Assembly (NCBI GenBank): GCA_964362665.1
Contig: CAYIFB010000005.1
Location: 2,556-66,555, forward strand
Origin: an uncultured Gammaproteobacteria bacterium
GTDB taxonomy: Bacteria; Patescibacteriota; Microgenomatia; 2-02-FULL-39-11
Length of the DNA stretch: 64,000 bases
Direction: 5' to 3'
The notes below the pieces were generated by a model. It was not told where the DNA came from and made no database searches. It worked only from the letters and a program-made list of their open reading frames with translations. The position numbers and the translations under genes were made by a program. This document shows positions 1 through 64,000 of this stretch, piece by piece; positions within the stretch are counted from its first letter, which is position 1, and each line of letters begins with the position of its first letter.

Positions 1-1046
1 TGGGAGCGATAGCCTTGTCTTTCATCTTCAAACTTTGGCTGGGATGGCCGTCTTATCTTGATGCAAATAATTTATTTTACATGGTGGGTTATATTTTCAT
101 AGTTTGTTTACTCCAGGGGTATTTTGCCGTCTCCGGGCACCAGATACTCAAAAAACTGCAATGGATCGCCACCATTTTTTTTATCCTGCTTGGTTTGTAC
201 CAGACTTATATAGTTTTCAGCCATTGGGGAGTAAATTCGCTTTTATCCTGGAGGCCAGACAAAATATTAACTGCAGCAGTTGGACCATTTAATTACAAAA
301 TTACTTTCGCACTACTGGTTGATTTACTGATTGCCTACAACTGGACGTGGGAATTTATAGGTGATTTTTCGCGCTTTGCCAAAGACAAGAAAGCCGGTAC
401 CTGGGGGCCTTTTTGGGGAGCAAACATCGCCCAGTACTGGTGGTTTTTAGTAGGGGCTTTGGCTGTGGTTTATCTGTCGGTGACGACAGGCCAGTATTCT
501 CCCTTACTGGCTGATCCTAGCTCCACCACTGTTTCTTTGGGTTTAGGGTGGCTGGCGGCGATCATAGTACTTCTGGCAACCGTTACTACCAATGCTGCCA
601 ACATCTACGCGTCGGCACTGGGCTTTTCCAATATTCTGATTGAGAAAAAAATTTCTTTTAACTCTCTTCTCAAGTTTTCAGCCTGGCTGGTGGTGCCTTT
701 ATCGTTAATACCACTTCTTTCCGCGAGTTTTGTAGGTTTTTATATCTTTTTTCTGGATTTTATAGGGGCAATTGTCGTGCCTCTCTGGACTATAACACTG
801 GTTGATTATTTCCTCATTCATAAAAGAAATTACACCGATGATATGTTTGAAAAGAATAAAGGCAGATATTGGTACCAAAACGGCTGGAACTTGCCGGCGG
901 TAATTTCACTGATTGCAGGGACCATCATTTACTGGTTATTTGCTTACGTCTTTATTAACATCCGCCAATCAGTAACTGCCACAATTCCGACAATCATCAT
1001 TGTGACAATTATTTATCTTAAATTAAAATATGCCTCTAAAGTATAA
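1..1046 (+). CDS. NCS1-family nucleobase (cytosine/purine-type) permease, probably 5'-truncated by the window edge
   Basis: Polytopic membrane ORF with many hydrophobic helices. Has a Trp-rich segment and a 'GDFSRFAKD' motif resembling the NCS1 'DY(S/T)RY' signature. No upstream non-coding sequence is visible before the first Met. Confidence 0.5.
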   Translation, partial: GAIALSFIFKLWLGWPSYLDANNLFYMVGYIFIVCLLQGYFAVSGHQILKKLQWIATIFFILLGLYQTYIVFSHWGVNSLLSWRPDKILTAAVGPFNYKITFALLVDLLIAYNWTWEFIGDFSRFAKDKKAGTWGPFWGANIAQYWWFLVGALAVVYLSVTTGQYSPLLADPSSTTVSLGLGWLAAIIVLLATVTTNAANIYASALGFSNILIEKKISFNSLLKFSAWLVVPLSLIPLLSASFVGFYIFFLDFIGAIVVPLWTITLVDYFLIHKRNYTDDMFEKNKGRYWYQNGWNLPAVISLIAGTIIYWLFAYVFINIRQSVTATIPTIIIVTIIYLKLKYASKV

Positions 1047-1728
1047 CTTACAATTTCTTGATTGGCTGGCGGAGTGGAAGAATAGCTTGCCGAGTATTGT
1101 CTTGTCCAAACTTCTGATTAATCCTGATCGGACAGCGCTGGTATCGATAGACATGGTCAACGGTTTTTGCCATCAGGGAAGTCTGGCAAGTGAAAAGGTA
1201 AAATCCATCATTCCGGAAGCGGTAACTCTTATGAAAAAGCTAAACGACTCCGGCGTAACTAAATTTCTTCTGTTTCAGGATACCCATGATGCCAAAGCAG
1301 AGGAATTTCAAGCTTATCCGCCTCATTGTGTTAAAGGTAGTCTGGAATCCCAAACCATCCCTGAGTTTCTCAATCTTCCTTTTGCTGACAAGTTTGAGGT
1401 GTTTGAAAAAAATTCAATCAGCGCTTTCCAAAATACCCATTTTTCAGATTGGCTGGCCAAAAACAAACAAATTAATACCTTTATAATGGTCGGCAACTGC
1501 ACTGATATTTGCATTTATCAGGCTGTCTTAGAATTAAAAACAGAGGCTAATAGTCGAAATATAACGCGCAGTATAATAGTTCCGGAGAATTGTGTAGCTA
1601 CTTTTGAGACGTCTCTTGAAACCTCCAGGAAAATTGGCGCCATGCCGCATGACAGTACATTGCTGCATGATATCTTTTTATATTCCATGAAGCTCAATGG
1701 AGCAGAAGTTGTTAAAAGCGCTTCCTAA
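1030..1728 (+). CDS. isochorismatase-family cysteine hydrolase (nicotinamidase / RutB-like amidohydrolase)
   Basis: 'ALVSIDMVNGF' matches the isochorismatase 'xLLVIDMQNDF' N-terminal motif. 'MVGNCTDICI' matches the catalytic 'G..TD.CV' cysteine motif. Overlaps the upstream permease by 17 nt, so likely operonic. Confidence 0.7.
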   Translation: MPLKYNLQFLDWLAEWKNSLPSIVLSKLLINPDRTALVSIDMVNGFCHQGSLASEKVKSIIPEAVTLMKKLNDSGVTKFLLFQDTHDAKAEEFQAYPPHCVKGSLESQTIPEFLNLPFADKFEVFEKNSISAFQNTHFSDWLAKNKQINTFIMVGNCTDICIYQAVLELKTEANSRNITRSIIVPENCVATFETSLETSRKIGAMPHDSTLLHDIFLYSMKLNGAEVVKSAS

Positions 1729-1883
1729 GACATTTTCAAGCCTCAAAACTTGTGTTTTATAAGTTGGTGTGATACTATTCTCCACAGGTAACAAGTAAGT
1801 TCCACGGTATCCTCAAGGCTATAAACTCCTTAGGCATCCTGGAATCAATTGGACCAATGAACATGAGAGGAGGTGAAACTAGG

Positions 1884-2177
1884 ATGCAAGCATCAAATTT
1901 TAGCGATCAGACATTAGTATGTCGTGATTGCGGAAATCAATTTACATGGACCGCAGGTGAACAAGAATTCTATAAGCAAAAAGGCTTTGATAATTCTCCC
2001 ACCCGTTGTCCGGATTGTAGAACAAAAAGAAAAGCCGAGAGGATGTCTCAAAGAACCATGTCAAAAATAGTTTGTAGCAAATGTGGCAAGGAAGATGAAG
2101 TGCCTTTTGTACCCCGCAAGGGAACAGGAGTACTTTGTCGAGCTTGTTTTGCTGAACAGAGACAGAACCGAGTTTAA
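1884..2177 (+). CDS. zinc-ribbon protein (zf-trcl-like, two CxxC pairs repeated twice)
   Basis: 'VCRDCGNQFTWTAGEQEFYKQKGFDNSPTRCPDCR' and a second CxxC...CxxC unit. A GGAGGTG Shine-Dalgarno-like sequence sits about 10 nt upstream of the ATG at 1884. An earlier in-frame Met at 1857 is less likely. Confidence 0.55.
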   Translation: MQASNFSDQTLVCRDCGNQFTWTAGEQEFYKQKGFDNSPTRCPDCRTKRKAERMSQRTMSKIVCSKCGKEDEVPFVPRKGTGVLCRACFAEQRQNRV

Positions 2178-2205
2178 GATTTGTAATTAATTTTATAAAC
2201 TTTAA

Positions 2206-2299
2206 GGGCGTACTCCAAAATAACGTTGACATTTTGGATACGCCACATAGGGCCGTAATCCTAAATAATCGTAAGGATTATTTAGGAACGAGCCCTAAG
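2206..2299 (+). repeat. 95-bp palindromic repeat, family B copy 1 (intergenic)
   Basis: Reverse complement of 41156-41249 with a single mismatch. Contains a 12-bp stem tcctaaataatc/gattatttagga and a second imperfect stem ggcgtatccaaaat/attttggagtacgcc. Confidence 0.75.
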
Positions 2300-2334
2300 A
2301 AGTCCCGCAGTTGGCGGGACTTCTTTTATTTTAA
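2299..2334 (+). terminator. rho-independent terminator (plus-strand orientation)
   Basis: Perfect 9-bp stem aagtcccgc-agtt-gcgggactt followed by cttttatttt. It overlaps the stop codon of the minus-strand gene ending at 2326. Confidence 0.5.
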
Positions 2335-4698
2335 CCACTTTAAAAACTTTATAGATTTAATTTTCTTTCTGAAGACTACTAGAAGTACCAGTCCGGCTAT
2401 CTCTAACCATAAAAGAATTACTTTGAGTGTATTCGGCTGATAAGTGAACTCTACTTCATGAACTCCAGGACCAGCCTGCAGGGCCAGATAGAAAGGAAAT
2501 ACGGCAAAGGTCGGCACTTTTTGTCCGTCAAGCGTCGCTTTCCAGTTGGGATGATAATTCATTTTTAAAAGGATAGTACACTGTTTGCAATTTTGAGGAA
2601 CTTCTACAGTCGCTTTATAAGACTGTTTCACGACGCTTTCTTTGAGGATTTTTCCGGAGACTGTTGCCTCCGGAAAAGTAAAAGGAAAATCGGCAAAGAT
2701 ATTGTTTTTTTTACCGTTTTCCGTGTAAGTTACTTCGTCCTGCATGGAGAGGGTTCTTTTCATGCCATCCGGAACTTGGGGATTTTTTTCAAGACTAATA
2801 AACGGGTATGACTTCCAAACCCGGGGATAGGATTTTTGCCAGAGATGGACGATATTGAGAAAGTTTGTTTTGTCAGATTTAACAAACATATCACTCGTAA
2901 CCACGTCAAACCAGCCGCTTGTTGGTACTTCATAAACTTTGAAAGGGCCGAAAGTCTTGGTGAGTTTTGCCTGCGGGGTAAATCCTTCGTCTTTGGTGGC
3001 AACGATAAAGTGAATGTTAAAAAGATCATAGTCAGCCTCAACCCTTTCGTCGAAATTCTGTTCGGTTTCAGATAAAGGCGACCAGGTTTCCGGCAGAAAT
3101 TGGCTCATATCAAAGCCGTTAACCCCAAGAAGCATATACATTTCCGTGGAGCCCAGCCTCATTTGTTTTCCCCAATTGCCGGGGCGACCTGCATAAATTC
3201 GGGCGTTAGGTTGGGATTTCAGGTAATTAATTAGATCCAGAAAATTATGATAATCATATTGATAAGCAATATTCGCTTCACCGATCCAGCGGTTGTTAAA
3301 GCTGGCATAATCTATTGTTTGTTTGACAAGGGTTACGCAGATCACTGAAACGAAAGTTAATACAAGGATATAATATATAATATTTTGATATAGAGATTTA
3401 GTTTTATCATCAAGAGACAATACTCTGGTAATTTCTTCTCCCTGACCTCTTATATATTTTTGTAATAAAAATTTTAATAAATTAATTATCCGCTCAAATG
3501 CCCATTCAATCATTTTTCTGAAAGAGCCAAAAATAGAGGAGTAGGCTACAGGCAGGAGAAACAGAGAGGTGATCTGAATACCTACAATAAATCTATGCAG
3601 GTGAAATTCAGACAATCCCGGAATAAGATTTATAAGTCCTCCCCAAGTCGTTCTGCCGAAGTACATAATAACCCACAGTAAAAACATCAAGGCAAAGATA
3701 AACAGTTTTTGGTCAAGAAGAATGGTGAAAAAACCAATACCGACAAGGTAGGTTGTTACTGCAGGTCTTTTCCAGTCAAAAATTTCACCCTGAAAAAATT
3801 GCCGCACCACTTCATACCAGCCGTATGAATCAAATTTCCAGATCGGATCCCAAAAAGATATCATGTGGTAATTGGTATATAAGAGAACTGGAACAATCCA
3901 GTATGACAGGATGAAGACAATGACAAGGTAAATTAAAACAAGTCTTTTCAGCCTTAAAAGAATAAGTTTCGGATTCAGATCCAAAAAGATAAAGATCCCA
4001 CCGGAAATCAGAGAAATCATGCCAATCCCAAGGTGTCCGCTGATTGTTAAAACCAGAAAAAGAATCGCCAGGAAAATAGGTAGCGGTTTGCTGTAATTTT
4101 TTAAAGATAAATATAGGAAAGATAAGCCAAGAGGCATGAAAAATATGGCATAAAGCTGGGAAGTTAGGCCATAACCCCGCCAGAGGAAACTGGGAGGATC
4201 AATGCCGTAATATCCGTCAGTTGAGAAGTTAGCGGCCGTGAATGCCGTGAGGGCGCAGGTGAAAGGGGAGAAACCAAGTATCCGCAGGGAGAGAAAAATC
4301 GGCAGTGGAAAGAGGATCAGGAGTAGGAATTTGGTCAGATTGTAATACTGGTAAAGCGTGAAATTGCTTTGAAAAAGGCTTGTAACAGGTTGGATTATAA
4401 GATGGTATGAAGACACAAGAACAATTTGCGGCAGATGTGTGTAGTAAAAGGGCAGAGAATACCCTTCTGCCCAGGCAGTAACCAGATGATCCATCAAGTT
4501 GGGAAGGCAGTTTAAAGACAGCGGGCATCCGTAATTTTCCCAAACCCAGTTAGTACGATAGACCAGAGAATACTGGAAGATATTATCGTTGGGGTCTGCC
4601 AGAATTTTCGTCTCCGGAAAATACAGCCAAAAGTTAAACCCGATGGTAAATATCAGTATCAGATAACCCAATACAGACGTAATTTTTTTCATATTCAC
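2326..4698 (-). CDS. YfhO-like polytopic membrane glycosyltransferase (GT-C fold)
   Basis: About 14 predicted TM helices in the N-terminal two thirds and a large C-terminal extracytoplasmic domain. The C-terminal 'NYHPNWKATLDGQKVPTF...HEVEFTYQP' resembles the YfhO/GT-C C-terminal 'NYdkGWKAyVDGkev...Hkvef.Y' signature. Shares a 4-nt overlap with the next gene. Confidence 0.6.
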   Translation of the reverse strand: MNMKKITSVLGYLILIFTIGFNFWLYFPETKILADPNDNIFQYSLVYRTNWVWENYGCPLSLNCLPNLMDHLVTAWAEGYSLPFYYTHLPQIVLVSSYHLIIQPVTSLFQSNFTLYQYYNLTKFLLLILFPLPIFLSLRILGFSPFTCALTAFTAANFSTDGYYGIDPPSFLWRGYGLTSQLYAIFFMPLGLSFLYLSLKNYSKPLPIFLAILFLVLTISGHLGIGMISLISGGIFIFLDLNPKLILLRLKRLVLIYLVIVFILSYWIVPVLLYTNYHMISFWDPIWKFDSYGWYEVVRQFFQGEIFDWKRPAVTTYLVGIGFFTILLDQKLFIFALMFLLWVIMYFGRTTWGGLINLIPGLSEFHLHRFIVGIQITSLFLLPVAYSSIFGSFRKMIEWAFERIINLLKFLLQKYIRGQGEEITRVLSLDDKTKSLYQNIIYYILVLTFVSVICVTLVKQTIDYASFNNRWIGEANIAYQYDYHNFLDLINYLKSQPNARIYAGRPGNWGKQMRLGSTEMYMLLGVNGFDMSQFLPETWSPLSETEQNFDERVEADYDLFNIHFIVATKDEGFTPQAKLTKTFGPFKVYEVPTSGWFDVVTSDMFVKSDKTNFLNIVHLWQKSYPRVWKSYPFISLEKNPQVPDGMKRTLSMQDEVTYTENGKKNNIFADFPFTFPEATVSGKILKESVVKQSYKATVEVPQNCKQCTILLKMNYHPNWKATLDGQKVPTFAVFPFYLALQAGPGVHEVEFTYQPNTLKVILLWLEIAGLVLLVVFRKKIKSIKFLKWLK

Positions 4699-6527
4699 GG
4701 ATAAAGTATAGGACTGAGCCAGTCGGCATGGTCGTTATTGTTTCCGTCACCTCCGTCATCCACAATGAGCGCCAAATTTTTAACTCCGCTGACATCAACT
4801 TCAGCGTGTTTGGGAAAATCAAATCTGCCCATTTTACCACTATCAAAAAGCTTTTTGCCGTCACCCAAAATTTGAAAAACCACTGTAGCCTGAGTGCCTG
4901 CCTCGTTATCAATGCCCATATCTGTAGAAAATCTTTTGAACTTTTTATTAATATCAAAGACCAGATTTGATTTGGCATGGGCCCCAAAACCCTTTCGATA
5001 ATAAAAGTAATTATTAGAGAGTCTATTCCAGGATTTCCAGCCGGAGAAGGAATTAACGCTTTTATTTACCTGAAGAATACTAAAATCCTGAGAGGCTATA
5101 ATAGGCTTAAAGGATGTTAAAGAAACTTTTTGACGGAGCAGGAGGGATGAATTAGTGAGAGTTAGGCCAATGGCAGTAAGTATAAAAGGGACTGTCAGAA
5201 TAAATGGGGAAATCTGTGAGAAGACAAAAGGCAATAAAGCAAAAAAAAGCAGGATATGAAGATAAGCACTGGCTATTGTAAGTTGCGGTGTAGTGATTTT
5301 TGAGAGAAGTCCCCAGCCATTTTGAGGATAATTATAAATCAAACCAAAATGAATATTAAAAAAGATTAGAATGCTGGCCAAAATATATAAAATCCAGAAA
5401 TAGTTGGCGCTTCTGAATAAATTTTTCAGATAGCTTTTTAAATTAATGAACCGTATCATGAATTTACCGTATTCCAGATTCAAAAAAGGATATAAAAACA
5501 ACATCAGGACGACCACAGGATAACTGTATCTTTCGTGGCTTTCAGTGGTAAAAAGGAAAAAAGCCAAGATGCCGATAATGAGAGACAGGAAAAAATTCCG
5601 GGCGTTAGTTTTTAAATACAACAAAAGACAGCTCAAGAAGTAAAAAGAGGAAAAGATGATTAGGCCAACTGTTTTAGCATTAGTCATTCCTAAAACCGTA
5701 ATTTTATCGATGACATTAAGTCCCTTCGCATTGGAGACAATCCACCAGAGATTATGGGCATTAAGAGAGAGCCAGGGAAAATAATCGCTGTTTAAGGTCA
5801 TCAAAAATAGGACCTGATTCAAATCGCCTGCTAAAACAAAAGGAAGACAGATCACGACAAAAGTTATTGCTGAAACAAACATAGATTTTATTAGAGTTTT
5901 TGAGCCAAAACTGCGATAAATGAAGATAAAGTAGATCGGCAGATAAATAATATTCTGGAGTTTCATGAGTGTGCCCGTAATAAAAATGAAGGTTGCCAGG
6001 TATGGTTTTCTATAAAAAAGAAGAATGATGGCAAGAAGTGAAAACATAATCCCGAAAGATTCTACCTGTCCCCATAACGCCGAGTCGATGATCACAACCG
6101 GGTTAAGGTAAAAAACGGCCGAGAGAATCAAGGGTAAATTAGGAGATAAGGGAAGAGTAACCCCAAGTTTTTTCAGGCGTTCTTTTTGCGAGAAAAAAAA
6201 ATAAATTAACCAGGCAATAAAAACATCGGCGGCAATTGCGATGGATTTGGAGACGAATAAAAAAGCAAAATTATTTTCACGCCAGAAAGAGTTGAAGTCA
6301 TGCGGATTTCCAAAAAATGAATATAGTTTACCCATAATCCACAATACATAAATAAATCCCGGCGGATAATTGATGTTTGTATTATGGGAAGTCCAAACGA
6401 TTCCATGGTCGATGGCCGCCAGTCCCCAGGATTTCCAGAACGAAACATCAGCCAGAAAACCTGTGTTGCCGATAAGAAGAAGTCTAATAACAAGTCCAAC
6501 TACGATCAGAATGGGAAAGGCAGACAT
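4695..6527 (-). CDS. polytopic membrane glycosyltransferase-like protein (GT-C/PMT-like) with a C-terminal NPCBM/NEW2-like carbohydrate-binding domain
   Basis: N-terminal multi-TM region with 'LLIGNTGFLADVSFWKSW' in the first loop. The C-terminus 'ATVVFQILGDGKKLFDSG...VDVSGVKNLALIVDDGGDGNNNDHADWLSP' matches the NPCBM-type 'vDGdgk...DHADWadA' pattern. Confidence 0.5.
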   Translation of the reverse strand: MSAFPILIVVGLVIRLLLIGNTGFLADVSFWKSWGLAAIDHGIVWTSHNTNINYPPGFIYVLWIMGKLYSFFGNPHDFNSFWRENNFAFLFVSKSIAIAADVFIAWLIYFFFSQKERLKKLGVTLPLSPNLPLILSAVFYLNPVVIIDSALWGQVESFGIMFSLLAIILLFYRKPYLATFIFITGTLMKLQNIIYLPIYFIFIYRSFGSKTLIKSMFVSAITFVVICLPFVLAGDLNQVLFLMTLNSDYFPWLSLNAHNLWWIVSNAKGLNVIDKITVLGMTNAKTVGLIIFSSFYFLSCLLLYLKTNARNFFLSLIIGILAFFLFTTESHERYSYPVVVLMLFLYPFLNLEYGKFMIRFINLKSYLKNLFRSANYFWILYILASILIFFNIHFGLIYNYPQNGWGLLSKITTPQLTIASAYLHILLFFALLPFVFSQISPFILTVPFILTAIGLTLTNSSLLLRQKVSLTSFKPIIASQDFSILQVNKSVNSFSGWKSWNRLSNNYFYYRKGFGAHAKSNLVFDINKKFKRFSTDMGIDNEAGTQATVVFQILGDGKKLFDSGKMGRFDFPKHAEVDVSGVKNLALIVDDGGDGNNNDHADWLSPILYP

Positions 6528-6613
6528 AAGTCTGGGGTCATTTTAACAAAAAAGTTTACTATTTGTAATATACCTTTTTAATTAATGAGGACAATATGGC
6601 GCTTATTGGATGC

Positions 6614-6859
6614 TTATATTTTACTGACTACTTTTCTCCGGTTTCTCTTGTTTTCCTCTTTGCGGAGAAGTGAGCTGGCATGAATTGCGTCAAGATGGTC
6701 ATTTCTAACTTTCATTTCTTTATCTATTAGCTTTTGACAAGCAGGATCAGGACAAATATTAGTTGTATAGGTCAGGAGAGACTTGCCAACTAGTTCTTTC
6801 CAGCTTTTGGCAACAATTCGCTCCTTACCGCAACGGATACAGGGATTTGACTGTGACAT
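6614..6859 (-). CDS. small zinc-finger protein (CxxC ... CPDPAC), hypothetical
   Basis: 81-aa ORF with paired cysteines and a basic C-terminus. Co-directional and adjacent to the RRM protein gene. Confidence 0.35.
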   Translation of the reverse strand: MSQSNPCIRCGKERIVAKSWKELVGKSLLTYTTNICPDPACQKLIDKEMKVRNDHLDAIHASSLLRKEENKRNRRKVVSKI

Positions 6860-6888
6860 AGTCTATTTATCCTCCCTAAATGTTAAGT

Positions 6889-7224
6889 TTAATATCGTCT
6901 AGCGCCACCGCGACTTGATCCACCACCGAATCCGCCTCTTCGTCCTGCTCCACTGCCCCGGCCATCAGTATAGGTGGGTTTTGGAAGGGCTTCTTTGACG
7001 ATGATTTTTCGGCCTTCGAGTTCATGGCCGTTTAACTTTTCAATAGCGTTTTTGGCATCTTCTTCGGTAGCCATTTCAACAAAGGCAAACCCTCGGCTGG
7101 AGCCTGAAAATTTATCCTTGATAATATTTACAGATTGGACTTGTCCGACCCCTGCAAAAAGCTGTCCAAGAGCATCATCTCCAACGGTGAAAGGAAGGCT
7201 TCCGACAAATAGATTTTTTACCAT
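6889..7224 (-). CDS. glycine-rich RNA-binding protein with a single RRM domain
   Basis: RNP-2 'LFVGSL' and RNP-1 'RGFAFVEM' motifs. Gly/Arg-rich tail 'GRGSGAGRRGGFGGGSSRGGARR'. Confidence 0.85.
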   Translation of the reverse strand: MVKNLFVGSLPFTVGDDALGQLFAGVGQVQSVNIIKDKFSGSSRGFAFVEMATEEDAKNAIEKLNGHELEGRKIIVKEALPKPTYTDGRGSGAGRRGGFGGGSSRGGARRY

Positions 7225-7418
7225 TATTAACTCCTTGAGATGCTTATATTCTAATAAAAAGCAATTTTATTAAACAAATTAACCTGCTTAAATGAGAAGT
7301 TGACTTAAAAAGCGGAAAAGATGGGTGTCTAAATCTGATTTAAACAGATTAATTTATTCAAATCTGTCTAAAAGAATAGTATCACGTAACCCTTAAATTA
7401 GCAAGGTCTTCTACGATG

Positions 7419-8096
7419 TTATTTATTGGGAGTCCAATCGACACTGTCAACAATTCTGTCAAAAATAGAGGGATCCAGATTTCCATTGGCCAAATGGATG
7501 ATGAGATTGTTATTGCCAGGAATCTCGAAAAAAACATCGACATTGGGGGTTTGGTCGACATTATTGATATAAACTGCCCGATAACCTTTGAGGTTATTTA
7601 TATTTTGAAAGGCGTCAATCTTATCAACTCCTTTCAAGCCGGAAAAGTACTTGTACCAGTTTTTCACATAATCAATAACCGGTTTTCCGGTAAGCAGGGG
7701 ATCACGGTCGGATATTTTTTCAATATTGAGGATTATATTTACTTTGGGATCGACATTTTCGAAACTGAAAGCGACGCTGTCTAATTTATCCTTGGGAAAA
7801 ACCACCAGTTTGAGAGATTCGGGATAGTTAAAAGAATACGGATAAATTATCCCTCGAAATTTAATCCATTTGTCATTCTCGGATGCAGTAAATAATTTTC
7901 GGGGTTTGAGAGTGAGTGTTGGTAAAATTGGTTTTACGGTCGAAGACGGACCAAGATAGGTGACTCCGCCGGGCAAAATAATGCTACTCGACTGGAGAAG
8001 GGAATACCGGTAAGTGATGTAAAGCGCTCCGATAGTAAGACATATGGTAAAGATGAAAAAAATTAACTTCTGCTGGTTTACCTTTTTAACTAACAT
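7419..8096 (-). CDS. hypothetical N-terminally anchored secreted protein
   Basis: Single N-terminal TM/signal-anchor ('LIFFIFTICLTIGALYI'). The rest is hydrophilic. No recognisable motif. Confidence 0.35.
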   Translation of the reverse strand: MLVKKVNQQKLIFFIFTICLTIGALYITYRYSLLQSSSIILPGGVTYLGPSSTVKPILPTLTLKPRKLFTASENDKWIKFRGIIYPYSFNYPESLKLVVFPKDKLDSVAFSFENVDPKVNIILNIEKISDRDPLLTGKPVIDYVKNWYKYFSGLKGVDKIDAFQNINNLKGYRAVYINNVDQTPNVDVFFEIPGNNNLIIHLANGNLDPSIFDRIVDSVDWTPNK

Positions 8097-8107
8097 ATGT
8101 TTATTCT

Positions 8108-9841
8108 GTGATAGAATTGTATCACCAATCAGTTGATCATAAAACAGCCTGCATGAAAAATAATCCTAAAAAAACAAAGTTAATCTTGATTTTTTTAAGC
8201 ATTCTATTTGTCTTCTTTTCCTTTTCACCCAGCCTCTACGAAATCGAACAAAAATCTTTGCTACCTCCCGAAAGATCTTTTGAGCTGGTGCACAATTACA
8301 TGTTTGATTATAACTTTTATCTGTCGAGAATCAGAGAAGGGTATGAAAACAGATGGCTCGTAACGGAGAAGTACTATAATCAACCGCATAACGGATCTTT
8401 AATCCAGGTCTTATATCTGTATCTGGGCAGATTTGGCAATCTCTTGAAAGTTGATCCTTCTACGGTTTATCACGCCGCCAGAATTATCTTCGGTTTGGCT
8501 TTTTTACTCCTTACTGCCTTTTATTGTTATAGATTATTCCCGTCAAAATGGTCTATTTTAAGTTTTATCTTTACGGTTTCTGCCGGAAGCTGGCCTGTTC
8601 TTGTCCGGGCAGGCAATTTCTGGCGGTTTGCGACATACATGGGTTGGTGGTCGGTAATTGATAGTCTGCAGAGGATTACCTTCATCCCGCATATTTTATA
8701 CGGTCAGCTGATTCTTCTTTGTTTAATTATGAGAATTACCCGGATTGAAGGTGGACGAAATATTCTTAATTTATTACTTTGGGGGCTGATTGGATTTTCA
8801 GCCGGTATAGTTTTTCCTCCGGCGCTCCTTATTTTGTTTACTTTTTTTGTGGTGTACAACCTATTGGAATTTTTTTCATCCAATTTCAGTTCGTCTCCTG
8901 CCAAAAAATGGCTAAAAGTGGAAATATTGCCTAAGCTCATTATTCTTTTTCTGTCTAGCTTATCTTTAGCGGTGATGAGCTGGCAATTAAGAGAATATCC
9001 CTGGAAAGCGCTGGCAGAATTTGACATCAACCACAGATTTATCATGCCCTATTTAGAATATATTTTAGCCTACGGCCCATTCCTGATATTTGCCCTGTTC
9101 GGACTGATTCAGGCAATCAGAAAAGTCGAGAGAAAGCTGTTTGGGGTTGTTGCCTGGATTATGGCCTTAATCATCCTTTTTGCCGTCTTTGAGTTTATTC
9201 CTCAGCAGTCCGCTCTTCGCTTCACCGAAGGGGCAATTCATATACCGATTGGTATTCTGGCCGGATATTTCGTCATGGAAGTTTGGAAGTATTCCGGAAA
9301 ACTTATTGGCAATAGGAGAGTGATTACCCGTGCTGTAATTATAAGCGTTGTCGGATTGTCGATATTAATGGAACTTGGGGTAATGACTTCGATGAGTTTA
9401 TGGCTGAAAGACCAAGCAGATTCTAAAAGATCGGGAACATTCAGAGTGCCGACAGGCGCCCAGCTTATTTATCCCCTCAAAGATTTTATGGACGCGATTT
9501 TCTATCTGAAATCAAATTCAGAGATTCGTGATGTAGTATTGGCAGGTGAGACTGCAGGAAATTATATCCCAGCCTACTCAGGAAATTTTGTATATGTCGG
9601 CCATGCCAATACACCTCATGAAGCAGAAAAAGCGCAAAAGGTCGAACAATTTTATGCGGGAAAAATGGAATTAAAAGATTCCCTGCAGTTTTTGAGGCGA
9701 GAAAATATCGCCTTTGTTTATTATGGTCCGCAGGAGAAAGATATGGGCAACCTTAACGGATTAAATATAAAATATCCGTTCCTTATAGCAGTCTATAAAA
9801 ATCCTCAGGTGATTATCTACAGGCTTAATTTAGGGCTTTAA
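8108..9841 (+). CDS. GT-C-like polytopic membrane glycosyltransferase, paralog family member 1 (alternative start at 8153)
   Basis: Shares with ORFs 9830-11509, 39824-41635 and 45273-47018 an acidic first-loop motif ('HNYMFDYNFYLS...G'), an 'RITFIPHIL' motif and a conserved C-terminal 'AGETAGNYIPAYSGNFVYVGH...FYAGKM' segment. Confidence 0.6.
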   Translation: MIELYHQSVDHKTACMKNNPKKTKLILIFLSILFVFFSFSPSLYEIEQKSLLPPERSFELVHNYMFDYNFYLSRIREGYENRWLVTEKYYNQPHNGSLIQVLYLYLGRFGNLLKVDPSTVYHAARIIFGLAFLLLTAFYCYRLFPSKWSILSFIFTVSAGSWPVLVRAGNFWRFATYMGWWSVIDSLQRITFIPHILYGQLILLCLIMRITRIEGGRNILNLLLWGLIGFSAGIVFPPALLILFTFFVVYNLLEFFSSNFSSSPAKKWLKVEILPKLIILFLSSLSLAVMSWQLREYPWKALAEFDINHRFIMPYLEYILAYGPFLIFALFGLIQAIRKVERKLFGVVAWIMALIILFAVFEFIPQQSALRFTEGAIHIPIGILAGYFVMEVWKYSGKLIGNRRVITRAVIISVVGLSILMELGVMTSMSLWLKDQADSKRSGTFRVPTGAQLIYPLKDFMDAIFYLKSNSEIRDVVLAGETAGNYIPAYSGNFVYVGHANTPHEAEKAQKVEQFYAGKMELKDSLQFLRRENIAFVYYGPQEKDMGNLNGLNIKYPFLIAVYKNPQVIIYRLNLGL

Positions 9842-11509
9842 AATATAGAGAGTGACATCGTTCTGATCATAGATTGGTTGAAGAAGATTCGGATATAGAT
9901 AAGAATTGTATATAGGCTTTTCTTCCGGGCCTTGGAAAATAAGAGTAACTTTATTGTTCTTAATAAGATTTTTAACCTCTTCCATCGGCATTTTTCCAGT
10001 AAAGAATTTTTCGGTAAGTTTTCTTTTATCTTCCATATTATATGTATAGCCGTCATGGCCTATAAAACTGGTAGTGTGGGTGAAGGCGGGCAGGTAGTTG
10101 CCGGTATAAAAGGTAGATAGAGTAATAGTTTTTGACGGAAAGTTATTATTGATAAAGTCAAAGACATTATTCAGTCTGTTATCCAGATAAACATTGCCGA
10201 ATATTGGCCAGTATTCCTGAATTTGGGATTTTATACTCCAAGCAAGAGTTGGATAGGTAAAAATAATAAAAATAACACACACACAAATCCTGACTATAGG
10301 AAAGTTAAAATTAATTTTTTTACTGCCGGCTGATTTAATAATGGTGGGTATGATCTTAGATGAAGAGATTAAATTCTCAAGAAAAATTATGCCATAACTT
10401 CCCAATATGGCTAAAGTTAGATATGGAATACCCTGAATCAACCGGACATTGGAGATGCCCATTTGACGGGCAAAGGGAATCAAAAGCAGGGGAAAAATAA
10501 ACCAGGAAACAAGAAACGTGTCTCTAAACTTATTATTACGAAGGAGCTTCACAATTCCCAACAGAGCTAGAGGCAGCAGCATACCGAAGGCAAAGGGGAG
10601 TTCTTGTATGAGCGGAAATTGCTGTCCCTTTTCCCAGTTAAAGGGTTTGCTCCAAATTACGGAACTGTTGCCCTGTGAGGCGATGACATAAACCAAGATG
10701 ATATTTATCACCCAAAAAAGCATGAGATATAAAAACATTTGATAATTATTTTTAAAGAAGTCGCCCTTGATCTTTTTATAGTTTTGCAGAAAAAAAACTA
10801 TTCCGGACGCTGGCAGGGTAATAAGTAATATCAGCATGCTGGGCGGATGTACCAGCGTCAGTGGTATAGAGAGAAGCATAGCTAAAAATACCAGATACGG
10901 TTTCTGGTTTTTTATAAAATTCAGAAGAAGCAGAATTATCATGATTAAAAGTATCCCGGCCAACATATGGTGGGGAAGGTAAGCTGCTCTTCTTATGGGA
11001 TCAACCGCCGTCCACCAGTACATGTATGGCGTTGTGATGAATTTAGCCCCGTCCGGTATTTTGTGCATTAAAGGCGCAGCAAAAAGAAAAAAGAAATAAG
11101 TAAGTTTAGGATATGGGGCTTTAATAAAATATAAAAAATAAAAAATTAAAGATAAAAATATTATGCTTAATAAGATTCTTAATACTTGATAAGTGACAGC
11201 GAAAGAAAGATGCAACAGACTGCTCAATTTTCCCAGCCAGACGAAATAAGCAAAGATGACGGTTGGAGGATGAAATTCCGAGGTGTAGGGATTACTTGTT
11301 AGCCAAGCGCCCTGAGCTCCTTCATTCATCAGCGACTGGTAGAAATAGAAATCCTGGACGTTGTTATGGATAAGGCCAAAGGTACGACCGGCAGGCGCAT
11401 GTTTAATCTGTAAAATTAAAGGAGTGAGATTCAGTCCTAAAATAACAACTGTCGTGACAGTAAAAAATAATATGTCTTTAATTTTTAATTTTAAATTTTC
11501 AATTTTCAT
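9830..11509 (-). CDS. GT-C-like polytopic membrane glycosyltransferase, paralog family member 2
   Basis: Same family motifs: 'HNNVQDFYFYQS', 'RAAYLPHHML' and C-terminal 'GNYLPAFTHTTSFIGH...FFTGKMP'. Convergent 12-nt overlap with the previous gene. Confidence 0.6.
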   Translation of the reverse strand: MKIENLKLKIKDILFFTVTTVVILGLNLTPLILQIKHAPAGRTFGLIHNNVQDFYFYQSLMNEGAQGAWLTSNPYTSEFHPPTVIFAYFVWLGKLSSLLHLSFAVTYQVLRILLSIIFLSLIFYFLYFIKAPYPKLTYFFFLFAAPLMHKIPDGAKFITTPYMYWWTAVDPIRRAAYLPHHMLAGILLIMIILLLLNFIKNQKPYLVFLAMLLSIPLTLVHPPSMLILLITLPASGIVFFLQNYKKIKGDFFKNNYQMFLYLMLFWVINIILVYVIASQGNSSVIWSKPFNWEKGQQFPLIQELPFAFGMLLPLALLGIVKLLRNNKFRDTFLVSWFIFPLLLIPFARQMGISNVRLIQGIPYLTLAILGSYGIIFLENLISSSKIIPTIIKSAGSKKINFNFPIVRICVCVIFIIFTYPTLAWSIKSQIQEYWPIFGNVYLDNRLNNVFDFINNNFPSKTITLSTFYTGNYLPAFTHTTSFIGHDGYTYNMEDKRKLTEKFFTGKMPMEEVKNLIKNNKVTLIFQGPEEKPIYNSYLYPNLLQPIYDQNDVTLYILKP

Positions 11510-11575
11510 CGAATTTTCAATAATTAAATAGAAATTAAGAATTAGAAATTAGATATTAATTTAATAATTACTATC

Positions 11576-11604
11576 TTACAATAATTTTTAAAATTTGCTA
11601 TGAT
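11576..11604 (+). promoter_or_regulatory. candidate sigma70-type promoter for the GT2 gene at 11617
   Basis: TTACAA, a 17-nt AT-rich spacer, then TATGAT, ending 12 nt before the ATG. It lies in a roughly 100-nt AT-rich divergent intergenic region. Confidence 0.35.
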
Positions 11605-11616
11605 CACGATCGAAAT

Positions 11617-12399
11617 ATGACCTTAAAAAAACCCTCGATCTCTATTTTTTTCCCCTTTCTCAACGATTGGGGGACGGTAGGCAGTCTGATAGGTTTAACA
11701 ATTGATACAGTTCAAAAGTATACAGATAACTGGGAAGTGTTAATTATAAATGACGGAAGCAGAAAAGAAGACAGGGAAGCGTTAGAGATGATTATTAATT
11801 CCTTTACGAGGTTGCACCTCGTACGAGGTGCAACCTCTCGGGAAAGAATAAGAATAATTGATCACAAAGAAAACAGAGGATATGGCGGGGCTTTAATCAG
11901 CGGATTTAAGGAAGCTAAAAAGGAACTTATTTTTTATACCGACTGTGACGCTCAATACGACCCAAGGGAATTATCCCGACTTCTGCAAAAACTAGATAAT
12001 AGCACGGGAATGGTCAACGGATATAAGATTAAAAGAAACGATCCGTGGTTTAGAATTATAGCCGGAAGGGTTTATCATTATCTAGTCAAGTTTGCCTTTC
12101 AATTGCCGATTCGTGATACAGATTGCGATTTCAGACTCATCCGCAAAAGTGTTTTTAATCCTTCGGCCAGCTCAGGACGCACCGGCGTGCGGCTCTATGA
12201 AAATTCAGGTACGATCTGTGTAGAACTCGTCAAAAAAATAGATCATTTTGGCTATAAAATTAAAGAAGTGCCGGTACACCATTTCTGGCGGACATCCGGC
12301 AAAAGCCAGTTTTTTAATGTTGCACGACTCTACAAAACAGGTGTAAATCTTTTGAAGCTCTGGTGGAAACTAATAATAAAAAAAGAGTATTATTCATGA
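11617..12399 (+). CDS. GT2 family glycosyltransferase, dolichyl/polyprenyl-phosphate sugar synthase (DPM1-like)
   Basis: 'LIINDGSRKED', 'ENRGYGGAL', 'FYTDCDAQYDP' (DxD region). Size and motif order are typical of DPM1/GtrB-like GT2 enzymes. Confidence 0.75.
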   Translation: MTLKKPSISIFFPFLNDWGTVGSLIGLTIDTVQKYTDNWEVLIINDGSRKEDREALEMIINSFTRLHLVRGATSRERIRIIDHKENRGYGGALISGFKEAKKELIFYTDCDAQYDPRELSRLLQKLDNSTGMVNGYKIKRNDPWFRIIAGRVYHYLVKFAFQLPIRDTDCDFRLIRKSVFNPSASSGRTGVRLYENSGTICVELVKKIDHFGYKIKEVPVHHFWRTSGKSQFFNVARLYKTGVNLLKLWWKLIIKKEYYS

Positions 12400-13571
12400 G
12401 TATATTTTCAAAGAAAAAACTTAAATATTTTTCCTTCATAGTCATACTAATACTTCTTTTCTCAGAATTACTGGTGAGATTTTTCAAGCCTCAAATTACT
12501 TATACCGACGCTTTCAAATTTGCCATGAATTGTTTAACAAAAGACGACCTGCTCCCTTTTTCTTTAATACCGGGATTCAAAAATTGCAGCATGGTGAATC
12601 AGGACGGCGATTTTTCTACAACCGCAAATATAAACAGCCTGGGATACCGGGGGAAAGATTTTTTGGAAAAAAAGGTTGCGGGAAGCAAAAGAATTCTAGT
12701 ATTAGGCGATTCTATCACTTTCGGAATTGGCGTCCCCGATGATAAAACGTATCCGTATCTTCTTGAAGAAAAGCTCAAAAGTGAGAAAAAAGTGGAAGTC
12801 ATTAACGCAGGATACACCGATGGGTTTTCACCTGACAGTTATTACGTTTACCTGAAGAATATGGGAGAAAAACTTAAACCGGATATCATTATTCTTGGTT
12901 TTTTCGTCTGGAATGATATAAGCGATATATCAGAAACAGTTTGGGAAAAAACCGATCCGCTAGGCCTTCCGGAAAAAGTGATTTCCTGCTGTCGCCGGAT
13001 AGTCGACGGCTATCTGCAGCGCAACAATATCAACTTCAAATATCAATTACCGATTCTGCGGCAATCGCATCTTTATTTGACGGTAATTGAAGAGTTACCA
13101 AAAAAATTTAATTTATTTCAGGAAAAACAAGGTTCAGTTCCTAAAAGAGATTTACTGCAAGGGTGCGTTCTCAACCCAAGCTGTATCGATAATTTTCATG
13201 ACGAAGAAGAAAAGACCTACAAATTGCTTGAAGCCATCGATAAATATGCTTCGTGGATCGGGAGTAAATTCTTATTGGTTATTTTTCCGGTCGACCTGCA
13301 ATATTATCCGGATCGGGCCGGCAAATACGTATCAACCTGGTTTCCTGATCCGAAGGAGAGAGATTTTATCCAAAACAGAATGAAGAAAAGACTGAACAGT
13401 TTGGGAATTAAGTATCTTGATTTATATGATGTCTTCGATAAAGAAAAAGATAAAATTAACCCTTTTTTCATCCATGATGCACATCTCAATATTCAGGGAC
13501 ATGAAATTGCTGCGCGGGAAATTGCCAATTACCTGCAATCTTATAAATTATTGGATCCTGATAAACAATAA
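12396..13571 (+). CDS. SGNH/GDSL-family hydrolase with N-terminal membrane anchor
   Basis: 'ILVLGDSITFGIGV' (GDS(L) block I) and C-terminal 'FIHDAHLNIQGHEI' (DxxH block V). ATGA start/stop overlap with the upstream GT2 gene. An earlier Met at 12363 is possible. Confidence 0.65.
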   Translation: MSIFSKKKLKYFSFIVILILLFSELLVRFFKPQITYTDAFKFAMNCLTKDDLLPFSLIPGFKNCSMVNQDGDFSTTANINSLGYRGKDFLEKKVAGSKRILVLGDSITFGIGVPDDKTYPYLLEEKLKSEKKVEVINAGYTDGFSPDSYYVYLKNMGEKLKPDIIILGFFVWNDISDISETVWEKTDPLGLPEKVISCCRRIVDGYLQRNNINFKYQLPILRQSHLYLTVIEELPKKFNLFQEKQGSVPKRDLLQGCVLNPSCIDNFHDEEEKTYKLLEAIDKYASWIGSKFLLVIFPVDLQYYPDRAGKYVSTWFPDPKERDFIQNRMKKRLNSLGIKYLDLYDVFDKEKDKINPFFIHDAHLNIQGHEIAAREIANYLQSYKLLDPDKQ

Positions 13572-13591
13572 ACGGCACACTGCAAATAATA

Positions 13592-15676
13592 TCAAATCCT
13601 GCTTTTCTCCCAGACATCTAAAAAGCCATAAGTACCTGATCTTCTGTAGTTTTTCTGTAAGTAATCAAAGATTAAGGGGAAAAATTTATCTTTTGCTGCA
13701 CTATTTGCTTCATAAGAGATATAAGCGAGCGCGTCAGTATCTGTATAAACGGTTTGAGGGTTGAGTTTTTTTAAATTCTGAAGAAGATTGACATCCTGAG
13801 AGATAGTGAGTACAAGCTGGGAATTACTAAGGGGCAAGGCGTTGGTTTTACCGGATTTTATCAGAATTATCGCATCATAATAAGACAAGACAGTCACTTT
13901 ATTGTTTGACGTTTCTCTTTTCTTAATATATGCGGAAGCATCATTGATGCCGTTAAATATTTTTTCCGAAGCATACCGGTCAGCTTCAATACTTGGCCAG
14001 TATTGATGTTCGTGATTTACGATAATCCGGAAAAAGTAAACGGTGATACTGAAGGTTACAATACTGCATAAAATTAAGTAGGGAGCAAAAATTGTGAGTC
14101 TCGATAGGGAAAATGCATGCGAATCCCTGTTTTTTAATGAGAAATGAAACAGTTCCTGAAAAAGATTCACCATTAATATGATTGCAGGAATAGAGACAAT
14201 GGCTAAATTAAGAATATAAGGACTTTTGACGTAATACATGTATATCATCAGGCCGTAGACGGCAAAACTTATTTTCCACAATGCATTGTTCTCATTCCAT
14301 TTATAAATATACGAAAGACATGATTTTATCAAAACGATTAAGTAGATGGCCAAAGTTATGAGGTGTAATCCGATTACAGGTGGCGGATCACCTCCGGCAA
14401 AGCCTTTACTGAAAATACGAATATAAAACATGAGGGAAGACCAGTCCGGATATTTACCGGACACAAATTTTGCATAAAGACTATAGAGAAAACCTAGAAT
14501 AATAATATAAATAATTATCGTCAAAACTGATTTGAATATATTAAATCCTTTAACAATTAAGCTATTATCTTTACCTAGCCAAAAATCGTGAAGTGATTTA
14601 TAAACCAGATAACTGATGATGATAGAAGTTCCGGCTTCCAAATTATAGAAAAAAGCTACTGCCGCCAAAAAAGGAAGGAAATACCCCAGCCATTTTTTTG
14701 GGGTATTATCATAAAGAAGAAGCAGAAAAAAGAAGGGAAGATCCATGAGGTATCTGAGGGGAAAAACCTGTGGACGGGTATAGCGGTCAAATGTTGAGTA
14801 AAAATGAAGCGTAAACATAACTATAAGACCTATTAACGCCCAGACGTTGCTTTTGGTAAAAATCTTAAGTTCCAAATAGGCAAAAACGTAGTATATAATT
14901 CCGACAACCACCATCAGATAAAAGAAATTCGGGATGGAAAGGGGAATTAACTTGAATATCCAGGCAAAGAAATAAGGAAGAAGTAGGCCGTATTGTGAAT
15001 AAGCGTCTACTAATATAACTTTTCCCATGAGAATATCATTGATTGATCCTATGAACGGTGCTGTATGCAAATAAGCCCCGGGATATCCGGTAAAATAATA
15101 TTTTTCATCTATAATTCTGTCAAAAAGAGTAATGACGATCAGGATGATTGAAACGAGCGGAAGATAATTATAGATAGTTCGAAGTGCCGACGATAAAATG
15201 GGATGTAACCGGCGATTGAAATATAAAGATATAAAGAAAAAAGTCCCGATTAAAAATGCGGTGATTTGAAGCGGATGAAAGATGATGGGATCAAGTTTAA
15301 AAATGTAATAATACTCATTTATTATGGCACGGCCATAATATAAAATAAGATAATAGCTCATCGAAAGGATTTCTATACTCAAGAGAGAAAGCGGAATTAA
15401 AAAAAAACGCTTTAATCTGATGATTTTCTGAATCAACCTGCGGGAGGAAATAAACAGTAAGATTGTGATGAAAGGAATTCCAACTGCAACGATAGAATAG
15501 TAAACCAGTTTATAGCTTTGAGGGATGAAGTTTGTTCTATAAGCAGGCACAATATCTTCAAGTCCGGAAACGGGAGCAGGATTTATATGCAATTGACTAA
15601 AAATTAGTATGGTAAATACCACTGCGATGAGAAAGCTGTAAAAAAATCTAAGATAGTAGTAGAAAAACTTGCCCAT
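13592..15676 (-). CDS. large polytopic membrane protein, possible glycan polymerase or GT-C-like enzyme
   Basis: 694 aa with more than 15 hydrophobic helices. No soluble domain recognised. Confidence 0.4.
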   Translation of the reverse strand: MGKFFYYYLRFFYSFLIAVVFTILIFSQLHINPAPVSGLEDIVPAYRTNFIPQSYKLVYYSIVAVGIPFITILLFISSRRLIQKIIRLKRFFLIPLSLLSIEILSMSYYLILYYGRAIINEYYYIFKLDPIIFHPLQITAFLIGTFFFISLYFNRRLHPILSSALRTIYNYLPLVSIILIVITLFDRIIDEKYYFTGYPGAYLHTAPFIGSINDILMGKVILVDAYSQYGLLLPYFFAWIFKLIPLSIPNFFYLMVVVGIIYYVFAYLELKIFTKSNVWALIGLIVMFTLHFYSTFDRYTRPQVFPLRYLMDLPFFFLLLLYDNTPKKWLGYFLPFLAAVAFFYNLEAGTSIIISYLVYKSLHDFWLGKDNSLIVKGFNIFKSVLTIIIYIIILGFLYSLYAKFVSGKYPDWSSLMFYIRIFSKGFAGGDPPPVIGLHLITLAIYLIVLIKSCLSYIYKWNENNALWKISFAVYGLMIYMYYVKSPYILNLAIVSIPAIILMVNLFQELFHFSLKNRDSHAFSLSRLTIFAPYLILCSIVTFSITVYFFRIIVNHEHQYWPSIEADRYASEKIFNGINDASAYIKKRETSNNKVTVLSYYDAIILIKSGKTNALPLSNSQLVLTISQDVNLLQNLKKLNPQTVYTDTDALAYISYEANSAAKDKFFPLIFDYLQKNYRRSGTYGFLDVWEKSRI

Positions 15677-15715
15677 GAGATTTATTTTACTTTATTCCAG
15701 GTCAAGAAAAAATAT

Positions 15716-16978
15716 ATGAATTTAATAATTTTCTTTGCTGCCGGGATTTTGTACCGTTTATGGTTAATTCATCTCGTTCCTCAGCCGTTTGTCTATGATC
15801 AGAACCAATATTTATCAGTTGCCTGGGGCATCCTGCAATACGGGTTGTATGCGGATTATTCAAGGCTGTATGGTTATGGACTCTTAATTGCGCCTTTCAT
15901 CAAAATCTTTGGTTTATCAAATCCATTTCCCTGGCAGTTGTTTCAGGCAATTCTTGACACCCTTAGCGCTTTTTTGGTTTATTATATCGGTAAGAAGATT
16001 TTTAAGACGGAAAGAGCAGCTTTTTGGGGATTTATACTTTATCTGTTTAATCCTTTTACTTCTGCCTACGTAGGAGTGATGCTGACAGAGATAGCTGCAA
16101 TATTTTTCATGGTACTGGTGTTTTTTATTTATTTACGTTTTTTAGAAACCAGAAAAATATCTCTGCTTTTGCTCCTCGGTTTCATACTTGGATATTTCGT
16201 CCAGGTGAGGCCAAGTTTTTTGTATTTTACGATTTTTTTTCTAATATGGCTTATATTTCTGATTTTTAAAATTATAAAACCGAATAAACATAAGGCTTTA
16301 CTTTGTATTATTTTACCCATAATTTATTTAATACCTTTTTCATACAATATTGCGGCAAATTATAAAACTTTTCATCAATTTGCAATGTTGTCTGTTGACA
16401 AGTTTTTCTTTCGGGATGTCTATGTCAGCTTAATAGTTGACAGGGTACCACGCACATCCAGCGATCCTTATTATTTTTGGTCGGGAGAAGCATTGTATGT
16501 TTGGGGTGTGTTTTCGACGCCAAAAACTGTAATCGAAAGGCAAAATATGGCAGATAAGTATTTTCAACTTGGAATGGCAATCATAAAGAAAGACCCCATA
16601 AAATTTATCGTTTCAAGGGCCAAAAAAATGCAATATGTCTGGGAGAAGCATTATCTCTTTCCATATAAAATGGAATCTACAAATCCCATTATTAATTTTC
16701 TCGTGTATTGGATTAACGTCTGCTTTTTAGTTTTGACTCTATTTGGACTCATTATGTTTTTCAGGAAAAGAAAAAATGAAAAATCTTGGGCGGAAAAGCA
16801 GTCGATATATATAGTTATTTTTATCTTGATGTATATTACATTTGCCCATATGTTTAGCACCGGTGAAGAAAGGTTTTCACTGCCGGCTTACACTTTTGTT
16901 TTTATGTTTGCGGGTTTTGGATTATATACATTGCAAAATCGGTGGTTGGGTAGATATAATATACTTCTTTTATTATAA
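15716..16978 (+). CDS. GT-C-like (PMT/ArnT-type) membrane glycosyltransferase
   Basis: N-terminal 'RLWLIHLVPQPFVYDQNQYLSVAWG' resembles the first-loop acidic motif of the PMT_2/ArnT family. Multi-TM throughout. Confidence 0.5.
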   Translation: MNLIIFFAAGILYRLWLIHLVPQPFVYDQNQYLSVAWGILQYGLYADYSRLYGYGLLIAPFIKIFGLSNPFPWQLFQAILDTLSAFLVYYIGKKIFKTERAAFWGFILYLFNPFTSAYVGVMLTEIAAIFFMVLVFFIYLRFLETRKISLLLLLGFILGYFVQVRPSFLYFTIFFLIWLIFLIFKIIKPNKHKALLCIILPIIYLIPFSYNIAANYKTFHQFAMLSVDKFFFRDVYVSLIVDRVPRTSSDPYYFWSGEALYVWGVFSTPKTVIERQNMADKYFQLGMAIIKKDPIKFIVSRAKKMQYVWEKHYLFPYKMESTNPIINFLVYWINVCFLVLTLFGLIMFFRKRKNEKSWAEKQSIYIVIFILMYITFAHMFSTGEERFSLPAYTFVFMFAGFGLYTLQNRWLGRYNILLLL

Positions 16979-17046
16979 TTTGGAATCAGCATATACTCTT
17001 CTAAACTGTCCCTCGCTATCGCTCGGGATCGAGTAAGAAGAGTATA
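16961..17046 (+). repeat. family C repeat (~86 bp) copy 1, overlapping the last codons of the upstream gene and the 5' leader of 17059
   Basis: atacttcttttattataatttggaatcagcatatactcttctaaactgtccctcgctatcgctcgggatcgagtaagaagagtata. Near-identical to 17727-17812 and to the reverse complement of 29346-29432. Has terminal inverted repeats atacttctt / aagaagagtat. Confidence 0.65.
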
Positions 17047-17058
17047 ATTAAAAATTTT

Positions 17059-17715
17059 ATGGCAGAAGTAAACCTTCTTAAAAACTATCCGAGCGTCAAA
17101 AGAAATATTTCCCAGAGAGCAATAAATAAAACTGAGAGTATCCGGGCAGTTGCCCGAAAATTCGGTAAAGAATATTTTGACGGGGAGAGGAAATATGGCT
17201 ATGGCGGATTTAATTATCACCCGCGTTTCTGGCAGGGAGTGGCGCAGGATTTTCAAGAATATTATCACTTAACTGCAAAAAGCAGTATTTTGGATGTGGG
17301 TTGCGCTAAAGGCTTCATGATGCATGATTTTGCGGGTTTGTTTCCGGGAATTCAGATTACAGGCATCGATATTTCAGAGTATGCCGTGCGTCATGCGCTT
17401 GAAGATATGAAATCCCGTATAAGAGTGGGGAACGCTAAAAAATTACCCTACCAGGATAAATCATTTGATTTGGTCATCTCCATAAATACAATTCATAATC
17501 TTGCGCTTGATGAATGCAAACAAGCGCTTCGTGAGATACAAAGGGTGAAAAAAAAGCACAGCTTTATCACGGTTGATGCATACCGAAACAGTGAAGAGAA
17601 AAAAAGACTGGAAGCATGGAATTTGACAGCCTTAACTTATATGTCTGTACCAGAATGGGTCAAGCTATTTCATGAAGTCGGATATACCGGCGACTATTGG
17701 TGGTTTATTCCATAA
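17059..17715 (+). CDS. class I SAM-dependent methyltransferase
   Basis: Motif I 'ILDVGCAKGFMM'. Motif post-I acidic residue 'ITGIDIS'. Confidence 0.75.
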   Translation: MAEVNLLKNYPSVKRNISQRAINKTESIRAVARKFGKEYFDGERKYGYGGFNYHPRFWQGVAQDFQEYYHLTAKSSILDVGCAKGFMMHDFAGLFPGIQITGIDISEYAVRHALEDMKSRIRVGNAKKLPYQDKSFDLVISINTIHNLALDECKQALREIQRVKKKHSFITVDAYRNSEEKKRLEAWNLTALTYMSVPEWVKLFHEVGYTGDYWWFIP

Positions 17716-17726
17716 ATATTCATGAT

Positions 17727-17812
17727 ATACTTCTTTAATTATAATTTGGAATCAGTATTTACTCTTCTAGACCGTCCCTCGTTATCACTCGGGATCTAGT
17801 AAGAAGGGTATA
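17727..17812 (+). repeat. family C repeat copy 2 (5' leader of 17814)
   Basis: atacttctttaattataatttggaatcagtatttactcttctagaccgtccctcgttatcactcgggatctagtaagaagggtata. Confidence 0.65.
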
Positions 17813-17813
17813 T

Positions 17814-18488
17814 ATGAAGAAAAAATTAAAACAAACAGATGCTTACCGTTTAGGAACAGAGTACCAATTTATCAACCCCATCCCGATGGGACCATGGACT
17901 TCATACAGTCTTCTGAATGATCCTATCCATATGTCATTTGTCCTGGCCCGCTATAAATTTTGTGCCAGAATGCTTAGCGGTAAAAAGATGGTTTTGGAAG
18001 TTGGGTGCGGAGACGCTCCCGGGACGCCAATTGTGGCAGAATTTACCGGTAAAGTTATTGCAGTTGATGTTGAAAAAAGGCTAATTGACTCTGACAGAAA
18101 GCGGCTGCGGGATGTCAAAAATATAGAGTTCAGGGTGCATGATATCTGTAAGGATGCACCCTATGAGAGATTTGATGCAGTATATTCGATCGACGTCATC
18201 GAACATCTAGACACAAAGCTAAATATCCCTTTTATGGAAAATTCCGTTAAAAGCCTGCAAAAGCACGGAATTTGTATTATAGGTACACCAAATATTAAAG
18301 CAAACCAATATGCCTCTGAAAGAAGCAGAGTACAGCATATTAATCTTTTCAGCCATAAGTCTTTACATGACCACCTCTCCCGTTACTTTAATAATGTCTT
18401 CATGTTTTCGATGAGTGATGAAGTAATACATACAGGGTATGGAAATATGGCGCATTATTTATTCGGTATGGGCGTCGGGGTAAAATGA
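17814..18488 (+). CDS. class I SAM-dependent methyltransferase
   Basis: 'MVLEVGCGDAPGT' motif I. 'VIAVDVE' motif II. Confidence 0.7.
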   Translation: MKKKLKQTDAYRLGTEYQFINPIPMGPWTSYSLLNDPIHMSFVLARYKFCARMLSGKKMVLEVGCGDAPGTPIVAEFTGKVIAVDVEKRLIDSDRKRLRDVKNIEFRVHDICKDAPYERFDAVYSIDVIEHLDTKLNIPFMENSVKSLQKHGICIIGTPNIKANQYASERSRVQHINLFSHKSLHDHLSRYFNNVFMFSMSDEVIHTGYGNMAHYLFGMGVGVK

Positions 18489-20254
18489 AACTTGCAGATT
18501 ATGTAGCCGAATATTTAGTTTCTCAGGGCATAAAACACGTTTTTGTTGTCTCGGGCGGAGCGGCAATACACATGATTGATTCCGTCGCCCGAAACCCAAA
18601 AATTGACTATATTTGTTCCCAGCACGAACAGCACTCAGGGGCCGAAGCGGATGGATATAGCCGCATAAGCAATAATTTGGGTGCGGTGATAGTCACCAGC
18701 GGCCCGGGTGGAACTAATCTGGCAACGAGTATTGCTAATGCATATTATGACTCAATCCCCATAATTTTTTTATGCGGTCAGGTATCAACCTTCAGGTTAA
18801 AGAAAAACCCGGGACTTCGCCAAAAAGGATTTCAGGAGACAGATATTGTCGGGATGTTTAAACCTATCACCAAGTATGCCTCACAATTATTGGATTCTTC
18901 AGATATAGGATATGAACTGGAAAAAGCCACATACTTTGCCCGTGAGGGAAGGCCGGGACCTGTGGTTTTGGACATTCCGGATGATTTATCCAGAAGCGAA
19001 ATTGACCCTAAAAAGATAAAACACTTCCACCCTCCAAAAACTAAAAAAATAATAAAGAGTAATTTAATTACCCAAATAAAAGATTTAGACAGGTTAATTC
19101 AGGCTTCTTCTCGTCCTGTTTTGATTGTAGGAGCCGGTGTTGGAATTGCTGATTCCCGCCGGGAGGCTATAAGATTCGCAGAGTTTTACCATTTGCCTTG
19201 TGCCCATACCTTTGGGGGAGCGGATATTATGCCGTCTTCTCATAAATTAAATATAGGTACGATCGGAGTCTGTGGTCCAAGATCCGGAAATTTTGCCCTG
19301 CAGACATCAGATTTAATTATTGCAATCGGTACCCGACTTTCTCCGATGGTGACAGGCGGTAAGCCGAATCTATTTGCGCCGCACGCTAAAAAGGTAATGA
19401 TTGATATTGACCCTGAGGAGTTTATTAAATTTACCAAGCAGGAGTTTATACTGGATCTGGCAATCCGGACCGATGCAAAGAATTTTTTTGCAGTTTGGGA
19501 AAAACAGTTTAATAAAAAAATAAAGAATAAATTATTTGATAAATGGTTGAATAAAATTAAGATTTGGGAAGATAAATATCCGATTTGCCCAGCCTCCTAT
19601 TTTGCCAGTAAAAAGCAGATACAGCCTCACGTATTCATTAAAGAACTTGCCAAACTGGCTAAACAGGGCGACGTGATAGTAGGCGATACCGGAGCTAATT
19701 TATGCTGGTTGCTTCAAGCTTGGGAGACAAAAAAGGATCAGAGAATCATATCAGCCTGGAGTCACACTCCAATGGGTTATGCTCTTCCGGCCTCGATTGG
19801 GGCTGCTTTTACAACACATAAAAACATTCTTTGTCTTATTGGAGACGGCGGGCTTATGATGTGTCTTCAGGAATTGGCCACAGTGATTCGCTACCATATC
19901 CCGATTAAAATATTTATTTTCAATAATCACGGACATAGTATTCAGAAACAGACGCTTGAAACCTGGCTCAAAGGGCGATTTTCGGCAGTAGACGTTCCCA
20001 GCGGTTTATCTTTCCCGGATTTTCAGAAAGTCGCAAAGGCCTTCGGGATATCTACTCTGACTCTTGACCGTCATCAAGATCTTAGTAAAAAACTGTTACG
20101 GATTTTATCCATGAGAGGTCCAGTGCTTGTGAACGTGGAGATTGATCCTGACGCGAGAATTGTACCTATGCTGAAATTTGGCGCCGGACTTGAAAACATG
20201 GATCCAAAACTTCCAGAAGAAGAACTCTCATCACTAATGGGTGTTTTAAACTGA
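18485..20254 (+). CDS. ThDP-dependent enzyme of the acetolactate-synthase large-subunit family (YerE-like sugar branching enzyme candidate)
   Basis: N-terminal Pyr domain ('HVFVVSGGAAIHMIDS...GPGGTNLATSIANAY') and C-terminal PP domain with 'GDGGLMM...NN' ThDP-binding motif. The ATGA overlap with the upstream methyltransferase suggests operonic arrangement. Confidence 0.8.
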   Translation: MKLADYVAEYLVSQGIKHVFVVSGGAAIHMIDSVARNPKIDYICSQHEQHSGAEADGYSRISNNLGAVIVTSGPGGTNLATSIANAYYDSIPIIFLCGQVSTFRLKKNPGLRQKGFQETDIVGMFKPITKYASQLLDSSDIGYELEKATYFAREGRPGPVVLDIPDDLSRSEIDPKKIKHFHPPKTKKIIKSNLITQIKDLDRLIQASSRPVLIVGAGVGIADSRREAIRFAEFYHLPCAHTFGGADIMPSSHKLNIGTIGVCGPRSGNFALQTSDLIIAIGTRLSPMVTGGKPNLFAPHAKKVMIDIDPEEFIKFTKQEFILDLAIRTDAKNFFAVWEKQFNKKIKNKLFDKWLNKIKIWEDKYPICPASYFASKKQIQPHVFIKELAKLAKQGDVIVGDTGANLCWLLQAWETKKDQRIISAWSHTPMGYALPASIGAAFTTHKNILCLIGDGGLMMCLQELATVIRYHIPIKIFIFNNHGHSIQKQTLETWLKGRFSAVDVPSGLSFPDFQKVAKAFGISTLTLDRHQDLSKKLLRILSMRGPVLVNVEIDPDARIVPMLKFGAGLENMDPKLPEEELSSLMGVLN

Positions 20255-20258
20255 TCAT

Positions 20259-21110
20259 ATGACAAGGAAGGTACGTGAAGGTTTCGACTCAAAAAGAAAA
20301 ACAGTCATTATACTCTCAATAAGTAGTGATATTGGTAAAGATTTAGGCAGAAGATTCCTCCGGGATGGCGTTAACCTCATTGGTACTTATAGAAAATACG
20401 GTGAAATGGATGATCTTGATAAAAACACCAAATGCCGTTTACTCAAATGCGATATCTCACAAAAAAAGAGTATAAATAATTTTTTACAGCAATTTAAAAA
20501 ACTCAAATTAAAATGGGATATTATCCTGTCCTGTGTCGGTGATCTCCTGCCTCTGAATAGTTTTTTTGAATGCAATTTCGAAGGTTGGCAATCCTCGATG
20601 CAGGTTAATTCCATCGACCAACTGCGTGTTATACATGGACTTTACCCATATAGAAATACAAAAGGCGCAAAAGTGATATTTTTTGCCGGGGGAGGAGTAA
20701 ATAACGCAGTGGTTGATGCTTCTGCTTATACCGCAGCAAAAATAATGTTGATTAAGATGTGTGAGTTTTTGGATGCTGAAAATAAAGACATAAGTTTTTT
20801 TTCAATCGGACCCGGTTTTCTTAAAACCAAAATTCACAGTGTCGTATATCTGGATAAAAACGTCTCGAGAAAAAAAGTTATTGAAACGGATAATTTTATC
20901 AAGACAAAAAAAGAGGTAAAAATGGCATACCTTTATGAAAGTTTAAAGTGGTTATGCCAGCAGCCTAAAGAAGTGGTTGGCGGCCGAAATTTTTCGCTGA
21001 AAGGCGATCCGTTCAGCGGAAAAAATCGTAATTTATTGGCGGCGGAACTTATTAAAGATAAGGCTATGTATAAGTTGAGAAGACATAAAAATGATTTTCT
21101 GAGAATCTAG
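20259..21110 (+). CDS. short-chain dehydrogenase/reductase-like protein
   Basis: Rossmann-like 'VIILSISSDIGKDLG'. 'YTAAKIM' fits the YxxxK pattern. The start position is uncertain. Confidence 0.45.
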   Translation: MTRKVREGFDSKRKTVIILSISSDIGKDLGRRFLRDGVNLIGTYRKYGEMDDLDKNTKCRLLKCDISQKKSINNFLQQFKKLKLKWDIILSCVGDLLPLNSFFECNFEGWQSSMQVNSIDQLRVIHGLYPYRNTKGAKVIFFAGGGVNNAVVDASAYTAAKIMLIKMCEFLDAENKDISFFSIGPGFLKTKIHSVVYLDKNVSRKKVIETDNFIKTKKEVKMAYLYESLKWLCQQPKEVVGGRNFSLKGDPFSGKNRNLLAAELIKDKAMYKLRRHKNDFLRI

Positions 21111-21118
21111 TTACTGAT

Positions 21119-22126
21119 ATGAAAACAAAAGCTGCAATTTTATTTAAAACCGGGGAACCACTTCGTATCGAAGAGATCGAAATCCCCAAGTTAAGGCCGG
21201 GCCAAGTGTTAGTTCGAATGCTAGTGAGCGGGATATGCAGGGCGCAGTTAAATGAAGTTCGGGGATGGAAAGGCGAAGATAAATATCTTCCTCATTTATT
21301 AGGCCACGAAGGAGCAGGAGTCGTGGAGGAAACTGGTACCGGCGTCAGCAAAGTTAAACAGGGGGATTATGTTGTCACGTCATGGATAAAGGGGAAAGGA
21401 CTTGATGGAGGGGGAGCTCAATATAAATTAGGTAAAATTACCGTTAATTCCGGTTCAATAACCACTTTCGGAAGTAGAAGCGTCATCTCGGAAAACCGTC
21501 TGGTAAAAGTGCCTTCTCAAGTCCCGCCGCACATCGCTGCTCTTCTTGGTTGTGCGGTGCCAACCGGAGCCGGGATTATTTTCCACACTTTAAATGTTAA
21601 GAAAGGTTCATCAATTGCGATTTTTGGAATAGGTGGAGTAGGAGCAAGTGCAATTTTGGCGGCAAAAATGAGAGGCTGTAAAGTCATTTTAGCTGTCGAT
21701 ATATCAGAGGAAAAATTACAATTTGCCAGATTGCTTGGAGCTACGGATGTTTCATTATTTGATAACCTGAAGCCTCTATCTGTAGATTATAGTATTGAGG
21801 CAAGCGGTAATAAAAAGGCAATGGAAAAAGCCATTGAAGCAGTTTGCGATCATGGACAGGTGGTAATTGCAGGAAATTTAAAAAGGGGTGAAAAAATCAG
21901 CCTTGATCCATTTGAACTTATAAAGGGTAAAAAGATTATGGGCACCTGGGGAGGGGAGACAGACATTGACCGCGATATCCCGTTCTACGCAGAAGCTTAT
22001 CTTGAGGGTAAAATGAAGATTGATGGATTATTCTCTAAAAGAATTAAACTCCAAAAAGTTAATGAAGAATTAGACATAATGGAGAAAAATCAATTATTGG
22101 GAAGGGTTGTGATTGATTTTAAATAA
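21119..22126 (+). CDS. zinc-dependent alcohol dehydrogenase (MDR family)
   Basis: 'GHEGAGVVEETG' zinc-ADH signature. 'GIGGVGASAI' NAD(P)-binding glycine motif. Confidence 0.8.
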   Translation: MKTKAAILFKTGEPLRIEEIEIPKLRPGQVLVRMLVSGICRAQLNEVRGWKGEDKYLPHLLGHEGAGVVEETGTGVSKVKQGDYVVTSWIKGKGLDGGGAQYKLGKITVNSGSITTFGSRSVISENRLVKVPSQVPPHIAALLGCAVPTGAGIIFHTLNVKKGSSIAIFGIGGVGASAILAAKMRGCKVILAVDISEEKLQFARLLGATDVSLFDNLKPLSVDYSIEASGNKKAMEKAIEAVCDHGQVVIAGNLKRGEKISLDPFELIKGKKIMGTWGGETDIDRDIPFYAEAYLEGKMKIDGLFSKRIKLQKVNEELDIMEKNQLLGRVVIDFK

Positions 22127-22165
22127 ACATGGAGTTCATATAATTAATCAAGTCTTTCTCACGCA

Positions 22166-22240
22166 GGGCCTGCCGCTCGTCACCCTATTGCTGTGCCGGG
22201 TTAAACGTCACATCAACAGGGTACCTGACTCGCGTCACCC
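22166..22240 (+). repeat. family A GC-rich repeat, copy 1
   Basis: Starts gggcctgccgctcgtcaccc and ends cctgactcgcgtcaccc. Contains the gggttaaacg core shared with copy 2. Confidence 0.6.
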
Positions 22241-22256
22241 GCTTGCTGTATGACTT

Positions 22257-23246
22257 ATGTTAACTAAAACAGTAGTTATCGGAAGTAATTCTTTCTCAGG
22301 AAGTGATTTTATTGATCTAATCCTCGAAAAAAAACTTTTTAATGTTATCGGCATAAGCCGTTCGCCGGAAAAGAGTGAAATCTTTCTTCCTTATAAAAGA
22401 CACGGGGTTTCCCGGTTTAAGTTTTTTCAAATGGATCTTAATCAAGATCTCAAAAAAATATGCAGATTACTGGATGATTTCAAACCCCAATATGTAGTTA
22501 ATTTTGCAGCCCAAAGTGAAGTTGCTCCTTCCTGGGAACATCCCGAGCATTGGTTTCAGACAAATACCGTGGCTTTGGCCGGTCTTATCAACTATTTAAG
22601 GTCAGCCGATTATTTGAAAAGATACTTGCATATTTCCAGTCCTGAAGTTTACGGCAGTTGTGAGGGAACTGTGACAGAGAAAGCGCCGCTCAATCCAAGT
22701 ACGCCCTACGCAGCTTCCAAAGCTGCTGCCGATCTGCTACTTCTGACATTCGTCAAAAATTTTAATTTTCCTCTTATTACGATCCGCTCAACAAACGTTT
22801 ACGGAGCTCACCAACAACTTTTTAAAATTATTCCCCGGTCGATCATTAATATCCGTAAGGGAATAAAAATTCATCTTCACGGGGGAGGCAAAGCCGTAAA
22901 GTCTTACATTCATATTCGGGATATTTCCCGGGGAGAACTTCTGGCTTTACAAAAAGGAAAAATCGGCGAGATTTACCATTTATCACCCGAGAGGGGAATC
23001 AGCGTTAAAAATGCAGTTAAATTAATCTGCGATAAAATGAAAGTGGATTTTGCCAAAGCCACGATTTCAGTTGGCGAAAGGCTAGGGCAGGACAGAGCCT
23101 ACGTCATTGATTCCTCTAAAATACGCCGCCTCGGTTGGAGCGAGCAGGTATCTTTAGATCAGGGTCTTAAAGATGCAATATCCTGGATTGATAAAAATTG
23201 GAAGGTGATTAAAAAGATGCCCTCAGATTATAAACATAGACCCTAA
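22257..23246 (+). CDS. NDP-hexose 4,6-dehydratase (CDP/dTDP-glucose 4,6-dehydratase family, extended SDR)
   Basis: 'VIGSNSFSGSDF' Rossmann motif, 'NFAAQSEV', 'SSPEVYG', 'YAASKAAAD' (YxxxK). Confidence 0.65.
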   Translation: MLTKTVVIGSNSFSGSDFIDLILEKKLFNVIGISRSPEKSEIFLPYKRHGVSRFKFFQMDLNQDLKKICRLLDDFKPQYVVNFAAQSEVAPSWEHPEHWFQTNTVALAGLINYLRSADYLKRYLHISSPEVYGSCEGTVTEKAPLNPSTPYAASKAAADLLLLTFVKNFNFPLITIRSTNVYGAHQQLFKIIPRSIINIRKGIKIHLHGGGKAVKSYIHIRDISRGELLALQKGKIGEIYHLSPERGISVKNAVKLICDKMKVDFAKATISVGERLGQDRAYVIDSSKIRRLGWSEQVSLDQGLKDAISWIDKNWKVIKKMPSDYKHRP

Positions 23247-23250
23247 AGAA

Positions 23251-23757
23251 ATGGCCTATTTAGCACTAAATCTATTTATTTTCATTATTTGTGGTATTTT
23301 ACATATTATAATTCACCGCTTTTTCGCCAAAAGAGGGATTTTGACTCTCAAAACTGCTTTAATATTTTTACCCGGATTATTTATTAGTATATATATTTCA
23401 GGTGTTTTACCCCGATCAGAAATCTGGTGGAATGTGTCGATTCCTTATTCAGGGGTGATTTTTTATATTCTGATGGTCGGTATACTTATCATATTTTATA
23501 CTACGCCATCTTTTTCAAGCATCAGCCCGTCAACCATGATCTTAAGACTGCTGAAAAAAAATGGGAAGATGTCATTCCGGAAATTAAAGGGATATTTTTC
23601 TGATGAGTCACTGATCGTCTTTCGATTGAAAGATCTTCTTCGGGACGGACTGATCTTTTTGAAAAAGGATAAATTCAGGGTAACCCCAAAGGGCAACAGG
23701 ATAATAAAAGTGATTGATATTTATAGAAAGATATTCGGCTGGAGGACAGGCGGATAA
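23251..23757 (+). CDS. small membrane protein with C-terminal winged-helix-like domain (paralog 1)
   Basis: Three to four N-terminal TM helices. C-terminal 'MSFRKLKGYFSDESLIVFRLKDLLRDGLIFLKKDKFRVTPKGNRII' looks like a winged helix-turn-helix. Confidence 0.4.
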   Translation: MAYLALNLFIFIICGILHIIIHRFFAKRGILTLKTALIFLPGLFISIYISGVLPRSEIWWNVSIPYSGVIFYILMVGILIIFYTTPSFSSISPSTMILRLLKKNGKMSFRKLKGYFSDESLIVFRLKDLLRDGLIFLKKDKFRVTPKGNRIIKVIDIYRKIFGWRTGG

Positions 23758-24257
23758 TGGATAATTTTATCATTATAAATACTTTAATCTCTATAACGGC
23801 CTACTTTATCTTACATATAATTATTCTGCGGAAAATTAATCAGAATGATATTTTTAAATGGCTGGTCTATGTCTATCTTCTGGCGGGATTTTTTCCTTTT
23901 CTTATCGGGTGGTGGGGAGGATTCATTTTCGGGTCACTAATCTCATGGATGTTTTATACTTTATTGGTTTTAATTTATGTGTTGGCTATACTTGGGGTTA
24001 TGGAGTCGTCAATAAGAATAAGACTATTAAAAGAGATTTACGATGCCAAAGACCACGGAATTGATCTGAAGCAAATATTAAAAAAATATAATAAAGATGT
24101 TATATTACACAAAAGACTGCAAAGATTTTTGTCTGCAGGAGAAATAAGCTTTTGTGAGGGAAAATATCAGCTGGAAAAAAAGTTTACGGCTTATACATTA
24201 CCGGATTTTGCAATCAGGATGATTTGGAAGTTATATACTTCTCAAACTAAAGTTTGA
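23757..24257 (+). CDS. small membrane protein with C-terminal winged-helix-like domain (paralog 2)
   Basis: Same architecture: TM helices, then 'IRIRLLKEIYDAKDHGIDLKQILKKY...RLQRFLSAGEISFCEGKYQL'. Start overlaps the previous stop. Confidence 0.4.
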   Translation: MDNFIIINTLISITAYFILHIIILRKINQNDIFKWLVYVYLLAGFFPFLIGWWGGFIFGSLISWMFYTLLVLIYVLAILGVMESSIRIRLLKEIYDAKDHGIDLKQILKKYNKDVILHKRLQRFLSAGEISFCEGKYQLEKKFTAYTLPDFAIRMIWKLYTSQTKV

Positions 24258-24976
24258 ATCAGTATAAATACAGGAGAAAAACTATGAACAATAAAGGCGT
24301 CAGCATCATTATCCCGGCTTATGATGAAGAGAAGAATATCCAGTCGGCAATTAAAAGCGCAGACAAGGCGGTGAGAGGCATATGTTCGAAATATGAGATT
24401 TTAGTCATTAATGATGGCAGTCATGATAGAACATGCCAAAAAGCAGAACTTGAAACCAAATCAAATAAATCGGTCAGAGTGATAAATTTAGTTCGTCACG
24501 AAGGTTATGGAGTGGCCATTAAAAAAGGTATAGAAGAAGCCAAAATGGAATATTTGACAGTTTTTCCGGGAGATAATGATATGGATTTAAATTCTCTCTC
24601 TGACCTTCTCAAAGCCATGGGGAGCGAGGATTTAGTCATTTCATATCTCGGTAAAAGCGATACGAGGAGGCTTTGGAGACGCATAGCATCCCTCACCTAT
24701 ATCGCGCTTCTTAGTACGCTTTTTAAACTGAAACTTGAGTACTATAACGGGCCGTTTATCTGCAGGAGCAAACTATTAAAAAATCTCCGTTTAATCTCAA
24801 CCGGCTTTACCGTTTGTGCAGAATTGAAAATAAGACTCATAAAAAAAGGATTTTCTTATAAAGAGATCCCCTTTGTGCACATAGGCCGGTTGTACGGAAA
24901 ATCTAAAGCTTTAACATTCCGATCCATAGCAAATGCATTGATTGTAACTTTAATAATGTGGAAAGATATTAAATAA
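24254..24976 (+). CDS. GT2 family glycosyltransferase (DPM1/GtrB-like polyprenyl-phosphate sugar synthase)
   Basis: 'VSIIIPAYDEEKNI', 'VINDGSHDRT', 'HEGYGVAIKKG', 'FPGDND'. Confidence 0.75.
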   Translation: MNQYKYRRKTMNNKGVSIIIPAYDEEKNIQSAIKSADKAVRGICSKYEILVINDGSHDRTCQKAELETKSNKSVRVINLVRHEGYGVAIKKGIEEAKMEYLTVFPGDNDMDLNSLSDLLKAMGSEDLVISYLGKSDTRRLWRRIASLTYIALLSTLFKLKLEYYNGPFICRSKLLKNLRLISTGFTVCAELKIRLIKKGFSYKEIPFVHIGRLYGKSKALTFRSIANALIVTLIMWKDIK

Positions 24977-25965
24977 TGAGAACTCTTGTGACAGGGGGAG
25001 CGGGCTTCATCGGCAGTCATTTGGTGGAAAGATTGCTTGCGGCCTGTCATGAAGTGGTGGTTTTAGATGATCTTTCAACCGGAAGGCTTGATAACTTAAC
25101 TTCGGTTAAAAACAATTCTTTATTAAAAATCCGGAAAATAAATATAACTGATCCGAAGATTGATTTAGACAACTATTTTAAGGGGGTTGATTTTGTATTT
25201 CATCTGGCCGCCCGAGCGGACGTGGTGCCTTCGATCGAAAAGCCTTTTGAGTATCACAATGTGAATGTGAACGGTACCGTGAAAGTTCTGGAAGCCGCGC
25301 GGCATGCAGGCGTAAAAAAATTCATATATACCGCTTCATCTTCATGTTATGGAATTCCAGAGAGCTATCCAACGAATGAATCAGCTAAAATTGATCCCCG
25401 ATACCCTTATGCATTGACAAAATTCCTGGCTGAACAATATGTGCTGCATTGGGGGAAGATTTATAAACTGCCGGTTGTCAGCCTTCGTTTATTCAATGTC
25501 TTTGGTCCGCGTAGCCGAACTAGCGGCACATATGGCGCAGTTTTTGGCGTATTTTTGGCTCAAAAGCTGGCAGGCAAGCCGTTTACGGTGGTGGGTGACG
25601 GAAGACAGAGCCGGGATTTTACTTATGTATCTGACACGGTAGACGCATTGGTTACAGCGGCGCAGTCACAATTAGCTGGTGAGATTTTCAATGTGGGATC
25701 GGGAAAACCACAAAGCGTTAACAGACTGGTGGGATTAATTGGCGGATCTGTAATTTATATTCCGAAGCGTCCCGGAGAGCCTGATTGCACCTGGGCTGAT
25801 ATTTCTAAAATTAAAAAAAAGCTTGAATGGCGCCCAAAAGTCAGTTTTGAGAAAGGGGTTGAAATACTTCTTCAACACATTGATTACTGGAAAAAAGCAC
25901 CCGTCTGGACACCGCGATCAATTGAGAAATCAACCAAGGAATGGTTTAAATATATGAGTGTCTAA
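24976..25965 (+). CDS. NAD-dependent nucleotide-sugar epimerase/dehydratase (GalE/WbpP-like)
   Basis: 'TGGAGFIGSHLVERLL', 'YALTK' catalytic YxxxK, 'DGRQSRDFTYVSD'. Confidence 0.8.
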   Translation: MRTLVTGGAGFIGSHLVERLLAACHEVVVLDDLSTGRLDNLTSVKNNSLLKIRKINITDPKIDLDNYFKGVDFVFHLAARADVVPSIEKPFEYHNVNVNGTVKVLEAARHAGVKKFIYTASSSCYGIPESYPTNESAKIDPRYPYALTKFLAEQYVLHWGKIYKLPVVSLRLFNVFGPRSRTSGTYGAVFGVFLAQKLAGKPFTVVGDGRQSRDFTYVSDTVDALVTAAQSQLAGEIFNVGSGKPQSVNRLVGLIGGSVIYIPKRPGEPDCTWADISKIKKKLEWRPKVSFEKGVEILLQHIDYWKKAPVWTPRSIEKSTKEWFKYMSV

Positions 25966-25973
25966 TATGACTA

Positions 25974-26106
25974 GAGTTTCGCGTTATTATATAGTTATTC
26001 CCAGAGGGTCCTGCCGCTCGTCACCCTGCTGTTGCGTCGGGTTAAACGCCGACAACAGCATGGCACCTGACTCGCGTCACCCACTCGATTTCTGTTAACG
26101 CGAGAC
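25974..26106 (+). repeat. family A repeat copy 2 with flanking terminal inverted repeats (MITE-like, fills the intergenic region)
   Basis: Core gggtcctgccgctcgtcaccc...cctgactcgcgtcaccc (26006-26082). Flanked by gagtttcgcgtta (25974-25986) and taacgcgagact (26095-26106), which are inverted repeats. Confidence 0.7.
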
Positions 26107-26113
26107 TTGTGAA

Positions 26114-27733
26114 ATGATAAAAAAAAGATTATTGATACTTTTTATCGGCCTTATCAGTCTTTCAGTGCTGGAATTTCAGTATTTTAATTTGTCTTTCCAC
26201 ACTCCGCCGGATTCAATCTATCTGGGTACCGTGCATTATCCTCCTGACTATTTTTCATACCTGTCATATATTGTTCAGGGAAAAGATCATCTTCTTTCCT
26301 CGACTGCGCTTTATAATTCCGAAAAAACACCCCTAGTTTTAGTCAGATGGCAGTTTGTCCTGTGGGGTAAAATATTATCCTTTTTTCCATTAAATACGGG
26401 TCAAATGTATCAAATAGGCGTGATAATTTTTACCATTGGTTTCATGATCAGCGCATATTTATTAATTTCACTCTTACTGGCAAAATACGAAGAGAAATTG
26501 CTGGCGTTCGTATTTTTTGTCAGCTCGACTGCCTGGCCAATAATAACGGTTATTGAAGGTAAACTAAGTTTTTCATACCACTCTTACTGGTATAATACGG
26601 GAGATTTCTTTACCCGTTTTAGTCCGACTCCAAACCATCTTTTGGGAAGTATACTTCTAATTTCAGGTTTTATTCTGATTTTACGCTGGTGCCGGAATAT
26701 TGATTCCAAAAGGAAAATATCACGCTTCATCAATAATATTGCTTTTACTTTTATCGGACTTACTTTAGCCAGTTTGTCACCGATGCATTGGATTCTATAT
26801 TTGGGTAGTTTGACAGGACTGATGGTGATTTTATCCATGCGGGAACTCATCATAGATAAAAAGCCTGTTTTGTATATACTCAAATATCTTCAACCTATTT
26901 TATTTTCGCTGGCCGGAGGACTTCCTGCGATACTATATATCCTCTCAGTCTATAAAACGTTTCCTTACAACATCGGTAATTCATGGGAGGCTATAAATCA
27001 GGTATTTATGGATTTTCCGAATCTTTTTTACGGAAGCGGATTGGTACTGCTTTTTGCGGCAGGAGGATGCTATTCATATTTTCGGCATAAATTTTTTACA
27101 CCTGAAAAACTGGTCACTTTATTTTTTATCGCGATCAGCCTGATCTTTTTTTTCACTGATCTGCCATGGAAACTGGGAACCTCAAATGTCAGGTACTGGC
27201 CTGAAGGAATATATGTTTTTCTCGCGGTTTTAGCCTCCCATGGGGTATTTTTTCTTGCAGGAATGGCAAAAAGAGCAAAGCGTTTAGTACTTTTTGTTTT
27301 TATTTTATTATATTTTGTGACAACCGTACCATCCATTTTCGCCGGGATTAAAGAAAGGTCGGATGTCGTCATAAGTAATACTAATTACCTCCCTCTTAGC
27401 ATTTACGAAATTTATGAATTTTCCTCAAAGACAATAAAAAGACCGAGCGTTTTTCTTATTCCCTGGCCCTTTGATAATTCATTTCCTGCTTTCACCGGCC
27501 AAAAATCCTTTACCGGCCATCCGCTTTCTCAGATGACTATTGACGCAGATAAGAAATATGCTCTTTCTGCACAGTTTTTTAGCGGGACGCTCGATGAAGA
27601 AAAAGCCCGCGCGATTTTGCTACAAAACGGAATTCAATATGTCTTATTGCCTTACAGGTCAGCAATTGCAAAATACAGCTTTCTCAAAAATCTGTACAGC
27701 CGCGGAGATGCAGCTGTTTTTGAGGTGAAGTAA
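26114..27733 (+). CDS. GT-C-like polytopic membrane protein, divergent fifth member of the paralog family
   Basis: 'LGTVHYPPDYFSYLSYIVQGKDH' parallels the 'HN..D(Y/F)..YLS...G' loop motif of the other four paralogs. Multi-TM. Confidence 0.5.
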   Translation: MIKKRLLILFIGLISLSVLEFQYFNLSFHTPPDSIYLGTVHYPPDYFSYLSYIVQGKDHLLSSTALYNSEKTPLVLVRWQFVLWGKILSFFPLNTGQMYQIGVIIFTIGFMISAYLLISLLLAKYEEKLLAFVFFVSSTAWPIITVIEGKLSFSYHSYWYNTGDFFTRFSPTPNHLLGSILLISGFILILRWCRNIDSKRKISRFINNIAFTFIGLTLASLSPMHWILYLGSLTGLMVILSMRELIIDKKPVLYILKYLQPILFSLAGGLPAILYILSVYKTFPYNIGNSWEAINQVFMDFPNLFYGSGLVLLFAAGGCYSYFRHKFFTPEKLVTLFFIAISLIFFFTDLPWKLGTSNVRYWPEGIYVFLAVLASHGVFFLAGMAKRAKRLVLFVFILLYFVTTVPSIFAGIKERSDVVISNTNYLPLSIYEIYEFSSKTIKRPSVFLIPWPFDNSFPAFTGQKSFTGHPLSQMTIDADKKYALSAQFFSGTLDEEKARAILLQNGIQYVLLPYRSAIAKYSFLKNLYSRGDAAVFEVK

Positions 27734-27816
27734 CCGGCTCAATTGATTTATTTTCCTGCATTTATTAAGATACATAAGTTAAATATTCCCTTTACAAAAG
27801 TAAAACTATCTTTTAC

Positions 27817-29343
27817 ATGCAAAAACAAGTCAAACTTTCAGAGCTCATAAAGATAATAAATATAGCCAGATCAGAAGGTAAAAAGATTGTTCAGTGCCAC
27901 GGAGTCTTTGATTTACTTCATCCGGGTCACATCAGGCATTTTGCCAGCGCTAAAAAATACGGTGATATTCTTATAGTGACTATAACCGCTGATAAATTTG
28001 TGAAAAAAGGCCCCGGAAGACCGGTTTTTAATGAGAATTTGAGAGCAGAATCTCTGGCTGCAATAGAATATATCGATTATATTGTCATTGTCTCCTCTGA
28101 CTCCAGTAAAGACAGTATTTTAAAGATAAAACCGGACTTTTATATTAAAGGCCCGGATTATAAAAAAAGAAAAATCAGTCCTTACATCTCCCAAAAACTG
28201 GTGGCGGAAGAAAAAGCAGTTGTCGAGTCAGGAGGCAAATTAATTATAACCGAGGATCAGGTGGTGTTCAGCTCTTCCAAACTGATCAATGAGTATCTGG
28301 AAGTTTATCCGGCTACTACAAAGAAATATCTGGACAGCTTAAAATTGAAATATACGCAGGATTATCTCTTGGAGAAATTAGATCTTATAAGAAACATCAA
28401 GGTGTTGATAATAGGTGATGCAATCATCGATCAGTATAATTTCTGCGCTCCCATAGGTAAATCTTCTAAAGAGCCGGTAATCGTGCATAAATTCATCTCT
28501 TCCGAGTCGTATTTGGGAGGAGTTTTGGCAACAGCTAATCATACCTCTTCTGTCTGTAATGAGGTGGGTCTCGTCACTCTTTTGGGAAAGAAAAAATCAT
28601 ATGAAAAATTTATCAGGAAGCATCTGAAAAATAATATCTCGGAAAAATTTTTTTTCCGGTCAGACTCAAGCACAATTATTAAGTCCAGATTTATCGATGG
28701 AGTTCTTTATCAAAAACTATTTCAGGTGAGTTTCATGAAGGATGAGATTATCAGTGATGACTTATCTCAAAAAATAAGCCAATATCTTCGCTCTGAAATC
28801 AAAAAATACGATATGGTTATCGTCAATGATTATGGACACGGAATGTTGACCAAAAGGATAATCCAAACAATCTGTCACAATGCAAAATATCTGGCGCTGA
28901 ATGTTCAGGCCAATAGCGCAAATTATGGATTCAACGTCATCACTAAATACCCGAGGGCTGATTTTATCTGTATTGACGATCAGGAATTAAGACTTGCCGC
29001 CCAGGACAGATATTCTGACCTGATTAAACTTATCAACAAGATTTATAAGAAAATGAAGTGTCAGGATATGATAGTTACCAAAGGATCGCAGGGATCAATC
29101 AGTCTATCGAGCGATAAAAAAATTATTGAAACTCCGGCCTTGAACCAAAAAATCGTGGATCGGGTGGGAGCGGGAGATGCGTTTTTTGCCATATCTGCGC
29201 CCTGCGCTTATTCAGGTATGGACAAGGATTTAGTCTCATTCATGGGGAATGTTGCCGGGGGATTAAAAGTCCAGACGATCGGCAACAGAAAGCAAATCGA
29301 TTTCACCGAGATGATCAAATTTATTACCAGCTTATTGAAATAA
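27817..29343 (+). CDS. bifunctional heptose-1-phosphate nucleotidyltransferase / sugar kinase, HldE-like but with the domain order swapped (nucleotidyltransferase N-terminal, pfkB kinase C-terminal)
   Basis: N-terminus 'IVQCHGVFDLLHPGHIRHFASAKKYGDILIVTITAD...GPGRPVFNE...LAAIEYIDYIVIV...IKGPDY' matches the HldE domain-II cytidylyltransferase fold (HxGH). C-terminus 'VLIIGDAIIDQY' and 'DRVGAGDAFFA' are pfkB/ribokinase signatures (HldE domain I). Confidence 0.7.
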   Translation: MQKQVKLSELIKIINIARSEGKKIVQCHGVFDLLHPGHIRHFASAKKYGDILIVTITADKFVKKGPGRPVFNENLRAESLAAIEYIDYIVIVSSDSSKDSILKIKPDFYIKGPDYKKRKISPYISQKLVAEEKAVVESGGKLIITEDQVVFSSSKLINEYLEVYPATTKKYLDSLKLKYTQDYLLEKLDLIRNIKVLIIGDAIIDQYNFCAPIGKSSKEPVIVHKFISSESYLGGVLATANHTSSVCNEVGLVTLLGKKKSYEKFIRKHLKNNISEKFFFRSDSSTIIKSRFIDGVLYQKLFQVSFMKDEIISDDLSQKISQYLRSEIKKYDMVIVNDYGHGMLTKRIIQTICHNAKYLALNVQANSANYGFNVITKYPRADFICIDDQELRLAAQDRYSDLIKLINKIYKKMKCQDMIVTKGSQGSISLSSDKKIIETPALNQKIVDRVGAGDAFFAISAPCAYSGMDKDLVSFMGNVAGGLKVQTIGNRKQIDFTEMIKFITSLLK

Positions 29344-29345
29344 AT

Positions 29346-29432
29346 ATATACCCTTCTTGCTCGATCCCGAGCTATAACGAGGGATAGTCTAGAAGGGTTT
29401 ATACTGATTCCAAATTGCAGTAAAAGAAGTAT
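29346..29432 (-). repeat. family C repeat copy 3 (inverted), overlapping the start codon of 29431
   Basis: Reverse complement reads atacttcttttactgcaatttggaatcagtataaacccttctagactatccctcgttatagctcgggatcgagcaagaagggtata. Confidence 0.65.
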
Positions 29433-30438
29433 GAAGAAAGTATTAGTAACAGGAGGAGCCGGATATGTGGGAGGTGTCCTTGTGCCGAAGCTACTTAAAG
29501 CAGGATACGGGGTAATCGTACTCGATTGGTTTTTATACCGCGAGAAAATATTTAAAAAACACAATGCTTTACAGCAAGTTAAAGGCGACATCAGAGATGA
29601 AAAATTGATTAAACGCTTATTAGTAGGATGTGACTTCGTCATACATCTTGCATGTATTTCCAATGACCCAAGTTTTGAACTGGACAGGAAGTTATCCAAA
29701 GAGATCAACAATGACGCCAATAAAAATCTGGTGAAATTATCCAAAAGAGCAAAGATTAAAAGATTTATCTATGTATCGAGTTCCAGCGTCTATGGCATCA
29801 GACGTGAGCCAAACGTAACAGAAGATTTAATTTGCGCTCCCTTGACCGACTATTCACGGTATAAACTTGAAGGGGAGAAGTATGCCTTGTCGGAAAGATC
29901 TGACAGTTTTGTCGTTTGTGTGGTTCGTCCGGCAACAATTTGCGGCTATTCTCCGCGATTAAGGCTTGATTTGACCGTGAACATGCTGACCTTACAAGGA
30001 CTAGTGAATAAAAAGATTACGGTTTATGGGGGAGAGCAGAAACGGCCAAATATCCATATTGAAGACATTACCGATTTATATGTGCAGTCTTTGGAGTTTG
30101 CCTCCGAAAAAATAAATGGAGAAATTTTCAATGTAGGCTATGACAATATGTCTGTTTTAAAAATAGCAGAATTAGTGAAAAGCACCCTCAATGACAGGAG
30201 TATAAAAATTGAAGTGTCCAAAACTGACGACTTAAGAAGCTATCATATTTCCAGTAAAAAAATTAGAGAGGCGCTTGGTTTTATACCAAAAAAGAGCATA
30301 AAAGATGCCATCTTAGATTTAAAAGAAGCATTTTTAGCCGGAAAAATTCTAGATCCATTGACTGACGAAAAATATTACAACATAAAGACCATGAAATCGT
30401 TTACTCCTAAATATTCCTATGAAAAAACAAAAAAATAA
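29431..30438 (+). CDS. NAD-dependent nucleotide-sugar epimerase/dehydratase (extended SDR; HldD-like or CDP/ADP-sugar epimerase candidate)
   Basis: 'VTGGAGYVGGVLVPKLL'. 'YSRYK' fits YxxxK. Confidence 0.7.
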   Translation: MKKVLVTGGAGYVGGVLVPKLLKAGYGVIVLDWFLYREKIFKKHNALQQVKGDIRDEKLIKRLLVGCDFVIHLACISNDPSFELDRKLSKEINNDANKNLVKLSKRAKIKRFIYVSSSSVYGIRREPNVTEDLICAPLTDYSRYKLEGEKYALSERSDSFVVCVVRPATICGYSPRLRLDLTVNMLTLQGLVNKKITVYGGEQKRPNIHIEDITDLYVQSLEFASEKINGEIFNVGYDNMSVLKIAELVKSTLNDRSIKIEVSKTDDLRSYHISSKKIREALGFIPKKSIKDAILDLKEAFLAGKILDPLTDEKYYNIKTMKSFTPKYSYEKTKK

Positions 30439-31039
30439 TACAGAGGATTTAAAACAATTTGTAGAAGATTATCAAAGAGAGTTAAGCCGGGCACTGCAAC
30501 TATTGGATATCGTGCAAATAAATAAAATATTAGAAATATTACTTGATGCATATCAGCGTGGAAGAAAAGTATTCATAATGGGGAATGGAGGAAGCGCCAG
30601 TAATGCATCTCATTTTGCCTGTGATATAGGAAAAGGTACGCTGAAGAGGGTTTATGACAGGAACGAAAAACGTTTTAAAGTGTATTCACTGACTGATAAT
30701 GTAGCTCAAATAACAGCCTTTGCAAATGATCTGAACTATGATGATATTTTTGTCCAGCAACTGCAGAATTTGGTGGAGAAGGGTGATGTGGTTATTGCTT
30801 TATCGGGCAGCGGAAACAGCCGGAATATTATAAAAGCCCTGCAATACGCACGGAGTCAACAGGTAAAAACTATTGGAATACTGGGTTTTACGAATGGAGG
30901 AAAAGCTGCCAAACTGGTAGATCTAGCAATCATCATCAAAAGTAATAAATACGGAATCTGTGAAGATATCCAGCTTATTCTAAACCACATCATAATATCC
31001 TGGATGTCGCTTGTGAAAGACAATAAAGAAAACAGATAA
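30419..31039 (+). CDS. gmhA: phosphoheptose (sedoheptulose-7-phosphate) isomerase, SIS domain
   Basis: 'VFIMGNGGSASNASHFACDIGKG' resembles GmhA 'GNGGSA.DAQHFAAEL'. A second SIS block 'DVVIALSGSGNS' is present. Confidence 0.65.
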   Translation: MKKQKNNTEDLKQFVEDYQRELSRALQLLDIVQINKILEILLDAYQRGRKVFIMGNGGSASNASHFACDIGKGTLKRVYDRNEKRFKVYSLTDNVAQITAFANDLNYDDIFVQQLQNLVEKGDVVIALSGSGNSRNIIKALQYARSQQVKTIGILGFTNGGKAAKLVDLAIIIKSNKYGICEDIQLILNHIIISWMSLVKDNKENR

Positions 31040-31049
31040 ATAGAATAGA

Positions 31050-32009
31050 ATGACGAAACATAATTTATTAGTACTTTATCATAATCTTCTGAGGATCCGC
31101 TTAGTTGAAGAGGAAATTGCCCGAAAATACAAAGAGCAGGAAATGCGCTGTCCCGTGCATTTGTGTATCGGTCAGGAGGCAGTAGCTGCAGGAGTCAGTT
31201 TTTTACTTCATAAAGAGGATATTGTTTTTTCCGGACACCGGTCTCACGGCCATTATCTGGCTAAGGGAGGCAGTCTTCGCAGGATGATCGCAGAAATTTA
31301 TGGCAAACAAACGGGTTGTTCACTGGGTCGCGGCGGCTCACAGCATTTGATTGATCTTCAGGCAAACTTTTACGGGGCAAATCCGATTGTGGCCGAAACT
31401 ATACCTGTCGCAGTAGGAACCGGCTTAGCGCAAATTTACCAAAAGACAGGAAATATCGTCACAGTCTACTTTGGAGACGCAGCTACAGAAGAAGGAGCGA
31501 CCTATGAAAGTTTGAATTACGCCTCCTTAAAAAATTTACCTGTGTTATTTATTTGCGAAAATAATCTATATTCAATCTCGACTCATATCCGGGAGCGCCA
31601 ACCCAAACGTAATATTTATATAATTGCAGAGGCCGCAGGGATAAAAGCTTATTCTGGAGACGGCATGGATATTTTAAAGGTTTTGGAGTTAACTAAAAAA
31701 GCGCTGAGTTACATGCGAAAGACTCAAAAGCCGGTTTTTATCGAATTTTCAACCTACAGATTTTTGGAGCACGTCGGTCCGAATCCTGATCCTACCGGAT
31801 CCCGTCCTGAAAAAGAAAAGAACTATTGGCGAAAAAAATGTCCGGTAAAACAATTTGAAAAATACTTGTTGGAACAAAAAATACTCAATCTCGATTTAAA
31901 AGCTAAAATCTTCACCGAAATAAATGACGAAATAAAAGATGCCTTTCGCTTCGCCAAAGAAAGTCCATATCCGGAGGGGAATTTAGAGGAGAAACAAGCT
32001 TATGGTTAA
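31050..32009 (+). CDS. ThDP-dependent 2-oxoacid/acetoin dehydrogenase E1 component, alpha subunit
   Basis: 'HLCIGQEAVAAG', 'GHRSHGHYLAKGG', 'GRGGSQHL', 'GDAATEEG'. Confidence 0.8.
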   Translation: MTKHNLLVLYHNLLRIRLVEEEIARKYKEQEMRCPVHLCIGQEAVAAGVSFLLHKEDIVFSGHRSHGHYLAKGGSLRRMIAEIYGKQTGCSLGRGGSQHLIDLQANFYGANPIVAETIPVAVGTGLAQIYQKTGNIVTVYFGDAATEEGATYESLNYASLKNLPVLFICENNLYSISTHIRERQPKRNIYIIAEAAGIKAYSGDGMDILKVLELTKKALSYMRKTQKPVFIEFSTYRFLEHVGPNPDPTGSRPEKEKNYWRKKCPVKQFEKYLLEQKILNLDLKAKIFTEINDEIKDAFRFAKESPYPEGNLEEKQAYG

Positions 32010-33090
32010 TCATTCGAAAAAAAGGATTATTCCCTATGCGCAGGCGATTAACGAGGCGCTTCGACAATGCCTTGATAAATATCCGGAAGTTTTTCTTGTA
32101 GGTGAAGGGGTGCCGGATCCGAGTGGTATTTTTGGCACCACACTTAATCTTCAAGATAAATACGGCAGAGAACGGGTGATGGATATGCCTGTCTCAGAAA
32201 ATGGACTGACCGGAATCTGTATTGGCGCAGCCATATCGGGATTAAGGCCGATAATGACCCATCAGAGAATTGATTTTTCGCTTCTATCTTTTGACCAGAT
32301 AGTCAATTGCGCAGCTAAATGGTTTTATATGTTCGGGGGGAAGAGGTCTGTGCCTCTGGTGATCCGGATGATTATCGGACGCGGTTGGGGACAGGGAGCA
32401 CAACACTCACAAAGCCTGCAATCATTATATGCCCATATACCGGGACTTAAAGTCGTCATGCCCACATTTCCCGTAGACGCTAAGGGTATGCTGATTAGTG
32501 CAGTCAAAGATAATAATCCGGTGATTTTTATCGAACACAGATGGCTCCACCCGCTGACGGGCGATGTGCCGGAAGGGTATTATGAGGCAGACTTAAATCA
32601 AGCCGCGGTTATAAAACGAGGCAGTGATGTGACAATAATTTGCGTCTCTTACATGACGATTGAGGGATTGAAAGCAGCCCGGATTTTAAAAAAAGAAAAT
32701 ATCAATGCGGAAATCATAGATTTACGATCACTTAAGCCAATTGATATGAAAACCATTATTAAATCCCTTAAAAAAACAGGCAGAGTTGTTATTGCCGATA
32801 CAGGGGTAAAGTATCTCGGGATTGGAGCCGAAATATTGGCAGAGATTCTGGAGTATGATAGAAATATATTAAAGGCGGGTCCAATTCGCTTATCTTTGCC
32901 TGATTTGCCGACTCCAACCAGTTTTCGGCTGGCGGAGAATTATTATCCGACTTATAAAACCATCGTTTCGAAAATTATGAAGATGTTTGGCAAAAGCGAT
33001 GGGCATACTAATAAAATAATTAGTAGTTTAAAATCAAAAGAAGAAGTATTTTCTGATGTTCCCGATAAAAGCTTTACCGGACCTTTTTAA
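32002..33090 (+). CDS. ThDP-dependent dehydrogenase E1 component, beta subunit (transketolase-like Pyr and C-terminal domains)
   Basis: 'VFLVGEGV...DKYGRERVMDMPVSENGLTGICIGAAISGLRPI'. Overlaps the alpha-subunit gene by 8 nt. Confidence 0.8.
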   Translation: MVNHSKKRIIPYAQAINEALRQCLDKYPEVFLVGEGVPDPSGIFGTTLNLQDKYGRERVMDMPVSENGLTGICIGAAISGLRPIMTHQRIDFSLLSFDQIVNCAAKWFYMFGGKRSVPLVIRMIIGRGWGQGAQHSQSLQSLYAHIPGLKVVMPTFPVDAKGMLISAVKDNNPVIFIEHRWLHPLTGDVPEGYYEADLNQAAVIKRGSDVTIICVSYMTIEGLKAARILKKENINAEIIDLRSLKPIDMKTIIKSLKKTGRVVIADTGVKYLGIGAEILAEILEYDRNILKAGPIRLSLPDLPTPTSFRLAENYYPTYKTIVSKIMKMFGKSDGHTNKIISSLKSKEEVFSDVPDKSFTGPF

Positions 33091-33096
33091 TAAAAA

Positions 33097-34104
33097 ATGA
33101 CATCATTTTACCAAAATAAAAATATTCTGATTACAGGAGGCTTAGGATTTATCGGCAGCAATCTGGCGATTGCACTCGCAGCAAAAAAAGCCAACGTTCT
33201 GATTATTGACGCCTTGATAAATGGTTATGGCGGAAATTTATTTAACATAGAACCGGTGAAAAAGAACATTAAGGTAGAAATTGTTGATATCAGAGAGACC
33301 AAAAGAATGGATAAATTAGTTTGTCATCAGGATATTATATTTAATCTGGCCGGTACTCTGTCTCATGTTGACAGTATGAAAGATCCTTTGACTGATCTTG
33401 ATATCAATTGCCGGGCACAATTGTCACTTCTTGAGTCTGTCCGCAAATATAATCCAAATACGAAAATTATTTTTGCCGGTACCCGTAATCAGTATGGAAA
33501 AGCTAAATATCTTCCTGTTGATGAAGGTCATCCGCAGGAGCCAACTGACATAAATGGAATAAACTGCATTGCTGCTGAGAAATACCACCTGATGTATACC
33601 AAGGTATATGGCATTAAGACGATGTCACTGCGCATGACTAACACATTCGGCCCGCGTCATCAGATGAAACACAGCCGGCAGGGAGTCTTGAATTGGTTTA
33701 TCCGAAAAATTATAGAAGGAGAAGAGGTGGTGCTATATGGCAAAGGTAAACAGATAAGAGATGTCAATTATGTGGACGATGTAGTTTCAGCATTATTAAA
33801 GGCCGGCCAAAGCAGCAAGGGGTGGGGAGAGGCATATAACTTGGGCGGAACACCTGTTTCTCTCTTGGATTTCGTGAAGAAAACTATCGAGATTGTTAAA
33901 TCGCTCCAAAACGAGGTGCAACCTCGTATGCGGATTGTTATGAAGCAATTTCCAGCTGACAGAAAACAGATTGAGGTGGGAGATTATATTGCCTCAACTG
34001 AAAAGATAAAGAGAGTTTTCGGCTGGCGCCCTATGATATCTCTGGAAGAAGGCATCAAAAGGACTTTGGATTATTATAAAAAATACAAAGAAATTTACTT
34101 TTGA
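33097..34104 (+). CDS. NAD-dependent nucleotide-sugar epimerase/dehydratase
   Basis: 'ITGGLGFIGSNLAIAL'. 'YHLMYTK' fits YxxxK. Confidence 0.75.
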   Translation: MTSFYQNKNILITGGLGFIGSNLAIALAAKKANVLIIDALINGYGGNLFNIEPVKKNIKVEIVDIRETKRMDKLVCHQDIIFNLAGTLSHVDSMKDPLTDLDINCRAQLSLLESVRKYNPNTKIIFAGTRNQYGKAKYLPVDEGHPQEPTDINGINCIAAEKYHLMYTKVYGIKTMSLRMTNTFGPRHQMKHSRQGVLNWFIRKIIEGEEVVLYGKGKQIRDVNYVDDVVSALLKAGQSSKGWGEAYNLGGTPVSLLDFVKKTIEIVKSLQNEVQPRMRIVMKQFPADRKQIEVGDYIASTEKIKRVFGWRPMISLEEGIKRTLDYYKKYKEIYF

Positions 34105-34122
34105 ACAAATGGGAATCTATTA

Positions 34123-34276
34123 GAAGTTTCGCGTTATTCAATTTCGGGTCCTGCCGTTCGCGTATCCCAAGATTCGTTTCTGAACGCTTGAGAAATAGAA
34201 TTAAAGCTAATAGAAACTCATCTTGGGAGCCTTCACTCGCGTCACCCGTTAATGATTAAGGAATACGCGAAACTCG
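34123..34276 (+). repeat. family A repeat copy 3 with terminal inverted repeats; its right TIR supplies the last codons of the minus-strand gene 34256-35626
   Basis: gaagtttcgcgtta (34123-34136) ... gggtcctgccgttcg ... cactcgcgtcaccc ... tacgcgaaactc (34265-34276). The internal segment differs from copies 1 and 2. Confidence 0.6.
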
Positions 34277-35626
34277 TAAGTATGTCCAAATTTGCCCGCA
34301 TGAATAGAAAATAAATAAATACAATAGAGGTTGAACTACTACAATAAGTCTTCCAAACTCTTCATAAGAAAAGAACACTGATAAGACTATTTGATAAAAA
34401 GAGATCATTCCGGCAAGAAAAAAGACCGCAAACTTGAGATTATTTCTCTTCTTAAAAAATAAAAATATACTCACAATGAAGATAGGAATGAAAATAAGCG
34501 TCAGATATTGAACTGTTTTGTAAATTTCATAAAGATAGCGGTAAACAAAATTAGCCAGTCCGACCGGGGGAATAACAGTTTTGATAAATTCACTCTTTTC
34601 CAGCATGGCAGACGGAATTTGACTGATAGAGCGGGTGAAAAAGCCGGTCAAATTAGAGGAAATGACCTTTGCGTTAAATCCTGAAAGACTATTTAATTTT
34701 TCGGTGTGACTATAAATCAGCGGATCATAATACTCTAAAAATGTATAAGGCATCGGAGGAAATTTTTTTTGCCGATAATCGGAAAGAGTTTCGTAAAAAT
34801 ACCGGAATTTTTTGGCATTTGTGATGGGTAAATTAAATTGCATTATTTTCCCGAGTAAATTTATATCAGTAATATGATTTATTCCCAGATATTTTCGCTG
34901 CACGAAGTTATATCTGACATAAGCCAATGGTAAAACAAGATATATTATCAGGAAAATAATAGCGAAACGAATTTTAGCCCGTTGATATTTATGGAGACAA
35001 TATATTAATAGAATTAGAAAAGGTAAACCTAAATAGATTGGTTTTAAGAGAATAAGCAGCGCCGAACAGAGAATAAGCAATAATTTATACGGAAAAGTTT
35101 TATAGGTTAACAGATTGACAGAAATATAAAAAATTAAAATCAGCAAGAATATCGTCAAGGATTCCGTGAGTAGAATTTTTTCCCAGGAAAAAATCATAAT
35201 ATTGCCGGATAAGAAAAGAGAACAAAGCAAAGCTTTTTGAGGATTAACTTTTATCTTTATCAGCGTAAAATAGATTAATAGAATGCTTAAAATGCCAAAA
35301 ATAGTTTGGAGAGAGGTAACAAGATAAGCACCGTTGTAAAATTCCGCTGATTTATATATAGGATTAAAATTTCCAGACAAGCTCATACCAAAATGTAAAT
35401 ATATAAGATAAAGCGGTGTCCTCTCGTCATTGAAGACCATGTTCAATATTTTGCCGTCAGTAAGTTTTCTTTCCAGTTTGTAATATCCGTCAGTATCGGC
35501 AGTTGTCACAGCTGAATGCGCGAAGAATAATGGTAAACGGATTACAAGAGATGCTAAAATAATAATCAAAAGATGATGGGTGAATTTCACTCCTTTTGGC
35601 ATTTTTTGAAATATTGTAAGATACAC
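34256..35626 (-). CDS. GT-C-like polytopic membrane glycosyltransferase (GTG start at 35626; alternative ATG at 35602)
   Basis: Multi-TM. N-terminal loop 'AHSAVTTADTDGYYKLERKL...FNDERTPLY' has an acidic motif. The last 7 codons (RVSRIP) lie in the repeat TIR. Confidence 0.5.
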   Translation of the reverse strand: MYLTIFQKMPKGVKFTHHLLIIILASLVIRLPLFFAHSAVTTADTDGYYKLERKLTDGKILNMVFNDERTPLYLIYLHFGMSLSGNFNPIYKSAEFYNGAYLVTSLQTIFGILSILLIYFTLIKIKVNPQKALLCSLFLSGNIMIFSWEKILLTESLTIFLLILIFYISVNLLTYKTFPYKLLLILCSALLILLKPIYLGLPFLILLIYCLHKYQRAKIRFAIIFLIIYLVLPLAYVRYNFVQRKYLGINHITDINLLGKIMQFNLPITNAKKFRYFYETLSDYRQKKFPPMPYTFLEYYDPLIYSHTEKLNSLSGFNAKVISSNLTGFFTRSISQIPSAMLEKSEFIKTVIPPVGLANFVYRYLYEIYKTVQYLTLIFIPIFIVSIFLFFKKRNNLKFAVFFLAGMISFYQIVLSVFFSYEEFGRLIVVVQPLLYLFIFYSCGQIWTYLRVSRIP

Positions 35627-35647
35627 TCATTCTAACAATGATTTAAT

Positions 35648-36802
35648 ATGATTCCAAGTTTTGATATTAAAAGACAAAATAAAACATTAAACCGTGAATT
35701 AAACAGGTCTATTCAAGAAGTATTAGACCGGGGTATCTTTATTTTAGGAGAGAAGGTGGAAGAATTTGAAGACAATTTTGCCTCATATCTCGGGGTAAAA
35801 TATGCAGTCGGGGTAGGGAGTGGGACTGATGCCCTGTCTTTAGCTCTTATTGCAATTGGAATTAAACCGGGAGATGAAGTGATTATGCCGGTAAATGCTT
35901 ACCCCACGGCTTTTGCAGTTACCGCGATTGGTGCCCTCCCCGTCCTTATCGATATTGATCCAGCTACCTTTAACATTAATCCTGATCTCATTGAACAGGC
36001 AATCACCAAGAGAACTCGTGCCATTCTCCCAGTCCACCTCTACGGACTCCCTTGTGATATGAATTCCATCATGAGGATTGCCAAAAAGCACAATCTGAAA
36101 GTCATAGAAGACTGTGCACAGGCACATGGGGCCACGCTGAGCGTGGCTATACCCGCGCTGAGCGCGGGGGCAGAGATTCGTTCACTTTCAACTGGTACTG
36201 ATTTAAATTGGAAAAAAGTGGGCAGCATTGGCGACGCGGGGTGTTTTTCGTTTTATCCGACAAAAAACTTGGGATGTTTTGGTGACGGGGGAATGGTGGT
36301 GACGAATAATAAAGAAATTTACGATAAAGTAAAGCTGCTCAGGATGTATGGGGAAAAGACACGATATAAAAGCGTAATACTCGGGCGAAACAGCAGACTG
36401 GACGAATTGCAGGCGGCAATCTTGTTGGTTAAACTTAAATATTTGGATAAATGGAATAAAAGGAGAAGGGAAATAGCTGAGTTGTATTTATCTCATATAG
36501 CCGGCCCCGCCGAGTCTACTGCCGTAGACTCTTTCTTTCACGTTTATCACTTATTTGTTATCCGGACAAAGAAACGAGACCAATTAAAAAAGCATCTGGA
36601 GGAAAAAGGAATACAAACCGCGGTTCATTACCCAACCCCAGTTCATCTGCAGGAGTCTTTCCGGTTTTTAGGATACAAAAAAGGAGATTTTCCTGTGGCA
36701 GAAAAGTTGGCCGATGAGATTTTGTCCATACCCATGTTTCCTGAATTAACCGAGTCGGAACTTATGGCGGTAGTTTCAGGAATAAATTCTTTCTTCGTAT
36801 GA
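35648..36802 (+). CDS. DegT/DnrJ/EryC1-family PLP-dependent sugar aminotransferase, carrying a roughly 25-aa in-frame insertion
   Basis: 'GVGSGTDALSLAL', 'AQAHGA ... VGSIGDAGCFSFYPTKNLG' (PLP-lysine region). The insertion 'TLSVAIPALSAGAEIRSLSTGTDLNWKK' sits between HGA and VGS, where family members normally have about 5 residues. Confidence 0.8.
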   Translation: MIPSFDIKRQNKTLNRELNRSIQEVLDRGIFILGEKVEEFEDNFASYLGVKYAVGVGSGTDALSLALIAIGIKPGDEVIMPVNAYPTAFAVTAIGALPVLIDIDPATFNINPDLIEQAITKRTRAILPVHLYGLPCDMNSIMRIAKKHNLKVIEDCAQAHGATLSVAIPALSAGAEIRSLSTGTDLNWKKVGSIGDAGCFSFYPTKNLGCFGDGGMVVTNNKEIYDKVKLLRMYGEKTRYKSVILGRNSRLDELQAAILLVKLKYLDKWNKRRREIAELYLSHIAGPAESTAVDSFFHVYHLFVIRTKKRDQLKKHLEEKGIQTAVHYPTPVHLQESFRFLGYKKGDFPVAEKLADEILSIPMFPELTESELMAVVSGINSFFV

Positions 36803-37389
36803 TCAGAGAGTTGCAAGCTGAAGACATAAAACAAGTGGTACAAATACATCTAAGTCAACTGCCGGGTTTTTTATCCCTGCTTGGTAAAGAGCTTTTAACC
36901 AGGTATTATCAGGTAAGTTTAGATACCCCGGAGATGTTTACTCTAGTCGAAAAACAGGATGAACAAATACATGGGTTTACTACCGGAGCGGTGAAGCTGA
37001 AGGGTTTGACAATCAGAATATTATTTAAGGATGTATTAGGTTTCGTTCGCATATTTATGAACATTTTATTTACTCACCCAATTTTACTTTTAGGATCCGT
37101 AAAAACTCTGACTTACCCGGGCTTTAGTCAAGACGTCCCAGAGTTATTAACTATAGCGGTCCAAAAGAATTTTCAAAATAGAGGAATCGGTAAAAAATTA
37201 TTTCAGGCAATCAAAAATAAATTTCAGAAAAGGGGTATCAAATATTTTCAGGTCAGCATGTATGCCAAATTATCTGCAGGCAAATTTTATGAAAAAATGG
37301 GATGCCGTTTAACAAAAAATTTTTCTTTTCAGGGGCAAATCATGAGTTATTATATGTGTAAGGTAAATGAGCGAGGATTAAATAATTAA
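36799..37389 (+). CDS. GNAT-family N-acetyltransferase
   Basis: 'VQKNFQNRGIGKKLFQAI' (motif A Q/RxxGxG/A). Confidence 0.7.
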   Translation: MIRELQAEDIKQVVQIHLSQLPGFLSLLGKELLTRYYQVSLDTPEMFTLVEKQDEQIHGFTTGAVKLKGLTIRILFKDVLGFVRIFMNILFTHPILLLGSVKTLTYPGFSQDVPELLTIAVQKNFQNRGIGKKLFQAIKNKFQKRGIKYFQVSMYAKLSAGKFYEKMGCRLTKNFSFQGQIMSYYMCKVNERGLNN

Positions 37390-37428
37390 CACGCTCATCC
37401 TGAGCGATCGTAGAGAGTCGAAGGATTA

Positions 37429-39171
37429 ATGATTAAAAAAATAAGCACCCATAAATTAACTCTTACTTTATACACAGTTCTTCTGATAATTTTAGCCTAC
37501 CTTCTGAATTGGCATTTTAGGCTGGCACTGACAAGATATTTTGACGTTGATGAATTTGCTCATTTGCACTGGGGTTACAATCTTTGGTCGGGAAAGTATC
37601 CATTCAGAGATTTTTTCTATATATTCCCCCCGTTTTTTTTATATACCATAGCCGCGATTATACAATTTTTCGGCCGAAGCGTGGCTTCACTTATTATGGC
37701 CAGAGTGGTGATTTTTATGGCTTTTTGCGCAATCGCTTTGATGACGTTTTTCATAGCCCGTAAATTAAGCAATACTTTGACAGCCCTCATTTCTGTCATT
37801 ATTTTAAGCATACTTCCGATTCCCGGGGATAAAATGCTGGAAATCCGGCCGGATAATATTGCTTTGTTTCTTTCTCTCTCAGCATTTTATGTCTTTATTC
37901 TGGCTCATGAAAAAAAGTCCCGGATCATGTTTTTTCTGTCCGGCTTATTTTTCAGTGTAAGTCTTGGTTTTGTTCCAAAGACAATATTCTTTCTCATTCC
38001 TCCGGTGGTAATTTTGATTTATGATTTTTTAACACTATCAGGAAACCATAATTTTAACGATTTGAAGCACTATTTTCTGCCATTTTTTACAGGGATAATC
38101 ATACCGGCAATTGCGGTTATTTTGCTTTTTATTTATTATCAGAAACCCATCTTAGCCATTCAGAGCATCACGAGTATTTCAGCTGCAATTACTACCTTAC
38201 TTGGGGTTAAATTTTATATGAGACCGGATATTTTTTTATATCCGAATGACACCTATTATGGATTAAACGGATATAGTTCCGGTTATCTCCTTAATCTTCT
38301 CTTATATTTTTCAGCCAGCATCTTTGCCGTTTTTTTTACACTGTCATCTTTGAGCCACAAAACCCATGAGAAATGCGTGAGAGAGTTTATGACAGGGGCA
38401 ACTTTTTTTCTTAGCCTTTATGCGTTTGTCTATATCTTTCCTTTAAAACATGCCCAATATCTTATTCCGCTTACTCCTTTTATCTCCATCTTTTTCGCAA
38501 TGTTTTTTACCAAACTTATACAGCATAGATATTTGATCAGATATAAGTCTTGGATAATTATGGCAGTCTTAATCTATTTTTGTCTGATTGCCAAAGACAT
38601 GTTTATACCTAAATCGAGATGGACGAATCAGGCGACTTTAGATGAAGTAGAGAATGTCCTGACTGCAATTCCCAAAAATGAAAAGATTTTCGATCTAACC
38701 GGCGAGAGCGTATTTTTTCCGGATGGTTATTACTTCTGTTGTCTGCCTTACGGACAGTATGATGAAGGAATTCCTTTTCAGCTGCCAAGTTTGGAAAAAT
38801 CCTTAAGGGACAATCAAGTGCATTTTGTACACGTTGGGGAAGAAAACAGGCTGGGCGTAATACCTATTTATCAGCAAAAAATTGTTGAGACCTATTATGT
38901 GAAGGATAAATTGGGGATGATGATAGCCGGAAAAAAACTGGATTTTGAACAGGGAAACATCAGCCACAACTTTGAGATAATCGCCGGCGGAAACTATACA
39001 ATTTTTTGGAATGGCGCTCTGAAAGTTAATGGAACGGATACAGTGGTGAGATTGGATGAAAAGGAAGTAAATTCCGAAAATGTATATTTATCATCAGGTA
39101 AGCACAAAATTACAGCGTCTCAAAAGGGTGAATTGATTTTAAAATATATATTTTTCCGCCAAGGCCTCTAA
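37429..39171 (+). CDS. GT-C-like (PMT/ArnT-type) membrane glycosyltransferase with a C-terminal extracytoplasmic domain
   Basis: 'RYFDVDEFAHLHWG' DE motif in the first loop. 11 or more TM helices, then a roughly 200-aa soluble C-terminal domain. Confidence 0.55.
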   Translation: MIKKISTHKLTLTLYTVLLIILAYLLNWHFRLALTRYFDVDEFAHLHWGYNLWSGKYPFRDFFYIFPPFFLYTIAAIIQFFGRSVASLIMARVVIFMAFCAIALMTFFIARKLSNTLTALISVIILSILPIPGDKMLEIRPDNIALFLSLSAFYVFILAHEKKSRIMFFLSGLFFSVSLGFVPKTIFFLIPPVVILIYDFLTLSGNHNFNDLKHYFLPFFTGIIIPAIAVILLFIYYQKPILAIQSITSISAAITTLLGVKFYMRPDIFLYPNDTYYGLNGYSSGYLLNLLLYFSASIFAVFFTLSSLSHKTHEKCVREFMTGATFFLSLYAFVYIFPLKHAQYLIPLTPFISIFFAMFFTKLIQHRYLIRYKSWIIMAVLIYFCLIAKDMFIPKSRWTNQATLDEVENVLTAIPKNEKIFDLTGESVFFPDGYYFCCLPYGQYDEGIPFQLPSLEKSLRDNQVHFVHVGEENRLGVIPIYQQKIVETYYVKDKLGMMIAGKKLDFEQGNISHNFEIIAGGNYTIFWNGALKVNGTDTVVRLDEKEVNSENVYLSSGKHKITASQKGELILKYIFFRQGL

Positions 39172-39837
39172 AATATATTTAATTCCTTCAATCAGGATAT
39201 TGAATTTCGACCTGCGGGTTGTACCGGTATACCGGACGGGGACAGAGGTAATTTTCAGATGTCTATTCATGCTCCATATTGCCAGCTGTGTCTGGAAAAA
39301 AATACTTTGGGCGTTACACGAGGCGAGTAATGGTAAAATTTTAGCCCGCTTCATAAAGATTGTTCCCTGGGTGTCTGAAATAGTGAGCCCAAAAAATATT
39401 TTTGTAAGGTATGAGTGAAGGTAAGTTGCAGTTTTACGGAATAAACCGATTTGATAATGGGATTTTGAGTGTGTTTTTGAGCCGTAGATAAGATCAAATT
39501 CAGAGGAAAGTGCGAGCATTTGTTTCAAATCTTCAAAGCGGAAGGGATTATCAAGCCCGTTGAGATAAACATACGGAAATTTGGCTTTTTGAATCCCTTT
39601 TTTTAAAGCTGTACCGATATTGGTGGAATTTAGATAAGTAATTTGGGAGAATTTTCTGCACAACTTTTGGCAAAGTAAAAGAGTATTATCAGAACTTCCA
39701 TTTTCGCAAAGGATAATTTCAAAACTCCTGATATTATTTTCACGAGACAAATAATCGAGAAATTGCAGAATGGCTTTTTCCAGCAGTGACTCTTCATTTT
39801 TTACAGGTATGACAAGAGACAAATCAATTTTTCTCAT
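39139..39837 (-). CDS. GT2 family glycosyltransferase (DPM1-like)
   Basis: 'LSLVIPVKNEE', 'ILCENGSSDNT', 'IGTALKKG'. The start overlaps the end of the upstream GT-C gene by 14 nt. Confidence 0.7.
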   Translation of the reverse strand: MRKIDLSLVIPVKNEESLLEKAILQFLDYLSRENNIRSFEIILCENGSSDNTLLLCQKLCRKFSQITYLNSTNIGTALKKGIQKAKFPYVYLNGLDNPFRFEDLKQMLALSSEFDLIYGSKTHSKSHYQIGLFRKTATYLHSYLTKIFFGLTISDTQGTIFMKRAKILPLLASCNAQSIFFQTQLAIWSMNRHLKITSVPVRYTGTTRRSKFNILIEGIKYILEALAEKYIF

Positions 39838-41635
39838 AAATGAAAGTGGTGGGCGAGCTGTAAACTTGCTTTAATTTCCATTTAGTTATCAGTTCAGGTT
39901 TTGGCATATTTGTATCACGACTGTACAAAACATAGGACACGTTGTATTTTTTAAAAATTGCCGGTGCATCGGTATCATTTTTGGGTGAGAAAACCAGATA
40001 GGCATCCTCCTTTTTTTTGGTAGAAGCATAGGTATTTGCGGGATGACCATAGACAACTTTGTCATGGGTAAAAGCCGGAATCAGATTGCCTATAAAGCCT
40101 CCGGCAAGAACAACTGACTTATCAGGGGAGTTTTTGTCGAGCCACTTGAAAGCCTTCATGATGTCGTTGGGAACGTAAATATTATAAAAGTTTTTGGTAA
40201 ACTGCAAAGGTTCATTGGTCAGGGAAAAATAAAAGGGAACAAGAGAATACAGGAGTATGGCGACTAAAATTAAAGTGGAAATTATTTTCTGATGTTTGGT
40301 AAAAATTGTTTCCAGATACATGGCTCCAAATCCTGCTAAAATACCGATGGGAATATAGGTGGCAGTTTCCAGAAAATAAACATCACCCAACTGGGGCAGA
40401 AAAAATCTGAATAAGGGAATTCCCAGAATGGGAAAAATAGCCCATCCCAAGAGTATTAAGGAAAGAAAAGTTAATTTCTTGAACATCACTTTCAGTCCGA
40501 TTACCATAAGTATAAAAAATGGACCAAGTGATAAAAGATACTCCCATAATTTGAAAGAAAAAGTGAATTTTACGGCTACTTTATTGTATCCCGACCAGGG
40601 AAAGCCGGAGCGGGAAATGTAAAAAATATATACAAGAGACAATCCGGCTAGCGCGACGTAGACTGCGATGAGCATTAACTTATTTAAGAATAGCGGGTCC
40701 TGTCTCAATATTCGCGGGTCCTGCCGCAAGTTTCTCTCCCGCCAGTACTCGCCTCCGATTGTCGGTTGCGTGCTGTCGGGATCCCTTCTTCTTGCGTCAC
40801 CCGCTCTGATAAAATTTATTATCTGATTAATTAGAACTATCAAAACTGCCGTACCCAGTCCGCCTAAGAGGCTAAGCATGGTGGCAAAATACACAAAACC
40901 CGCCAAAAACCCCAACAAACCTGCCAAGAGACAATAACGGAGTAAATTTTTTTCGAGAGCAATAACAAGAAAATAAACAGACCAAACAGCCAGAATCGTA
41001 CTCAAAAGATGATGGGGAATATAGGTAATTCTCATGATGGGATCAAGTCTGGTCCAGAAAGAGAGAAACTGTTGAAACTCATATTGTCCGTTATTAAACT
41101 TTAAAAACCAGAAGCTATTATTGATTAGAAGAAATAAACAAGTCCAGACGAAATACTTAGGGCTCGTTCCTGAATAATCCTTACGATTATTTAGGATTAC
41201 GGCCCTATGTGGCGTATCCAAAATGTCAACGTTATTTTGGAGTACGCCCTTTTTACTGCCAAAGATTTTATGGGCCAGAAAAAAAGAAGACAAAATCAGG
41301 ACGAACCCGAGAATAATTCTTGAGAAAAAGTAAACGTTGACAAGGGACAGATGAAACCATTTCGCCAGGTGTCCTGTGAACGCGTAGAAAGTATGGACAA
41401 AGGCAGGGGTAAAGCTTTCAGGGGTCATGTAGGTTGTCAAAAGCCAGTGTCCGTCAAACCCCTGGCGCATCAGGGAAAGGTAATAAAAATAATCATCAGG
41501 ATGGTTATGCACCAAAGGAAATACGGTTCCGGCAGGGGTATGTTTCAACCGGGTAAGGTCGGGAATGATGGAAAGTAAAACAAAAGAAGCAGCTAGCAGG
41601 GCCAAAAGAAAGACTGGATTTTTTACTCTTTTCAT
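39824..41635 (-). CDS. GT-C-like membrane glycosyltransferase, paralog family member 3, containing two in-frame repeat-element insertions
   Basis: Family motifs 'HNHPDDYFYYLSLMRQG', 'RITYIPHHLL' and C-terminal 'GNLIPAFTHDKVVYGH'. Contains the family A repeat (40716-40802, translated RAGDARRRDPDSTQPTIGGEYWRERNLRQDP) and the family B repeat (41156-41249, translated DTPHRAVILNNRKDYSGTSPK). Confidence 0.6.
   Translation of the reverse strand: MKRVKNPVFLLALLAASFVLLSIIPDLTRLKHTPAGTVFPLVHNHPDDYFYYLSLMRQGFDGHWLLTTYMTPESFTPAFVHTFYAFTGHLAKWFHLSLVNVYFFSRIILGFVLILSSFFLAHKIFGSKKGVLQNNVDILDTPHRAVILNNRKDYSGTSPKYFVWTCLFLLINNSFWFLKFNNGQYEFQQFLSFWTRLDPIMRITYIPHHLLSTILAVWSVYFLVIALEKNLLRYCLLAGLLGFLAGFVYFATMLSLLGGLGTAVLIVLINQIINFIRAGDARRRDPDSTQPTIGGEYWRERNLRQDPRILRQDPLFLNKLMLIAVYVALAGLSLVYIFYISRSGFPWSGYNKVAVKFTFSFKLWEYLLSLGPFFILMVIGLKVMFKKLTFLSLILLGWAIFPILGIPLFRFFLPQLGDVYFLETATYIPIGILAGFGAMYLETIFTKHQKIISTLILVAILLYSLVPFYFSLTNEPLQFTKNFYNIYVPNDIMKAFKWLDKNSPDKSVVLAGGFIGNLIPAFTHDKVVYGHPANTYASTKKKEDAYLVFSPKNDTDAPAIFKKYNVSYVLYSRDTNMPKPELITKWKLKQVYSSPTTFIYEKN
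40716..40802 (-). repeat. family A repeat copy 4, inserted in-frame inside CDS 39824-41635; a partial duplicate lies at 40693-40706
   Basis: gggtcctgccgcaagtttctctcccgccagtactcgcctccgattgtcggttgcgtgctgtcgggatcccttcttcttgcgtcaccc. About 90% identical to 50148-50234. Confidence 0.65.
41156..41249 (-). repeat. family B 95-bp palindromic repeat copy 2, inserted in-frame inside CDS 39824-41635
   Basis: Reverse complement of 2206-2299 with one mismatch. Confidence 0.75.
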
Positions 41636-41669
41636 GTATTATGTACTTGATTATTTTGAATTATATTAT

Positions 41670-42677
41670 ATGAATAATTCTAAAGTTTTGAAAGTCGCAG
41701 TCATAGGGGTCGGAGCCATGGGTAGAAATCACGCCCGAAGTTATTCCTCTATAAAAGGCGCCTCTTTAGTCGGAGTTGCGGATGTGAACGAAAGCCTGGG
41801 TCGAAAAATTGCCAAGACGTATCACACCAAGTTTTATGCGAGTTATTTAGATTTAATCAGTAATGAAAAACCCCAGGCCGTTAGCATAGTTGTGCCGACG
41901 TCGTTGCATTTTAAAGTTGCCATGGACTGCATCAACCACGGAATTTCAGTTCTGGTGGAAAAACCCCTCACCTCAACAGTTGAGGAAGCGGAAAAGCTAG
42001 TCAGAGAAGCCAAAAAAAGAAAAGTTGTCATACTGGCAGGACATATTGAGCGGTATAATCCGGTTATTGTAAAACTGCAGAAATTGATTAACTCAGGGAA
42101 ATTTGGCGATATTTTATCCATTGTAGTAAAAAGAGTCGGACTTTATCCGCCCAGGGTCAGGGACGTCAATGTGGTGACTGATTTGGCTGTGCATGATTTG
42201 GACATTATCTGTTCACTTCTTGGCCAAACGCCCACGCGGGTTTATGCCAGGGGAGGAAGAAGTTTAAACAATCAGAGGATAGACCACGCCGAAATTTTCC
42301 TCGACTTCGACCGCTCCAGCTGTTTTATTCAGGTCAATTGGATTACACCAATTAAAATAAGAACTCTGTCTATTACCGGAAAAAAAGGATTTGCAGAAAT
42401 CGATTATGTAGCTCAAAAGTTGGATATTTATAAATCAAATAACAACACCGGACTGCCTGCAGGCTTTCAGGAATTTCTTTCCAAATTCGGCGCTCCGCAA
42501 AAAGAGCAAATCAGACTTAAAGGGGAAGAACCCTTACGTCTCGAGCTTGAAGATTTTATACAGGCCGCCAGATTAAACAGATCCACTCTGGTTACTCCGG
42601 AGGAAGGAGTCCGGGCAGTAATGCTTTCCCAGGCAGTTCTTAAAAGCATCGAGCAAAATAAACCTGTTAAAATATGA
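41670..42677 (+). CDS. Gfo/Idh/MocA-family NAD(P)-dependent oxidoreductase (WbpB-like nucleotide-sugar 3-dehydrogenase candidate)
   Basis: 'LKVAVIGVGAMGRNHARSY' Rossmann motif. 'EKPLTSTVEEAEKL' EKP motif. Start set at the Met preceding NNSKVLK, because the longer ORF would overlap the convergent gene. Confidence 0.7.
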   Translation: MNNSKVLKVAVIGVGAMGRNHARSYSSIKGASLVGVADVNESLGRKIAKTYHTKFYASYLDLISNEKPQAVSIVVPTSLHFKVAMDCINHGISVLVEKPLTSTVEEAEKLVREAKKRKVVILAGHIERYNPVIVKLQKLINSGKFGDILSIVVKRVGLYPPRVRDVNVVTDLAVHDLDIICSLLGQTPTRVYARGGRSLNNQRIDHAEIFLDFDRSSCFIQVNWITPIKIRTLSITGKKGFAEIDYVAQKLDIYKSNNNTGLPAGFQEFLSKFGAPQKEQIRLKGEEPLRLELEDFIQAARLNRSTLVTPEEGVRAVMLSQAVLKSIEQNKPVKI

Positions 42678-43405
42678 AAAAAGTTTTTATCAGCGGATCT
42701 ACCCGCGGAATTGGGCGGGAAACCGCGCTAGAATTTGCAAGGAACGGCTATTGTGTGATTCTTAATGGACGACGTAAAAATCAAAAATCAGAGCAGATAC
42801 TTGCGGATATTAAAAAAATTTCCCCTGACTGCGAAATTTACTATTTTGATGTGTCAGATAAGAATAAAGTCAAACAAAACTGCCAAAAGATAGTTAAAAA
42901 ACACGGCTCTCTCGATGTTCTGGTGAATAATGCAGGTATAATCAAAGACAGTTCGTTCATTAAAATGAGTAACGAAGATTGGGATAAAGTTATTAAGACG
43001 AACCTTTATGGTCCTTATAATCTTATCAAAAACTTTTTGCCGGCAATGATCAAAAGACACTACGGGCGAATAATAAATATTTCATCTGTGGTGGCTTTGA
43101 CAGGTAACTTCGGGCAAACAAATTATGCTGCTTCCAAAGCAGGACTTTTGGGATTGACGAAGTCACTTTCCAAGGAAACGGCCAGATATAATATTACAGT
43201 CAACGCAGTTTGTCCCGGTTTTACTAAAACAGAGATGACAGCTTCAATTCCCAAAGATATATTAGAGAAAAAAATCCTGCCTAAAATTCCTGCCGGAAGG
43301 CTGTGTGATCCGAGAGAAGTCGCCAAATTAATCCTGTTTCTTTCCTCCGAGGAGAGCGGTTACATTAATGGAGAATGCATCAATATTAATGGAGGAATGT
43401 TTTAA
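42674..43405 (+). CDS. short-chain dehydrogenase/reductase (FabG-like 3-oxoacyl reductase family)
   Basis: 'ISGSTRGIGRETA', 'NNAGI', 'YAASKAGLLGLTKSL'. Confidence 0.8.
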   Translation: MKKVFISGSTRGIGRETALEFARNGYCVILNGRRKNQKSEQILADIKKISPDCEIYYFDVSDKNKVKQNCQKIVKKHGSLDVLVNNAGIIKDSSFIKMSNEDWDKVIKTNLYGPYNLIKNFLPAMIKRHYGRIINISSVVALTGNFGQTNYAASKAGLLGLTKSLSKETARYNITVNAVCPGFTKTEMTASIPKDILEKKILPKIPAGRLCDPREVAKLILFLSSEESGYINGECININGGMF

Positions 43406-43406
43406 A

Positions 43407-44081
43407 ATGAATGATTGTTTTATCGGTAAATTCGTCAAAATAGGGAGAGGCATAAAAATGGGCCACAACGTGGTTATCCATGACCATGTAACCATCGGAA
43501 AAAACGTACAAATTCACGACAACGCAGTGATAGGACAAAAGCCTTTTTCTTCTAAAATTTTAACCAGAAAATCTACGGCCGGGGCAAAAACTGTCATTTC
43601 TGACGGTAGTATTATAGGTGCAAATGTCGTGCTTTATGCCGGTTGCCAGATCGGGAAAAATACCATTATCTCGGATTTGGCAGCCATCCGCGAAAACTGC
43701 CGGATTGGAAATCAATGTACAATCGGAACCGGAGTGACCATAAATTTAGGAGCGGTAATCAAAAACAAGGTGAGAATCATGAATTCATCGCACATAACTT
43801 CCGATACTTTAATTGAAGATAATGTCTTTATCAGCGTGCATGTCACTTCCACCAATGATAATAAAATGGGCAGGTCAAAATTTAAAATGAAAGGCGTACA
43901 TATAAAAAAAGGCGCCTCAATAGGAGCTGGCGTAGTTTTCCTGCCGGGGGTGACTGTAGGAAGGCAGGCGGTAGTTGGCGCAGGAGCTGTCGTGACCCAT
44001 GACATTCCTGACAACAAAATGGTCTTCGGAATTCCTGCCAGAATTGTCAAAGATACGCCTGAAGATATGAAAAGCAAGTAA
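43407..44081 (+). CDS. hexapeptide-repeat (left-handed beta-helix) acyl/acetyltransferase, WbpD-like
   Basis: Repeated [LIV]GxxxxI hexads ('IGKNVQIHDNAVIGQ', 'IGANVVLYAGCQIGKNTII'). ATG at 43407 lies 1 nt after the upstream stop. Confidence 0.7.
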   Translation: MNDCFIGKFVKIGRGIKMGHNVVIHDHVTIGKNVQIHDNAVIGQKPFSSKILTRKSTAGAKTVISDGSIIGANVVLYAGCQIGKNTIISDLAAIRENCRIGNQCTIGTGVTINLGAVIKNKVRIMNSSHITSDTLIEDNVFISVHVTSTNDNKMGRSKFKMKGVHIKKGASIGAGVVFLPGVTVGRQAVVGAGAVVTHDIPDNKMVFGIPARIVKDTPEDMKSK

Positions 44082-44086
44082 TAATT

Positions 44087-45289
44087 ATGGAAATAAAAAT
44101 TTCTAATCCCTTTATCGGCAAAGAGGAAATAAACGCCGTTATCAAAGTGTTAAAAAGCGGAAATTTAGCCAGCGGAAACGTGGTTTCCGAGTTTGAAAGA
44201 GAATTTAAAGAGTATATCGGCGTCAAACATGTTGTTGCAGTATCAAGCGGTACTTCAGCATTACTTATTTCATTACTCGCCCTCGGAATTGGCCCGGGTG
44301 ATGAGGTGATTACTACTGCTTTTACTTTCCGGGCTACGATTGAAACCATTATTTTTTGCGGTGCCCTCCCCAAACTTGTTGATATTGATCCTTCTACCTA
44401 TAACATTAATCCTGATCTCATTGAACAGGCAATTACCAAGAGAACCCGTGCCATTCTCCCAGTCCACCTCTACGGACTCCCTTGTGATATGAATTCCATC
44501 ATGAGAATTGCCAAAAAGCACAATCTGAAAGTCATAGAAGACTGTGCACAGGCGCATGGAGCGTCTATCGCAGCCTCTGAGGTCGGTATGACTTTTTTGC
44601 GCACCTCCCAAACTCCCCCGATGCTATATCGGGGTCGAGGCCGTGGGCGTGCTCAAAAAGCATACCTCCCCGCGGCTGCTGAAGTTTTGCAAAAAGTAGG
44701 CAGTATAGGCGACGCGGGGTGTTTTTCGTTTTACGCTACCAAAAATATGACGACAGGTGAGGGGGGAATGATTACCACCAATAATGATGAATTATTTCAA
44801 AATATACTTCGTATCATAAAACATGAGGGGAAATTAAATATTGATTTATTAGATATACATTTCAGGATGACCGATATCCAGGCAGCGTTAGGACGGGTGC
44901 AATTAAAAAGATTAGACAGACTAAACAGGATAAGAATTAAAAATGCCAATTTTTATAAGCAAAAATTAAGTACGGTGAAAGGTTTGATCTGCCCGAAGGT
45001 GCCGGAAGGCAAAAAACATGTTTTTCATCAGTATACGGTGAAAATCAATGATAATTATTCTCTCTCCCGAGAGATGCTGTTAAAGAAATTAGAACAAGCT
45101 GGAATTCAAGCGAGAATCTATTATCCTCAGCCAATTCATAAATTATCATTATTTACAGGGTTATTCACCGGAAAAAATTTATCCCGGTCAGAACAAGTGG
45201 CCAAAGAGGTTTTATCACTTCCCATACATCCCAAACTTAATATAAAACAATTAAAGTCGATCGTTAACTGCCTTAAAAACGATAAATAA
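44087..45289 (+). CDS. DegT/DnrJ/EryC1-family sugar aminotransferase (WbpE-like), carrying a roughly 45-aa in-frame insertion
   Basis: 'AVSSGTSALLISL', 'AQAHGA ... VGSIGDAGCFSFYATKNMTTGEGG'. Insertion 'SIAASEVGMTFLRTSQTPPMLYRGRGRGRAQKAYLPAAAEVLQK'. A 160-nt block at 44401-44561 is near-identical to 35971-36131. Confidence 0.8.
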   Translation: MEIKISNPFIGKEEINAVIKVLKSGNLASGNVVSEFEREFKEYIGVKHVVAVSSGTSALLISLLALGIGPGDEVITTAFTFRATIETIIFCGALPKLVDIDPSTYNINPDLIEQAITKRTRAILPVHLYGLPCDMNSIMRIAKKHNLKVIEDCAQAHGASIAASEVGMTFLRTSQTPPMLYRGRGRGRAQKAYLPAAAEVLQKVGSIGDAGCFSFYATKNMTTGEGGMITTNNDELFQNILRIIKHEGKLNIDLLDIHFRMTDIQAALGRVQLKRLDRLNRIRIKNANFYKQKLSTVKGLICPKVPEGKKHVFHQYTVKINDNYSLSREMLLKKLEQAGIQARIYYPQPIHKLSLFTGLFTGKNLSRSEQVAKEVLSLPIHPKLNIKQLKSIVNCLKNDK

Positions 45290-47018
45290 CTGCCTGAGGA
45301 TTATTGTAGACAGGTTTTAAAAAGGGATAGACCATCTCTAAGCTCTTTCCTTTGGATTTTTCTTTTTCCTGGACGCTGACGAAGATATATTTGACACGGT
45401 TATTTTTCAGGAAGATTTCCGCTTCCCGTACCGGCATTTTGCCTGTATAAAATCTATCAACCAGACGCTGTTTTTCCTCATAATTGACGGTATTTGATTG
45501 GCCAAAGAAGACGGTATTGCCGGAGTAGGCGGGAATAAAATTGCCGGCGGTGATTTCAGCCAAAACCACATCACTGCGAATTGTGTTATTTTTCAGCCAG
45601 CGTATGCCATCCATCCAGGTTCTCAGAGGATACATGGTTTGGGGAGGATAGGGGACAGCCGGAATATTGGCCCGTACTCTTTGGGTAATGAAATTGGTCT
45701 GCCAGGATATACTAACTTTCATCATAAAGAAATTTAATGCAAGATAACAAATAACAAATAACAGATAACAGAAACAGAAAAAATGCTTTACCGACAAATC
45801 TTTATATTTGAAACTCACGATAAATTCCCAAACTTGTTGGAAAAAGTAAACAGCCAGAAGTCCTAAAGGAATGAAAAGCCCGGTTTGGGTGAAGCGGAGC
45901 GGGCTTTGCTCTTTGATATAGGTAAAAAGTATGGCAAAAAGAAAAGTCATCAAAATCCAAAAAGTGAGAGGATGAAATTTGCTGTCTCTTTTGACAAGTG
46001 AGATGAAAATACCAAAAAGAGCCAGAAAAAAGACAGGACCGGTTCCCAAAAGATATTCCCAAAAAGGAATGAGCATAGGATGGGTCTGGTGGAAAATTAC
46101 CAGAGATGACCAGGGAGGTACGCGGGTGATAAAAAATAAGTAAATTAAAGATGGTGCACTAAGAATTATGAATAATATCAGCTTGCTGAGGTCGGGTAAG
46201 AAATTTGTCGTATCTGCAAGTCGTTCGTCTCGATTGAATAGGGACTCACTCTCCCTTCGGTGCAGATAACGCCAAATTTTTACCCTCCCCGCAAGCTTAA
46301 TGAAGATGATTGTCATAATGATTCCGTAAAGAGTCATTAAACTTGGAGGAAACACTAAGCCTACGGCATTGCCTAAAATTATTAGCGGTATCAATTGTTT
46401 CAATGATAAATTGTTAATTTTTTTTATTACCAACCAATACAGCAGGAAAAACGATCCGACCTGGCCGAATAAGATGTGGGGGATGAAGGTGATTCTTTGC
46501 ACCGCGTCGATATTCGACCACCATTCCATGAACCGGCCGACCTGAAACGCTCCATTATTTTCCATGATCAGCCTGGGAAAACTGCCTGATGAAAGAATTA
46601 TTAAAAAGGCTAAAACCTGCCAGAAAAACTTTTTAAAATATACTTTGGTCAGGAAACAAATCATAATTAAAAGTAGAGGAGACAGAATAATCCTGCCCAA
46701 CTGATAAGCTGAATTAGGACTTAGTCCCATCGTTTTACCAAGTAGTCCTAAAACGACATAAAATTCCTGAATGAGTGATCCCTGGTGTGGTTCGCTCGTG
46801 AAACGCTCCAGGGCAGTCAGGCGTCCTTCAGTGCCCTGTCTGATTTTGGAGAGGTAAAGATTATAATCAGGCCAGTAGAAATTATGTTCCAGAATAAATT
46901 CACGGTTAGGGTCTCCCAGGCTTTTGGACTTCGATAATTCAAAAATCGTGGGATAAAAAGAGATTGCCAAAAAAACGATTATTAGAGAAGTAAAAATGAT
47001 AGTTTTTACTGAATTCAT
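45273..47018 (-). CDS. GT-C-like membrane glycosyltransferase, paralog family member 4
   Basis: 'EHNFYWPDYNLYLSKIRQG', 'RITFIPHILFGQ', C-terminal 'GNFIPAYSGNTVFFGQ...FYTGKMP'. Start set at MNSVKT, because the upstream 28 codons of the longer ORF are a repeat element. A GC-rich segment at 46200-46290 may be another in-frame insertion. Confidence 0.6.
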   Translation of the reverse strand: MNSVKTIIFTSLIIVFLAISFYPTIFELSKSKSLGDPNREFILEHNFYWPDYNLYLSKIRQGTEGRLTALERFTSEPHQGSLIQEFYVVLGLLGKTMGLSPNSAYQLGRIILSPLLLIMICFLTKVYFKKFFWQVLAFLIILSSGSFPRLIMENNGAFQVGRFMEWWSNIDAVQRITFIPHILFGQVGSFFLLYWLVIKKINNLSLKQLIPLIILGNAVGLVFPPSLMTLYGIIMTIIFIKLAGRVKIWRYLHRRESESLFNRDERLADTTNFLPDLSKLILFIILSAPSLIYLFFITRVPPWSSLVIFHQTHPMLIPFWEYLLGTGPVFFLALFGIFISLVKRDSKFHPLTFWILMTFLFAILFTYIKEQSPLRFTQTGLFIPLGLLAVYFFQQVWEFIVSFKYKDLSVKHFFCFCYLLFVICYLALNFFMMKVSISWQTNFITQRVRANIPAVPYPPQTMYPLRTWMDGIRWLKNNTIRSDVVLAEITAGNFIPAYSGNTVFFGQSNTVNYEEKQRLVDRFYTGKMPVREAEIFLKNNRVKYIFVSVQEKEKSKGKSLEMVYPFLKPVYNNPQAVIYRF

Positions 47019-47144
47019 ACGAGATCCTTCGACGCGTTTCGGGACGTACCGTATGGAACATCCCTTCGCTTGCTCAGGATGACATCGCCTTCGGCGAGTC
47101 ACTTGACCATGATAATATTATAGCTTAACATAAGGCACGAATAT

Positions 47145-48179
47145 ATGACTTTTCTTTCAATCATCATACCTGTTTACAATTCTCAAAATTCGATCACCCC
47201 TCTTTTAAATTCCCTGATTTCCGCCAGGAAGGTGAACTTTAAGGAAATTGAACTGATCCTGGTGGACGACGCGTCACAGGATAATTCTTTGAAACTTATA
47301 GAGAAATGGCTTACCTTAAAGGGTGACACCTTTAAAGGTGTGAAGACTTTGAGTCTGAAGAAAAATTCCGGTCCGGCCAAAGCCCGTAATATCGGAGTCA
47401 AATACGCCAAGGGAAAGGTAGTATTATTTCTAGATTCTGATGTAGAAGTTTATAGTAATACTCTTTTTGAAATAATAAGATCCTTTAAAAATGATCCGGA
47501 TCTTCATGCTTTGACAGGGGTCTGGGATAAAAAGCAGAAAGGACATAAATTATTCCAGAAATTCAAAGCCTTGAGAGACTGGAGCTATTGGATTAATGAA
47601 CGCGATCCCCGCAATTATTATTATTTATTTTCGACCCGCATCGCCGCCATCGACAGGCAGTTATTTTTAAGGCTTGGCGGGTTTGATACGACTTATAAAG
47701 CCGCTCTGGTTGAAGATATCGAACTGACTTATAGAATTGCCAAAAGGTATGCGGTGGTTTTCGACCCGAAAGCCATTGTCCGTCATGAATTTGAGGATTT
47801 TGGACCAATTTTCCGGAAATATTTCTGGAGATCATACTACTGGAGCCGGATTTACCGCGAAAGGAAAAAATTTGATCCTGTCGCAACTACCGGTAAGGAA
47901 GCAGTGACCACAATATCGGCAGGAGGCTTGGTAGCAGTATCGGCATTGATGTTATTTAGTTCTTTAAGTCACTTAAATTATTTACAATACGTATTTCAAA
48001 CTACTTTCTACCTGCTACTGATTATTCATCTCTGGGGGGTACGCAAATTTCTCTGGTTTGTCTTTCAGGAAGAGGGAATTATTTTTGCTTTTTATTCTTT
48101 TTTGACAGGTATTGCTTTATACCTGGCGATTCTTTCCGGGGCTGCTTATTCATTGTTGTGGAACAACCGTCGGAATTAA
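47145..48179 (+). CDS. GT2 family glycosyltransferase with C-terminal membrane helices
   Basis: 'LSIIIPVYNSQNSI', 'LILVDDASQDNS', 'PAKARNIGVKYAKG', 'FLDSDVEV' (DxD). Confidence 0.7.
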   Translation: MTFLSIIIPVYNSQNSITPLLNSLISARKVNFKEIELILVDDASQDNSLKLIEKWLTLKGDTFKGVKTLSLKKNSGPAKARNIGVKYAKGKVVLFLDSDVEVYSNTLFEIIRSFKNDPDLHALTGVWDKKQKGHKLFQKFKALRDWSYWINERDPRNYYYLFSTRIAAIDRQLFLRLGGFDTTYKAALVEDIELTYRIAKRYAVVFDPKAIVRHEFEDFGPIFRKYFWRSYYWSRIYRERKKFDPVATTGKEAVTTISAGGLVAVSALMLFSSLSHLNYLQYVFQTTFYLLLIIHLWGVRKFLWFVFQEEGIIFAFYSFLTGIALYLAILSGAAYSLLWNNRRN

Positions 48180-50147
48180 TTTTTGGGAAGGAAGAAGATT
48201 TAGGGCCGACGGAGATGAGTTTTCCAGATCGAGGGTGGGATTTTCAATTACCTTAACTTTTTTCAACTTCAGACTTCCGGTGGCAGTTATGGCTTCAGGA
48301 AATTGGGAGAGTTCATCTTCAATCTTTTTCATGTCACCCGAATCAAGTGGAATGAGGGATGCGGCGGTTTGAAGCTCTTTATAAGCTTCATCATACTTTT
48401 TTTGAGAGCGAAGCGCGACAGCCAGATCAAAGTGGGCATTAGCCAGGTCGGGTTTGAGATAGATTGCCTGGCGAAAGAGCATTTCCGCATCCGCATATTT
48501 TTTCAGATTAAGGTAAAGTACGCCTAAAGCAATCCTGTTTTTGGGAGACAGTGGATCCAGGGTGATTTTCTGCTGCTGGCTTTGGACGGCGAAGTTATCT
48601 GCGCCTGCTGCGTATCCGATGATATTGGAATAGGTTTTAGTCAGGTTGTCCCAGTTGATAACATTTGTGCGGAAAAGATTGACTGAAACACGGGCTTCAT
48701 CAATTGCCTGCTGGACCAGTCGGGGAATATTTTGTTGATCTTCAGCTGTGGGGTTCTTTTTAGATGCCAGAGCATTGGCCAGGGCCAAATTGGTTTGGGA
48801 GAGGGCATTGTGGTAGCGGTCGATATAGGGGTTAAGTTTTATGGCTTGCCTTTGGTAATTATAGGCAAGTGTTCCCTGATTATTGATCAGAGAATCCAAT
48901 GATTTTTTAAAATTCATTTCGGCGAAGTATGCTTTTCCTCCAAAAAAAATAACTAGAGAAAATATTATCAGAGAGGGTAAAATTAAGAGATATTTTAAAA
49001 ATCCCAGACTGGAAAAGTCTATTTCAAATGACGGTTTTTTACTCCCGGAAACAGCTAAAAGTATGATGGCCGTCGTCAAAAGTACCATACTGGTGGGAAG
49101 GATTATCTGCAGAAAAAGTATGGCGACTGCCATAATTTTGAAGGAATAAAAATTAGCGTTTTCATGATTTTTTATCAGAGCCTCTCCAAACAATTGTTTC
49201 ACTGCTTTAATAATAATTAAGACATACATTAAACCTGCAAATAATCCGTATTCAGTCAAAAGATTCAGAAGAAATGATGAGGAAGAGGTAAAAACTATAT
49301 TCCAGACAGGACTGCTGTTTATCGTCATGGGCTTGGAAAGTGTGAAAGCGGTAATAAAATTTGCAGGGCCAATTCCCAAGGCAAGCGTCCTGATGTTTTT
49401 TAAGGTTTCGAGCATTATAGACCAGCCGAAATTAAGGGGCAGAAGAATAGGCGACTGGTTGGTAGCAAGATGTATGGAAGTGATAATTGTAGCCGTTGTG
49501 ATGAGAAGTGCCGCGCTACCATAAAAAAGATAAAGATAACCCCAGGACCCTGATTGCATTATTTGGTTTTTTTCTTCACCATCTGAAATGAAATATTTTA
49601 AAAGGCAATAGATGGGATGAATCCCTAAAACGGCGAGAAATGTAACAGTTGAGAGGAGGCTTCCGGCCGGCGTTTGGATACTTTTGGGTAAAATTCCCAA
49701 ATAAAGAAAAATAAGATATAAAGATAATAAGACAGCATCAACCAAAAGAATCTGCATAAGGGTCGATTTATCATTTTCATCGACGGCATACGTCAAAAAA
49801 AGATAAAACAAAAAACCTTCAACAATAGTTGTAGTTGCAAGCGGGGTAGTGAGCGAGATAGCAAGATTTGGGGATTGGAAGAGGGTTGAGGCGATGACAA
49901 AGCCGGTGAGAAGCGAAAAGGGATATAAATAAATGTCTTTGATGACCATTAATTTCTGCTCTGTGATTATTCTGACCGACATCAGGATAAAGCCGACTGA
50001 GATAAATAAAGCCAGAAGAGCCATTTTGTTGTACTCATAATATTCAGGCACGATCTGAAGAAAAAATAAGGGGAAGAGAAAAACAAAGAGGAAAGTGGAA
50101 TATTTAATTATTTTTTTGATTGACATATATTTCGCAATGTCTATCAC
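48150..50147 (-). CDS. O-antigen ligase / Wzy_C-domain polytopic membrane protein with C-terminal TPR repeats (PglL/WaaL-like oligosaccharide transferase or polymerase)
   Basis: About 12 TM helices with a large loop of the Wzy_C type. The C-terminal roughly 250 aa hold TPR-like repeats ('YADAEMLFRQAIYLKPDLANAHFDLAVALRSQKKYDEAYKELQTA'). Confidence 0.6.
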   Translation of the reverse strand: MIDIAKYMSIKKIIKYSTFLFVFLFPLFFLQIVPEYYEYNKMALLALFISVGFILMSVRIITEQKLMVIKDIYLYPFSLLTGFVIASTLFQSPNLAISLTTPLATTTIVEGFLFYLFLTYAVDENDKSTLMQILLVDAVLLSLYLIFLYLGILPKSIQTPAGSLLSTVTFLAVLGIHPIYCLLKYFISDGEEKNQIMQSGSWGYLYLFYGSAALLITTATIITSIHLATNQSPILLPLNFGWSIMLETLKNIRTLALGIGPANFITAFTLSKPMTINSSPVWNIVFTSSSSFLLNLLTEYGLFAGLMYVLIIIKAVKQLFGEALIKNHENANFYSFKIMAVAILFLQIILPTSMVLLTTAIILLAVSGSKKPSFEIDFSSLGFLKYLLILPSLIIFSLVIFFGGKAYFAEMNFKKSLDSLINNQGTLAYNYQRQAIKLNPYIDRYHNALSQTNLALANALASKKNPTAEDQQNIPRLVQQAIDEARVSVNLFRTNVINWDNLTKTYSNIIGYAAGADNFAVQSQQQKITLDPLSPKNRIALGVLYLNLKKYADAEMLFRQAIYLKPDLANAHFDLAVALRSQKKYDEAYKELQTAASLIPLDSGDMKKIEDELSQFPEAITATGSLKLKKVKVIENPTLDLENSSPSALNLLPSQKLIPTVVPQQ

Positions 50148-50234
50148 GGGTCCTGCCGCAAGTTTCCCTCCCGCCAGTACTCGACTCGGATTCTCGTTTG
50201 CGTGCTGTCGGGATCCCTTCCTCTTGCGTCACCC
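50148..50234 (+). repeat. family A repeat copy 5, immediately upstream of the start of 48150-50147
   Basis: gggtcctgccgcaagtttccctcccgccagtactcgactcggattctcgtttgcgtgctgtcgggatcccttcctcttgcgtcaccc. Confidence 0.65.
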
Positions 50235-50352
50235 GCTTATCCTTAATTATTATCTAAAACGACGGGATTCTCAAGGAGGGGATTTCAGGTATCAGGTGTC
50301 AGGTATCAGGTGTCAGAACTAAAACCTATAACCTAAAACCTGCAACCTTACA

Positions 50353-51438
50353 TTACTGTTCGAAACAGTAAAGACGAAGCGATGAGTTGCAGGCGCTTGA
50401 GGTAAAATTTGTCCAATCGTTGGTATCAAAGTTGGCATTTTTCCCGACCCTTGATGTCCTGTTGGAAGCATTTGAAGTAAAACTCGTACAGGTAGTAGTG
50501 CCTCCTGTGTTGAGAATATTTCCGGCAATATTGGTGTTTGTCCAGACATTGGAATTTATTGTTGTATTAATCTGGCTTAAATTTATTGGAGCACCTAGAA
50601 CTCCATCTGTCAGGTCAGTCCAGTCGTCAGCGATTTTGGTAGTTTGATTAATTAAAAGATAAGGATCTAAAGAATGGGTCAGTCTGGAAGCAGCGCTCAC
50701 CGTAGTACTTGAAAGCCAGGCTTTCCATGTGCCTCCCAGCGAGGCATTGTCGGCAAGTGTTTGGCACTTGGTATCCGCACCGGATAAACCGCCCAGATTT
50801 CCGTTATAAGTTGTGGAGGAGATAAAGACTCTTTTGGCATGAAGACTACAGGCGCCGTTTCCGTTACAAGCATTGTAACCGCCTCCGCATTCTGAAAAAA
50901 TATCCAGTCCGTCTGCGATATTGACGATATTCCCGTTTGCGCATTGATTACAGGCACCGGAAGGGTTGGTGTTGTCCGGACAATACAGACCGTCATTAAT
51001 ATCCGGAGTAGTAAGAGAGAGCATGACGTTTCTGCGACGGGCATTATCCGGAGGAGAACTGGAAATGATCTGTGTCGTGTTTGATGGTAGTCCGTCTGAA
51101 TCTGAATCTATCATCCAGAGGGGAGTTCCAATATATAATGATCCACCGGTAAAGATAACAATTGATCCACCTGTCTGAATAGATAATTTTCCCATAGCAA
51201 ATTTTTGTGTGACTCCGACTGTCAAGGTGCCTGTTTTACTTACGGCGAGGACAGCGGTATTGGTTGTGTTAGTACCGGCATCCACACCATTGACATTTCC
51301 ACTAAAGGTGCAACTGGTGGAAATAGTCAAATCTCCGGATGGGGCAACATTACTACAATCAGCGGCGAAGACCGATTTAGAACGCGAAGAATAAAGAATA
51401 AAGAATAGTAAAACTATTGAAAGTAATTTCTTTTTCAA
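50353..51438 (-). CDS. secreted cysteine-containing protein, a stand-alone copy of the C-terminal roughly 330-aa module of the 1430-aa protein
   Basis: Signal peptide 'MKKKLLSIVLLFFILYSSRSKSVFA'. Shares an ordered set of motifs with the C-terminus of 55999-60291 ('WMIDSDSDGLP', 'KVF..TT', 'GADT.CQ', 'AWLS.TT', 'RLT', 'WTNT', 'TC', 'L.LYC.(E/Q)Q'). Confidence 0.55.
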   Translation of the reverse strand: MKKKLLSIVLLFFILYSSRSKSVFAADCSNVAPSGDLTISTSCTFSGNVNGVDAGTNTTNTAVLAVSKTGTLTVGVTQKFAMGKLSIQTGGSIVIFTGGSLYIGTPLWMIDSDSDGLPSNTTQIISSSPPDNARRRNVMLSLTTPDINDGLYCPDNTNPSGACNQCANGNIVNIADGLDIFSECGGGYNACNGNGACSLHAKRVFISSTTYNGNLGGLSGADTKCQTLADNASLGGTWKAWLSSTTVSAASRLTHSLDPYLLINQTTKIADDWTDLTDGVLGAPINLSQINTTINSNVWTNTNIAGNILNTGGTTTCTSFTSNASNRTSRVGKNANFDTNDWTNFTSSACNSSLRLYCFEQ

Positions 51439-51443
51439 AGAGG

Positions 51444-52004
51444 TTATCGTAAATTAATTTCTAATTGCGACGTCTGGGTTCCGCTGGCGGCTTCAAAATT
51501 AATTTTATATTTACTGTCCGTCGTATCCGATACCTGCCAAGTGCCTTCCCAAGTGCCGAAAATGTCCGATCCCTGAGTTCTCGACAGGGGAACGGTAGCC
51601 GACTTATTATCAGTAGTTACAACAGCATTAATACTGTTAATGCTTGTATCAAAATAAGCCGTGACGCTTATTTTTTGGGTATCGCCGACAAAGGGTCCGT
51701 AGGGGTCGAGATACCCTCTGGTAAATTTAGGTCCCGGGCGGTTGCCTCCGCCGACGGTGAAGCTTTTCATACTGTGCGGTAAAGGAATAGGAGATGGTGA
51801 CGGAAATAAAATCGGAGTCGAGGTGACGATTGATCGTGAGCTGCGTCGCGGAGAATCCAATCTGACACGGTTAAAATCTTGAATCTGAGGAATTGAGGGA
51901 AACAAAAAACTGAAAGTTTCAGGAATACGGTAAATTATAACTAAAATAATGATTACCGCAATTAATCCAATAACCGTAAATTTCTTTTTTCTCGACGAAA
52001 GCAT
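51444..52004 (-). CDS. small N-terminally anchored protein, paralog of 60310-60870
   Basis: N-terminal TM anchor. Pro-rich linker 'PSPSPIPLP'. C-terminal domain shares 'VTTDNKS...GTWEGTWQV.D....Y..NFEA..G' with the other copy. Confidence 0.45.
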   Translation of the reverse strand: MLSSRKKKFTVIGLIAVIIILVIIYRIPETFSFLFPSIPQIQDFNRVRLDSPRRSSRSIVTSTPILFPSPSPIPLPHSMKSFTVGGGNRPGPKFTRGYLDPYGPFVGDTQKISVTAYFDTSINSINAVVTTDNKSATVPLSRTQGSDIFGTWEGTWQVSDTTDSKYKINFEAASGTQTSQLEINLR

Positions 52005-52054
52005 AATTTACTTATATTGAATCACATTTCTGATAAATTCTCAAGAAAAAAAGA

Positions 52055-55000
52055 TTATTGCAGTACGTCCTGAATTTCCAGAGAGGTTAAATCATTGGTG
52101 TTGGCGCCTGGAACAGGAGAACTGCTGTAAGGAATATAGTTCAAGCTGGAAGAGTCTATTCTGTAATTTGACGAAGTGTTGTTATTGTAGAATTGAACTT
52201 GAATTTTATTGTAATCTTTAAGAGCCGTCACAACTGTATTTTTATTAACCCAGCCGTGGGCTATTTTGGTAAAGTTTTTTGAAGATGTTGTCTTTGTACC
52301 GTCATTATTAAAAAGCGTAATCATCATACCTGTTTTGCCAGCTAAGATGTTTGAGTCAAGATAATTCATGACATTAAAAGTAAGCGTATTACCTGCATGG
52401 CCGGCAAAGACAATAATTTGGGTAATTTTTTCGGAATTGAGTATTGAACTTGACGGAGAAAATTTGAAAGCATACTTACCGTCATAAACTTTTGAGGAAT
52501 CCAGTTTATCTCTGGCATCCAGTTTTTTGGCGGTCCAGAGGTCAGGCAGTAAATTAAAGTCAAGATCGATATCGAATGAAGAATTCAAAATCACCGGAGG
52601 ACTGACAGTTGGAGTCGGTGTTGGAGTCGGGGTAACCGTCGGAGTGGGAGACGGGGTATAAGTTGGAGTAAGAGTTACCGTTGGCGTCGGTGTGTTTGTC
52701 GGGGTTACCGTCAAGGTGACGGTAGGAGTTGGTGTAAAGGTTGGTGTTGGTGTTCGTGTAGGAGTTACAGTGGGCGTACTGGTTGGAGTAGTCGTGGGAG
52801 TAGGCGTATTTGTAGGAGTTGCTGTTGGAGTTATGGTAGGAGTTGGTGTCCTGGTCGGGGTTACCGAAGGAGTTGGCGTACTTGTCGGCGTGGAGGTAGG
52901 AGTTGGTGTAGAGGTTGGAGTTGGTGTCCTGGTCGGGGTTACCGAAGGAGTTGGCGTACTTGTCGGAGTCAATGTTACCGTCGGAGTGATTGTCGGTGTT
53001 ATTGTTGGAGTCGGTGTTCTGGTTGGGGTAACCGTAGGAGAAGGCGTACTAGTTGGCGTTAGAGTCGCCGTCGGAGTAATAGTTGGTGTTAAGGAAGGCG
53101 TTGGTGTTCTGGTTGGCCTAGACGTTGGAGAAGGAGTAGAAGTAATGGTAGGAGAAGGAATAGTCGGGTAAAAATAAAGCCCGCCGTCGGTATAATTTAC
53201 AAAGTTACCAGAAGTGACGATATTTCCCTGTGATATATCCGCAAAAACCTGGTCAAAAGAATTGGCGGAAATCTGGGTTTCTTTATTTATCCCTAGTTCA
53301 AAACTGTAAACATCGTCATTGCCGTTTCTGTAGTCTATCCAAATCATCTGATTGCCCGAAATTCTGGGATTTATCTGGCTGCAGGGGTTGGAGGTGATTT
53401 GAGTTGTGGCTGACGAGTTCAGATCGTACATATAAATATCGGAGTTTGTACCGCCCCAGACACAGGAAGTATTGCCGATATTCCTTTCGTCAGTCCAGAT
53501 TATTTTAGTCCCATCAATCGCCGGAGTGTACTGGTTGGCTGACTCGCTGGTGATTTGCGTTTCGATTCCTGAAGTTAAATTTTTCATATAAATATCAGGG
53601 TTACCGTTGCGGTTATCCTGCCAGACAATATTGTCACCTGAGACTTGAGGATTGGTCTGGTCATGGGATTCAGTTGAAACCTGTTGAATTGGACAATTGC
53701 CGCTTACTGGATCAAAAATACACGTATAGATGTCATTATTACCGCTTGAATTATCCTGCCAGACTATTCGAGTGCCTGAAACTGACGGAAAAAGATTAGA
53801 GTCGGAAGACACCGGAATTTTTTTCTCCGGACACGCTCCTCCAACAGGATCATACAGACAAGCGTAGACATCCCATTTACTGTTCCTGAAATCCTGATAG
53901 GTGATATAGTTTCCGGAAATCCGCGGATAAAGATTGACGGTAGAGCTGTATGCTAACCATCTATTACTACAGATGTTGCCATTACTTATTGTACAAACCT
54001 CCAGTTGTCCACTGGGACTAGGATCATAAGGATCATCGTAAACCCAGACAAAATTAATACCGGAAACTCCAAAATAATACTCGGGTCCCAAGACATCAAA
54101 TATCTGATATGACTGATAGCTTTCAATAGTTACCTGTACCACATCAGTAAAGATATGGTTGGTGTTGTCCGTCGCTTCCAGCTTTAGCAGGTAATCTCCC
54201 GGGGGTAGGGCGTGATAATCCCAGGTAGTTAATTTAGTAAACGTTGATACAGGGGTAAAGACCGGAGAATTTATGGGAGTCCAGACGGAGGGGTTAGTGA
54301 AAGGAGCATAAAAAAGCTGGTACTGTTTAAAATCTGTTCCAAATGCCCAGCCTAAAATATCCGTCTGAAGGTTTTGCAGGCTTAAGCCGAGCCGAAATCC
54401 CGGAAAAAAGAGTGCTGCATCCAAAGCGGAATTCATACTGACTGCCTTAAATGCATTAACTCTTCCCGCTCCGGTCTTCTGGTCAAAACCGGCAATATCT
54501 ACATCATCTGCAGAGGATTTGAGTATCTGCCTGACATTTTCCCCGGAAAGTGCGGGATTATGGGCTTTAACGAGCGCTGCAACACCTGATACATACGCGG
54601 CTGACATTGAGGTACTTCCTAAACGCAAATAATTTGTTCCAACAATCAGATTAGGATCACAGACGCCAATGTAGCAGGTGGATGTTTTTAGGGATAGAAT
54701 GTTATTTTGGGGTAAATAGTTTGGCGGTGGATTTGTTGTGCCGGAGCCTGGCGCACTAAGGTCAAGCTGGACGCCGTAATTGGAAAAAGAGGACAGTTGG
54801 TCATTTTGATCCAGAGACGCAACCACAACCGGTTTTTGCTGACCCCACGAGGCACGCACCTGGTTTTGCGGGGCATAATACCTGACATCATCACTGAAGT
54901 TGCCGGCGGCAAAAACTACCACAGACCCGGCGTTGATGGCATTGGAAATTGCCGTCTGCAGCAAGTTATAGTAATAACAGCGTGAGTTGCAGCTCCAGCT

Positions 55001-55966
55001 GTTATTGATTACTTTAGCGCCTTTAGTGACTGCTCGATTAATGGCGTCTGCCGCCATAGCTAAGGTGCCCGAACCATCATAATCAAATGCTTTAAAAGCT
55101 ATAATTTTCGATTCAGGAGCCACCCCGATAACACCGAGATTATTATTTCCCATGGCCGCAATAATTCCGGCGACGTGCGTACCATGACCATTATCGTCTT
55201 TGACATCACTCGTACCAATAAATAAATTATATCCACCCGGGGCAACTTGAGGACATGTATTGGCATCGACTTGGCTTAGAGTACATCCTCCAAATTCGGG
55301 ATGAGTATAATCGATTCCTGTGTCAATTGTGGCCACCAGTACGCTGTTACCACTTCCATCTTTGCCTTTCGTGATATCCCAGGCCGGTTCCAGATTCATT
55401 TTACTTGTCTTTAGAGCCCAGAGATCGTCGTATCCCTGTCCCCAGCTGTTAGACGAGGAAAAGTAAGGGTCATTGGGGGTAAAAGAAGTTTTTAAAATAT
55501 AGTTTGGCTGGGCATATTCGACGACTCCTGATTTCAGTAAGCTATTGATGATTTCCGGAACAGGCACGTCTGATGAGGAAAAAACAATTTTATAGATTTT
55601 ACTTAAATCAGTACCGGTTGGGGATTTAGTTTTAAAAACATTACCAAATGATTTTATGGGATACCTCTTATGGAGGTTAGAGATGGACGCGGGAATTGAA
55701 TTTGCATCCAAATCTGTCAGGGTGACATTGTCTTTTAGTAAATCTTTGCCAACACTGTCGCTTTTGACCGACAAGCCTTTCTGGTCGTCTTTCAGTTTGA
55801 GGATAACTTCACCGTGGACAAATTCTTCGCTTTTAACTTCTTTATTTTTTTTATTAGTCTGACTGTTTCCTTGGATAATCTGCGGATGGAGGAAAAAAAT
55901 AAAGACGGTTAAGAAAGAGATTATCAGGACGAGGTAACTTCGTAATTTAGTCTTTAACACATTCAA
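52055..55966 (-). CDS. giant secreted subtilisin-family (S8) serine protease with PD40-type beta-propeller repeats, a roughly 210-aa Pro/Thr-rich linker and a C-terminal domain of unknown function
   Basis: Signal peptide. Catalytic-triad blocks '[15 protein letters not shown]' (Asp), '[15 protein letters not shown]' (His), '[16 protein letters not shown]' (Ser). Five repeats of '(S/D)G..I(V/T/I)(W/Y)QD.RNGN.DIY...L' (PD40-like). Linker '[13 protein letters not shown]...' repeated many times. Confidence 0.8.
52600..53160 (-). repeat. tandem low-complexity (ACN-CCN)n coding repeat encoding the Pro/Thr linker
   Basis: Plus strand reads (ggt/agt/tgt...gg(a/t/c)gt)n, giving the antisense VGVGV shadow ORF 52692-53171. 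The sense strand encodes the TPT/PTP repeat. Confidence 0.7.
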
Positions 55967-55998
55967 AAGGCGATTAACGAAAAGGATTATAAACTACT

Positions 55999-58900
55999 TT
56001 ATTGCTGGATACAATAGAGTGCGAGAGTTGCGTTATTACAATAGGCAGATTGAGCTGGAAGTTGAGTCCAAGTCGATGTAGCGCTATCGTTTGTTCCGAT
56101 TTTGCCAGTATTAGAAGATGTCCCGTCTGTCCAATTTTGACAGGTTCCGGCAAGGGTATTATCATTAATTGTTCCGGTTGAGGTTGTATTTGTCCAAATA
56201 TTTTTTTGAGTAGTGATCCCTGCTGCGCTTTTACTGATGGGATTGACCAAACTACCGCTAGAGAATCCCGCAAAACTATTGGCGACTACGGTTCCATCCA
56301 CCAAAGTGTACTTGTAAGGTCCGGGAGTCAATCGGGCAGGAGCAGGAGTTGTAGTATTAGACAACCATGCTCTATAAGTGCCATATAATCCGGCAGCATT
56401 TGCTTGATTTTGGCAGAAAGTATCAGCTCCGCCTACCCCAGCAAAATTTCCATCATGGTTAGTAGTCGTATAAAATACTTTTCTAGGTGTACAGTCTCTA
56501 TTGGCAGTGGCTAAAGCCGGATCGCAGTCCCGTGTAAACCAGCCGTTAGTAGCTAGTTGAGAAGGTTTTTTATAACCGGGCGGAACCGTAATCATGATAG
56601 TTGGCGTCAGGCTATCAGGGTAGTTGTCTCCGTCAGCATCAGGGTAGACAGGATAGCCTTGCTGGATTTTAGAATTAGTAGCGTGAACAATCGATCCATT
56701 GATAATAATTTTTTGGCCAGGTTCCCAGACAAAAGTATAATTGGAAGGCATCGTAAAAGTGGTACCGCTGCCGATAGTAAGATTTCCGCCCGAAACAAAA
56801 TCAATTCCAGTGGCCGGAGTACAACTCCAGGTAAAATTGACATTTCCAGTGCCGGTATTACAGATTCCGGCAGTTCCGGTTGGCATTGGGGTGGTAATAA
56901 TAGAAGGAGCGGGATTCACAGGAAGAGATGTTCCTGTAGAATTTTGGGCTCTGACACGATAATAGTATGTGGTTCCCGGTAGAAGATAATCTACTGCTAC
57001 GGCCATAGTGGGTGCGGGTATAAACATTCCCGGCGGGGTGTTATCAGCTGTTTCTCCAAATGAGGGAATATATTGGTTAAAGGTTGAATCACGGGCAACT
57101 TCCACATAATATCCTGTCGGTCCAGGATTTGAAGACCAGTTTATCTGAAAGTATTTATAGGTGACGTTTGAAGCTGCGTTGAGGGTCGGAGTAGAACTGT
57201 AGGTTGTAACAGTGCCGGGAGATGTATAACTACTAACAGAACCCGCAGAGTTGACAGATGCCACTTTATAGTAATAAGTAGTTCCAGCAGAAACTCCCGT
57301 ATTCACGGAAGCAAAAGCGGTACCAACAGAGCCAGGATTATAGCTTGAGAGGGGTGAGGAAAAATCAGAGTTGTCGTCGACCATGACATTATAGGTTGAG
57401 GCGCCTGTCATAGAATCATATGAAAAGAAAAAACCGCTATCAGCGATGTTGAAAGACTGCAACGAAACATTGGTCGGAGTAGTCGGAGCAGTAAGGACTG
57501 TAACTTTATTGGATAGTGCACTATCACCGCTGGCAAATGTAGCTTTCAGGCAATAATAATATGTAGTATTGGCGCTTAAACCATTGGTGATGGAATATTG
57601 GGTAACATTACCGATATTATAAAGATTGCAGGTTCCTCCACCACAATTAGATGAAGTAATTGGAGATGTACTGCAATCAGAATTGGTCGTGACGCTTAAT
57701 TTATAGCTGGTAGCCCCGGTCACAGCCGCCCAACTACCGGTGAAACTGTTTTCATTGATAGTATTTGGTTTGATGGAAACTGCCGTAAGTGCCCAACCCT
57801 GAGCACCGCTTGAGGGAATAGTCCAAGACATCGTAACAGAATTAGCGCCTGATTGTGTGCTTCCCCTGCCATTCCATGCATTGTCAGAAGAAGTACTCCA
57901 CTGGAGTGTTTGACTAGCGCCTTTAGTCGCATCTGTCGTAGTATTCCAAAAAGTTAAAGCATCGACTACGATTTCTCCCGGGGCGCTTGTAACATTTACC
58001 GAAGCAGAGGTCACCCCAGATCCTCCAAAATTAGAAGCAAAAATTCCTAGAGGAGTTATTTGATTTGCCCCAGTAAAACTTATTGCGCCGGTTTGCATCC
58101 AGTCATTGCCTCCGGGGGTAACCACTATAGTATTTGTTCCGGTAGGAGGATTTACTAAATACCATAATTCCGAGCGAGAAAAATCACCGGATCCAGCCTG
58201 CACCGCCCCGCTTTTGGTTAGTGCAACTCCATTGTATGTCACACTGGTGACAGAGTTATATGATCTTTTACTCACTCCAACTACCAATAAGCGGTTTACT
58301 CCTGATACTGTATGAGACCAACTGAGACTTGCTACATTTGCTCCGGCTGAAGATGAAGTGGTGTCGATTGCCAAAGTTGAGGTTGCAGAATTGGCAACGG
58401 GAGTTGCAAGAGTGGTGACTGTAATTGTGCTAGAGTTTACACCAGTTCCACCACCCACAGAATCGGTTGCCCTTACTCTGTAATAATAGGTAGTGTTGGC
58501 TGATAAACCTGTGACAGAGTAGGTAGTGACATTACCTACAGCCTTAGCGTTACATGACCCTCCTCCACAGCCTGTTGCTACAAACGAGGTAAAGCCGCTG
58601 TCTGTAGCCACATCCAGCGTATACCCATCTGCACCGCTTCCTGACTGGGTATTCCAGTTGGCAGAGAAGCTTGTATCAATTACATTTGTTGCGGCGGTCG
58701 CTGCAACTTGAGCCGGTTGATAAGTGATAGTAAGGAATGGTTTATATGCGGCATTAGTATTATCCGCCGTGGCAAGGTTGATATCTTCACGTCCGGCTGG
58801 AGCAGTGTTATTAGTATCTTTATTGCTACTGAGGCAATAATAAGTAGATCCGCCATAACTGGTATCTTTAGTAATCCATGACGTACTTAAATTAGCGCTT

Positions 58901-60291
58901 GCGTATTGAGTATTGATGACTACATTACTTGAGTTTTTCCAACTATTATCGCTAGTGGCTGCCAGACACCCGTCGTAAGCCGCCTCCATATTTGAGGTAG
59001 TGAGAGGATCATTGGCGTTCCAGTTGTAATCGATTACGTTGGTAGTAAAATCTACAGCGCTGTTATCAGTTATCATTACCATTGTCAGGTTGACCTGATT
59101 TATGACCGCGCTATCAGGAATAGAGCTGGTGGTAAATTCTAAAAAGGATCGAAGGACAGTATAGGTGACTGAAACTAATTTCTGTCCTACAGTTCCCGCT
59201 ACTTGAGTTGTCCCGACAGCATCTGCCGTATTTCTAGCACCGGTATATGTCAAACCACTTCCACTGACGGATCCATCTGCGGTGGTTCCGGCAAAGTCCG
59301 GATCGATCGTCACCGGATAGCTTGTCCCTAACTTTTTCAGCCAACTGACAGGAACAGAAGTATAGAGATACCAAGTATTCCCTTCTTTTATCAAGAATCT
59401 TCTTATGGATGCAGAATTATCTTTAGCGTCATGTCCTTCCGGGAAAGGAAAGATGGTGGTTTTACCGTTGTCTGTTAGGACAAGAGAATCTTTTGTTGTA
59501 AGCTCGTATTTAGCATTATTAGCATTTAGTGATTGGCCATTTAAAGTAAGATTGGAGGTCGTGGAAATCGTAGCCTTTAAAGTGAGGAGATCATCCAGAG
59601 ATGCATTATCAACAAGAGACGGATCTTCCAGGACTAAATCTTCACGAGCTCCAAGGTCATAGGCATTAATGATAAGTTTGACGCGATCACCATCCAAGGT
59701 AAGAAGATTATCAGTCTTATTTACTTTAGGATTATCAAGATTGTTTATCCTTATAAAAGCGTTGTTGATAGGATTATAAATTCCCAGTGTCGGAGCTCCA
59801 CTTTCCAGAAGAGAGTCACCGTTCTTTTGGGTTATTGCTCCATTCTTTGACAAATATAGTCCTACTCCATTTTTGGTCTGGTAGTCGTATCTGGGATCTG
59901 TACTTTTCTCCAGTGAATAATCAATCGGTTGCCAAATACCAGGTGCAACCTCGTAGTTCTGTTTAAAGCCGGTAAAAAGAGCAGTCACAGTACCGTCAGC
60001 ATTTTTAAAATGGGTGGAATAGGCATCTTTTGATACTACCTCTTTATCCCGAAGATCCATCTTGTCTGCCTGAGTATCAATCCAACGCACGCCTGTTTTG
60101 GGGCCGATGGAGTTATTGGCATAGACTTTTTGGGAGGATAATTTTGGCAGTACCAGGTAATAAGCACCAATTAAAAGTCCGCCAATACTGGAGACAAACA
60201 ACAAAGAACAGATAATCCTTCGATAAAACTCAGGACAGGCAGGTAACAGGGAAAATCTTGACTTGAAATTACGCCGGGCAGATTTTTTCAT
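55999..60291 (-). CDS. 1430-aa N-terminally anchored surface protein with four fibronectin type III-like repeats and the C-terminal Cys-containing module shared with 50353-51438
   Basis: N-terminal TM 'LLFVSSIGGLLIGAYYLVL'. Four repeats ending in 'TTYYY(R/C/K)V(R/K)A' with upstream 'W....GA..Y' (FN3 pattern). C-terminal 'RKVFYTTT...GADTFCQ...AWLSNTT...RLT...WTNT...TCQNWT...LALYCIQQ'. Confidence 0.7.
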   Translation of the reverse strand: MKKSARRNFKSRFSLLPACPEFYRRIICSLLFVSSIGGLLIGAYYLVLPKLSSQKVYANNSIGPKTGVRWIDTQADKMDLRDKEVVSKDAYSTHFKNADGTVTALFTGFKQNYEVAPGIWQPIDYSLEKSTDPRYDYQTKNGVGLYLSKNGAITQKNGDSLLESGAPTLGIYNPINNAFIRINNLDNPKVNKTDNLLTLDGDRVKLIINAYDLGAREDLVLEDPSLVDNASLDDLLTLKATISTTSNLTLNGQSLNANNAKYELTTKDSLVLTDNGKTTIFPFPEGHDAKDNSASIRRFLIKEGNTWYLYTSVPVSWLKKLGTSYPVTIDPDFAGTTADGSVSGSGLTYTGARNTADAVGTTQVAGTVGQKLVSVTYTVLRSFLEFTTSSIPDSAVINQVNLTMVMITDNSAVDFTTNVIDYNWNANDPLTTSNMEAAYDGCLAATSDNSWKNSSNVVINTQYASANLSTSWITKDTSYGGSTYYCLSSNKDTNNTAPAGREDINLATADNTNAAYKPFLTITYQPAQVAATAATNVIDTSFSANWNTQSGSGADGYTLDVATDSGFTSFVATGCGGGSCNAKAVGNVTTYSVTGLSANTTYYYRVRATDSVGGGTGVNSSTITVTTLATPVANSATSTLAIDTTSSSAGANVASLSWSHTVSGVNRLLVVGVSKRSYNSVTSVTYNGVALTKSGAVQAGSGDFSRSELWYLVNPPTGTNTIVVTPGGNDWMQTGAISFTGANQITPLGIFASNFGGSGVTSASVNVTSAPGEIVVDALTFWNTTTDATKGASQTLQWSTSSDNAWNGRGSTQSGANSVTMSWTIPSSGAQGWALTAVSIKPNTINENSFTGSWAAVTGATSYKLSVTTNSDCSTSPITSSNCGGGTCNLYNIGNVTQYSITNGLSANTTYYYCLKATFASGDSALSNKVTVLTAPTTPTNVSLQSFNIADSGFFFSYDSMTGASTYNVMVDDNSDFSSPLSSYNPGSVGTAFASVNTGVSAGTTYYYKVASVNSAGSVSSYTSPGTVTTYSSTPTLNAASNVTYKYFQINWSSNPGPTGYYVEVARDSTFNQYIPSFGETADNTPPGMFIPAPTMAVAVDYLLPGTTYYYRVRAQNSTGTSLPVNPAPSIITTPMPTGTAGICNTGTGNVNFTWSCTPATGIDFVSGGNLTIGSGTTFTMPSNYTFVWEPGQKIIINGSIVHATNSKIQQGYPVYPDADGDNYPDSLTPTIMITVPPGYKKPSQLATNGWFTRDCDPALATANRDCTPRKVFYTTTNHDGNFAGVGGADTFCQNQANAAGLYGTYRAWLSNTTTPAPARLTPGPYKYTLVDGTVVANSFAGFSSGSLVNPISKSAAGITTQKNIWTNTTSTGTINDNTLAGTCQNWTDGTSSNTGKIGTNDSATSTWTQLPAQSAYCNNATLALYCIQQ

Positions 60292-60309
60292 TTTTAATTT
60301 TCACGTTTT

Positions 60310-60870
60310 TTATCTGAATATAGGATTTAAGGTTGACTTGGCACCGCTTTCGGCGATTGCTTCTATATTCATTATATATTTAAAATAATTGCCATCATCC
60401 ACAATCCAGGCGCCTTCCCATTTGCCGTTGTTGGCTGTTCCTGAGACCAGTTTCAATTCATGCGGGGTAGATTTATTGTCTGTAACTGTTGTTAGTATGA
60501 CACTTTTGACAGGAGATTTGTAGTCGACCATAAGGCTGACTGTCTGGTTTCCCCCTTTTATGATATCCAGAGGATTGATGGTGAGTTTACTGATAGATGG
60601 ACCGGAGTTATTTCCACTTTGGACTTCAAAAACCTGTATTCCTGTAGGAAGTGGTCTTAAATTGCCGGGAATGACAGTAGGGAAAGGGGTGGGAGTGAGA
60701 GTTATTGTCGGAGCGGGAGATATAGTATTGGCTAATTTCTTGAAAAATGGTTTAAAGCTGGGGGAAAATAAACCAACCAACAAACCGATGATAATGACCG
60801 CGATAAATAAAACCGCGATTCGTAACGAAGAGTTACTACTACTTTTGCTTTTCTTAACCTGGGCAGTCAT
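60310..60870 (-). CDS. small N-terminally anchored protein, paralog of 51444-52004
   Basis: TM anchor 'IAVLFIAVIIIGLLVGLF'. 'PTITLTPTPFPTVIP' linker. C-terminal 'VTDNKSTPHELKLVSGTANNGKWEGAWIVDDGNYFKYIMNIEA'. Confidence 0.45.
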   Translation of the reverse strand: MTAQVKKSKSSSNSSLRIAVLFIAVIIIGLLVGLFSPSFKPFFKKLANTISPAPTITLTPTPFPTVIPGNLRPLPTGIQVFEVQSGNNSGPSISKLTINPLDIIKGGNQTVSLMVDYKSPVKSVILTTVTDNKSTPHELKLVSGTANNGKWEGAWIVDDGNYFKYIMNIEAIAESGAKSTLNPIFR

Positions 60871-60946
60871 AAAAAAGATAATATCTCTTAAATTTTAGTG
60901 TATAAAAATAGATAGAAGTTTGTCAAGCGCATTTAATTTATTATCC

Positions 60947-61015
60947 ACCCCCGGTACTATGCTTACTTTGTTTCGTGGTTTACATCCACGCAAACAAAGA
61001 GCGCAAGTACGGGGC
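60947..61015 (-). promoter_or_regulatory. roughly 69-nt near-perfect nested palindrome between the fibre-like gene stop and the small anchored gene start (terminator, attenuator or protein-binding site)
   Basis: ccccggtact...agtacgggg outer stem enclosing ctttgtttcgtgg / ccacgcaaacaaag inner stem. Sits in a 150-nt intergenic gap within an otherwise co-directional gene block. Confidence 0.4.
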
Positions 61016-61022
61016 AAGCAGT

Positions 61023-64000
61023 TTAATTGATAATCCACCAATTGAATTTCACATCATAAGGAATTGGCGAGTCCAGAGCGACAGTAAAGTATGAACCGGC
61101 CTTTTTATCTGCCACAAAGATGACTTTATTGGCAGTTGGTGAAGCGGGGGTCATATATATTAATGTATGTTCGGTGATTTGACTATTATAAATGATAAGC
61201 TGCTGTGAGCCTGCCGGTATGATATTCTGGCCTGTTGTCCCCTGGGAATCGGCGCTTGGGATATTGATTCCATGCAGGCTTAAGTTCTCTGCAGCTGACA
61301 AAAGACCGGAGACGGAAGATGGCGAAGCTTCTTTATAATTCAAATTCAGCTTATTGAGCGTAAGTTCACCAGATATTGTGGCATTACCCGATGCGTCAAA
61401 AGATGCTGCAGGTTCTGCGCTATTACCTTTAATAATCAGCTTGCCGAAGCTATCCGGATCGGTAGTGTTGCTATTTGAGAGATTTATCGCAAGGTCTTTG
61501 CCAAGCGGGCTGATCTGGTCTGTCACTATTCCTTCACGGGCGATGATCTGCCCAGCCACATCCAGATTGCCGAATTTATCTATAACCAGCCGTCCGCCGA
61601 GGAAGTCTATACTATTCAGTGAGCTAAGATAAAGAGTATTTCCTAAGGAGGCAACTTTATTATTTTCAATGACAATTCCGCCATCGACGATAAGTTGTCC
61701 TGAAATAGTTGTGTCTGCCAGAGAGCTTTGGCCATATACCGTCAGGTCTGAAAGGGTATGCACCTGGTTTTGAGAACTGGTGTCAGTTGGCTGGGTAAGG
61801 ACAATATTGTCAGTCAGAGCCACGTTGTTATCAGGATTGGGGATAGATGTCGGATTGATAAAGGCCGTACTCGTGGCGATAAATTGCTCGACACTTTGAT
61901 TGAGCTGTGAAGATGATGTCAAAAATCCTGTCAGCTGGTCAAGGAGCGTGGCCGAACTTGATGATGTGTCGGCAGATGAAGTGGAAGCATTGAGCGTTGA
62001 TAAATCAATTGTGGGCGTCGGACTTGGCGTGTCAGTCGGACTTGGTGCGATAGTCGGAGTTGGTGCTTCCGTGATACTGGCGGTAATATTTTGATTTTCC
62101 AGAGTGGCAACTCTTCCCAAAAGGTCACCGAAGGAAGACTGAAGATTGTTTATTTGATCAGACTCTATCGTGCCGTTTACTTTAAGTTTATTTACAGACA
62201 ATTCCCCTGAGATAGTGGCTTCACCGGCAGATAATTTACCGGTTTGTGTTTCTTGGGAAGTTATAATTCCGGCAACTGTAGCCTCATTAAATACCGCTTG
62301 ATCAGACTTCAGAGTTCCGGCGAAAGTAGCGTTACCTGAAGCGTCTATTTCCGCAACAGTCTGTCCGTCTTTACCTATAACAGAAATGTTACCAGCGGAA
62401 GTTGATGTATTTTGACTAAGGTCAAATTCAATCTTTCCTTGGTCGGACAAAGGCGCGATTGAGTCAGTCTTCAGCCTTGCTAAATTGGCGGTACCTGTTG
62501 CTGTAAGATCACCGACAGGGGAGAGGATTTGGTTATTACCAAGCTGGGTAAGGTTGCCGACCGTCAGATTTTCAACTTTCAAATTTTTGATGACGGCAGA
62601 ATTGGCAACTATCGTGTCAAAAATTCCCTGTGCTGCATCCACAATTCCGGCTTTAATATTGGCGATTATGGCATTTGAATACGAGGCAAAGTCATAAATG
62701 ACGTCGCCTGATTTAGTACGCAGTTCATAGATGTTATTTTCACTAGGTTGATTCAGGCTGGCACTTTCACTGGAAATAAGTATGTCATAGCCGGAAATTC
62801 CACCTAATGAGTCCTGAGGTAGGTTCCCGTTTTGATCCAAAGTTACTTGATTATCAGGGCTGTTCAGGACGTATCCTAAGCTGTCGGAATATCGGATATT
62901 TTGATAATTTTGTGCATCAAATCTGGGTGCAGTCAGGCGGTAGGCGATACTTGTCGGTCGCCCTGAATAGATTGACAGCTGATTTAGGTTTTTATCAATT
63001 TTATACCAAGTTCTGGTGTTATCAGATGGAGTCAAAAGCACGACCATTTTATCAAGATTATTCGCAATATCAGTGACTTTAGAGAACAGCCACAAATCAG
63101 AACCTTTCAGCGAATTGTTAAAGTCGATAATCTTACGGTATCCGATACCCGGCACCAATTCATCGGTATTAACAAAGCCCGTGGTTTCCTCTTTGACTCC
63201 TGTCATGGCGGGTAGGTAGGTGGCGTATTTTTCACCATTTATTGTATATGGAGGATCAATTAAACCCACATCAATCTTACCGGTACCGGTACCGACTACC
63301 AGAAAGTTATTGGTTGTGCCGTCGCCGACAATATTTACTTTGCCGTTGATGTCAAGCATATAACCATTGGAAGGATTAGTAGTACCTATACCTAAATAGC
63401 CTGTATTGATATATGATTCGTTGGATGAGTTAGCGTCTAGTAGTACTGCGACGGCATTTGACGAATTATAGATGTTCAGCGATGTATTGACAGAATTATT
63501 GCCAAGTCCGATATAGCCGGACGTATCAGCAGCTATGAAAAGCTGGTTATTGACGGACCCTCCCGAGGCTTTAATAGTTACAAGCGAGGTATTTGCCGTA
63601 TCACCGAAAGATATAATAGGTACTCCTTGAGCAAAGGAAAATCTGTGAGGTCCACTTCCTTCAGCTAAGAGTCCTTTGCCGGCTACAGTCGCTGCAGTAC
63701 CGGATGTTGCTGCATAATTGGACATGGCACTTGCTTCCTCAAGTTGTGCACCCCAGGCCCAGACCGTATATCCGCCGCTTAGTACATATCCAATATAAAA
63801 GTTTACACCGGTATCAGCTCCACCTACGGCTTGAGTTATTGAGAACCGTTGCCATCTATTGGTAACTGTTATTGATTGTAATCCTCCGTTAGCATTAGTT
63901 GAGTCTTGAATTGCCAAGCTAATTGTCGTGTCTGACGCAGCTTTCAACCAGACAGATCCGGTAAAAGTTTTAGAGCCAACAGATGCTCCATAAGAATAAG
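61023..64000 (-). CDS. large repetitive fibre-like surface protein (at least 974 aa, N-terminus beyond the window), Asn/Ser/Thr/Gly-rich with a short PT linker
   Basis: Repeated '(I/F)DASGNAT(F/I)(A/S)G.L' units. Gly/Asn-rich beta-rich segments. 'EAPTPTIAPSPTDTPSPTPT' linker. No signal peptide at the first in-window Met, so the ORF probably continues upstream. Confidence 0.55.
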   Translation of the reverse strand, partial: YSYGASVGSKTFTGSVWLKAASDTTISLAIQDSTNANGGLQSITVTNRWQRFSITQAVGGADTGVNFYIGYVLSGGYTVWAWGAQLEEASAMSNYAATSGTAATVAGKGLLAEGSGPHRFSFAQGVPIISFGDTANTSLVTIKASGGSVNNQLFIAADTSGYIGLGNNSVNTSLNIYNSSNAVAVLLDANSSNESYINTGYLGIGTTNPSNGYMLDINGKVNIVGDGTTNNFLVVGTGTGKIDVGLIDPPYTINGEKYATYLPAMTGVKEETTGFVNTDELVPGIGYRKIIDFNNSLKGSDLWLFSKVTDIANNLDKMVVLLTPSDNTRTWYKIDKNLNQLSIYSGRPTSIAYRLTAPRFDAQNYQNIRYSDSLGYVLNSPDNQVTLDQNGNLPQDSLGGISGYDILISSESASLNQPSENNIYELRTKSGDVIYDFASYSNAIIANIKAGIVDAAQGIFDTIVANSAVIKNLKVENLTVGNLTQLGNNQILSPVGDLTATGTANLARLKTDSIAPLSDQGKIEFDLSQNTSTSAGNISVIGKDGQTVAEIDASGNATFAGTLKSDQAVFNEATVAGIITSQETQTGKLSAGEATISGELSVNKLKVNGTIESDQINNLQSSFGDLLGRVATLENQNITASITEAPTPTIAPSPTDTPSPTPTIDLSTLNASTSSADTSSSSATLLDQLTGFLTSSSQLNQSVEQFIATSTAFINPTSIPNPDNNVALTDNIVLTQPTDTSSQNQVHTLSDLTVYGQSSLADTTISGQLIVDGGIVIENNKVASLGNTLYLSSLNSIDFLGGRLVIDKFGNLDVAGQIIAREGIVTDQISPLGKDLAINLSNSNTTDPDSFGKLIIKGNSAEPAASFDASGNATISGELTLNKLNLNYKEASPSSVSGLLSAAENLSLHGINIPSADSQGTTGQNIIPAGSQQLIIYNSQITEHTLIYMTPASPTANKVIFVADKKAGSYFTVALDSPIPYDVKFNWWIIN

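Follow-up and report, generated by a model that had tools for sequence, protein, structure and literature searches.

Five short GC-rich sequences recur among the genes of a 64-kb stretch of DNA (the whole stretch analysed, hereafter the window), and the question that they raise is whether they are copies of a mobile element, a structured RNA, a recombination site or a resemblance produced by composition. The window's bacterium looks like an ultra-small, Gottesmanbacteria-like member of the CPR, and the copies sit in its sugar-modification gene cluster. On balance, the five sequences probably represent a mobile DNA element that is non-autonomous and folds into hairpins, with the size and copy behaviour of a MITE and a tolerance of in-frame insertion like that of Rickettsia palindromic elements (RPEs).

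The five copies and the DNA inserted with them

The copies all lie on the plus strand, with core lengths of 75-102 nt, and are separated by intervals of 3.8-9.4 kb holding several genes each. Neither they nor the inserted blocks contain an ORF of their own or any coding capacity. E-values in the following list refer to covariance model R1, trained solely on copies from other genomes.

22166-22240, plus strand: copy 1, 75-nt core of the copy 2 subtype, 5' end GGGCCTGCCGC with one T missing (E 1.4e-4)
25967-26113, plus strand: inserted block around copy 2, as delimited against the empty sites of the related genomes L130 and L131, boundaries approximate
26006-26082, plus strand: copy 2, 77-nt core (E 6e-6)
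34122-34277, plus strand: composite element at the copy 3 site, with left arm 34122-34139 (AGAAGTTTCGCGTTATTC), core and right arm 34260-34277 (GGAATACGCGAAACTCGT)
34146-34247, plus strand: copy 3, 102-nt core with an AU-rich tip, only the basal module common to the other copies (E 8e-5)
40695-40715, plus strand: remnant of an older 5' end (GGGTCCTGTCTCAATATTCGC), directly upstream of copy 4, translated as ...RILRQDP
40716-40802, plus strand: copy 4, 87-nt core, antisense and in frame in ORF 39824-41635 of the minus strand (E 4.7e-10)
50148-50234, plus strand: copy 5, 87-nt core, 93% identical to copy 4, between two minus-strand genes

Searched with filters off against the whole window, R1 recovered exactly the five sequences located by the preliminary description (E 4.7e-10 to 1.4e-4), the best match beyond them having an E-value of 4.2. 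The motif GGGTCCTGCCG, allowing one mismatch, occurs four times in the window against 0.42 expected, a count reached by none of the shuffles; copy 1 was detected by the model alone because it carries GGGCCTGCCG, the motif minus one T. A second motif, GCGTCACCC, is exact in all five. Identity between copies 1 and 2 is 79-86%, and the likeness of copy 3 to the others is confined to the ends. Copy 1 lies after the stop codon (22126) of an ADH-like gene and before the ATG (22257) of an epimerase gene, and its flanks look, from their sequence, like a decayed form of the copy 2 arms.

The extra inverted repeats reported for copies 2 and 3 are real: GTTTCGCGTTA lies at 25976-25986 and 34126-34136, and its inverted partners at 26096-26106 and 34263-34273, respectively. 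The arms of both copies measure 13-14 bp and have the form AGTYTCGCGTTA, the same arms being present in L127; copies 4 and 5 have none. In the copy 2 block, a left arm (about 25972-25986, TAGAGTTTCGCGTTA) is followed by a spacer, the core, a second spacer and the right arm (26096-26109, TAACGCGAGACTTG). At both sites the inserted DNA, composed of arms, spacers and the 77-102-nt core, amounts to about 140-160 nt, and the 75-102-nt segments are thus not the whole mobile unit there, as had been assumed. The evidence supports the arms as the termini of the inserted unit; the ends of the core proper consist of just GGGT/ACCC plus CGC/GCG.

Close, syntenic Gottesmanbacteria genomes (L127-L131) provide both empty and filled sites. 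L130 and L131 have no insertion at the copy 2 site; L127 has none at the copy 3 site, and its two convergent genes there overlap by 7 nt. Conversely, a copy separates the TPP-enzyme and adh_short genes of L127-L129, which in the window lie 4 nt apart, and L130 has one at a further site, occupied by a different repeat in the window and empty in L127. This reciprocal absence and presence indicates that the element moved recently, and it supports the earlier view of a mobile, multi-copy, non-coding, hairpin-forming repeat. Filled and empty sites differ by the element alone, not by a gene plus a site. An imperfect 7-nt TNANATG flanks two filled sites on both sides and is single in the empty sites; the lack of a clean target-site duplication in the window counts against the mobile-element reading.

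Copies within and beside genes

Copy 4 is translated antisense and in frame within a 603-aa membrane protein (ORF 39824-41635), encoding AGDARRRDPDSTQPTIGGEYWRERNLRQDP and lengthening by 29 codons a loop that is flanked by hydrophobic segments, in agreement with the insertion of about 30 residues proposed previously. The comparison with homologs that had been suggested for this segment found it missing from the distant homologs P0003 and P0004, and P0002 possesses a longer, degenerate copy with the same 3' junction as copy 4. The remnant at 40695-40715 has its orthologue in L126, as the degenerate 5' end of the copy there. Judged from the homologs, copy 4 is a true in-frame insertion. The ORF has no match in Pfam, and the label 'GT-C' given to it is therefore unsupported.

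As already noticed, gene 34256-35626 has its last codons, which specify the C-terminal RVSRIP, in the right arm of copy 3; the stop codon of the gene (34256-34258) falls within the spacer between the core and this arm. Copy 5 is antisense to, and upstream of, a gene encoding a TPR-containing membrane protein (ORF 48150-50147), for which Pfam detected only TPR repeats, leaving the name 'Wzy_C' unconfirmed. The claim that copy 5 abuts the start codon is also doubtful, as the GTG at 50147 is probably not the start of the protein; the most likely start is the ATG at 50126 (MSIKKIIKY...), 21 nt from the copy. A terminator-like site was looked for at copy 5 and none was found.

In terms of consequences, the insertion at the copy 3 site would have given gene 34256-35626 its new C-terminus, the element would account for a 36-codon insert in ORF 39824-41635, and new spacers would have been created before three start codons in the window. 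No sign of a regulatory role was seen, and no evidence was found for the proposed phase variation or paralog diversification via the copies. If correct, this would be an example of the remodelling of streamlined CPR genomes by an element that elsewhere forms part of flexible linkers in essential proteins (E2, DnaX). For annotation, such copies lead to spurious ORF extensions and 'hypothetical' peptide segments, and the covariance model could be used to mask them.

A basal module found across phyla

The family is private neither to one lineage nor to a glycosylation island, as had been supposed, since the same core was detected under at least 10 bacterial phylum labels, including Omnitrophota, Patescibacteria, Planctomycetota, Actinomycetota and Acidobacteriota. 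It was collected from at least 120 loci in GTDB genomes and at least 120 more in metagenomes, with 89 model matches in the first 100 loci. The element is defined by a 21-base, two-part stem base, GGGUCCUGCCGC ... GCGUCACCC, preceded by C and followed by G, which closes hairpins of 49-105 nt with a highly variable tip. Its mean GC content is 66% against 43% for its loci, and carrier genomes range from 33% to 74% GC. Copies occur in intergenic positions, right after stops, just before starts, or, in frame and in both orientations, within the loops and linkers of proteins; in-frame copies recur in flexible linkers of the E2 acyltransferase and DnaX, and many ORF-internal copies are antisense to the host gene, as is copy 4.

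The basal module is composed of a 5-bp stem (CGGGU/ACCCG), a 3-nt CCU bulge, a G-C pair, a C.U mismatch and a CGC/GCG stem. Above it are free-sequence stems in which complementarity is retained, followed by the hypervariable tip, and an outer stem formed by the flanks is often present. Alignment A4 has 81% of its cells paired and a covariation score of 0.34, compared with 0.15 in shuffled alignments (0 of 500 reaching the observed value) and 0.03-0.11 when partners were slid; the corresponding values in alignment A5 are 85.8% and 0.47 versus 0.14. The near-fixed CGC/GCG stem shows compensatory CAC/GUG, CGG/CCG and CGU/AUG, with a swap of the adjacent C..U to U..C, and the internal helix GU[G/C/A]CUC : UGCG[C/G/U]GC retains a U.G wobble and a U.C mismatch. 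Compensatory change fails to prove that the fold has a function, because palindrome correction or matched terminal repeats can give the same result without selection.

In Omnitrophota, the core lies inside a MITE with terminal inverted repeats of about 19 bp and target-site duplications of 8-9 bp; such duplications flanking composites are AGGAAATT (L115), CGCCGTCC/CGCCGTCT (L035) and GAAACTGTG (L097). Core-only copies are situated exactly at the dyad of perfect palindromes of up to 19 bp, those in long perfect palindromic flanks being without target-site duplication, and L032 and L050 have identical cores in different palindromes. No ORF follows the solo 5' ends.

Two functional candidates were rejected. 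The pairing of GGGUCCU with GGG(N)RCCC, noted by eye, mimics the topology of an HDV-like ribozyme, but the Rfam HDV models gave no match, and since just 0-4 nt lie between this pairing and the 3' strand of P2, the P4 and the J4/2 with its catalytic C, which the nested double pseudoknot of such a ribozyme has beside P1.1, are missing. An intrinsic terminator, in which a U tract follows the GC-rich hairpin, is likewise discarded: of the 38 copies whose arms reach 7 bp or more, just 4 have 5 or more T in the 9 nt past the arm.

Alternative readings and comparison with known systems

For the favoured reading of a mobile element, we propose that composites of arms and core would be moved in trans by staggered-cutting transposases, and that the core would be an older entity in its own right, recognised as single-stranded DNA or RNA in folded form. 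This core may land or be retained in the middle of palindromes, at their dyad, and likewise in the middle of MITEs; the stronger conservation of the centre than of the arms across phyla would be accounted for in this way. The same pattern weighs against the reading, since in ordinary MITEs the terminal repeats are not surpassed by the centre, and so does the lack of a duplication at core-only copies with long perfect palindromic flanks. In addition, the mobilising enzyme has no candidate: a Pfam scan of 40 window ORFs yielded no transposase and no Y1_Tnp, and no recurrent protein family, transposase, recombinase or HUH gene was found within 3-8 kb of about 220 copies.

A bolder proposal, which we advance tentatively, is that the 21-nt basal module may be the recognition site of a putative phylum-spanning machinery acting on the folded single strand. 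The core would then perhaps represent a new class and not a by-product of ordinary transposase-bound terminal repeats: a mobile element that seeks hairpin tips and parasitises palindromes and the centres of MITEs, or else a structured RNA that is mobile and functions in mRNA 3' ends. If true, one small element would be distributed across very different phyla with its 21-base two-part signature kept and its tip free-form. We know of no described MITE, REP or RPE family with such a spread, and therefore a conserved partner, an enzyme or an RNA-binding protein, should exist. No description of the element was found in the literature.

It seems unlikely that the core is primarily a cis-acting structured RNA of mRNA 3' untranslated ends, such as a protein-binding, processing or stabilising hairpin, in which selection on the RNA would keep base and pairing, and mobility and ORF insertions would be side effects. 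The gene upstream of the element is co-oriented in 26 of 32 cases, at a gap of 2-48 nt, and the downstream gene shows no such bias (13/30; Fisher p = 0.003); this pattern is explained equally well by a role in the upstream mRNA and by a bias at the DNA level, and to that extent it counts against the mobile-element reading. The conserved non-canonical features (U.G wobble, U.C mismatch, 3-nt bulge, C.U to U.C swap), the orthologous copies kept with compensatory changes in Saccharibacteria and in actinobacterial genes, and the L013 element, located between a stop codon and a canonical terminator, also favour an RNA. However, copies 4 and 5, like many of those in ORFs, run antisense to the surrounding gene, the genes upstream of copies are mutually unrelated, and presence varies among genomes with neighbouring proteins 85-90% identical. 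Moreover, the minus strand folds better than the plus strand by 3.9 kcal/mol on average, and Rfam 15 returned nothing for the window copies at gathering or E <= 10 and tRNAs only for 17 loci of other phyla.

By analogy with attC or REP/REPIN logic, the core could be a folded ssDNA recombination site, inserted by a putative HUH or tyrosine enzyme at a hairpin or palindrome tip on the lagging-strand template without target duplication, an explanation that we consider quite improbable. It would accommodate the conserved base with its variable terminal structure, the conserved asymmetries that tell the two strands apart, the duplication-free core-only copies at exact dyads (including L032 and L050) and the truncated 5' ends that, in two phyla, precede full copies by 10-13 nt. 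That the window copies all lie on the strand of positive GC skew is a weak point in its favour (five of five, p = 1/16). Opposed to this are the failure to find a recombinase or HUH gene among the window ORFs scanned or the copy neighbourhoods, the absence of the attC consensus (RYYYAAC/GTTRRRY) and of the REP GTAG from the copies, and the two window sites with empty-site controls, where arms and spacers belong to the inserted unit. Finally, although some exact-end matches in high-GC actinobacterial genomes are hairpin-less and look like chance matches (among the 124 from L001-L120, 15 lack C at position 12 and 21 fail the combined test of this C and a closed terminal stem), an origin of the similarity by chance, low-complexity GC-rich composition or ancestral coding sequence is refuted by the shuffles, the homologs lacking the ORF segment, the covariation in A4 and A5 and the R1 search (E down to 5e-10 and no further match in 64 kb); the GC contrast between element and loci also speaks against it.

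Regarding known systems, the element is MITE-like in being small, ORF-less and multi-copy, with inverted ends, insertion polymorphism and an intergenic or co-transcribed location, and its composites have terminal repeats, those of Omnitrophota with target duplications. Known MITE families are species- or genus-specific, with conservation highest at the terminal repeats. In contrast, the arms of this element differ by lineage and conservation across phyla resides in its central core, and a parent insertion sequence was sought without success among the window ORFs scanned and the neighbours of the roughly 220 copies. The bacterial MITEs closest to it are those that fold as hairpins in transcripts, namely Correia/NEMIS, ERIC, RUP and BOX (reviewed in PMC10969869).

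With REP/REPIN-RAYT systems, the element shares GC-rich extragenic hairpins near gene 3' ends, core-only copies without target duplication, a doublet-like symmetry and a conserved 4-nt outer motif (GGGT...ACCC, compared with GTAG...CTAC in REPs). REP/REPIN elements are mobilised by RAYT (Y1 HUH) transposases and their sequences vary between species, whereas this element lacks GTAG and keeps its base module across phyla, and no RAYT-like gene was found among the window ORFs scanned or near copies. Integron attC sites are similar in their conserved paired base with extrahelical or unpaired asymmetries, in a terminal structure of widely varying length and in their usual place directly downstream of, and co-oriented with, an ORF. 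However, their R''/R' cores are absent, the element starting with GGGTCC after a C and ending with CACCC before a G; the intervals are multi-gene stretches and not cassettes, and only the element was inserted at the compared sites. Yeast mitochondrial GC clusters are also GC-rich palindromic mobile elements of an AT-richer genome, sometimes in frame in a gene, but they differ in host, sequence and scale, and the likeness is one of analogy, not relationship.

To our knowledge, RPEs are confined to Rickettsia and relatives and are AT-rich like their hosts; the present element is GC-rich, occurs in many phyla, and conserves a short base module while the rest varies. As short palindromic repeats scattered in a small genome and inserted in frame in ORFs, where they add a peptide (copy 4, E2, DnaX), the two are alike in behaviour only, and as a description of that behaviour the parallel drawn in the preliminary description is apt, because the in-frame insertion of copy 4 is absent from distant homologs.

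Copies of the Element in a Sugar-Modification Cluster

Five copies of the GC-rich hairpin, referred to here as the element or core, were found on inspection in the five segments named in the preliminary description:

22166-22240, plus strand: copy 1
26006-26082, plus strand: copy 2
34146-34247, plus strand: copy 3
40716-40802, plus strand: copy 4, within ORF 39824-41635 (minus strand)
50148-50234, plus strand: copy 5

All five copies carry the exact 3′ motif GCGTCACCC. The 5′ motif GGGTCCTGCCG, with at most one mismatch, occurs four times in the window against 0.42 expected, a number reached in none of 100 shuffles, and the 5′ end of copy 1 reads GGGCCTGCCG, with one T lost. A covariance model of the element (R1), trained on copies from other organisms only and run on the whole window with filters off, returned exactly these five copies (E 4.7e-10 to 1.4e-4), the next match having an E value of 4.2. 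Identity is 93% between copies 4 and 5 and 79-86% between copies 1 and 2; copy 3 has only its ends in common with the other window copies. The GC content of the copies is 45-64% and that of the window approximately 39%, with a positive GC skew throughout.

The nearest relatives of the neighbouring proteins belong, in NCBI naming, to Candidatus Gottesmanbacteria (CPR/Patescibacteria), such as P0002, a homolog of the membrane protein hosting copy 4 (65% identical), and P0007 and P0009, relatives of adjacent proteins (85-90%). Within the window the copies lie between 22 and 50 kb, in the glycosylation part, which an ORF scan showed to be a sugar-modification cluster with genes for epimerases/dehydratases, DegT aminotransferases, GT2 and PMT_2 glycosyltransferases, and acetyl- and methyltransferases. 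Where the cluster regions were compared, the relatives carry copies at other sites within the same cluster. None of the 40 window ORFs scanned encodes a transposase or recombinase, and nothing was found in support of the earlier suggestions that the element could drive paralog diversification or phase variation.

In two genes for DegT-family aminotransferases, at 35648-36802 and 44087-45289, one stretch of 203 nt is 94% identical (35930-36132 and 44360-44562) and another of 60 nt is 85% identical (36208-36267 and 44686-44745), a pattern that suggests recent gene conversion or duplication between them. ORF 52055-55966, encoding a 1303-aa protein, contains a Thr-Pro repeat stretch of ~190 residues (TPTPTxTPT...) at 52580-53155 (minus strand), which is made up of a DNA repeat with a 6-nt period. 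Immediately upstream of copy 5 is a site that is promoter-like by consensus match only (50246-50274, minus strand; TTGAGA, 17 nt spacer, AATAAT); if used, it would make the reverse complement of copy 5 the 5′ leader of a TPR membrane-protein mRNA.

Conserved Fold and Distribution of the Family

The fold of the element is conserved. Its base module, a two-part 21-nt stem base, has constant halves, GGGUCCUGCCGC preceded by C on the 5′ side and GCGUCACCC followed by G on the 3′ side, which form, in order, a 5-bp stem (CGGGU/ACCCG), a 3-nt CCU bulge, a G-C pair, a C.U mismatch and a CGC/GCG stem. Above it, stems of free sequence are still complementary and lead to a tip of almost any sequence. When 15 copies were aligned and checked by hand, 81% of the cells were paired and 20 of the 31 pairs showed double changes, with a covariation score of 0.34 against 0.15 in shuffled alignments (0 of 500 reached the observed score) and 0.03-0.11 with partners slid. 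The 89 model-aligned R1 matches gave 85.8% pairing and a score of 0.47 versus 0.14, in an alignment that is biased towards the model. Even the 'fixed' stem shows compensatory CAC/GUG, CGG/CCG and CGU/AUG forms in copies outside the scan pattern, and the adjoining mismatch changes from C..U to U..C or G-C in some copies. An internal helix, GU[G/C/A]CUC : UGCG[C/G/U]GC, is present in about half of the copies, including window copies 4 and 5; its third pair covaries, and its U.G wobble and U.C mismatch are constant.

An exact-end scan of one genome per GTDB species, with both ends 55-85 nt apart, found at least 120 loci with element ends. Among the matches listed, the depositors' labels include Omnitrophota, many classes of Patescibacteria, Planctomycetia, Solirubrobacterales and other Actinomycetota (complete chromosomes included), Acidobacteriota, Krumholzibacteriota, Nitrospiria, Auribacterota, Bacillota, and delta- and gammaproteobacteria. 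Saccharibacteria, a group with cultivable members, also carry copies, for example L013, L042 and L177. Some bin labels may be wrong, yet in contigs of 35% and of 70% GC alike the element is surrounded by, and lies within, genes typical of the host. A C at position 12 and a closed-end fold were found in 103 of the 124 listed exact-end matches, and most of the other 21, structure-less and from high-GC genomes, look like chance. R1 gave 89 matches in the first 100 loci; 12 inspected R1 copies lay outside the exact-end member set, and the ends of 10 of them deviated from the scan pattern. A second scan, of metagenomes with a gap of 24-53 nt between the ends, revealed among the matches listed a continuous series of ever shorter forms, the smallest about 50-60 nt long. 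The mean GC content of the element is 66%, against 43% for its loci.

Searches with blastn gave no match to the element in plasmids, and IMG/VR phage contigs gave only four chance-like matches. An exact-sequence and keyword search of the literature outside subscription journals retrieved primers and unrelated papers and no description of the element. In the fetched loci, no convincing solo 5′ ends pointed to a full-length parent element. Derived arrangements include two composite copies (arms, i.e., flanking inverted repeats, plus spacers and core) placed head-to-head with 36 nt between them on a contig from Omnitrophota (L003, 2856-3129), and a 38-nt internally deleted derivative, GGGTCCTGCCGCTCGGTCCACCGCGTCTCGTGCCACCC, approximately 650 nt from a full copy in the same locus (L047, 3362-3400).

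Insertion Sites, Flanks and Host Genes

The element has moved recently. Comparison of empty and filled sites in syntenic contigs of close relatives, the orthologous check proposed in the preliminary description, showed that the sites of copies 2 and 3 are empty in relatives. At the copy 2 site, the epimerase stop and the next start are 1 nt apart in L130 and L131 (…TAAaGTGATTAAAAAAAG…; neighbour protein 90% and 85% identical, respectively), where the window has ~147 nt; a third relative, L127, has an unrelated repeat instead. At the copy 3 site, the convergent genes, separated by 151 nt in the window, have a 7-nt overlap in L127. The minus-strand gene ends there in …CGQIWTYLRVSRIP in the window and in …CGQLWLFLKKTSKLAQ in L127, and the new tail is therefore encoded by the right arm of copy 3. 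Reciprocally, the gene for a TPP enzyme and that for a short-chain dehydrogenase, 4 nt apart in the window, are separated by a copy in L127, L128 and L129, and L130 has a copy between a PfkB-like gene and an epimerase gene at a site that is empty in L127 and holds a different repeat in the window. The relatives' copies are of the same subtype as copies 1 and 2 of the window, from which they differ by pairing-preserving changes such as CGC/GCG to CAC/GUG and upper-stem G-C to U-A.

The empty-site controls showed that the core was not inserted by itself at the copy 2 and 3 sites, where the inserted DNA comprises arms, spacers and core. These arms are ~13-14 bp long (AGTYTCGCGTTA) and were found again in L127. 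An imperfect TNANATG flanks each filled site on both sides and occurs once in empty sites; at the filled Gottesmanbacteria sites it may represent a 7-bp target duplication.

Other short repeats were observed in these regions. A 96-nt repeat unrelated to the element (2204-2299 and 41156-41251, inverted, 99% identical) has two strong hairpins in each copy (DNA fold z = -10); its second copy forms another in-frame insert (KGVLQNNVDILDTPHRAVILNNRKDYSGTSP, ~residues 129-160) in the membrane protein hosting copy 4 and is absent from the homologs P0002-P0004. A third small family (16956-17046, 17722-17812 and, inverted, 29344-29432; 85-89% identity) lies in intergenic spacers and forms the hairpin TATACTCTTCT...AGAAGAGTATA; its copy at 29344-29432 occupies the site that has a GGGTCC-type element in L130 and is empty in L127. 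Orthologous spacers of L127 (6940-7167 and 10995-11128) hold further short palindromic repeats, such as GTCATTGCGAGGAG...CGACGAAGCAATC and GATGCTGAAACAAGTTCAGCATGAC / GTCATCCTGAATTTATTTCAGGATC. Several element families appear to share these stop-to-start spacers as hot spots.

More than 90% of copies have a C directly to the left of the core and a G directly to its right, and from there the flanks extend the core stem, with flank pairing of at least 5 bp in 118 of 219 copies, at least 7 bp in 65 of 219, and 19 bp at most. Identical cores in L032 and L050 lie within quite different perfect palindromes. The arms are not terminator stems: a T run follows in only 4 of 38. Arm sequences are lineage-specific (AAGTYTCGCGTTA; GGTCGTGTCTCAATTTGG). 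In Omnitrophota they form a recognisable MITE frame (GGTCGTGTCTCAATTTGG…), and 8-9-bp direct duplications were found at three copies (AGGAAATT, CGCCGTCC/CGCCGTCT, GAAACTGTG), so in at least one phylum the core is carried by ordinary MITEs that make duplications; in other phyla, arms are lineage-specific or missing. When the fetched loci were searched for an 'empty' outer MITE consisting of arms only, the sole match was coding sequence, and almost no arms overlapped upstream ORF ends when tested for duplicated coding DNA.

The element is tolerated in ORFs. The ORF for the 603-aa membrane protein runs through copy 4 antisense, encoding AGDARRRDPDSTQPTIGGEYWRERNLRQDP, and this stretch is absent from the aligned homologs P0003 (44% identical) and P0004 (39%), in agreement with the in-frame insert proposed earlier. 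P0002 has a longer insert at this position, and its DNA (L126) shows the same 3′ junction as the window, GCGTCACCC followed by gctc, and a degenerate 5′ end, GAATCCTGTCGC. This old 5′ end is kept in the window as GGGTCCTGTCTCAATATTCGC, directly upstream of the complete copy 4; the site was therefore occupied before the lineages split and later underwent overwriting or conversion. In L037, an unrelated genome, a full copy is preceded at a distance of 10 nt by a similarly truncated 5′ end.

Elsewhere, in-frame copies recur in flexible linkers. Linkers of the E2 dihydrolipoamide acyltransferase contain the element in Actinomycetota (L034, L056, L078, L079, L007, L024 and L083) and in L132, L155, L182 and L240. 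The Solirubrobacterales E2 has one sense (…AAGPVGGQAPAGEDVASFSEPAPRHP…) and one antisense (…GDAGAGVPRGAEAAEQPSTVGDAAAAGP…) copy, located between the lipoyl, E3-binding and catalytic domains, and each E2 gene inspected (L007, L024, L034, L056, L083) has two copies, sense and antisense, both in-frame. Compensatory changes keep the pairing in the orthologous antisense copies of L034, L056, L078 and L079. The linker of DnaX (DNA polymerase III tau/gamma) has an in-frame antisense copy in L033 and, at another position, a sense copy in L190; in L145, a contig of 42% GC, the copy is sense and 57 nt long. E2 and DnaX form the largest neighbour clusters, as hosts of the element rather than mobilisers; no recurrent protein family was found beside copies among the neighbours examined.

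Nature of the Element and Comparison with Known Classes

The best-supported account of the element is a non-autonomous mobile hairpin. It has two serious rivals, a selected RNA element at 3′ ends and a single-strand recombination site resembling attC or REP. Among copies with unambiguous ORF calls, 26 of 32 point the same way as the gene upstream, from which 2-48 nt separate them, and 13 of 30 point the same way as the gene downstream (Fisher p = 0.003). The upstream genes are mutually unrelated, with none conserved.

Conserved asymmetries indicate that one strand may be read in folded form; compensatory change alone is not proof of such a reading, since the same pattern can come from palindrome correction or from matched terminal repeats. 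The minus strand is on average the more stable in folding energy, and the conserved U.G wobble speaks for the plus strand as the RNA strand.

Comparison with known classes gave no family match in Rfam 15, either for the copies or for loci from other phyla. Terminators were rejected on the missing U tracts after the hairpins, REP and attC (the latter by eye) on the absent consensus motif and R-box consensus, respectively, and a kink-turn, by eye, on a bulge without tandem G.A pairs. An HDV-like reading was also rejected by eye: the alternative pairing of GGGUCCU with GGG(N)RCCC gives a similar topology, but without P4 or J4/2.

As a mobile hairpin, the element would require a putative enzyme, a moving form that may be the core alone or the composite, and a recognised nucleic acid that may be ssDNA or RNA. 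Its unusual feature is a centre conserved across phyla within lineage-specific arms, which suggests that the core is an entity of its own, one that would sit at the centres of palindromes.

What the first reader, a model, noticed from the sequence alone, without database searches (positions are those of the whole stretch)
35648..45289. Two DegT aminotransferase paralogs share a 160-nt near-identical block and each carries a different GC-rich palindromic in-frame insertion at the same site
The proteins are only moderately similar overall. Yet 35971-36131 and 44401-44561 differ at about 4 positions, and a second short block at 36226-36260 resembles 44696-44730. That is a signature of gene conversion. 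Immediately after the shared block, between the conserved AQAHGA and VGSIGDAGCFSFY segments and just before the PLP-lysine region, both copies hold extra sequence. Copy 1 adds about 25 aa and copy 2 about 45 aa. The insertions are unrelated to each other and contain hairpins: gccacgctgagcgtggc and cccgcgctgagcgcggg in copy 1, ccccgatgctatatcgggg in copy 2. This looks like RPE-like element insertion into an enzyme surface loop, and recombination between paralogs.
Basis: seen in the sequence. Interest (0 to 1): 0.6.

Follow-up and report, generated by a model that had tools for sequence, protein, structure and literature searches.

The report
Mobile hairpin repeats inside sugar-aminotransferase genes
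Two related sugar-aminotransferase genes of an uncultured groundwater bacterium have recently swapped a stretch of DNA, and one carries, in frame in a surface loop, a copy of a small mobile hairpin repeat that also sits inside other genes, much like the palindromic elements known from Rickettsia.

Summary
The two DegT genes (35648-36802 and 44087-45289) are 44% identical as proteins. Yet they share a 203-nt block at 94% identity (154 of 159 nt in its core) and a 60-nt block at 85%. Synonymous sites are identical too, and the paralogs are closer to each other than copy 1 is to its ortholog. This is recent gene conversion, with signs of exchange in both directions.

Both genes carry in-frame extra sequence at the tip of the beta-hairpin between AQAHGA and KVGSIGD.

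The copy 2 insert (about 44570-44681) belongs to a dispersed palindromic repeat I call family A:
- 20 distinct copies were found here.
- About half are intergenic and ten are in frame inside unrelated genes, in both orientations.
- The hairpin shows compensatory changes.
- A copy 97% identical sits in a different gene of a related species.

This behaviour is RPE-like (MITE-like).

The copy 1 insert has no copy elsewhere. It looks like a local duplication of a hairpin built on native codons.

Among 115 homologs, mostly from candidate-phyla-radiation (CPR) bacteria, 58 carry large inserts at this same site, in at least 29 unrelated types.

I rate it a new member of a known kind, of moderate to high interest.

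The parts
35648..36802 (+). DegT copy 1, a QdtB-like sugar aminotransferase of 384 aa. It is followed by a GNAT acetyltransferase gene.
   Evidence: Pfam PF01041, E 2e-116. Best PDB matches are 7b0d and QdtB 3frk. AlphaFold2 mean pLDDT 88.
44087..45289 (+). DegT copy 2, a perosamine-synthase/WbpE-like sugar aminotransferase of 400 aa. It is preceded by Gfo/Idh/MocA oxidoreductase, SDR and hexapeptide acetyltransferase genes.
   Evidence: Pfam PF01041, E 7e-121. PDB sequence matches. AlphaFold2 mean pLDDT 90. Foldseek target-normalised TM 0.89-0.93 to solved sugar aminotransferases.
35930..36132 (+). Upstream conversion tract, copy 1 side.
   Evidence: 203 nt, 94% identical to 44360-44562. Third-position identity 85-95%. 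z = 13 against shuffles.
44360..44562 (+). Upstream conversion tract, copy 2 side.
   Evidence: Same as above. Paralogs are 167/174 identical against 137/174 for copy 1 versus its ortholog.
36208..36267 (+). Downstream shared block, copy 1 side. It resumes directly after the insert.
   Evidence: 60 nt, 85% identical to 44686-44745. Third-position identity 74%.
44686..44745 (+). Downstream shared block, copy 2 side. It encodes KVGSIGDAGCFSFY, a motif of the copy 1 subfamily.
36134..36214 (+). Copy 1 loop of 27 codons, where 5 is canonical. It holds two tandem 7-bp-stem hairpins with TGA loops (36131-36147 and 36152-36168) followed by a non-palindromic tail.
   Evidence: Sequence. The two hairpins differ by two compensatory double changes. 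The first overlaps native codons ATLS, as seen in the insert-free homolog P0023. No other copy anywhere. AlphaFold2 pLDDT below 50 at residues 172-183.
44570..44681 (+). Family A palindromic repeat element, in frame in the copy 2 loop (the whole loop is 44564-44692, 43 codons).
   Evidence: Rod-like hairpin, MFE -55 kcal/mol, z = -5.1. Covariance-model (CM) score 93.7 bits. Homologous copies in 13 metagenome loci. 97% identical to L086 6270-6385, which lies in a different gene. AlphaFold2 pLDDT below 65 at residues 163-200.
36512..36531 (+). Mini-hairpin GAGTCTAC-TGCC-GTAGACTC at a second DegT site (AGPAES|TAV|DSFF). It is probably the remnant of a deleted family A element.
   Evidence: It aligns with the outer stem GAGTCTGC...GCAGACTC of a full element at the same site in the syntenic relative L086, with a compensatory change. 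Weak CM hit, termini only.
46180..46299 (+). Second element with family A termini (TTGCTGAGGTCGG...CCCTCCCCGCAA). It lies antisense and in frame inside the membrane-protein ORF 45273-47102 (-).
   Evidence: CM 40.8 bits, E 4.5e-8. Fold z = -5.8. Open frame confirmed.
40712..40805 (-). Family B GC-rich element, in frame in the membrane-protein ORF 39824-41635 (-). At the orthologous site in L086 sits a family A element.
   Evidence: 93% identical to the intergenic copy at 50144-50237. Fold z = -5.0. Orthology of the site.
50144..50237 (-). Intergenic copy of the family B element.

Best explanation
The window comes from an AT-rich (about 40% GC) candidate-phyla-radiation (CPR) bacterium. Its named relatives are Gottesmanbacteria (Microgenomates), and the sample is Hainich groundwater. 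Two processes overlap at one spot of two paralogous sugar aminotransferase genes.

1. Gene conversion. The central part of the two genes, about 35930-36267 and 44360-44745, has been homogenised by recombination between the paralogs. This happened more recently than the split from a syntenic sister species, and exchange went in both directions. Each tract stops at the non-homologous insert.

2. Insertion of small palindromic DNA.
- The tip of the beta-hairpin between the PLP-binding Asp/Gln motif (EDCAQAHGA) and the strand leading to the catalytic lysine (KVGSIGD...SFYxTK) tolerates extra peptide. In this lineage it has repeatedly acquired small palindromic DNA.
- In copy 2 the extra DNA is one copy of a non-autonomous, rod-like palindromic repeat of about 90-135 nt, here called family A. 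It has conserved termini and arms (..TTGCTGAGGTCG..CTTTTTSCGCACCTCCCAAA [variable tip] GGGCGTGCTCAAAAG..CTCCCCGCAA..).
- Family A spreads within and between related genomes. Inside genes it survives only where it keeps the frame open and lands in a surface loop. This is the behaviour of Rickettsia palindromic elements.
- In copy 1 the extra DNA is most likely a local tandem duplication and perfection of a short hairpin seeded by native codons, plus a tail of unknown origin.

Shown here: the tract statistics, element family membership, dispersal, covariation, and the in-frame state.

Inferred: that the inserts are translated, that the enzymes stay active, how the element moves, and why this site is hit so often.
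For: Conversion:
- Block identity and synonymous-site statistics.
- Paralogs are 167/174 identical against 137/174 for copy 1 versus its ortholog.
- In both copies the tract mixes residues diagnostic of the copy 2 subfamily (L131, C133, N108, D110) with residues diagnostic of the copy 1 subfamily (L97, C153, KVGSIGDAG).

Element family:
- The copy 2 insert shares arms and architecture with the inserts in P0010 and P0009.
- A metagenome pattern scan found 14 matches in 13 loci.
- A covariance model finds 26 hits in 162 kb of CPR loci and none in 528 kb of non-CPR DegT loci.
- 11 of 29 stem pairs show compensatory double changes.
- Of 20 distinct copies, 10 are in frame inside ORFs, in both orientations and several frames. 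These are DegT site 1, DegT site 2, three membrane proteins, a LeuB-like gene and a LeuD-like gene. The rest are intergenic or at ORF ends.
- Element similarity does not follow location. Copy 2's element is 97% identical to one in a membrane-protein gene of L086, whose flanking genes are only 73-85% identical, and 61-73% identical to other elements at DegT site 1.

Permissive loop:
- AlphaFold2 models are confident except in the inserts, which sit between two short strands.
- The fold matches solved enzymes.
- 58 of 115 homologs carry more than 10 extra residues at this site, in at least 29 sequence clusters. In copy 2's own subfamily nearly all have none.

Copy 1 hairpins on native codons.
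Against: - No transposase, target-site duplication or empty-site polymorphism was found, so mobility is inferred only from distribution and sequence identity.
- All loci come from metagenome assemblies. One replicate assembly (L001, coverage 3) joins copy 2 to copy 1 inside the 59-nt exact run, so the repeat does confuse assemblers.
- Copy 2 downstream of that run is supported only by the window's own contig.
- Translation of the inserts and enzyme activity are untested.
- The copy 1 insert has a weak fold z-score (-1.0 to -1.9) and no relatives, so its origin is uncertain.
- Only 64 kb of this genome was available, and it holds just two family A copies.
Confidence: 0.75

Rival explanations
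1. The inserts are ancestral, fast-evolving, lineage-specific loop extensions of the enzyme. No mobile DNA is involved.
For: - Many CPR homologs carry some extension at this loop.
- The copy 1 insert has no other copy and overlaps native codons.
Against: - The copy 2 insert has copies in intergenic DNA and in unrelated genes.
- It is 97% identical to a copy in another gene of another species.
- The ortholog of copy 1 carries a different insert.
- Copy 2's own subfamily almost never has an insert.
Confidence: 0.08
2. The near-identical block or the hybrid structure is an assembly artefact, with sequence of one paralog pasted into the other.
For: - Contig L001 (replicate R3, coverage 3) is a copy 2/copy 1 hybrid that switches inside the 59-nt exact run.
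- Contig L086 of the sister species ends at the start of the block.
Against: - Replicate assemblies R1 (a 21-kb contig, L002) and R2 (L003) reproduce copy 1 with all 12 of its block variants.
- L001 reproduces copy 2's variants upstream of the switch.
- The two copies keep 12 consistent differences.
- Copy 2's N- and C-terminal parts both belong to the same subfamily.
Confidence: 0.05
3. The hairpin inserts are removed or skipped at the RNA or translation level (intron-like excision or ribosomal bypass), so they never appear in the protein.
For: - The hairpins are strong and conserved, with covariation.
- GC-rich hairpin inserts in AT-rich genes recall the bypassed elements of yeast mitochondria (my own knowledge).
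Against: - All ten intragenic copies keep an open frame and add a multiple of three bases.
- They occur in both orientations relative to the host gene, which an RNA-level signal would not tolerate.
- No Rfam family, ribozyme or intron matches.
- Only 34 of 84 frames of the elements are open, so open frames in every intragenic copy implies selection for read-through.
Confidence: 0.05
4. Family A is a functional structured RNA or DNA signal, for example an mRNA-stabilising or regulatory hairpin, kept by selection rather than a selfish repeat. Its presence in DegT would then be regulatory.
For: - Invariant boxes outside the search pattern (CTGAGGTCG, CTCCCCGC) and compensatory changes.
- Several intergenic copies lie just upstream of genes.
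Against: - Copies occur in both orientations, in several frames, inside unrelated genes and nested within another repeat.
- There is no consistent position relative to genes.
- No Rfam match.
- Conserved termini with a variable tip are typical of non-autonomous mobile elements.
Confidence: 0.1

Closest known systems
Rickettsia palindromic elements (RPE; Ogata et al. 2000 Science; Ogata et al. 2002 Genome Res, as summarised in PMC10969869)
   Same: - Palindromic repeats of about 100-150 nt.
- Many copies, both intergenic and in frame inside unrelated housekeeping genes.
- The host protein fold is predicted to be preserved and the insert sits at the surface.
- Found in a small, reduced genome.
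   Different: - A different phylum (CPR/Microgenomates) and no shared sequence known.
- The elements here are GC-rich in an AT-rich genome, are used in several frames and in both orientations, and are often nested inside a second repeat family.
- The same protein site is occupied by different elements in different genomes.
Bacterial MITEs (for example Correia, ERIC, Nezha, BOX)
   Same: - Short, non-coding and multi-copy.
- Terminal inverted repeats and a long hairpin potential.
- Occasional intragenic in-frame copies.
   Different: - No target-site duplication or parent insertion sequence was identified here.
- Half of the copies seen are intragenic, which is unusually high.
Gene conversion and concerted evolution of bacterial paralogs (for example tuf genes or rRNA operons; my own knowledge)
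   Same: A short tract of near-identity, including synonymous sites, inside otherwise diverged paralogs. The paralogs are closer to each other than orthologs are.
   Different: - The tract is only about 200-340 nt and lies between members of different DegT subfamilies.
- It is mosaic in direction.
- It is interrupted exactly at a non-homologous insert.
REP/BIME elements mobilised by RAYT transposases
   Same: GC-rich hairpin repeats dispersed in the genome.
   Different: REPs are 20-40 nt and extragenic, with a conserved 5' tetranucleotide. Family A is 90-135 nt, often intragenic, and no RAYT gene was seen.

Membership tests
DegT/DnrJ/EryC1/StrS sugar aminotransferases (PF01041) | Full-length match to the family profile above the curated cut-off | tested here: met
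   389 and 404 bits against a cut-off of 19.8. PDB relatives at E 1e-113 and 4e-81.
DegT/DnrJ/EryC1/StrS sugar aminotransferases (PF01041) | Conserved PLP-site motifs: Asp of EDxxQ, and the catalytic Lys in SFYxTK | tested here: met
   EDCAQAHGA is present in both copies, with SFYPTK in copy 1 and SFYATK in copy 2. The columns are invariant in alignments A2 and A5.
Protein-coding palindromic repeats of the RPE kind (by behaviour, not homology) | Dispersed in multiple copies | tested here: met
   20 distinct family A copies across the window and CPR loci, with up to 4 in 9 kb (L090). None in 528 kb of control loci.
Protein-coding palindromic repeats of the RPE kind (by behaviour, not homology) | Palindromic; folds into one long hairpin | tested here: met
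   z-scores of -4.7 to -6.5. 29-pair consensus with 11 covarying pairs.
Protein-coding palindromic repeats of the RPE kind (by behaviour, not homology) | In-frame copies inside unrelated genes as well as intergenic copies | tested here: met
   10 in-ORF copies in DegT (two sites), three membrane proteins, a LeuB-like gene and a LeuD-like gene. The rest are intergenic or at ORF ends.
Protein-coding palindromic repeats of the RPE kind (by behaviour, not homology) | The insert lies at a surface site compatible with the fold | tested here: met
   By prediction only. Low-pLDDT excursions sit between strands 160-162 and 201-203 in copy 2 and between 163-166 and 187-190 in copy 1. The rest of each model is confident.
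Protein-coding palindromic repeats of the RPE kind (by behaviour, not homology) | The insert is translated as part of the protein | not testable with these tools
   Needs proteomics or expression data. Open frames are the only indirect support.
Rickettsia RPE families proper (homology) | Sequence similarity to the RPE consensus sequences | not tested
   No RPE sequences were available to compare. The host phylum and base composition differ, and I do not claim membership.
MITE | Terminal inverted repeats, short length, no coding capacity of its own | tested here: met
   Termini ATTTTGCTGAGG...CCCCGCAAAAT, length 88-135 nt.
MITE | Target-site duplication flanking the element | tested here: inconclusive
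   Inspection of the flanks of 14 copies shows no consistent direct repeat.
MITE | A related autonomous insertion sequence with matching ends and a transposase | not tested
   None was noticed in the fetched loci. No whole genome was available.
REP/BIME | 20-40 nt extragenic palindrome with a conserved 5' tetranucleotide, associated with a RAYT | tested here: not met
   The elements are 88-135 nt and half are intragenic.
Intein or self-splicing intron | Size and conserved splice motifs, or an RNA family match | tested here: not met
   The inserts are 22-40 aa. No Rfam hit at the gathering threshold or at E up to 10.
Gene conversion tract | Identity elevated at synonymous sites in a bounded tract, with paralogs more alike than orthologs | tested here: met

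The most novel reading that the evidence does not exclude
CPR (Microgenomates) bacteria harbour an undescribed system of modular, nested, GC-rich palindromic repeats (families A and B and others). These preferentially enter pre-existing hairpins. In this way they repeatedly re-occupy the same few sites in glycan-biosynthesis and housekeeping genes.

The result would be hypervariable surface loops (at least 29 insert types at one DegT loop) and local hotspots of recombination and gene conversion. That would amount to a hairpin-targeted, possibly transposase-independent way for selfish DNA to write new peptide segments into proteins.
Probability: 0.25. Interest if true: 0.75.

Novelty: new member of a known kind. 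Interest (0 to 1): 0.6.

Why it matters
Palindromic repeats that insert in frame into many genes have been treated as a peculiarity of Rickettsia. [quoted passage not shown] An independent example in the candidate phyla radiation would show that this route of protein change recurs in small, AT-rich genomes.

It would also help explain why CPR proteins so often carry odd lineage-specific insertions.

It warns annotators and structure predictors that such segments may be selfish DNA.

Finally, it flags a practical hazard. The converted block already produced a chimeric contig in one assembly of the same sample.

Tried and rejected
- Rfam at the gathering threshold on the whole window, and at E up to 10 on the copy 2 insert: nothing credible. 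The only hits were DUF3800-VIII at 25 bits against a cut-off of 40, and a snoRNA.
- tRNA and tmRNA scan: none.
- BLAST of both inserts against the window: no second copy at the nucleotide level. The second family A copy at 46180 was found only with the covariance model.
- The single genome-contig scan returned 80 mostly non-CPR, insert-free DegT loci, because ranking favoured uninterrupted matches. I used them only as a negative control.
- Two viral-contig scans for family A: no match.
- Search for the copy 1 hairpin unit in all fetched loci: found only in the same-population contigs.
- BLAST of the site-1 inserts of P0003, P0020 and P0021 against all loci: no further copies in the limited data.
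- Terminator scan: the number of hits is not above the shuffled expectation, and the inserts are not followed by T-runs.
- Direction of conversion: my first reading, copy 1 type to copy 2 only, was dropped after per-residue analysis showed a mosaic.
- Literature searches for RPE-like or MITE elements in CPR/Patescibacteria found nothing relevant.
- Intein, intron and ribosomal-bypass readings were rejected on size, open frames and orientation.

Full report
**What is there**

The region lies in a glycan-biosynthesis locus of an AT-rich genome, about 40% GC. Identical proteins occur on contigs from Hainich groundwater well H51, 0.2 um fraction, replicates R1-R3. The closest named relatives are Candidatus Gottesmanbacteria and other Patescibacteria.

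ORF 35648-36802 (copy 1) and ORF 44087-45289 (copy 2) are both DegT/DnrJ/EryC1 aminotransferases.
- Copy 1 groups with QdtB-like enzymes. A GNAT acetyltransferase gene follows it.
- Copy 2 groups with perosamine-synthase/WbpE-like enzymes. It sits after Gfo/Idh/MocA oxidoreductase, SDR and hexapeptide-transferase genes.
- As proteins the two are 44% identical.

**The shared block is real and is gene conversion**

- The repeat finder gives 35930-36132 = 44360-44562 (203 nt, 94%) and 36208-36267 = 44686-44745 (60 nt, 85%).
- In a codon alignment, third-position identity is 85-95% inside the block and 74% just after the insert, against 13-53% elsewhere.
- The best 53-codon window has 154 of 159 identical bases. 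Shuffled codon columns give a mean of 106.7 and a maximum of 121 (z = 13).
- Among codons for identical residues, 53 of 58 are the same codon inside the tract and 44 of 90 outside.
- A syntenic sister species is available (L086 and L099, 73-85% DNA identity). In the tract, copy 1 and its ortholog are 137/174 identical, while the two paralogs of the window are 167/174 identical. Homogenisation is therefore younger than that speciation.
- Per-residue comparison with about 58 members of each subfamily shows a mosaic. Both copies share residues typical of copy 2's subfamily (N108, D110, L111, L131, C133, H145). They also share residues typical of copy 1's subfamily (L97, C153 in EDCAQ, and KVGSIGDAG). 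Exchange has gone both ways.
- P0123 is a copy-2-like gene from another genome. It shows the same copy-1-like patch plus a 40-aa insert, so this exchange seems recurrent in the lineage.

**Assembly check**

- Protein P0002 lies on contig L001 (replicate R3, 5.8 kb, coverage 3). That contig joins copy 2's upstream genes and N-terminal part to copy 1's insert, C-terminal part and downstream genes.
- The switch lies inside the longest exact run, 59 nt at 36017-36075. This is what a de Bruijn graph assembler would produce, although a real recombinant cannot be excluded.
- Contigs L002 (R1, 21 kb) and L003 (R2) reproduce copy 1 with all of its block variants. L001 reproduces copy 2's variants before the switch.
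- The block is therefore not an artefact. Copy 2 downstream of the run rests on the window's contig alone.

**Where the inserts sit**

- Alignments to 7b0d and QdtB (3frk) put both inserts between AQAHGA and KVGSIGD. Among the closest homologs of copy 1 the commonest spacer there is 5 residues.
- Copy 1 has 27 residues there and copy 2 has 43-45.
- AlphaFold2 models are confident overall, with mean pLDDT 90 and 88.
- The inserts are low-confidence excursions. In copy 2, residues 163-200 lie between strands 160-162 and 201-203. In copy 1, residues 167-186 lie between strands 163-166 and 187-190.
- The copy 2 model superposes on solved sugar aminotransferases with target-normalised TM 0.89-0.93.

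**The copy 2 insert is a copy of a dispersed palindromic repeat (family A)**

- Its DNA (57% GC against 38% for the rest of the gene) folds into one long rod: -55 kcal/mol, z = -5.1.
- The site-1 inserts of homologs P0010 and P0009 share its arms and architecture, with compensatory changes.
- A metagenome scan with two arm motifs found 14 copies in 13 loci.
- Boxes that were not part of the search pattern (CTGAGGTCG, CTCCCCGC) are invariant or nearly so.
- RNAalifold predicts 29 pairs, 11 of them with double compensatory changes.
- A covariance model built from these copies finds 26 hits in 162 kb of CPR loci and none in 528 kb of non-CPR DegT loci.
- Of 20 distinct copies, ten are in frame inside ORFs:
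  - DegT site 1, three times
  - a second DegT site, AGPxES|...|DSFFHVYHLF, twice
  - three membrane proteins
  - an isopropylmalate-dehydrogenase-like gene
  - an aconitase-C/LeuD-like gene
- These copies use both orientations and several reading frames. The other copies are intergenic or at ORF ends.
- Only 34 of 84 element frames are open. The invariably open frames of intragenic copies therefore indicate selection for read-through.
- Similarity among elements does not follow location:
  - Copy 2's element is 97% identical to L086 6270-6385. That copy lies in the ortholog of window ORF 39824-41635.
  - It is only 61-73% identical to other DegT site-1 elements.
  - The P0010 site-1 element is 92% identical to the L086 DegT site-2 element.
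- This pattern argues for movement, or exchange between loci, rather than vertical inheritance at one site.

**The copy 1 insert is different**

- It consists of two tandem hairpins, GCCACGC-TGA-GCGTGGC and CCCGCGC-TGA-GCGCGGG, and a non-palindromic tail. The two hairpins differ by two compensatory double changes.
- The insert-free homolog P0023 reads GCCACGTTGAGTGGG (ATLSG) at this spot, and P0021 starts its own insert with GCCGCGTTGAGCGCGGG. The first hairpin is therefore built on native codons.
- No other copy exists in the window or in any fetched locus.
- The whole insert folds only marginally better than shuffles (z = -1.0 to -1.9).
- I read it as local duplication and perfection of a quasi-palindrome. 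This is an inference with moderate confidence.
- Copy 1 also carries a 20-nt mini-hairpin at the second DegT site (36512-36531). It matches the outer stem of the full family A element at that same site in L086 and includes a compensatory change. This is most simply a remnant left by deletion of the element's interior.

**The site is a hotspot across the lineage**

- Among 115 of the top 120 homologs of copy 1 in which both flanking motifs were found, 45 have the canonical spacer, 12 have 2-10 extra residues and 58 have more than 10 extra.
- Those 58 fall into at least 29 sequence clusters.
- Of the site-1 inserts whose DNA I fetched, the family A copies and those of P0003 and P0020 fold as strong hairpins (z = -3.1 to -4.9). 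P0021's folds only weakly (z = -2.0). P0020's insert carries the termini of a second repeat, family B.
- In copy 2's own subfamily almost all members lack an insert. By the motif scan, 72 of 74 have the canonical spacing, the window's own copy 2 being one of the two exceptions.

**Other elements in the window**

- The window itself holds more such DNA:
  - a second element with family A termini at 46180-46299, antisense and in frame in ORF 45273-47102
  - a family B copy at 40712-40805, in frame in ORF 39824-41635, with a 93% identical intergenic copy at 50144-50237
  - a 29-nt AT-rich palindrome at 41168-41196, within a 31-aa insertion of the same ORF, with a second copy at 2259-2287
- Family A copies are often flanked by family B termini (L085 site 2, the L086 membrane-protein gene, L087, L098), which suggests nesting.

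**Mechanism and rivals**

My best reading, at about 0.75 confidence, combines two processes. Recurrent gene conversion homogenises the conserved core of two neighbouring paralogs. Selfish palindromic repeats survive inside genes only where the frame stays open and the peptide lands in a permissive surface loop.

Two questions stay open:
- Is the hotspot due only to such filtering, or also to a preference of the elements for existing hairpins?
- Did copy 2's element arrive together with a converted tract from a copy-1-type donor, or insert afterwards?

I consider four rivals unlikely for the reasons given with each: an ancestral loop, an assembly artefact, RNA-level removal or ribosomal bypass, and a functional regulatory hairpin.

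**Comparison with what is known**

- The behaviour matches Rickettsia palindromic elements (Ogata 2000 and 2002, via PMC10969869) and, more loosely, bacterial MITEs.
- I do not claim homology to RPEs. No target-site duplication or parent transposon was found.
- I found no report of such elements in CPR bacteria.
- I therefore rate it a new member of a known kind. It has unusual features that deserve a genome-wide follow-up: re-occupation of the same site by different elements, nesting, remnants, and coincidence with a conversion tract.

Noticed in passing
window 40712-40805; 50144-50237; 22166-22252; 26007-26094; L100 4487-4660: A second GC-rich repeat, family B, with termini GCGGGTCCTGCCGC...CTCGCGTCACCCGC. 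One copy is in frame in membrane-protein ORF 39824-41635 (-) and three are intergenic. A B-type element fills DegT site 1 in homolog P0020. B termini flank family A copies in several loci, which suggests nesting.
   Followed up: partly
window 46180-46299: An element with family A termini but a different interior. It lies antisense and in frame inside membrane-protein ORF 45273-47102 (-), where it encodes IKLAGRVKIWRYLHRRESESLFNRDERLADTTNFLPDLSKL.
   Followed up: partly
window 41150-41245 (palindrome at 41168-41196) and 2259-2287: A 29-nt AT-rich palindrome, TCCTGAATAATCCTTACGATTATTTAGGA. It lies in a 31-aa in-frame insertion of ORF 39824-41635 that is absent from the L086 ortholog. A near-identical palindrome sits at 2259-2287.
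   Followed up: partly
L001 (Hainich_H51_02um_R3 contig, 5805 bp): A hybrid contig that joins copy 2's upstream genes and N-terminal part to copy 1's insert and downstream genes. The switch lies inside the 59-nt exact run. It is probably an assembly chimera, but it could be the junction of a real recombinant or duplication.
   Followed up: partly
L086 ends (positions 1 and 9162): The contig of the sister species starts inside the site-1 insert of the copy 1 ortholog and ends at the start of the shared block in the copy 2 ortholog. This hints that the block is a near-identical repeat in that genome too.
   Followed up: no
window 16956-17046 and 17722-17812: A 91-nt direct repeat (89% identical) containing a GC-rich hairpin. 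It brackets ORF 17059-17715, which looks methyltransferase-like. The neighbouring ORF is only 24% identical, so this is not a simple tandem gene duplication.
   Followed up: partly
window 52585-53150: Dense GT-rich repeats with a 6/12/18-nt period (23 overlapping copies) inside the 1303-aa ORF 52055-55966 (-). This is a low-complexity repeat region of a large protein.
   Followed up: no
window 47018-47102 and 50290-50330: Upstream of the membrane-protein gene lies a hairpin of the widespread '...ctcaggatgac' type. The GTG-start N-terminal extension MTRRRRCHPEQAKG... is therefore probably not coding. At 50290-50330 there is a short tandem repeat, ctgacacctgatacctgacacctgatacctga, in intergenic DNA.
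   Followed up: no
L090 (OBEQ010389182.1, 8870 bp): Four family A copies within 9 kb. Two are in frame in a LeuB-like gene (Iso_dh) and a LeuD-like gene (Aconitase_C), so housekeeping enzymes are invaded as well.
   Followed up: partly

Follow-up and report, generated by a model that had tools for sequence, protein, structure and literature searches.

Gene organisation of the locus

In this study, a 64,000-nt stretch of DNA (the window) from an uncultured ultrasmall (CPR) bacterium was analysed, and one membrane-protein gene, hereafter the target, was followed up. The target ORF (48150..50147, minus strand) encodes 665 aa according to the ORF list, and the public gene call gives 658 aa with a start ATG at 50126. 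A public protein from Cand. Gottesmanbacteria (P0001) is 100% identical, and the ORF is a real gene. The target family is large and is labelled in public databases just as 'hypothetical' or 'TPR protein', with some sources naming homologs 'PilF'; the named close homologs are all from Patescibacteria, mostly Gottesmanbacteria.

The target is the last gene of a minus-strand run. Upstream of it on the minus strand are the genes for a giant fibre-like surface protein (61023..63947; listed as a 974-aa ORF that may be incomplete N-terminally), a TM-anchored protein of 186 aa that has a short PT stretch (60310..60870), a 1430-aa surface protein with Fn3 repeats and a DUF1554 C-terminus (55999..60291), a secreted S8 subtilase of 1303 aa (52055..55966), a 186-aa TM-anchored paralog of the 60310..60870 protein, also with a short PT-rich stretch (51444..52004), and, immediately upstream of the target, a secreted protein of 361 aa whose C-terminal domain is DUF1554/endostatin-like and which has no PT linker (50353..51438). 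The subtilase (PF00082 at 1.7e-51; six TIGR04275 matches) carries beta-propeller repeats, a 196-aa Pro/Thr/Ser linker (aa 932-1127; 52586..53173, minus strand) in which P+T reaches up to 82% in 40 aa, and a C-terminal domain. The initial annotation placed the target directly upstream of several genes encoding long PT-rich linkers, and neither point held. The target lies downstream of the subtilase, with two genes (186 aa and 361 aa) and a 205-nt gap containing a promoter-like site in between, and the subtilase alone has a long linker; the PT stretches in the 186-aa proteins and the 974-aa protein are roughly 15-25 aa, and the 361-aa neighbour has none. No type IV pilin gene was found in the window.

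On the other side, a convergent GT2 gene (47145..48179, plus strand; PF00535 at 4.5e-29) shares 30 nt with the 3' end of the target; its 344-aa product has two TM helices near the C-terminus (segments at aa 253 and 311). Beyond it lies a gene for a polytopic membrane protein (45273..47102, minus strand; 609-aa ORF, 565 aa in the public call). The family of this protein is Gottesmanbacteria-specific, has no Pfam family and gave no PDB match with a profile; five paralogs, likewise polytopic and of ~540-610 aa, occur in the window. The target lies on the margin of a ~45-kb glycan island rich in pairs of GT2 and GT-C-like proteins. Two PMT_2 proteins (15716-16978 and 37429-39171) and four GT2s of 232-344 aa were found in the window, the latter being three proteins of 232-260 aa without a TM segment and the membrane-anchored 344-aa one. 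The enzymes said to build undecaprenyl-linked glycans around the target were recovered in part: sets compatible with heptose (SIS/GmhA-like protein, HldE-like kinase/adenylyltransferase and epimerase) and with 2,3-diacetamido sugars (GFO/IDH/MocA oxidoreductase, DegT aminotransferases and hexapeptide acetyltransferase) are present. Among window ORFs of at least 150 aa, none was recognised as an initiating phosphoglycosyltransferase, a Wzx flippase or an ABC exporter, so an Und-PP-linked assembly line is unsupported in the window.

Domain architecture and remote homology

The AF2 model of the whole target (pLDDT 92.3, pTM 0.90; pLDDT 92.6 for aa 1-435) predicts an O-antigen-ligase-fold membrane domain of 11 TM helices (aa 1-421; 48885..50147, minus strand) and a C-terminal TPR domain (aa ~425-623; 48279..48875, minus strand) followed by a disordered tail. 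Pfam TPR_1/2/8 scored above thresholds at aa ~514-607, and helical repeats are visible in the model. Counting the helices after the outer loop places this domain on the extracytoplasmic side.

PF04932 (Wzy_C) did not match the target itself, even at E<=10. PF04932 matched 13 of the 74 target homologs, covering the full model (profile positions 2-148 of 149) in the region equivalent to aa 230-301, and exceeded the gathering threshold in two of the four homologs checked. The TPR half of the original description as a Wzy_C protein with a TPR tail was confirmed, and judged by sequence the target can be called a Wzy_C protein by remote homology only. When a membrane-domain profile was compared with PDB sequences, the sole enzyme matched was the oligosaccharyltransferase 9rmk_A (E 2.8e-5). 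This entry appears to be N. meningitidis PglL, as its residue numbering agrees with every PglL residue listed in PMC3643930. Four other PDB sequences matched at E<=10 were opsins aligned over a single TM stretch and were rejected as spurious; no WaaL sequence in the PDB set was matched at E<=10. Foldseek with the membrane-domain model returned WaaL 7tpg_B as best match (prob 1.00, TM 0.45/0.48) and FtsW as second, and ArnT was absent among the matches listed. The Pfam search found no PglL_A (PF15864) motif in the target.

Active-site positions

The profile alignment to 9rmk_A delimits a Wzy_C-like outer loop (aa 230-301; 49245..49460, minus strand) with the pattern LP..W..E..K..GxGP.NF..F..K....N....W...F.SSSS...L.TE.G. 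PglL G316/G318 and P406 are kept in the target as G258/G260 and P351. The catalytic His and Arg common to WaaL and PglL are substituted: the position of PglL His349 is Ser290 (Ser in 58/74 homologs), and that of Arg298 is Leu238, with a basic residue in none of the 74. The PglL-specific residues Q178, N180, H400 and E404 are not conserved in the target family. The comparison with characterised PglL and WaaL proteins that had been proposed as a check was thus favourable in the 9rmk_A match and the WaaL fold, but did not extend to the catalytic residues.

The conserved motifs all lie on the outer face, namely, loop 1 (D/E35-x-Y-E/D38-x-N-K41), N94, TPAG162, loop 230-301 and P351. Among them is an invariant or near-invariant polar set, K41, N94, E247, K250, K/R272 and N277, and column counts gave E299 in 24/24 members of the close clade. 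This clade-invariant set is predicted to replace the canonical His/Arg, making the putative active site non-canonical. In the distant clade, R285 and H/E295 occupy the same helix, which suggests a shift of catalytic residues, not a loss.

Gene neighbourhoods in related genomes

Orthologs of the GT2 (59-88% identity) adjoin the target homolog in 23/23 loci, counted where that homolog has at least 35% identity and the contig reaches far enough, and orthologs of the 609-aa protein (44-59% identity) come after the GT2 wherever the contig reaches. The conserved partners are a GT2 and an uncharacterised membrane protein, not an Und-PP-glycan pathway. In clade A, the Gottesmanbacteria loci with target orthologs at 40-50% identity, an N_methyl-positive type IV pilin gene immediately precedes the target ortholog, in the same orientation, in all 13 loci with upstream sequence, mostly at a spacing of <60 nt. 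Fourteen pilins were examined (those of the 13 clade-A loci and that of locus L016), and in at least 12 of them a linker conspicuously rich in Gly/Pro/Thr/Ser precedes a Cys-rich C-terminus.

Even among orthologs at 82-85% identity to the target the upstream flank varies: the preceding gene encodes a giant fibre protein or an IS200-type transposase, and not a PT-rich subtilase; the adjacency on which the initial annotation relied is therefore not conserved. In the closest relatives (L006, L022 and L038), a homolog of the giant fibre protein (74% identity) is directly upstream, and weaker homologs are found upstream in L014, L015, L016, L034, L011 and L001. Overall, giant fibre proteins precede the target homolog in many loci other than those of clade A. 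In L026, a homolog of the 60310..60870 protein directly follows the target homolog, and a weak homolog of the 1430-aa surface protein is also downstream. No homolog of the 361-aa protein was found beside the target in any related locus compared, and no S8 subtilase was found beside target homologs elsewhere in these loci. The link between target and subtilase is a local accident of this lineage only. Distant homologs (29-33% identity) are not accompanied by the GT2 and stand in housekeeping or LysM-M23/Rho surroundings.

Proposed function and alternative explanations

We propose that the target is an integral-membrane glycosyltransferase, divergent within the O-antigen-ligase / PglL / Wzy_C fold class, and that its family adds sugars to surface fibre or filament proteins in a pilin-associated O-glycosylation. 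Because a pilin gene lies directly upstream in most related genomes, the target may well glycosylate surface fibre proteins; we put the probability of this full explanation at roughly 0.45. On the outside of the cytoplasmic membrane, the enzyme would transfer a sugar or glycan linked to polyprenyl phosphate to Ser/Thr residues in the Gly/Pro/Thr-rich linkers that surface filament proteins carry, and its TPR domain would dock the unfolded acceptor. Where a type IV pilin gene directly precedes the target ortholog, as in most orthologous loci, that pilin would be the acceptor; in the window lineage the giant fibre protein would be a candidate, possibly joined by further PT-linker proteins, the S8 protease among them. 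The adjacent GT2 and the ~600-aa polytopic protein may make, flip or extend the lipid-linked sugar.

The PglL-like O-glycosylation proposed initially is consistent with the fold class, the 9rmk match, the outward TPR domain and the 13/13 pilin adjacency in clade A; against it stand the replaced His/Arg, the missing PglL_A, the lack of a window pilin, a PT-rich adjacency confined to one lineage, conserved partners other than an Und-PP-glycan pathway, and the island's many GT2 and GT-C-like pairs, the kind of enzymes by which other monoderm bacteria glycosylate Ser/Thr-rich linkers. As pilin synteny and fold hold at the family level but the likely acceptor differs from that noted and the active site is non-canonical, the idea of protein O-glycosylation is partly supported.

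An envelope glycopolymer polymerase (Wzy/TuaE-like), or a GT121-like ligase to peptidoglycan or a lipid anchor, is a less probable function. The GT2 and the 609-aa protein would then build or decorate a polymer, and the pilin adjacency would reflect co-regulated surface biogenesis. The fold class is the same as that of WaaL and SEDS proteins, the CAZy clan GT-C1 unites O-antigen ligases with inverting polymerases, and Gram-positive GT121 members have been proposed as capsule-peptidoglycan ligases (PMC10920833). The target also borders the glycan island, its GT2 and 609-aa partners are conserved more strictly than any protein acceptor, and LysM-M23 cell-wall hydrolases adjoin distant homologs. 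However, the window yielded no Wzx flippase, no chain-length regulator and no initiating transferase, and polymerases of the clan keep one or two Arg and an Asp/Glu at the His position (PMC10920833), where the target has Ser and, for Arg, a hydrophobic residue. Moreover, a TPR domain outside the membrane and close operonic coupling to a pilin gene are hallmarks of protein-directed enzymes such as TfpO, TfpW and WsfB.

It is likewise less probable that the PT linkers of the S8 protease, the 186-aa proteins and the fibre protein in the window, if glycosylated, are served by pairs of GT2 and GT-C-type proteins rather than by the target. The candidates would be the PMT_2 proteins and the five 609-like paralogs, using polyprenyl-monophosphate sugars after the models of Pmt/Ppm1 in actinobacteria and of GtrB/PgtC2 and PgfS/PgfM1 in streptococci. 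The abundance of such genes in the window (two PMT_2, four GT2s and five polytopic paralogs) favours this possibility, CPR cells are monoderm, and the Arg residues with which WaaL binds the Und-PP diphosphate are absent from the target. In streptococci, a GT-A Und-P-sugar synthase and a GT-C enzyme O-glycosylate disordered, Ser/Thr-rich extracytoplasmic linkers (bioRxiv 10.1101/2024.05.05.592596). However, the 609-aa family could not be linked to GT-C by sequence, and the pilin adjoins target orthologs and none of the GT-C-type genes. This explanation covers the linkers and does not extend to what the target itself does.

A non-catalytic scaffold or assembly factor for pili or fibres, with a degenerate ligase fold and contacts made by the TPR domain, would fit the missing His and Arg, the 'PilF' labels and the frequency of TPR proteins among pilus assembly factors, but is improbable given an outer-face polar set typical of an active site, the R285 and H/E295 of the distant clade that suggest moved catalytic residues, and a glycosyltransferase gene to which the target is strictly linked. 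Among accessory genes that follow pilA, TfpY is a precedent for a non-enzymatic product (PMC11841053).

Comparison with known systems

WaaL (7TPG; CAZy GT121) is the best structural match (prob 1.00, TM ~0.46), and both proteins are polytopic with a long outer loop. WaaL differs from the target in its 12 TM helices, as against 11, in lacking a TPR domain and in its lipid A-core acceptor; the Arg191/Arg265/His313 triad of WaaL has no counterpart in the target. To our knowledge, CPR bacteria have no lipid A-core.

PglL of Neisseria meningitidis is a general O-oligosaccharyltransferase for low-complexity Ser/Ala/Pro-rich acceptors. It shares with the target the frame LP..W...GxG..F...N....F.....L..E.G, including the conserved G316/G318 and P406, whereas R298, H349, Q178, N180, H400 and E404 are not kept, PF15864 gave no match and identity is very low. 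PglL homologs adjoin pilin genes (PMC3643930), and PglL is unlinked to acceptor genes in Neisseria.

TfpO/PilO (P. aeruginosa group I) and PglS / PglL-ComP (Acinetobacter) belong to the same Wzy_C/O-antigen-ligase fold class and have the catalytic loop on the outer face, as does the target. Their genes are immediately downstream of the pilin gene in the classic pilA-tfpO / comP-pglS order, as in the clade-A orthologs (13/13), whereas the window has no pilin gene found. These enzymes are Gram-negative and transfer Und-PP O-antigen or capsule units to one defined Ser, while the target comes from a monoderm CPR bacterium. The target family further differs from these enzymes in the substituted His/Arg, a likely Gly/Pro/Thr linker as acceptor, and the GT2 and uncharacterised membrane protein as fixed partners.

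TfpW and WsfB / WsaB were compared with the target by their descriptions. TfpW, the pilin arabinosyltransferase of P. aeruginosa group IV, likewise has ~650 aa, a cytoplasmic N-terminus, 11 TM helices and a large external C-terminal TPR domain. Both tfpO and tfpW directly follow pilA, an order seen in the clade-A orthologs, and TfpW modifies several Ser/Thr with a polyprenyl-monophosphate sugar donor (bioRxiv 10.1101/2020.04.19.049825). The published model of TfpW follows ArnT (GT-C), and its structure is described as distinct from that of TfpO, whereas the best fold match of the target is WaaL. WsfB / WsaB, the S-layer O-oligosaccharyltransferases of Paenibacillus and Geobacillus, act in monoderm hosts, contain a Wzy_C domain, and are encoded inside complete S-layer glycan (slg) clusters with S-layer proteins as acceptors. 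TPR motifs have been described in both WsfB and PglL; the motif is C-terminal in WsfB and, alongside WsaB, separately encoded in WsaA, and WsfB / WsaB move a lipid-linked glycan onto a surface protein (PMC2943079).

Gene organisation of the region

The ORF list and domain scans resolved five (-) strand genes within the flagged span. In transcription order these encode a 1430-aa Fn3/DUF1554 surface protein (55999-60291), whose start lies just beyond the span, an S8 subtilase of 1303 aa (52055-55966), a 186-aa membrane-anchored protein (51444-52004), a 361-aa secreted DUF1554/endostatin-like protein (50353-51438) and, fifth, after a 205-nt gap, the 665-aa target protein (48150-50147). The target gene is therefore the final gene of the run. 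The initial annotation had placed it directly upstream of genes with Pro/Thr-rich (PT) products; it actually lies downstream of the subtilase gene, with two genes intervening.

The 205-nt gap 5′ of the target gene holds the best promoter-like match of the region, in a search whose match count was not above that of shuffled controls. A direct repeat, CTGA[CT]ACCTGA, of about four iterations (~50295-50335, (-)) stands just upstream of this site (50274-50246). The 3′ ends of the target gene and the convergent glycosyltransferase gene GT2 overlap by 30 nt (48150-48179), and similar overlaps of 4-39 nt occur at the orthologous loci L003, L006, L011, L025 and L027 (L-numbers denote related loci collected for comparison). 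A public protein of 658 aa, starting from the ATG at 50126, is 100% identical to the target; exact look-up of the window's own target protein returned 'not on record'. The window was assigned to Candidatus Gottesmanbacteria (Microgenomates, CPR/Patescibacteria) from the best protein matches.

Fold and active site of the membrane domain

Pfam matches to the target were confined to TPR models (aa ~514-607), and NCBIfam matches to TPR-type models. PF04932 (Wzy_C) was not detected in the full protein at E ≤ 0.01 or in the membrane domain alone at E ≤ 10. The model was found in 13 of the 74 full-length homologs (best 1.4e-10); in four homologs checked it spanned profile positions 2-148 of 149, twice above the 31.7-bit gathering cutoff. 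Full-length PDB-profile and Foldseek searches were dominated by TPR matches, and the searches were therefore redone with the membrane domain alone. A family profile built from 30 membrane domains and searched against all PDB sequences matched the 610-aa 'oligosaccharyltransferase' 9rmk_A (E 2.8e-5), the sole enzyme among the matches; the others at E ≤ 10 were four opsins, aligned over a single transmembrane stretch each and taken as spurious. We take 9rmk_A to be Neisseria meningitidis PglL because its numbering agrees with all key residues listed for that enzyme (Q178, N180, R298, P313, G316, G318, H349, H400, E404 and P406; Schulz et al., PMC3643930). No WaaL chain appeared in the PDB profile search at E ≤ 10, and hhalign of the family profile against Escherichia coli K-12 WaaL was negative.

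AlphaFold (AF2) models were of high confidence, both at full length (pLDDT 92.3, pTM 0.90) and for the membrane domain (92.6, 0.91). Foldseek with the membrane domain ranked WaaL 7tpg_B first (prob 1.00, TM 0.45/0.48) and FtsW second (prob 0.94), ArnT not being among the matches listed. The model fits a polytopic fold of the WaaL/SEDS type, in which a long outer loop follows TM7. Loops of the Wzy_C type are periplasmic, and since four further membrane passes follow the corresponding loop of the target, the TPR domain would lie outside; the N-terminus is predicted to be inside and the conserved motifs all on the outer face. The Wzy_C identity given in the initial annotation is thus retained at superfamily level, through the PF04932 matches of homologs, 9rmk_A and the WaaL fold, but not as a direct match of the target to PF04932.

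The alignment of the target with PglL was unambiguous across ~70 residues, with a spacing of 30 versus 31 residues from GxG to the histidine position and of 11 in both from there to E.G. The structural residues shared with PglL-type enzymes are conserved (G316/G318 as G258/G260, P406 as P351). PglL His349 (E. coli WaaL H338), however, aligns to Ser290, in a column with Ser in 58/74 homologs and His in 1/74 (P0105, the most distant), and Arg298 (WaaL R288) aligns to Leu238, in a column that is basic in 0/74. There is no His within the target loop aa 230-301; Q178, N180, H400 and E404 are unconserved in the target family, and the PglL_A motif (PF15864) gave no match in the window protein. In WaaL 7TPG, two arginines (R191, R265) bind Und-PP and a histidine (H313) activates the acceptor, whereas polymerases and SEDS proteins of the same clan (GT-C1) retain Arg (one or two in polymerases) plus Asp/Glu, which in polymerases occupies the position of the ligase histidine (PMC10920833). 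None of R191, R265 and H313 has a counterpart at the aligned target positions.

Other polar residues are strongly conserved: K41, K/R272 and N277 are invariant in 74/74 homologs, N94, E247 and K250 are near-invariant, and outer loop 1 of the target carries a conserved acidic pair (D/E35, E/D38). Homologs below ~38% identity mostly have R285 together with H/E295. In all 24 members of the window's clade, position 285 is hydrophobic and position 295 is N/T, and E299, which lies one turn on in the same helix and one to two helical turns after the ligase-histidine position (Ser290), is invariant. This clade switch looks like a catalytic constellation that has been relocated rather than an enzyme that is dead.

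Genomic context across related loci

A total of 37 related loci, several of them duplicates, were gathered from genomes and metagenomes, and their ORFs were compared with the window genes; loci were located with a 14-sequence alignment, the 30-sequence one being too diverse for this purpose. An ortholog (59-88% identity) of GT2 (47145-48179, (+)), a membrane-anchored glycosyltransferase with two C-terminal TM helices, was present in 23/23 loci whose target homolog was at least 35% identical and whose contig was long enough. It was usually directly adjacent to the target homolog, often with overlapping 3′ ends, and the linkage was gone at ≤33% identity. An ortholog (44-59% identity) of the polytopic 609-aa protein (45273-47102, (-)) came next wherever the sequence extended. 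For the window, the robust unit comprises three genes, those of the target, GT2 and the 609-aa protein.

The synteny of pilin and target genes at family level is striking. In 13/13 distinct loci with upstream sequence and a target homolog of 40-50% identity (clade A), a type IV pilin-like gene lay directly upstream on the same strand, mostly separated by less than 60 nt. The encoded proteins (235-289 aa) are homologs of one another and carry the prepilin motif G|FTL(I/M)E, with PF07963 above threshold in seven of ten scanned and weak T2SSG matches. At least 12 of the 14 pilins examined have a Gly/Pro/Thr/Ser-rich linker, e.g. GGGGGGTPSPTAGPSPTAIPTGVPTTPP, that connects the pilin globule to a C-terminal domain containing 8-10 Cys. 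At L016 such a pilin lies 3 kb upstream of the target homolog. Neither the window nor its relatives at 82-85% identity have a pilin gene beside the target; a hidden pilin in the window was ruled out by a six-frame scan, which found no prepilin motif, and by tblastn with the 14 pilins, which returned only low-complexity PT matches. Upstream of distant homologs (29-35% identity) the gene is often giant (930-3063 aa), and some of these are related to the 974-aa fibre-like protein of the window.

Giant fibre-like proteins with the conserved C-terminus ...FNWW[IL][IV]N recur upstream of target homologs (window 61023-63947(-); L006 3915-6803; L038 4486-7374; L014 527-4882; L015 5288-9631; L041 1251-5876). 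The L006/L038 copy contains an intein-like sequence (Pfam Intein_splicing, weak); that of L041 matches Phage_int_SAM_1 and also PA14, and the L014/L015 copies start with a similar-looking N-terminal sequence. Two N_methyl pilin genes lie 2-3 kb from the target homolog of L041. In some genomes the main copy is preceded, at a distance of a few genes, by a second, divergent target paralog (26-32% identity) or by a fragment with TPR repeats only (L001 1909-3840; L034 4011-5849; L016 6400-7545; L021 2359-3465). In the distant clade (L020, L040, L041 and L042; 29-34% identity), the target homolog repeatedly adjoins a LysM-Peptidase_M23 gene and rho.

Several neighbouring genes had initially been credited with long PT linkers, a description that fits the subtilase alone: its linker (aa 932-1127) comprises 196 residues and reaches up to 82% Pro+Thr per 40-aa window. 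The two paralogous 186-aa proteins and the 974-aa fibre-like protein have PT stretches of ~15-25 residues, and the 361-aa immediate neighbour has none. The genes for the 361-aa protein, the first 186-aa protein (51444-52004) and the subtilase adjoin no target homolog elsewhere among the 37 loci; L026 alone has counterparts of the second 186-aa protein and, weakly similar, of the 1430-aa protein, both downstream of the target homolog. Orthologs at 82-85% identity are preceded either by an IS200-type Y1 transposase (L036/L037) or, across a 17-nt gap, by a gene homologous to that of the 974-aa fibre protein (L006/L022/L038). Because the fibre gene or the transposase stands directly upstream there, the ~10.9-kb block 50148-61022 has evidently been inserted in this lineage between fibre gene and target, and the transposase in another relative therefore marks this flank as a recombination hot spot. 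The adjacency of target and subtilase in the window is coincidental.

The block holds five secreted-protein genes, which are missing in the closest relatives, where the fibre gene abuts the target. It consists of two like modules, each pairing a 186-aa anchored protein with a large protein whose C-terminus is DUF1554; the S8 protease belongs to the second module as well. The 186-aa proteins were ruled out as pilins, having no prepilin G/E motif. The C-terminal domains encoded at 50353-51438 (-) and 55999-60291 (-) match DUF1554 and the Leptospira endostatin-like LenA/LenB outer-membrane family (NF047482, 8e-8; Pfam Endostatin weak); such Leptospira-type domains are unexpected in a CPR bacterium. 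The subtilase (52055-55966, (-)) combines Peptidase_S8 with six Methanosarcina-type beta-propeller repeats (TIGR04275, 2e-56) and, after the PT linker, ends in a ~175-aa domain without family assignment.

Glycan island and partner families

The window is a ~45-kb glycan island. It encodes epimerases/dehydratases, two DegT aminotransferases, a GFO/IDH/MocA oxidoreductase, hexapeptide and GNAT acetyltransferases, an SIS isomerase, an HldE-like kinase/nucleotidyltransferase, methyltransferases and TPP enzymes, together with four GT2s of 232-344 aa, two PMT_2 proteins and five 609-aa-family paralogs. Among window ORFs of ≥150 aa, Pfam searches detected no initiating phosphoglycosyltransferase, Wzx flippase, ABC exporter or chain-length regulator, and no Wzx flippase, initiating transferase or chain-length regulator was found beside orthologs. 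Of the enzymology for undecaprenyl-linked glycans described by the initial annotation, nucleotide-sugar enzymes were found, but genes for initiation and export were not detected.

This layout of a GT2 synthase with a polytopic transferase, together with the lack of detected Und-PP assembly genes, favours extracytoplasmic glycosylation from polyprenyl-monophosphate sugars over en-bloc transfer of an Und-PP-oligosaccharide. A scheme of GT2 synthase and polytopic transferase glycosylates Ser/Thr-rich linkers in streptococci (bioRxiv 10.1101/2024.05.05.592596). Given the missing diphosphate-binding Arg and the island layout, the donor of the target may be a monophosphate, or transfer may in fact be carried out by the 609-aa protein. 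In the 45273-47102 subfamily of the 609-aa family, the first outer loop carries an invariant Asp; the family gave no PDB profile match and no Pfam match per member, and hhalign against a PMT_2 protein and against the target family was negative. Its five paralogs (~540-610 aa, 22-35% identity; 8108-9841(+), 9830-11509(-), 26114-27733(+), 39824-41635(-) and 45273-47102(-)) may represent an unrecognised GT-C-like family paired with small GT2 genes. Named members of the 45273-47102 subfamily, which lacks Pfam and PDB matches, all belong to Gottesmanbacteria or Patescibacteria.

The HldE-like bifunctional protein (27817-29343(+)) has a reversed domain order, with a cytidylyltransferase-like N-terminal and a PfkB kinase C-terminal domain, and an SIS/GmhA-like isomerase is encoded nearby (30419-31039(+)). 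A TPP-dependent acetolactate-synthase-like enzyme (18485-20254(+)) and an E1 alpha/beta dehydrogenase pair (31050-33090(+)) lie inside the island, which hints at the synthesis of branched or unusual sugars.

Family size

The target family comprises at least 1,853 cluster representatives at E ≤ 1e-30 and 6,592 at 1e-10. The top 150 representatives are 590-720 aa long, except two short and probably partial sequences (351 and 425 aa) and one of 830 aa. Members, where named, are only 'hypothetical' or 'TPR protein'/'TPR repeat protein'; cluster names of ten further representatives gave no functional or organism information, the one named being a 'TPR repeat protein'. A literature search returned no paper tying the family to pili or glycosylation, and the one CPR pilus study found to have glycosylation content offers in-silico glycosite predictions only and no enzyme (PMC12206443).

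Discussion

The most economical reading, with function wholly inferred, is that low-complexity linkers of surface filament proteins are the sites at which the target family adds glycans. The PglL-like protein O-glycosylation first proposed survives as a general idea at family level because of the TfpO-like pilin-target synteny and a TfpW/WsfB-like architecture, but the acceptor and the evidence differ from those originally cited. The case for the window protein itself is weaker, since it has no pilin beside it, its upstream flank varies and the subtilase is a neighbour by accident. PglL is a promiscuous enzyme; if the target were likewise promiscuous, the subtilase PT linker, pilin-linker-like in composition, could speculatively be a substrate.

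A role as a wall-glycopolymer polymerase or ligase is plausible: the fold clan is the same, the target gene sits at the edge of the glycan island, distant homologs adjoin LysM-M23 hydrolases, and Gram-positive GT121 members have no known roles (PMC10920833). The lack of a detected Wzx flippase, initiating transferase or chain-length regulator in the window and beside orthologs, however, speaks against a Wzy polymerase. The invariant polar residues and the fixed GT2 partner make a solely structural role in pilus or fibre assembly less likely. WaaL function is ruled out by the target residues and by the envelope of CPR/Patescibacteria, which are regarded as monoderm and as lacking LPS and hence a lipid A-core acceptor.

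The target family is a concrete candidate for a pilin glycosyltransferase, encoded directly 3′ of linker-bearing pilin genes with a dedicated GT2 alongside. What appears new is a putative O-glycosyltransferase of CPR bacteria that is linked to pilins, has the ligase fold and combines a non-canonical active site with new partners. If active, it would be an O-antigen-ligase fold working without the His/Arg set held essential in WaaL and PglL; GT-C_B enzymes would then span a broader range of mechanisms, and new O-glycosylation tools could result. Type IV pili belong to the small set of surface machines conserved in CPR/Patescibacteria; episymbiotic attachment and motility depend on them, and they serve as phage receptors. 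As mediators of host attachment and phage receptors, they would, if their pilins bear glycans, link this system to host range and phage evasion.

In its fullest form, the proposal is of the first pilin and fibre-protein O-glycosylation system of Patescibacteria/CPR, acting through a large unrecognised ligase-fold branch in which K41, E247, K250, K272, N277 and E299 replace Arg/His and which, with its GT2 and ~600-aa partners, may use polyprenyl-monophosphate rather than diphosphate donors as a TfpO/TfpW mechanistic hybrid. We hold this tentatively, at roughly three chances in ten.

A pilin gene followed by an O-antigen-ligase-fold gene is the textbook layout of pilin-specific O-oligosaccharyltransferases, with tfpO after pilA and pglS/pglL-ComP after comP. 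The target family resembles TfpO/PglS in this respect at all 13 clade-A loci, though not in the window or in its relatives at 82-85% identity, and the genetic context of most PglL homologs is given as 'pilin' (PMC3643930). TfpW, which uses a polyprenyl-monophosphate arabinose donor, is likewise encoded directly after pilA (bioRxiv 10.1101/2020.04.19.049825). By its description, TfpW is matched by the 11 TM helices and external C-terminal TPR domain predicted for the target and by the gene position after the pilin in target orthologs; TfpW is further described as ArnT-like, of GT-C fold, with a DDX motif in its first outer loop. The best fold match of the target is WaaL, ArnT being absent from the Foldseek matches listed, but outer loop 1 of the target does have the acidic pair D/E35 and E/D38. 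WsfB, a Gram-positive S-layer O-OTase, is described as Wzy_C plus TPR (PMC2943079), and the target, by that description, similarly joins a ligase-fold membrane domain to TPR repeats.
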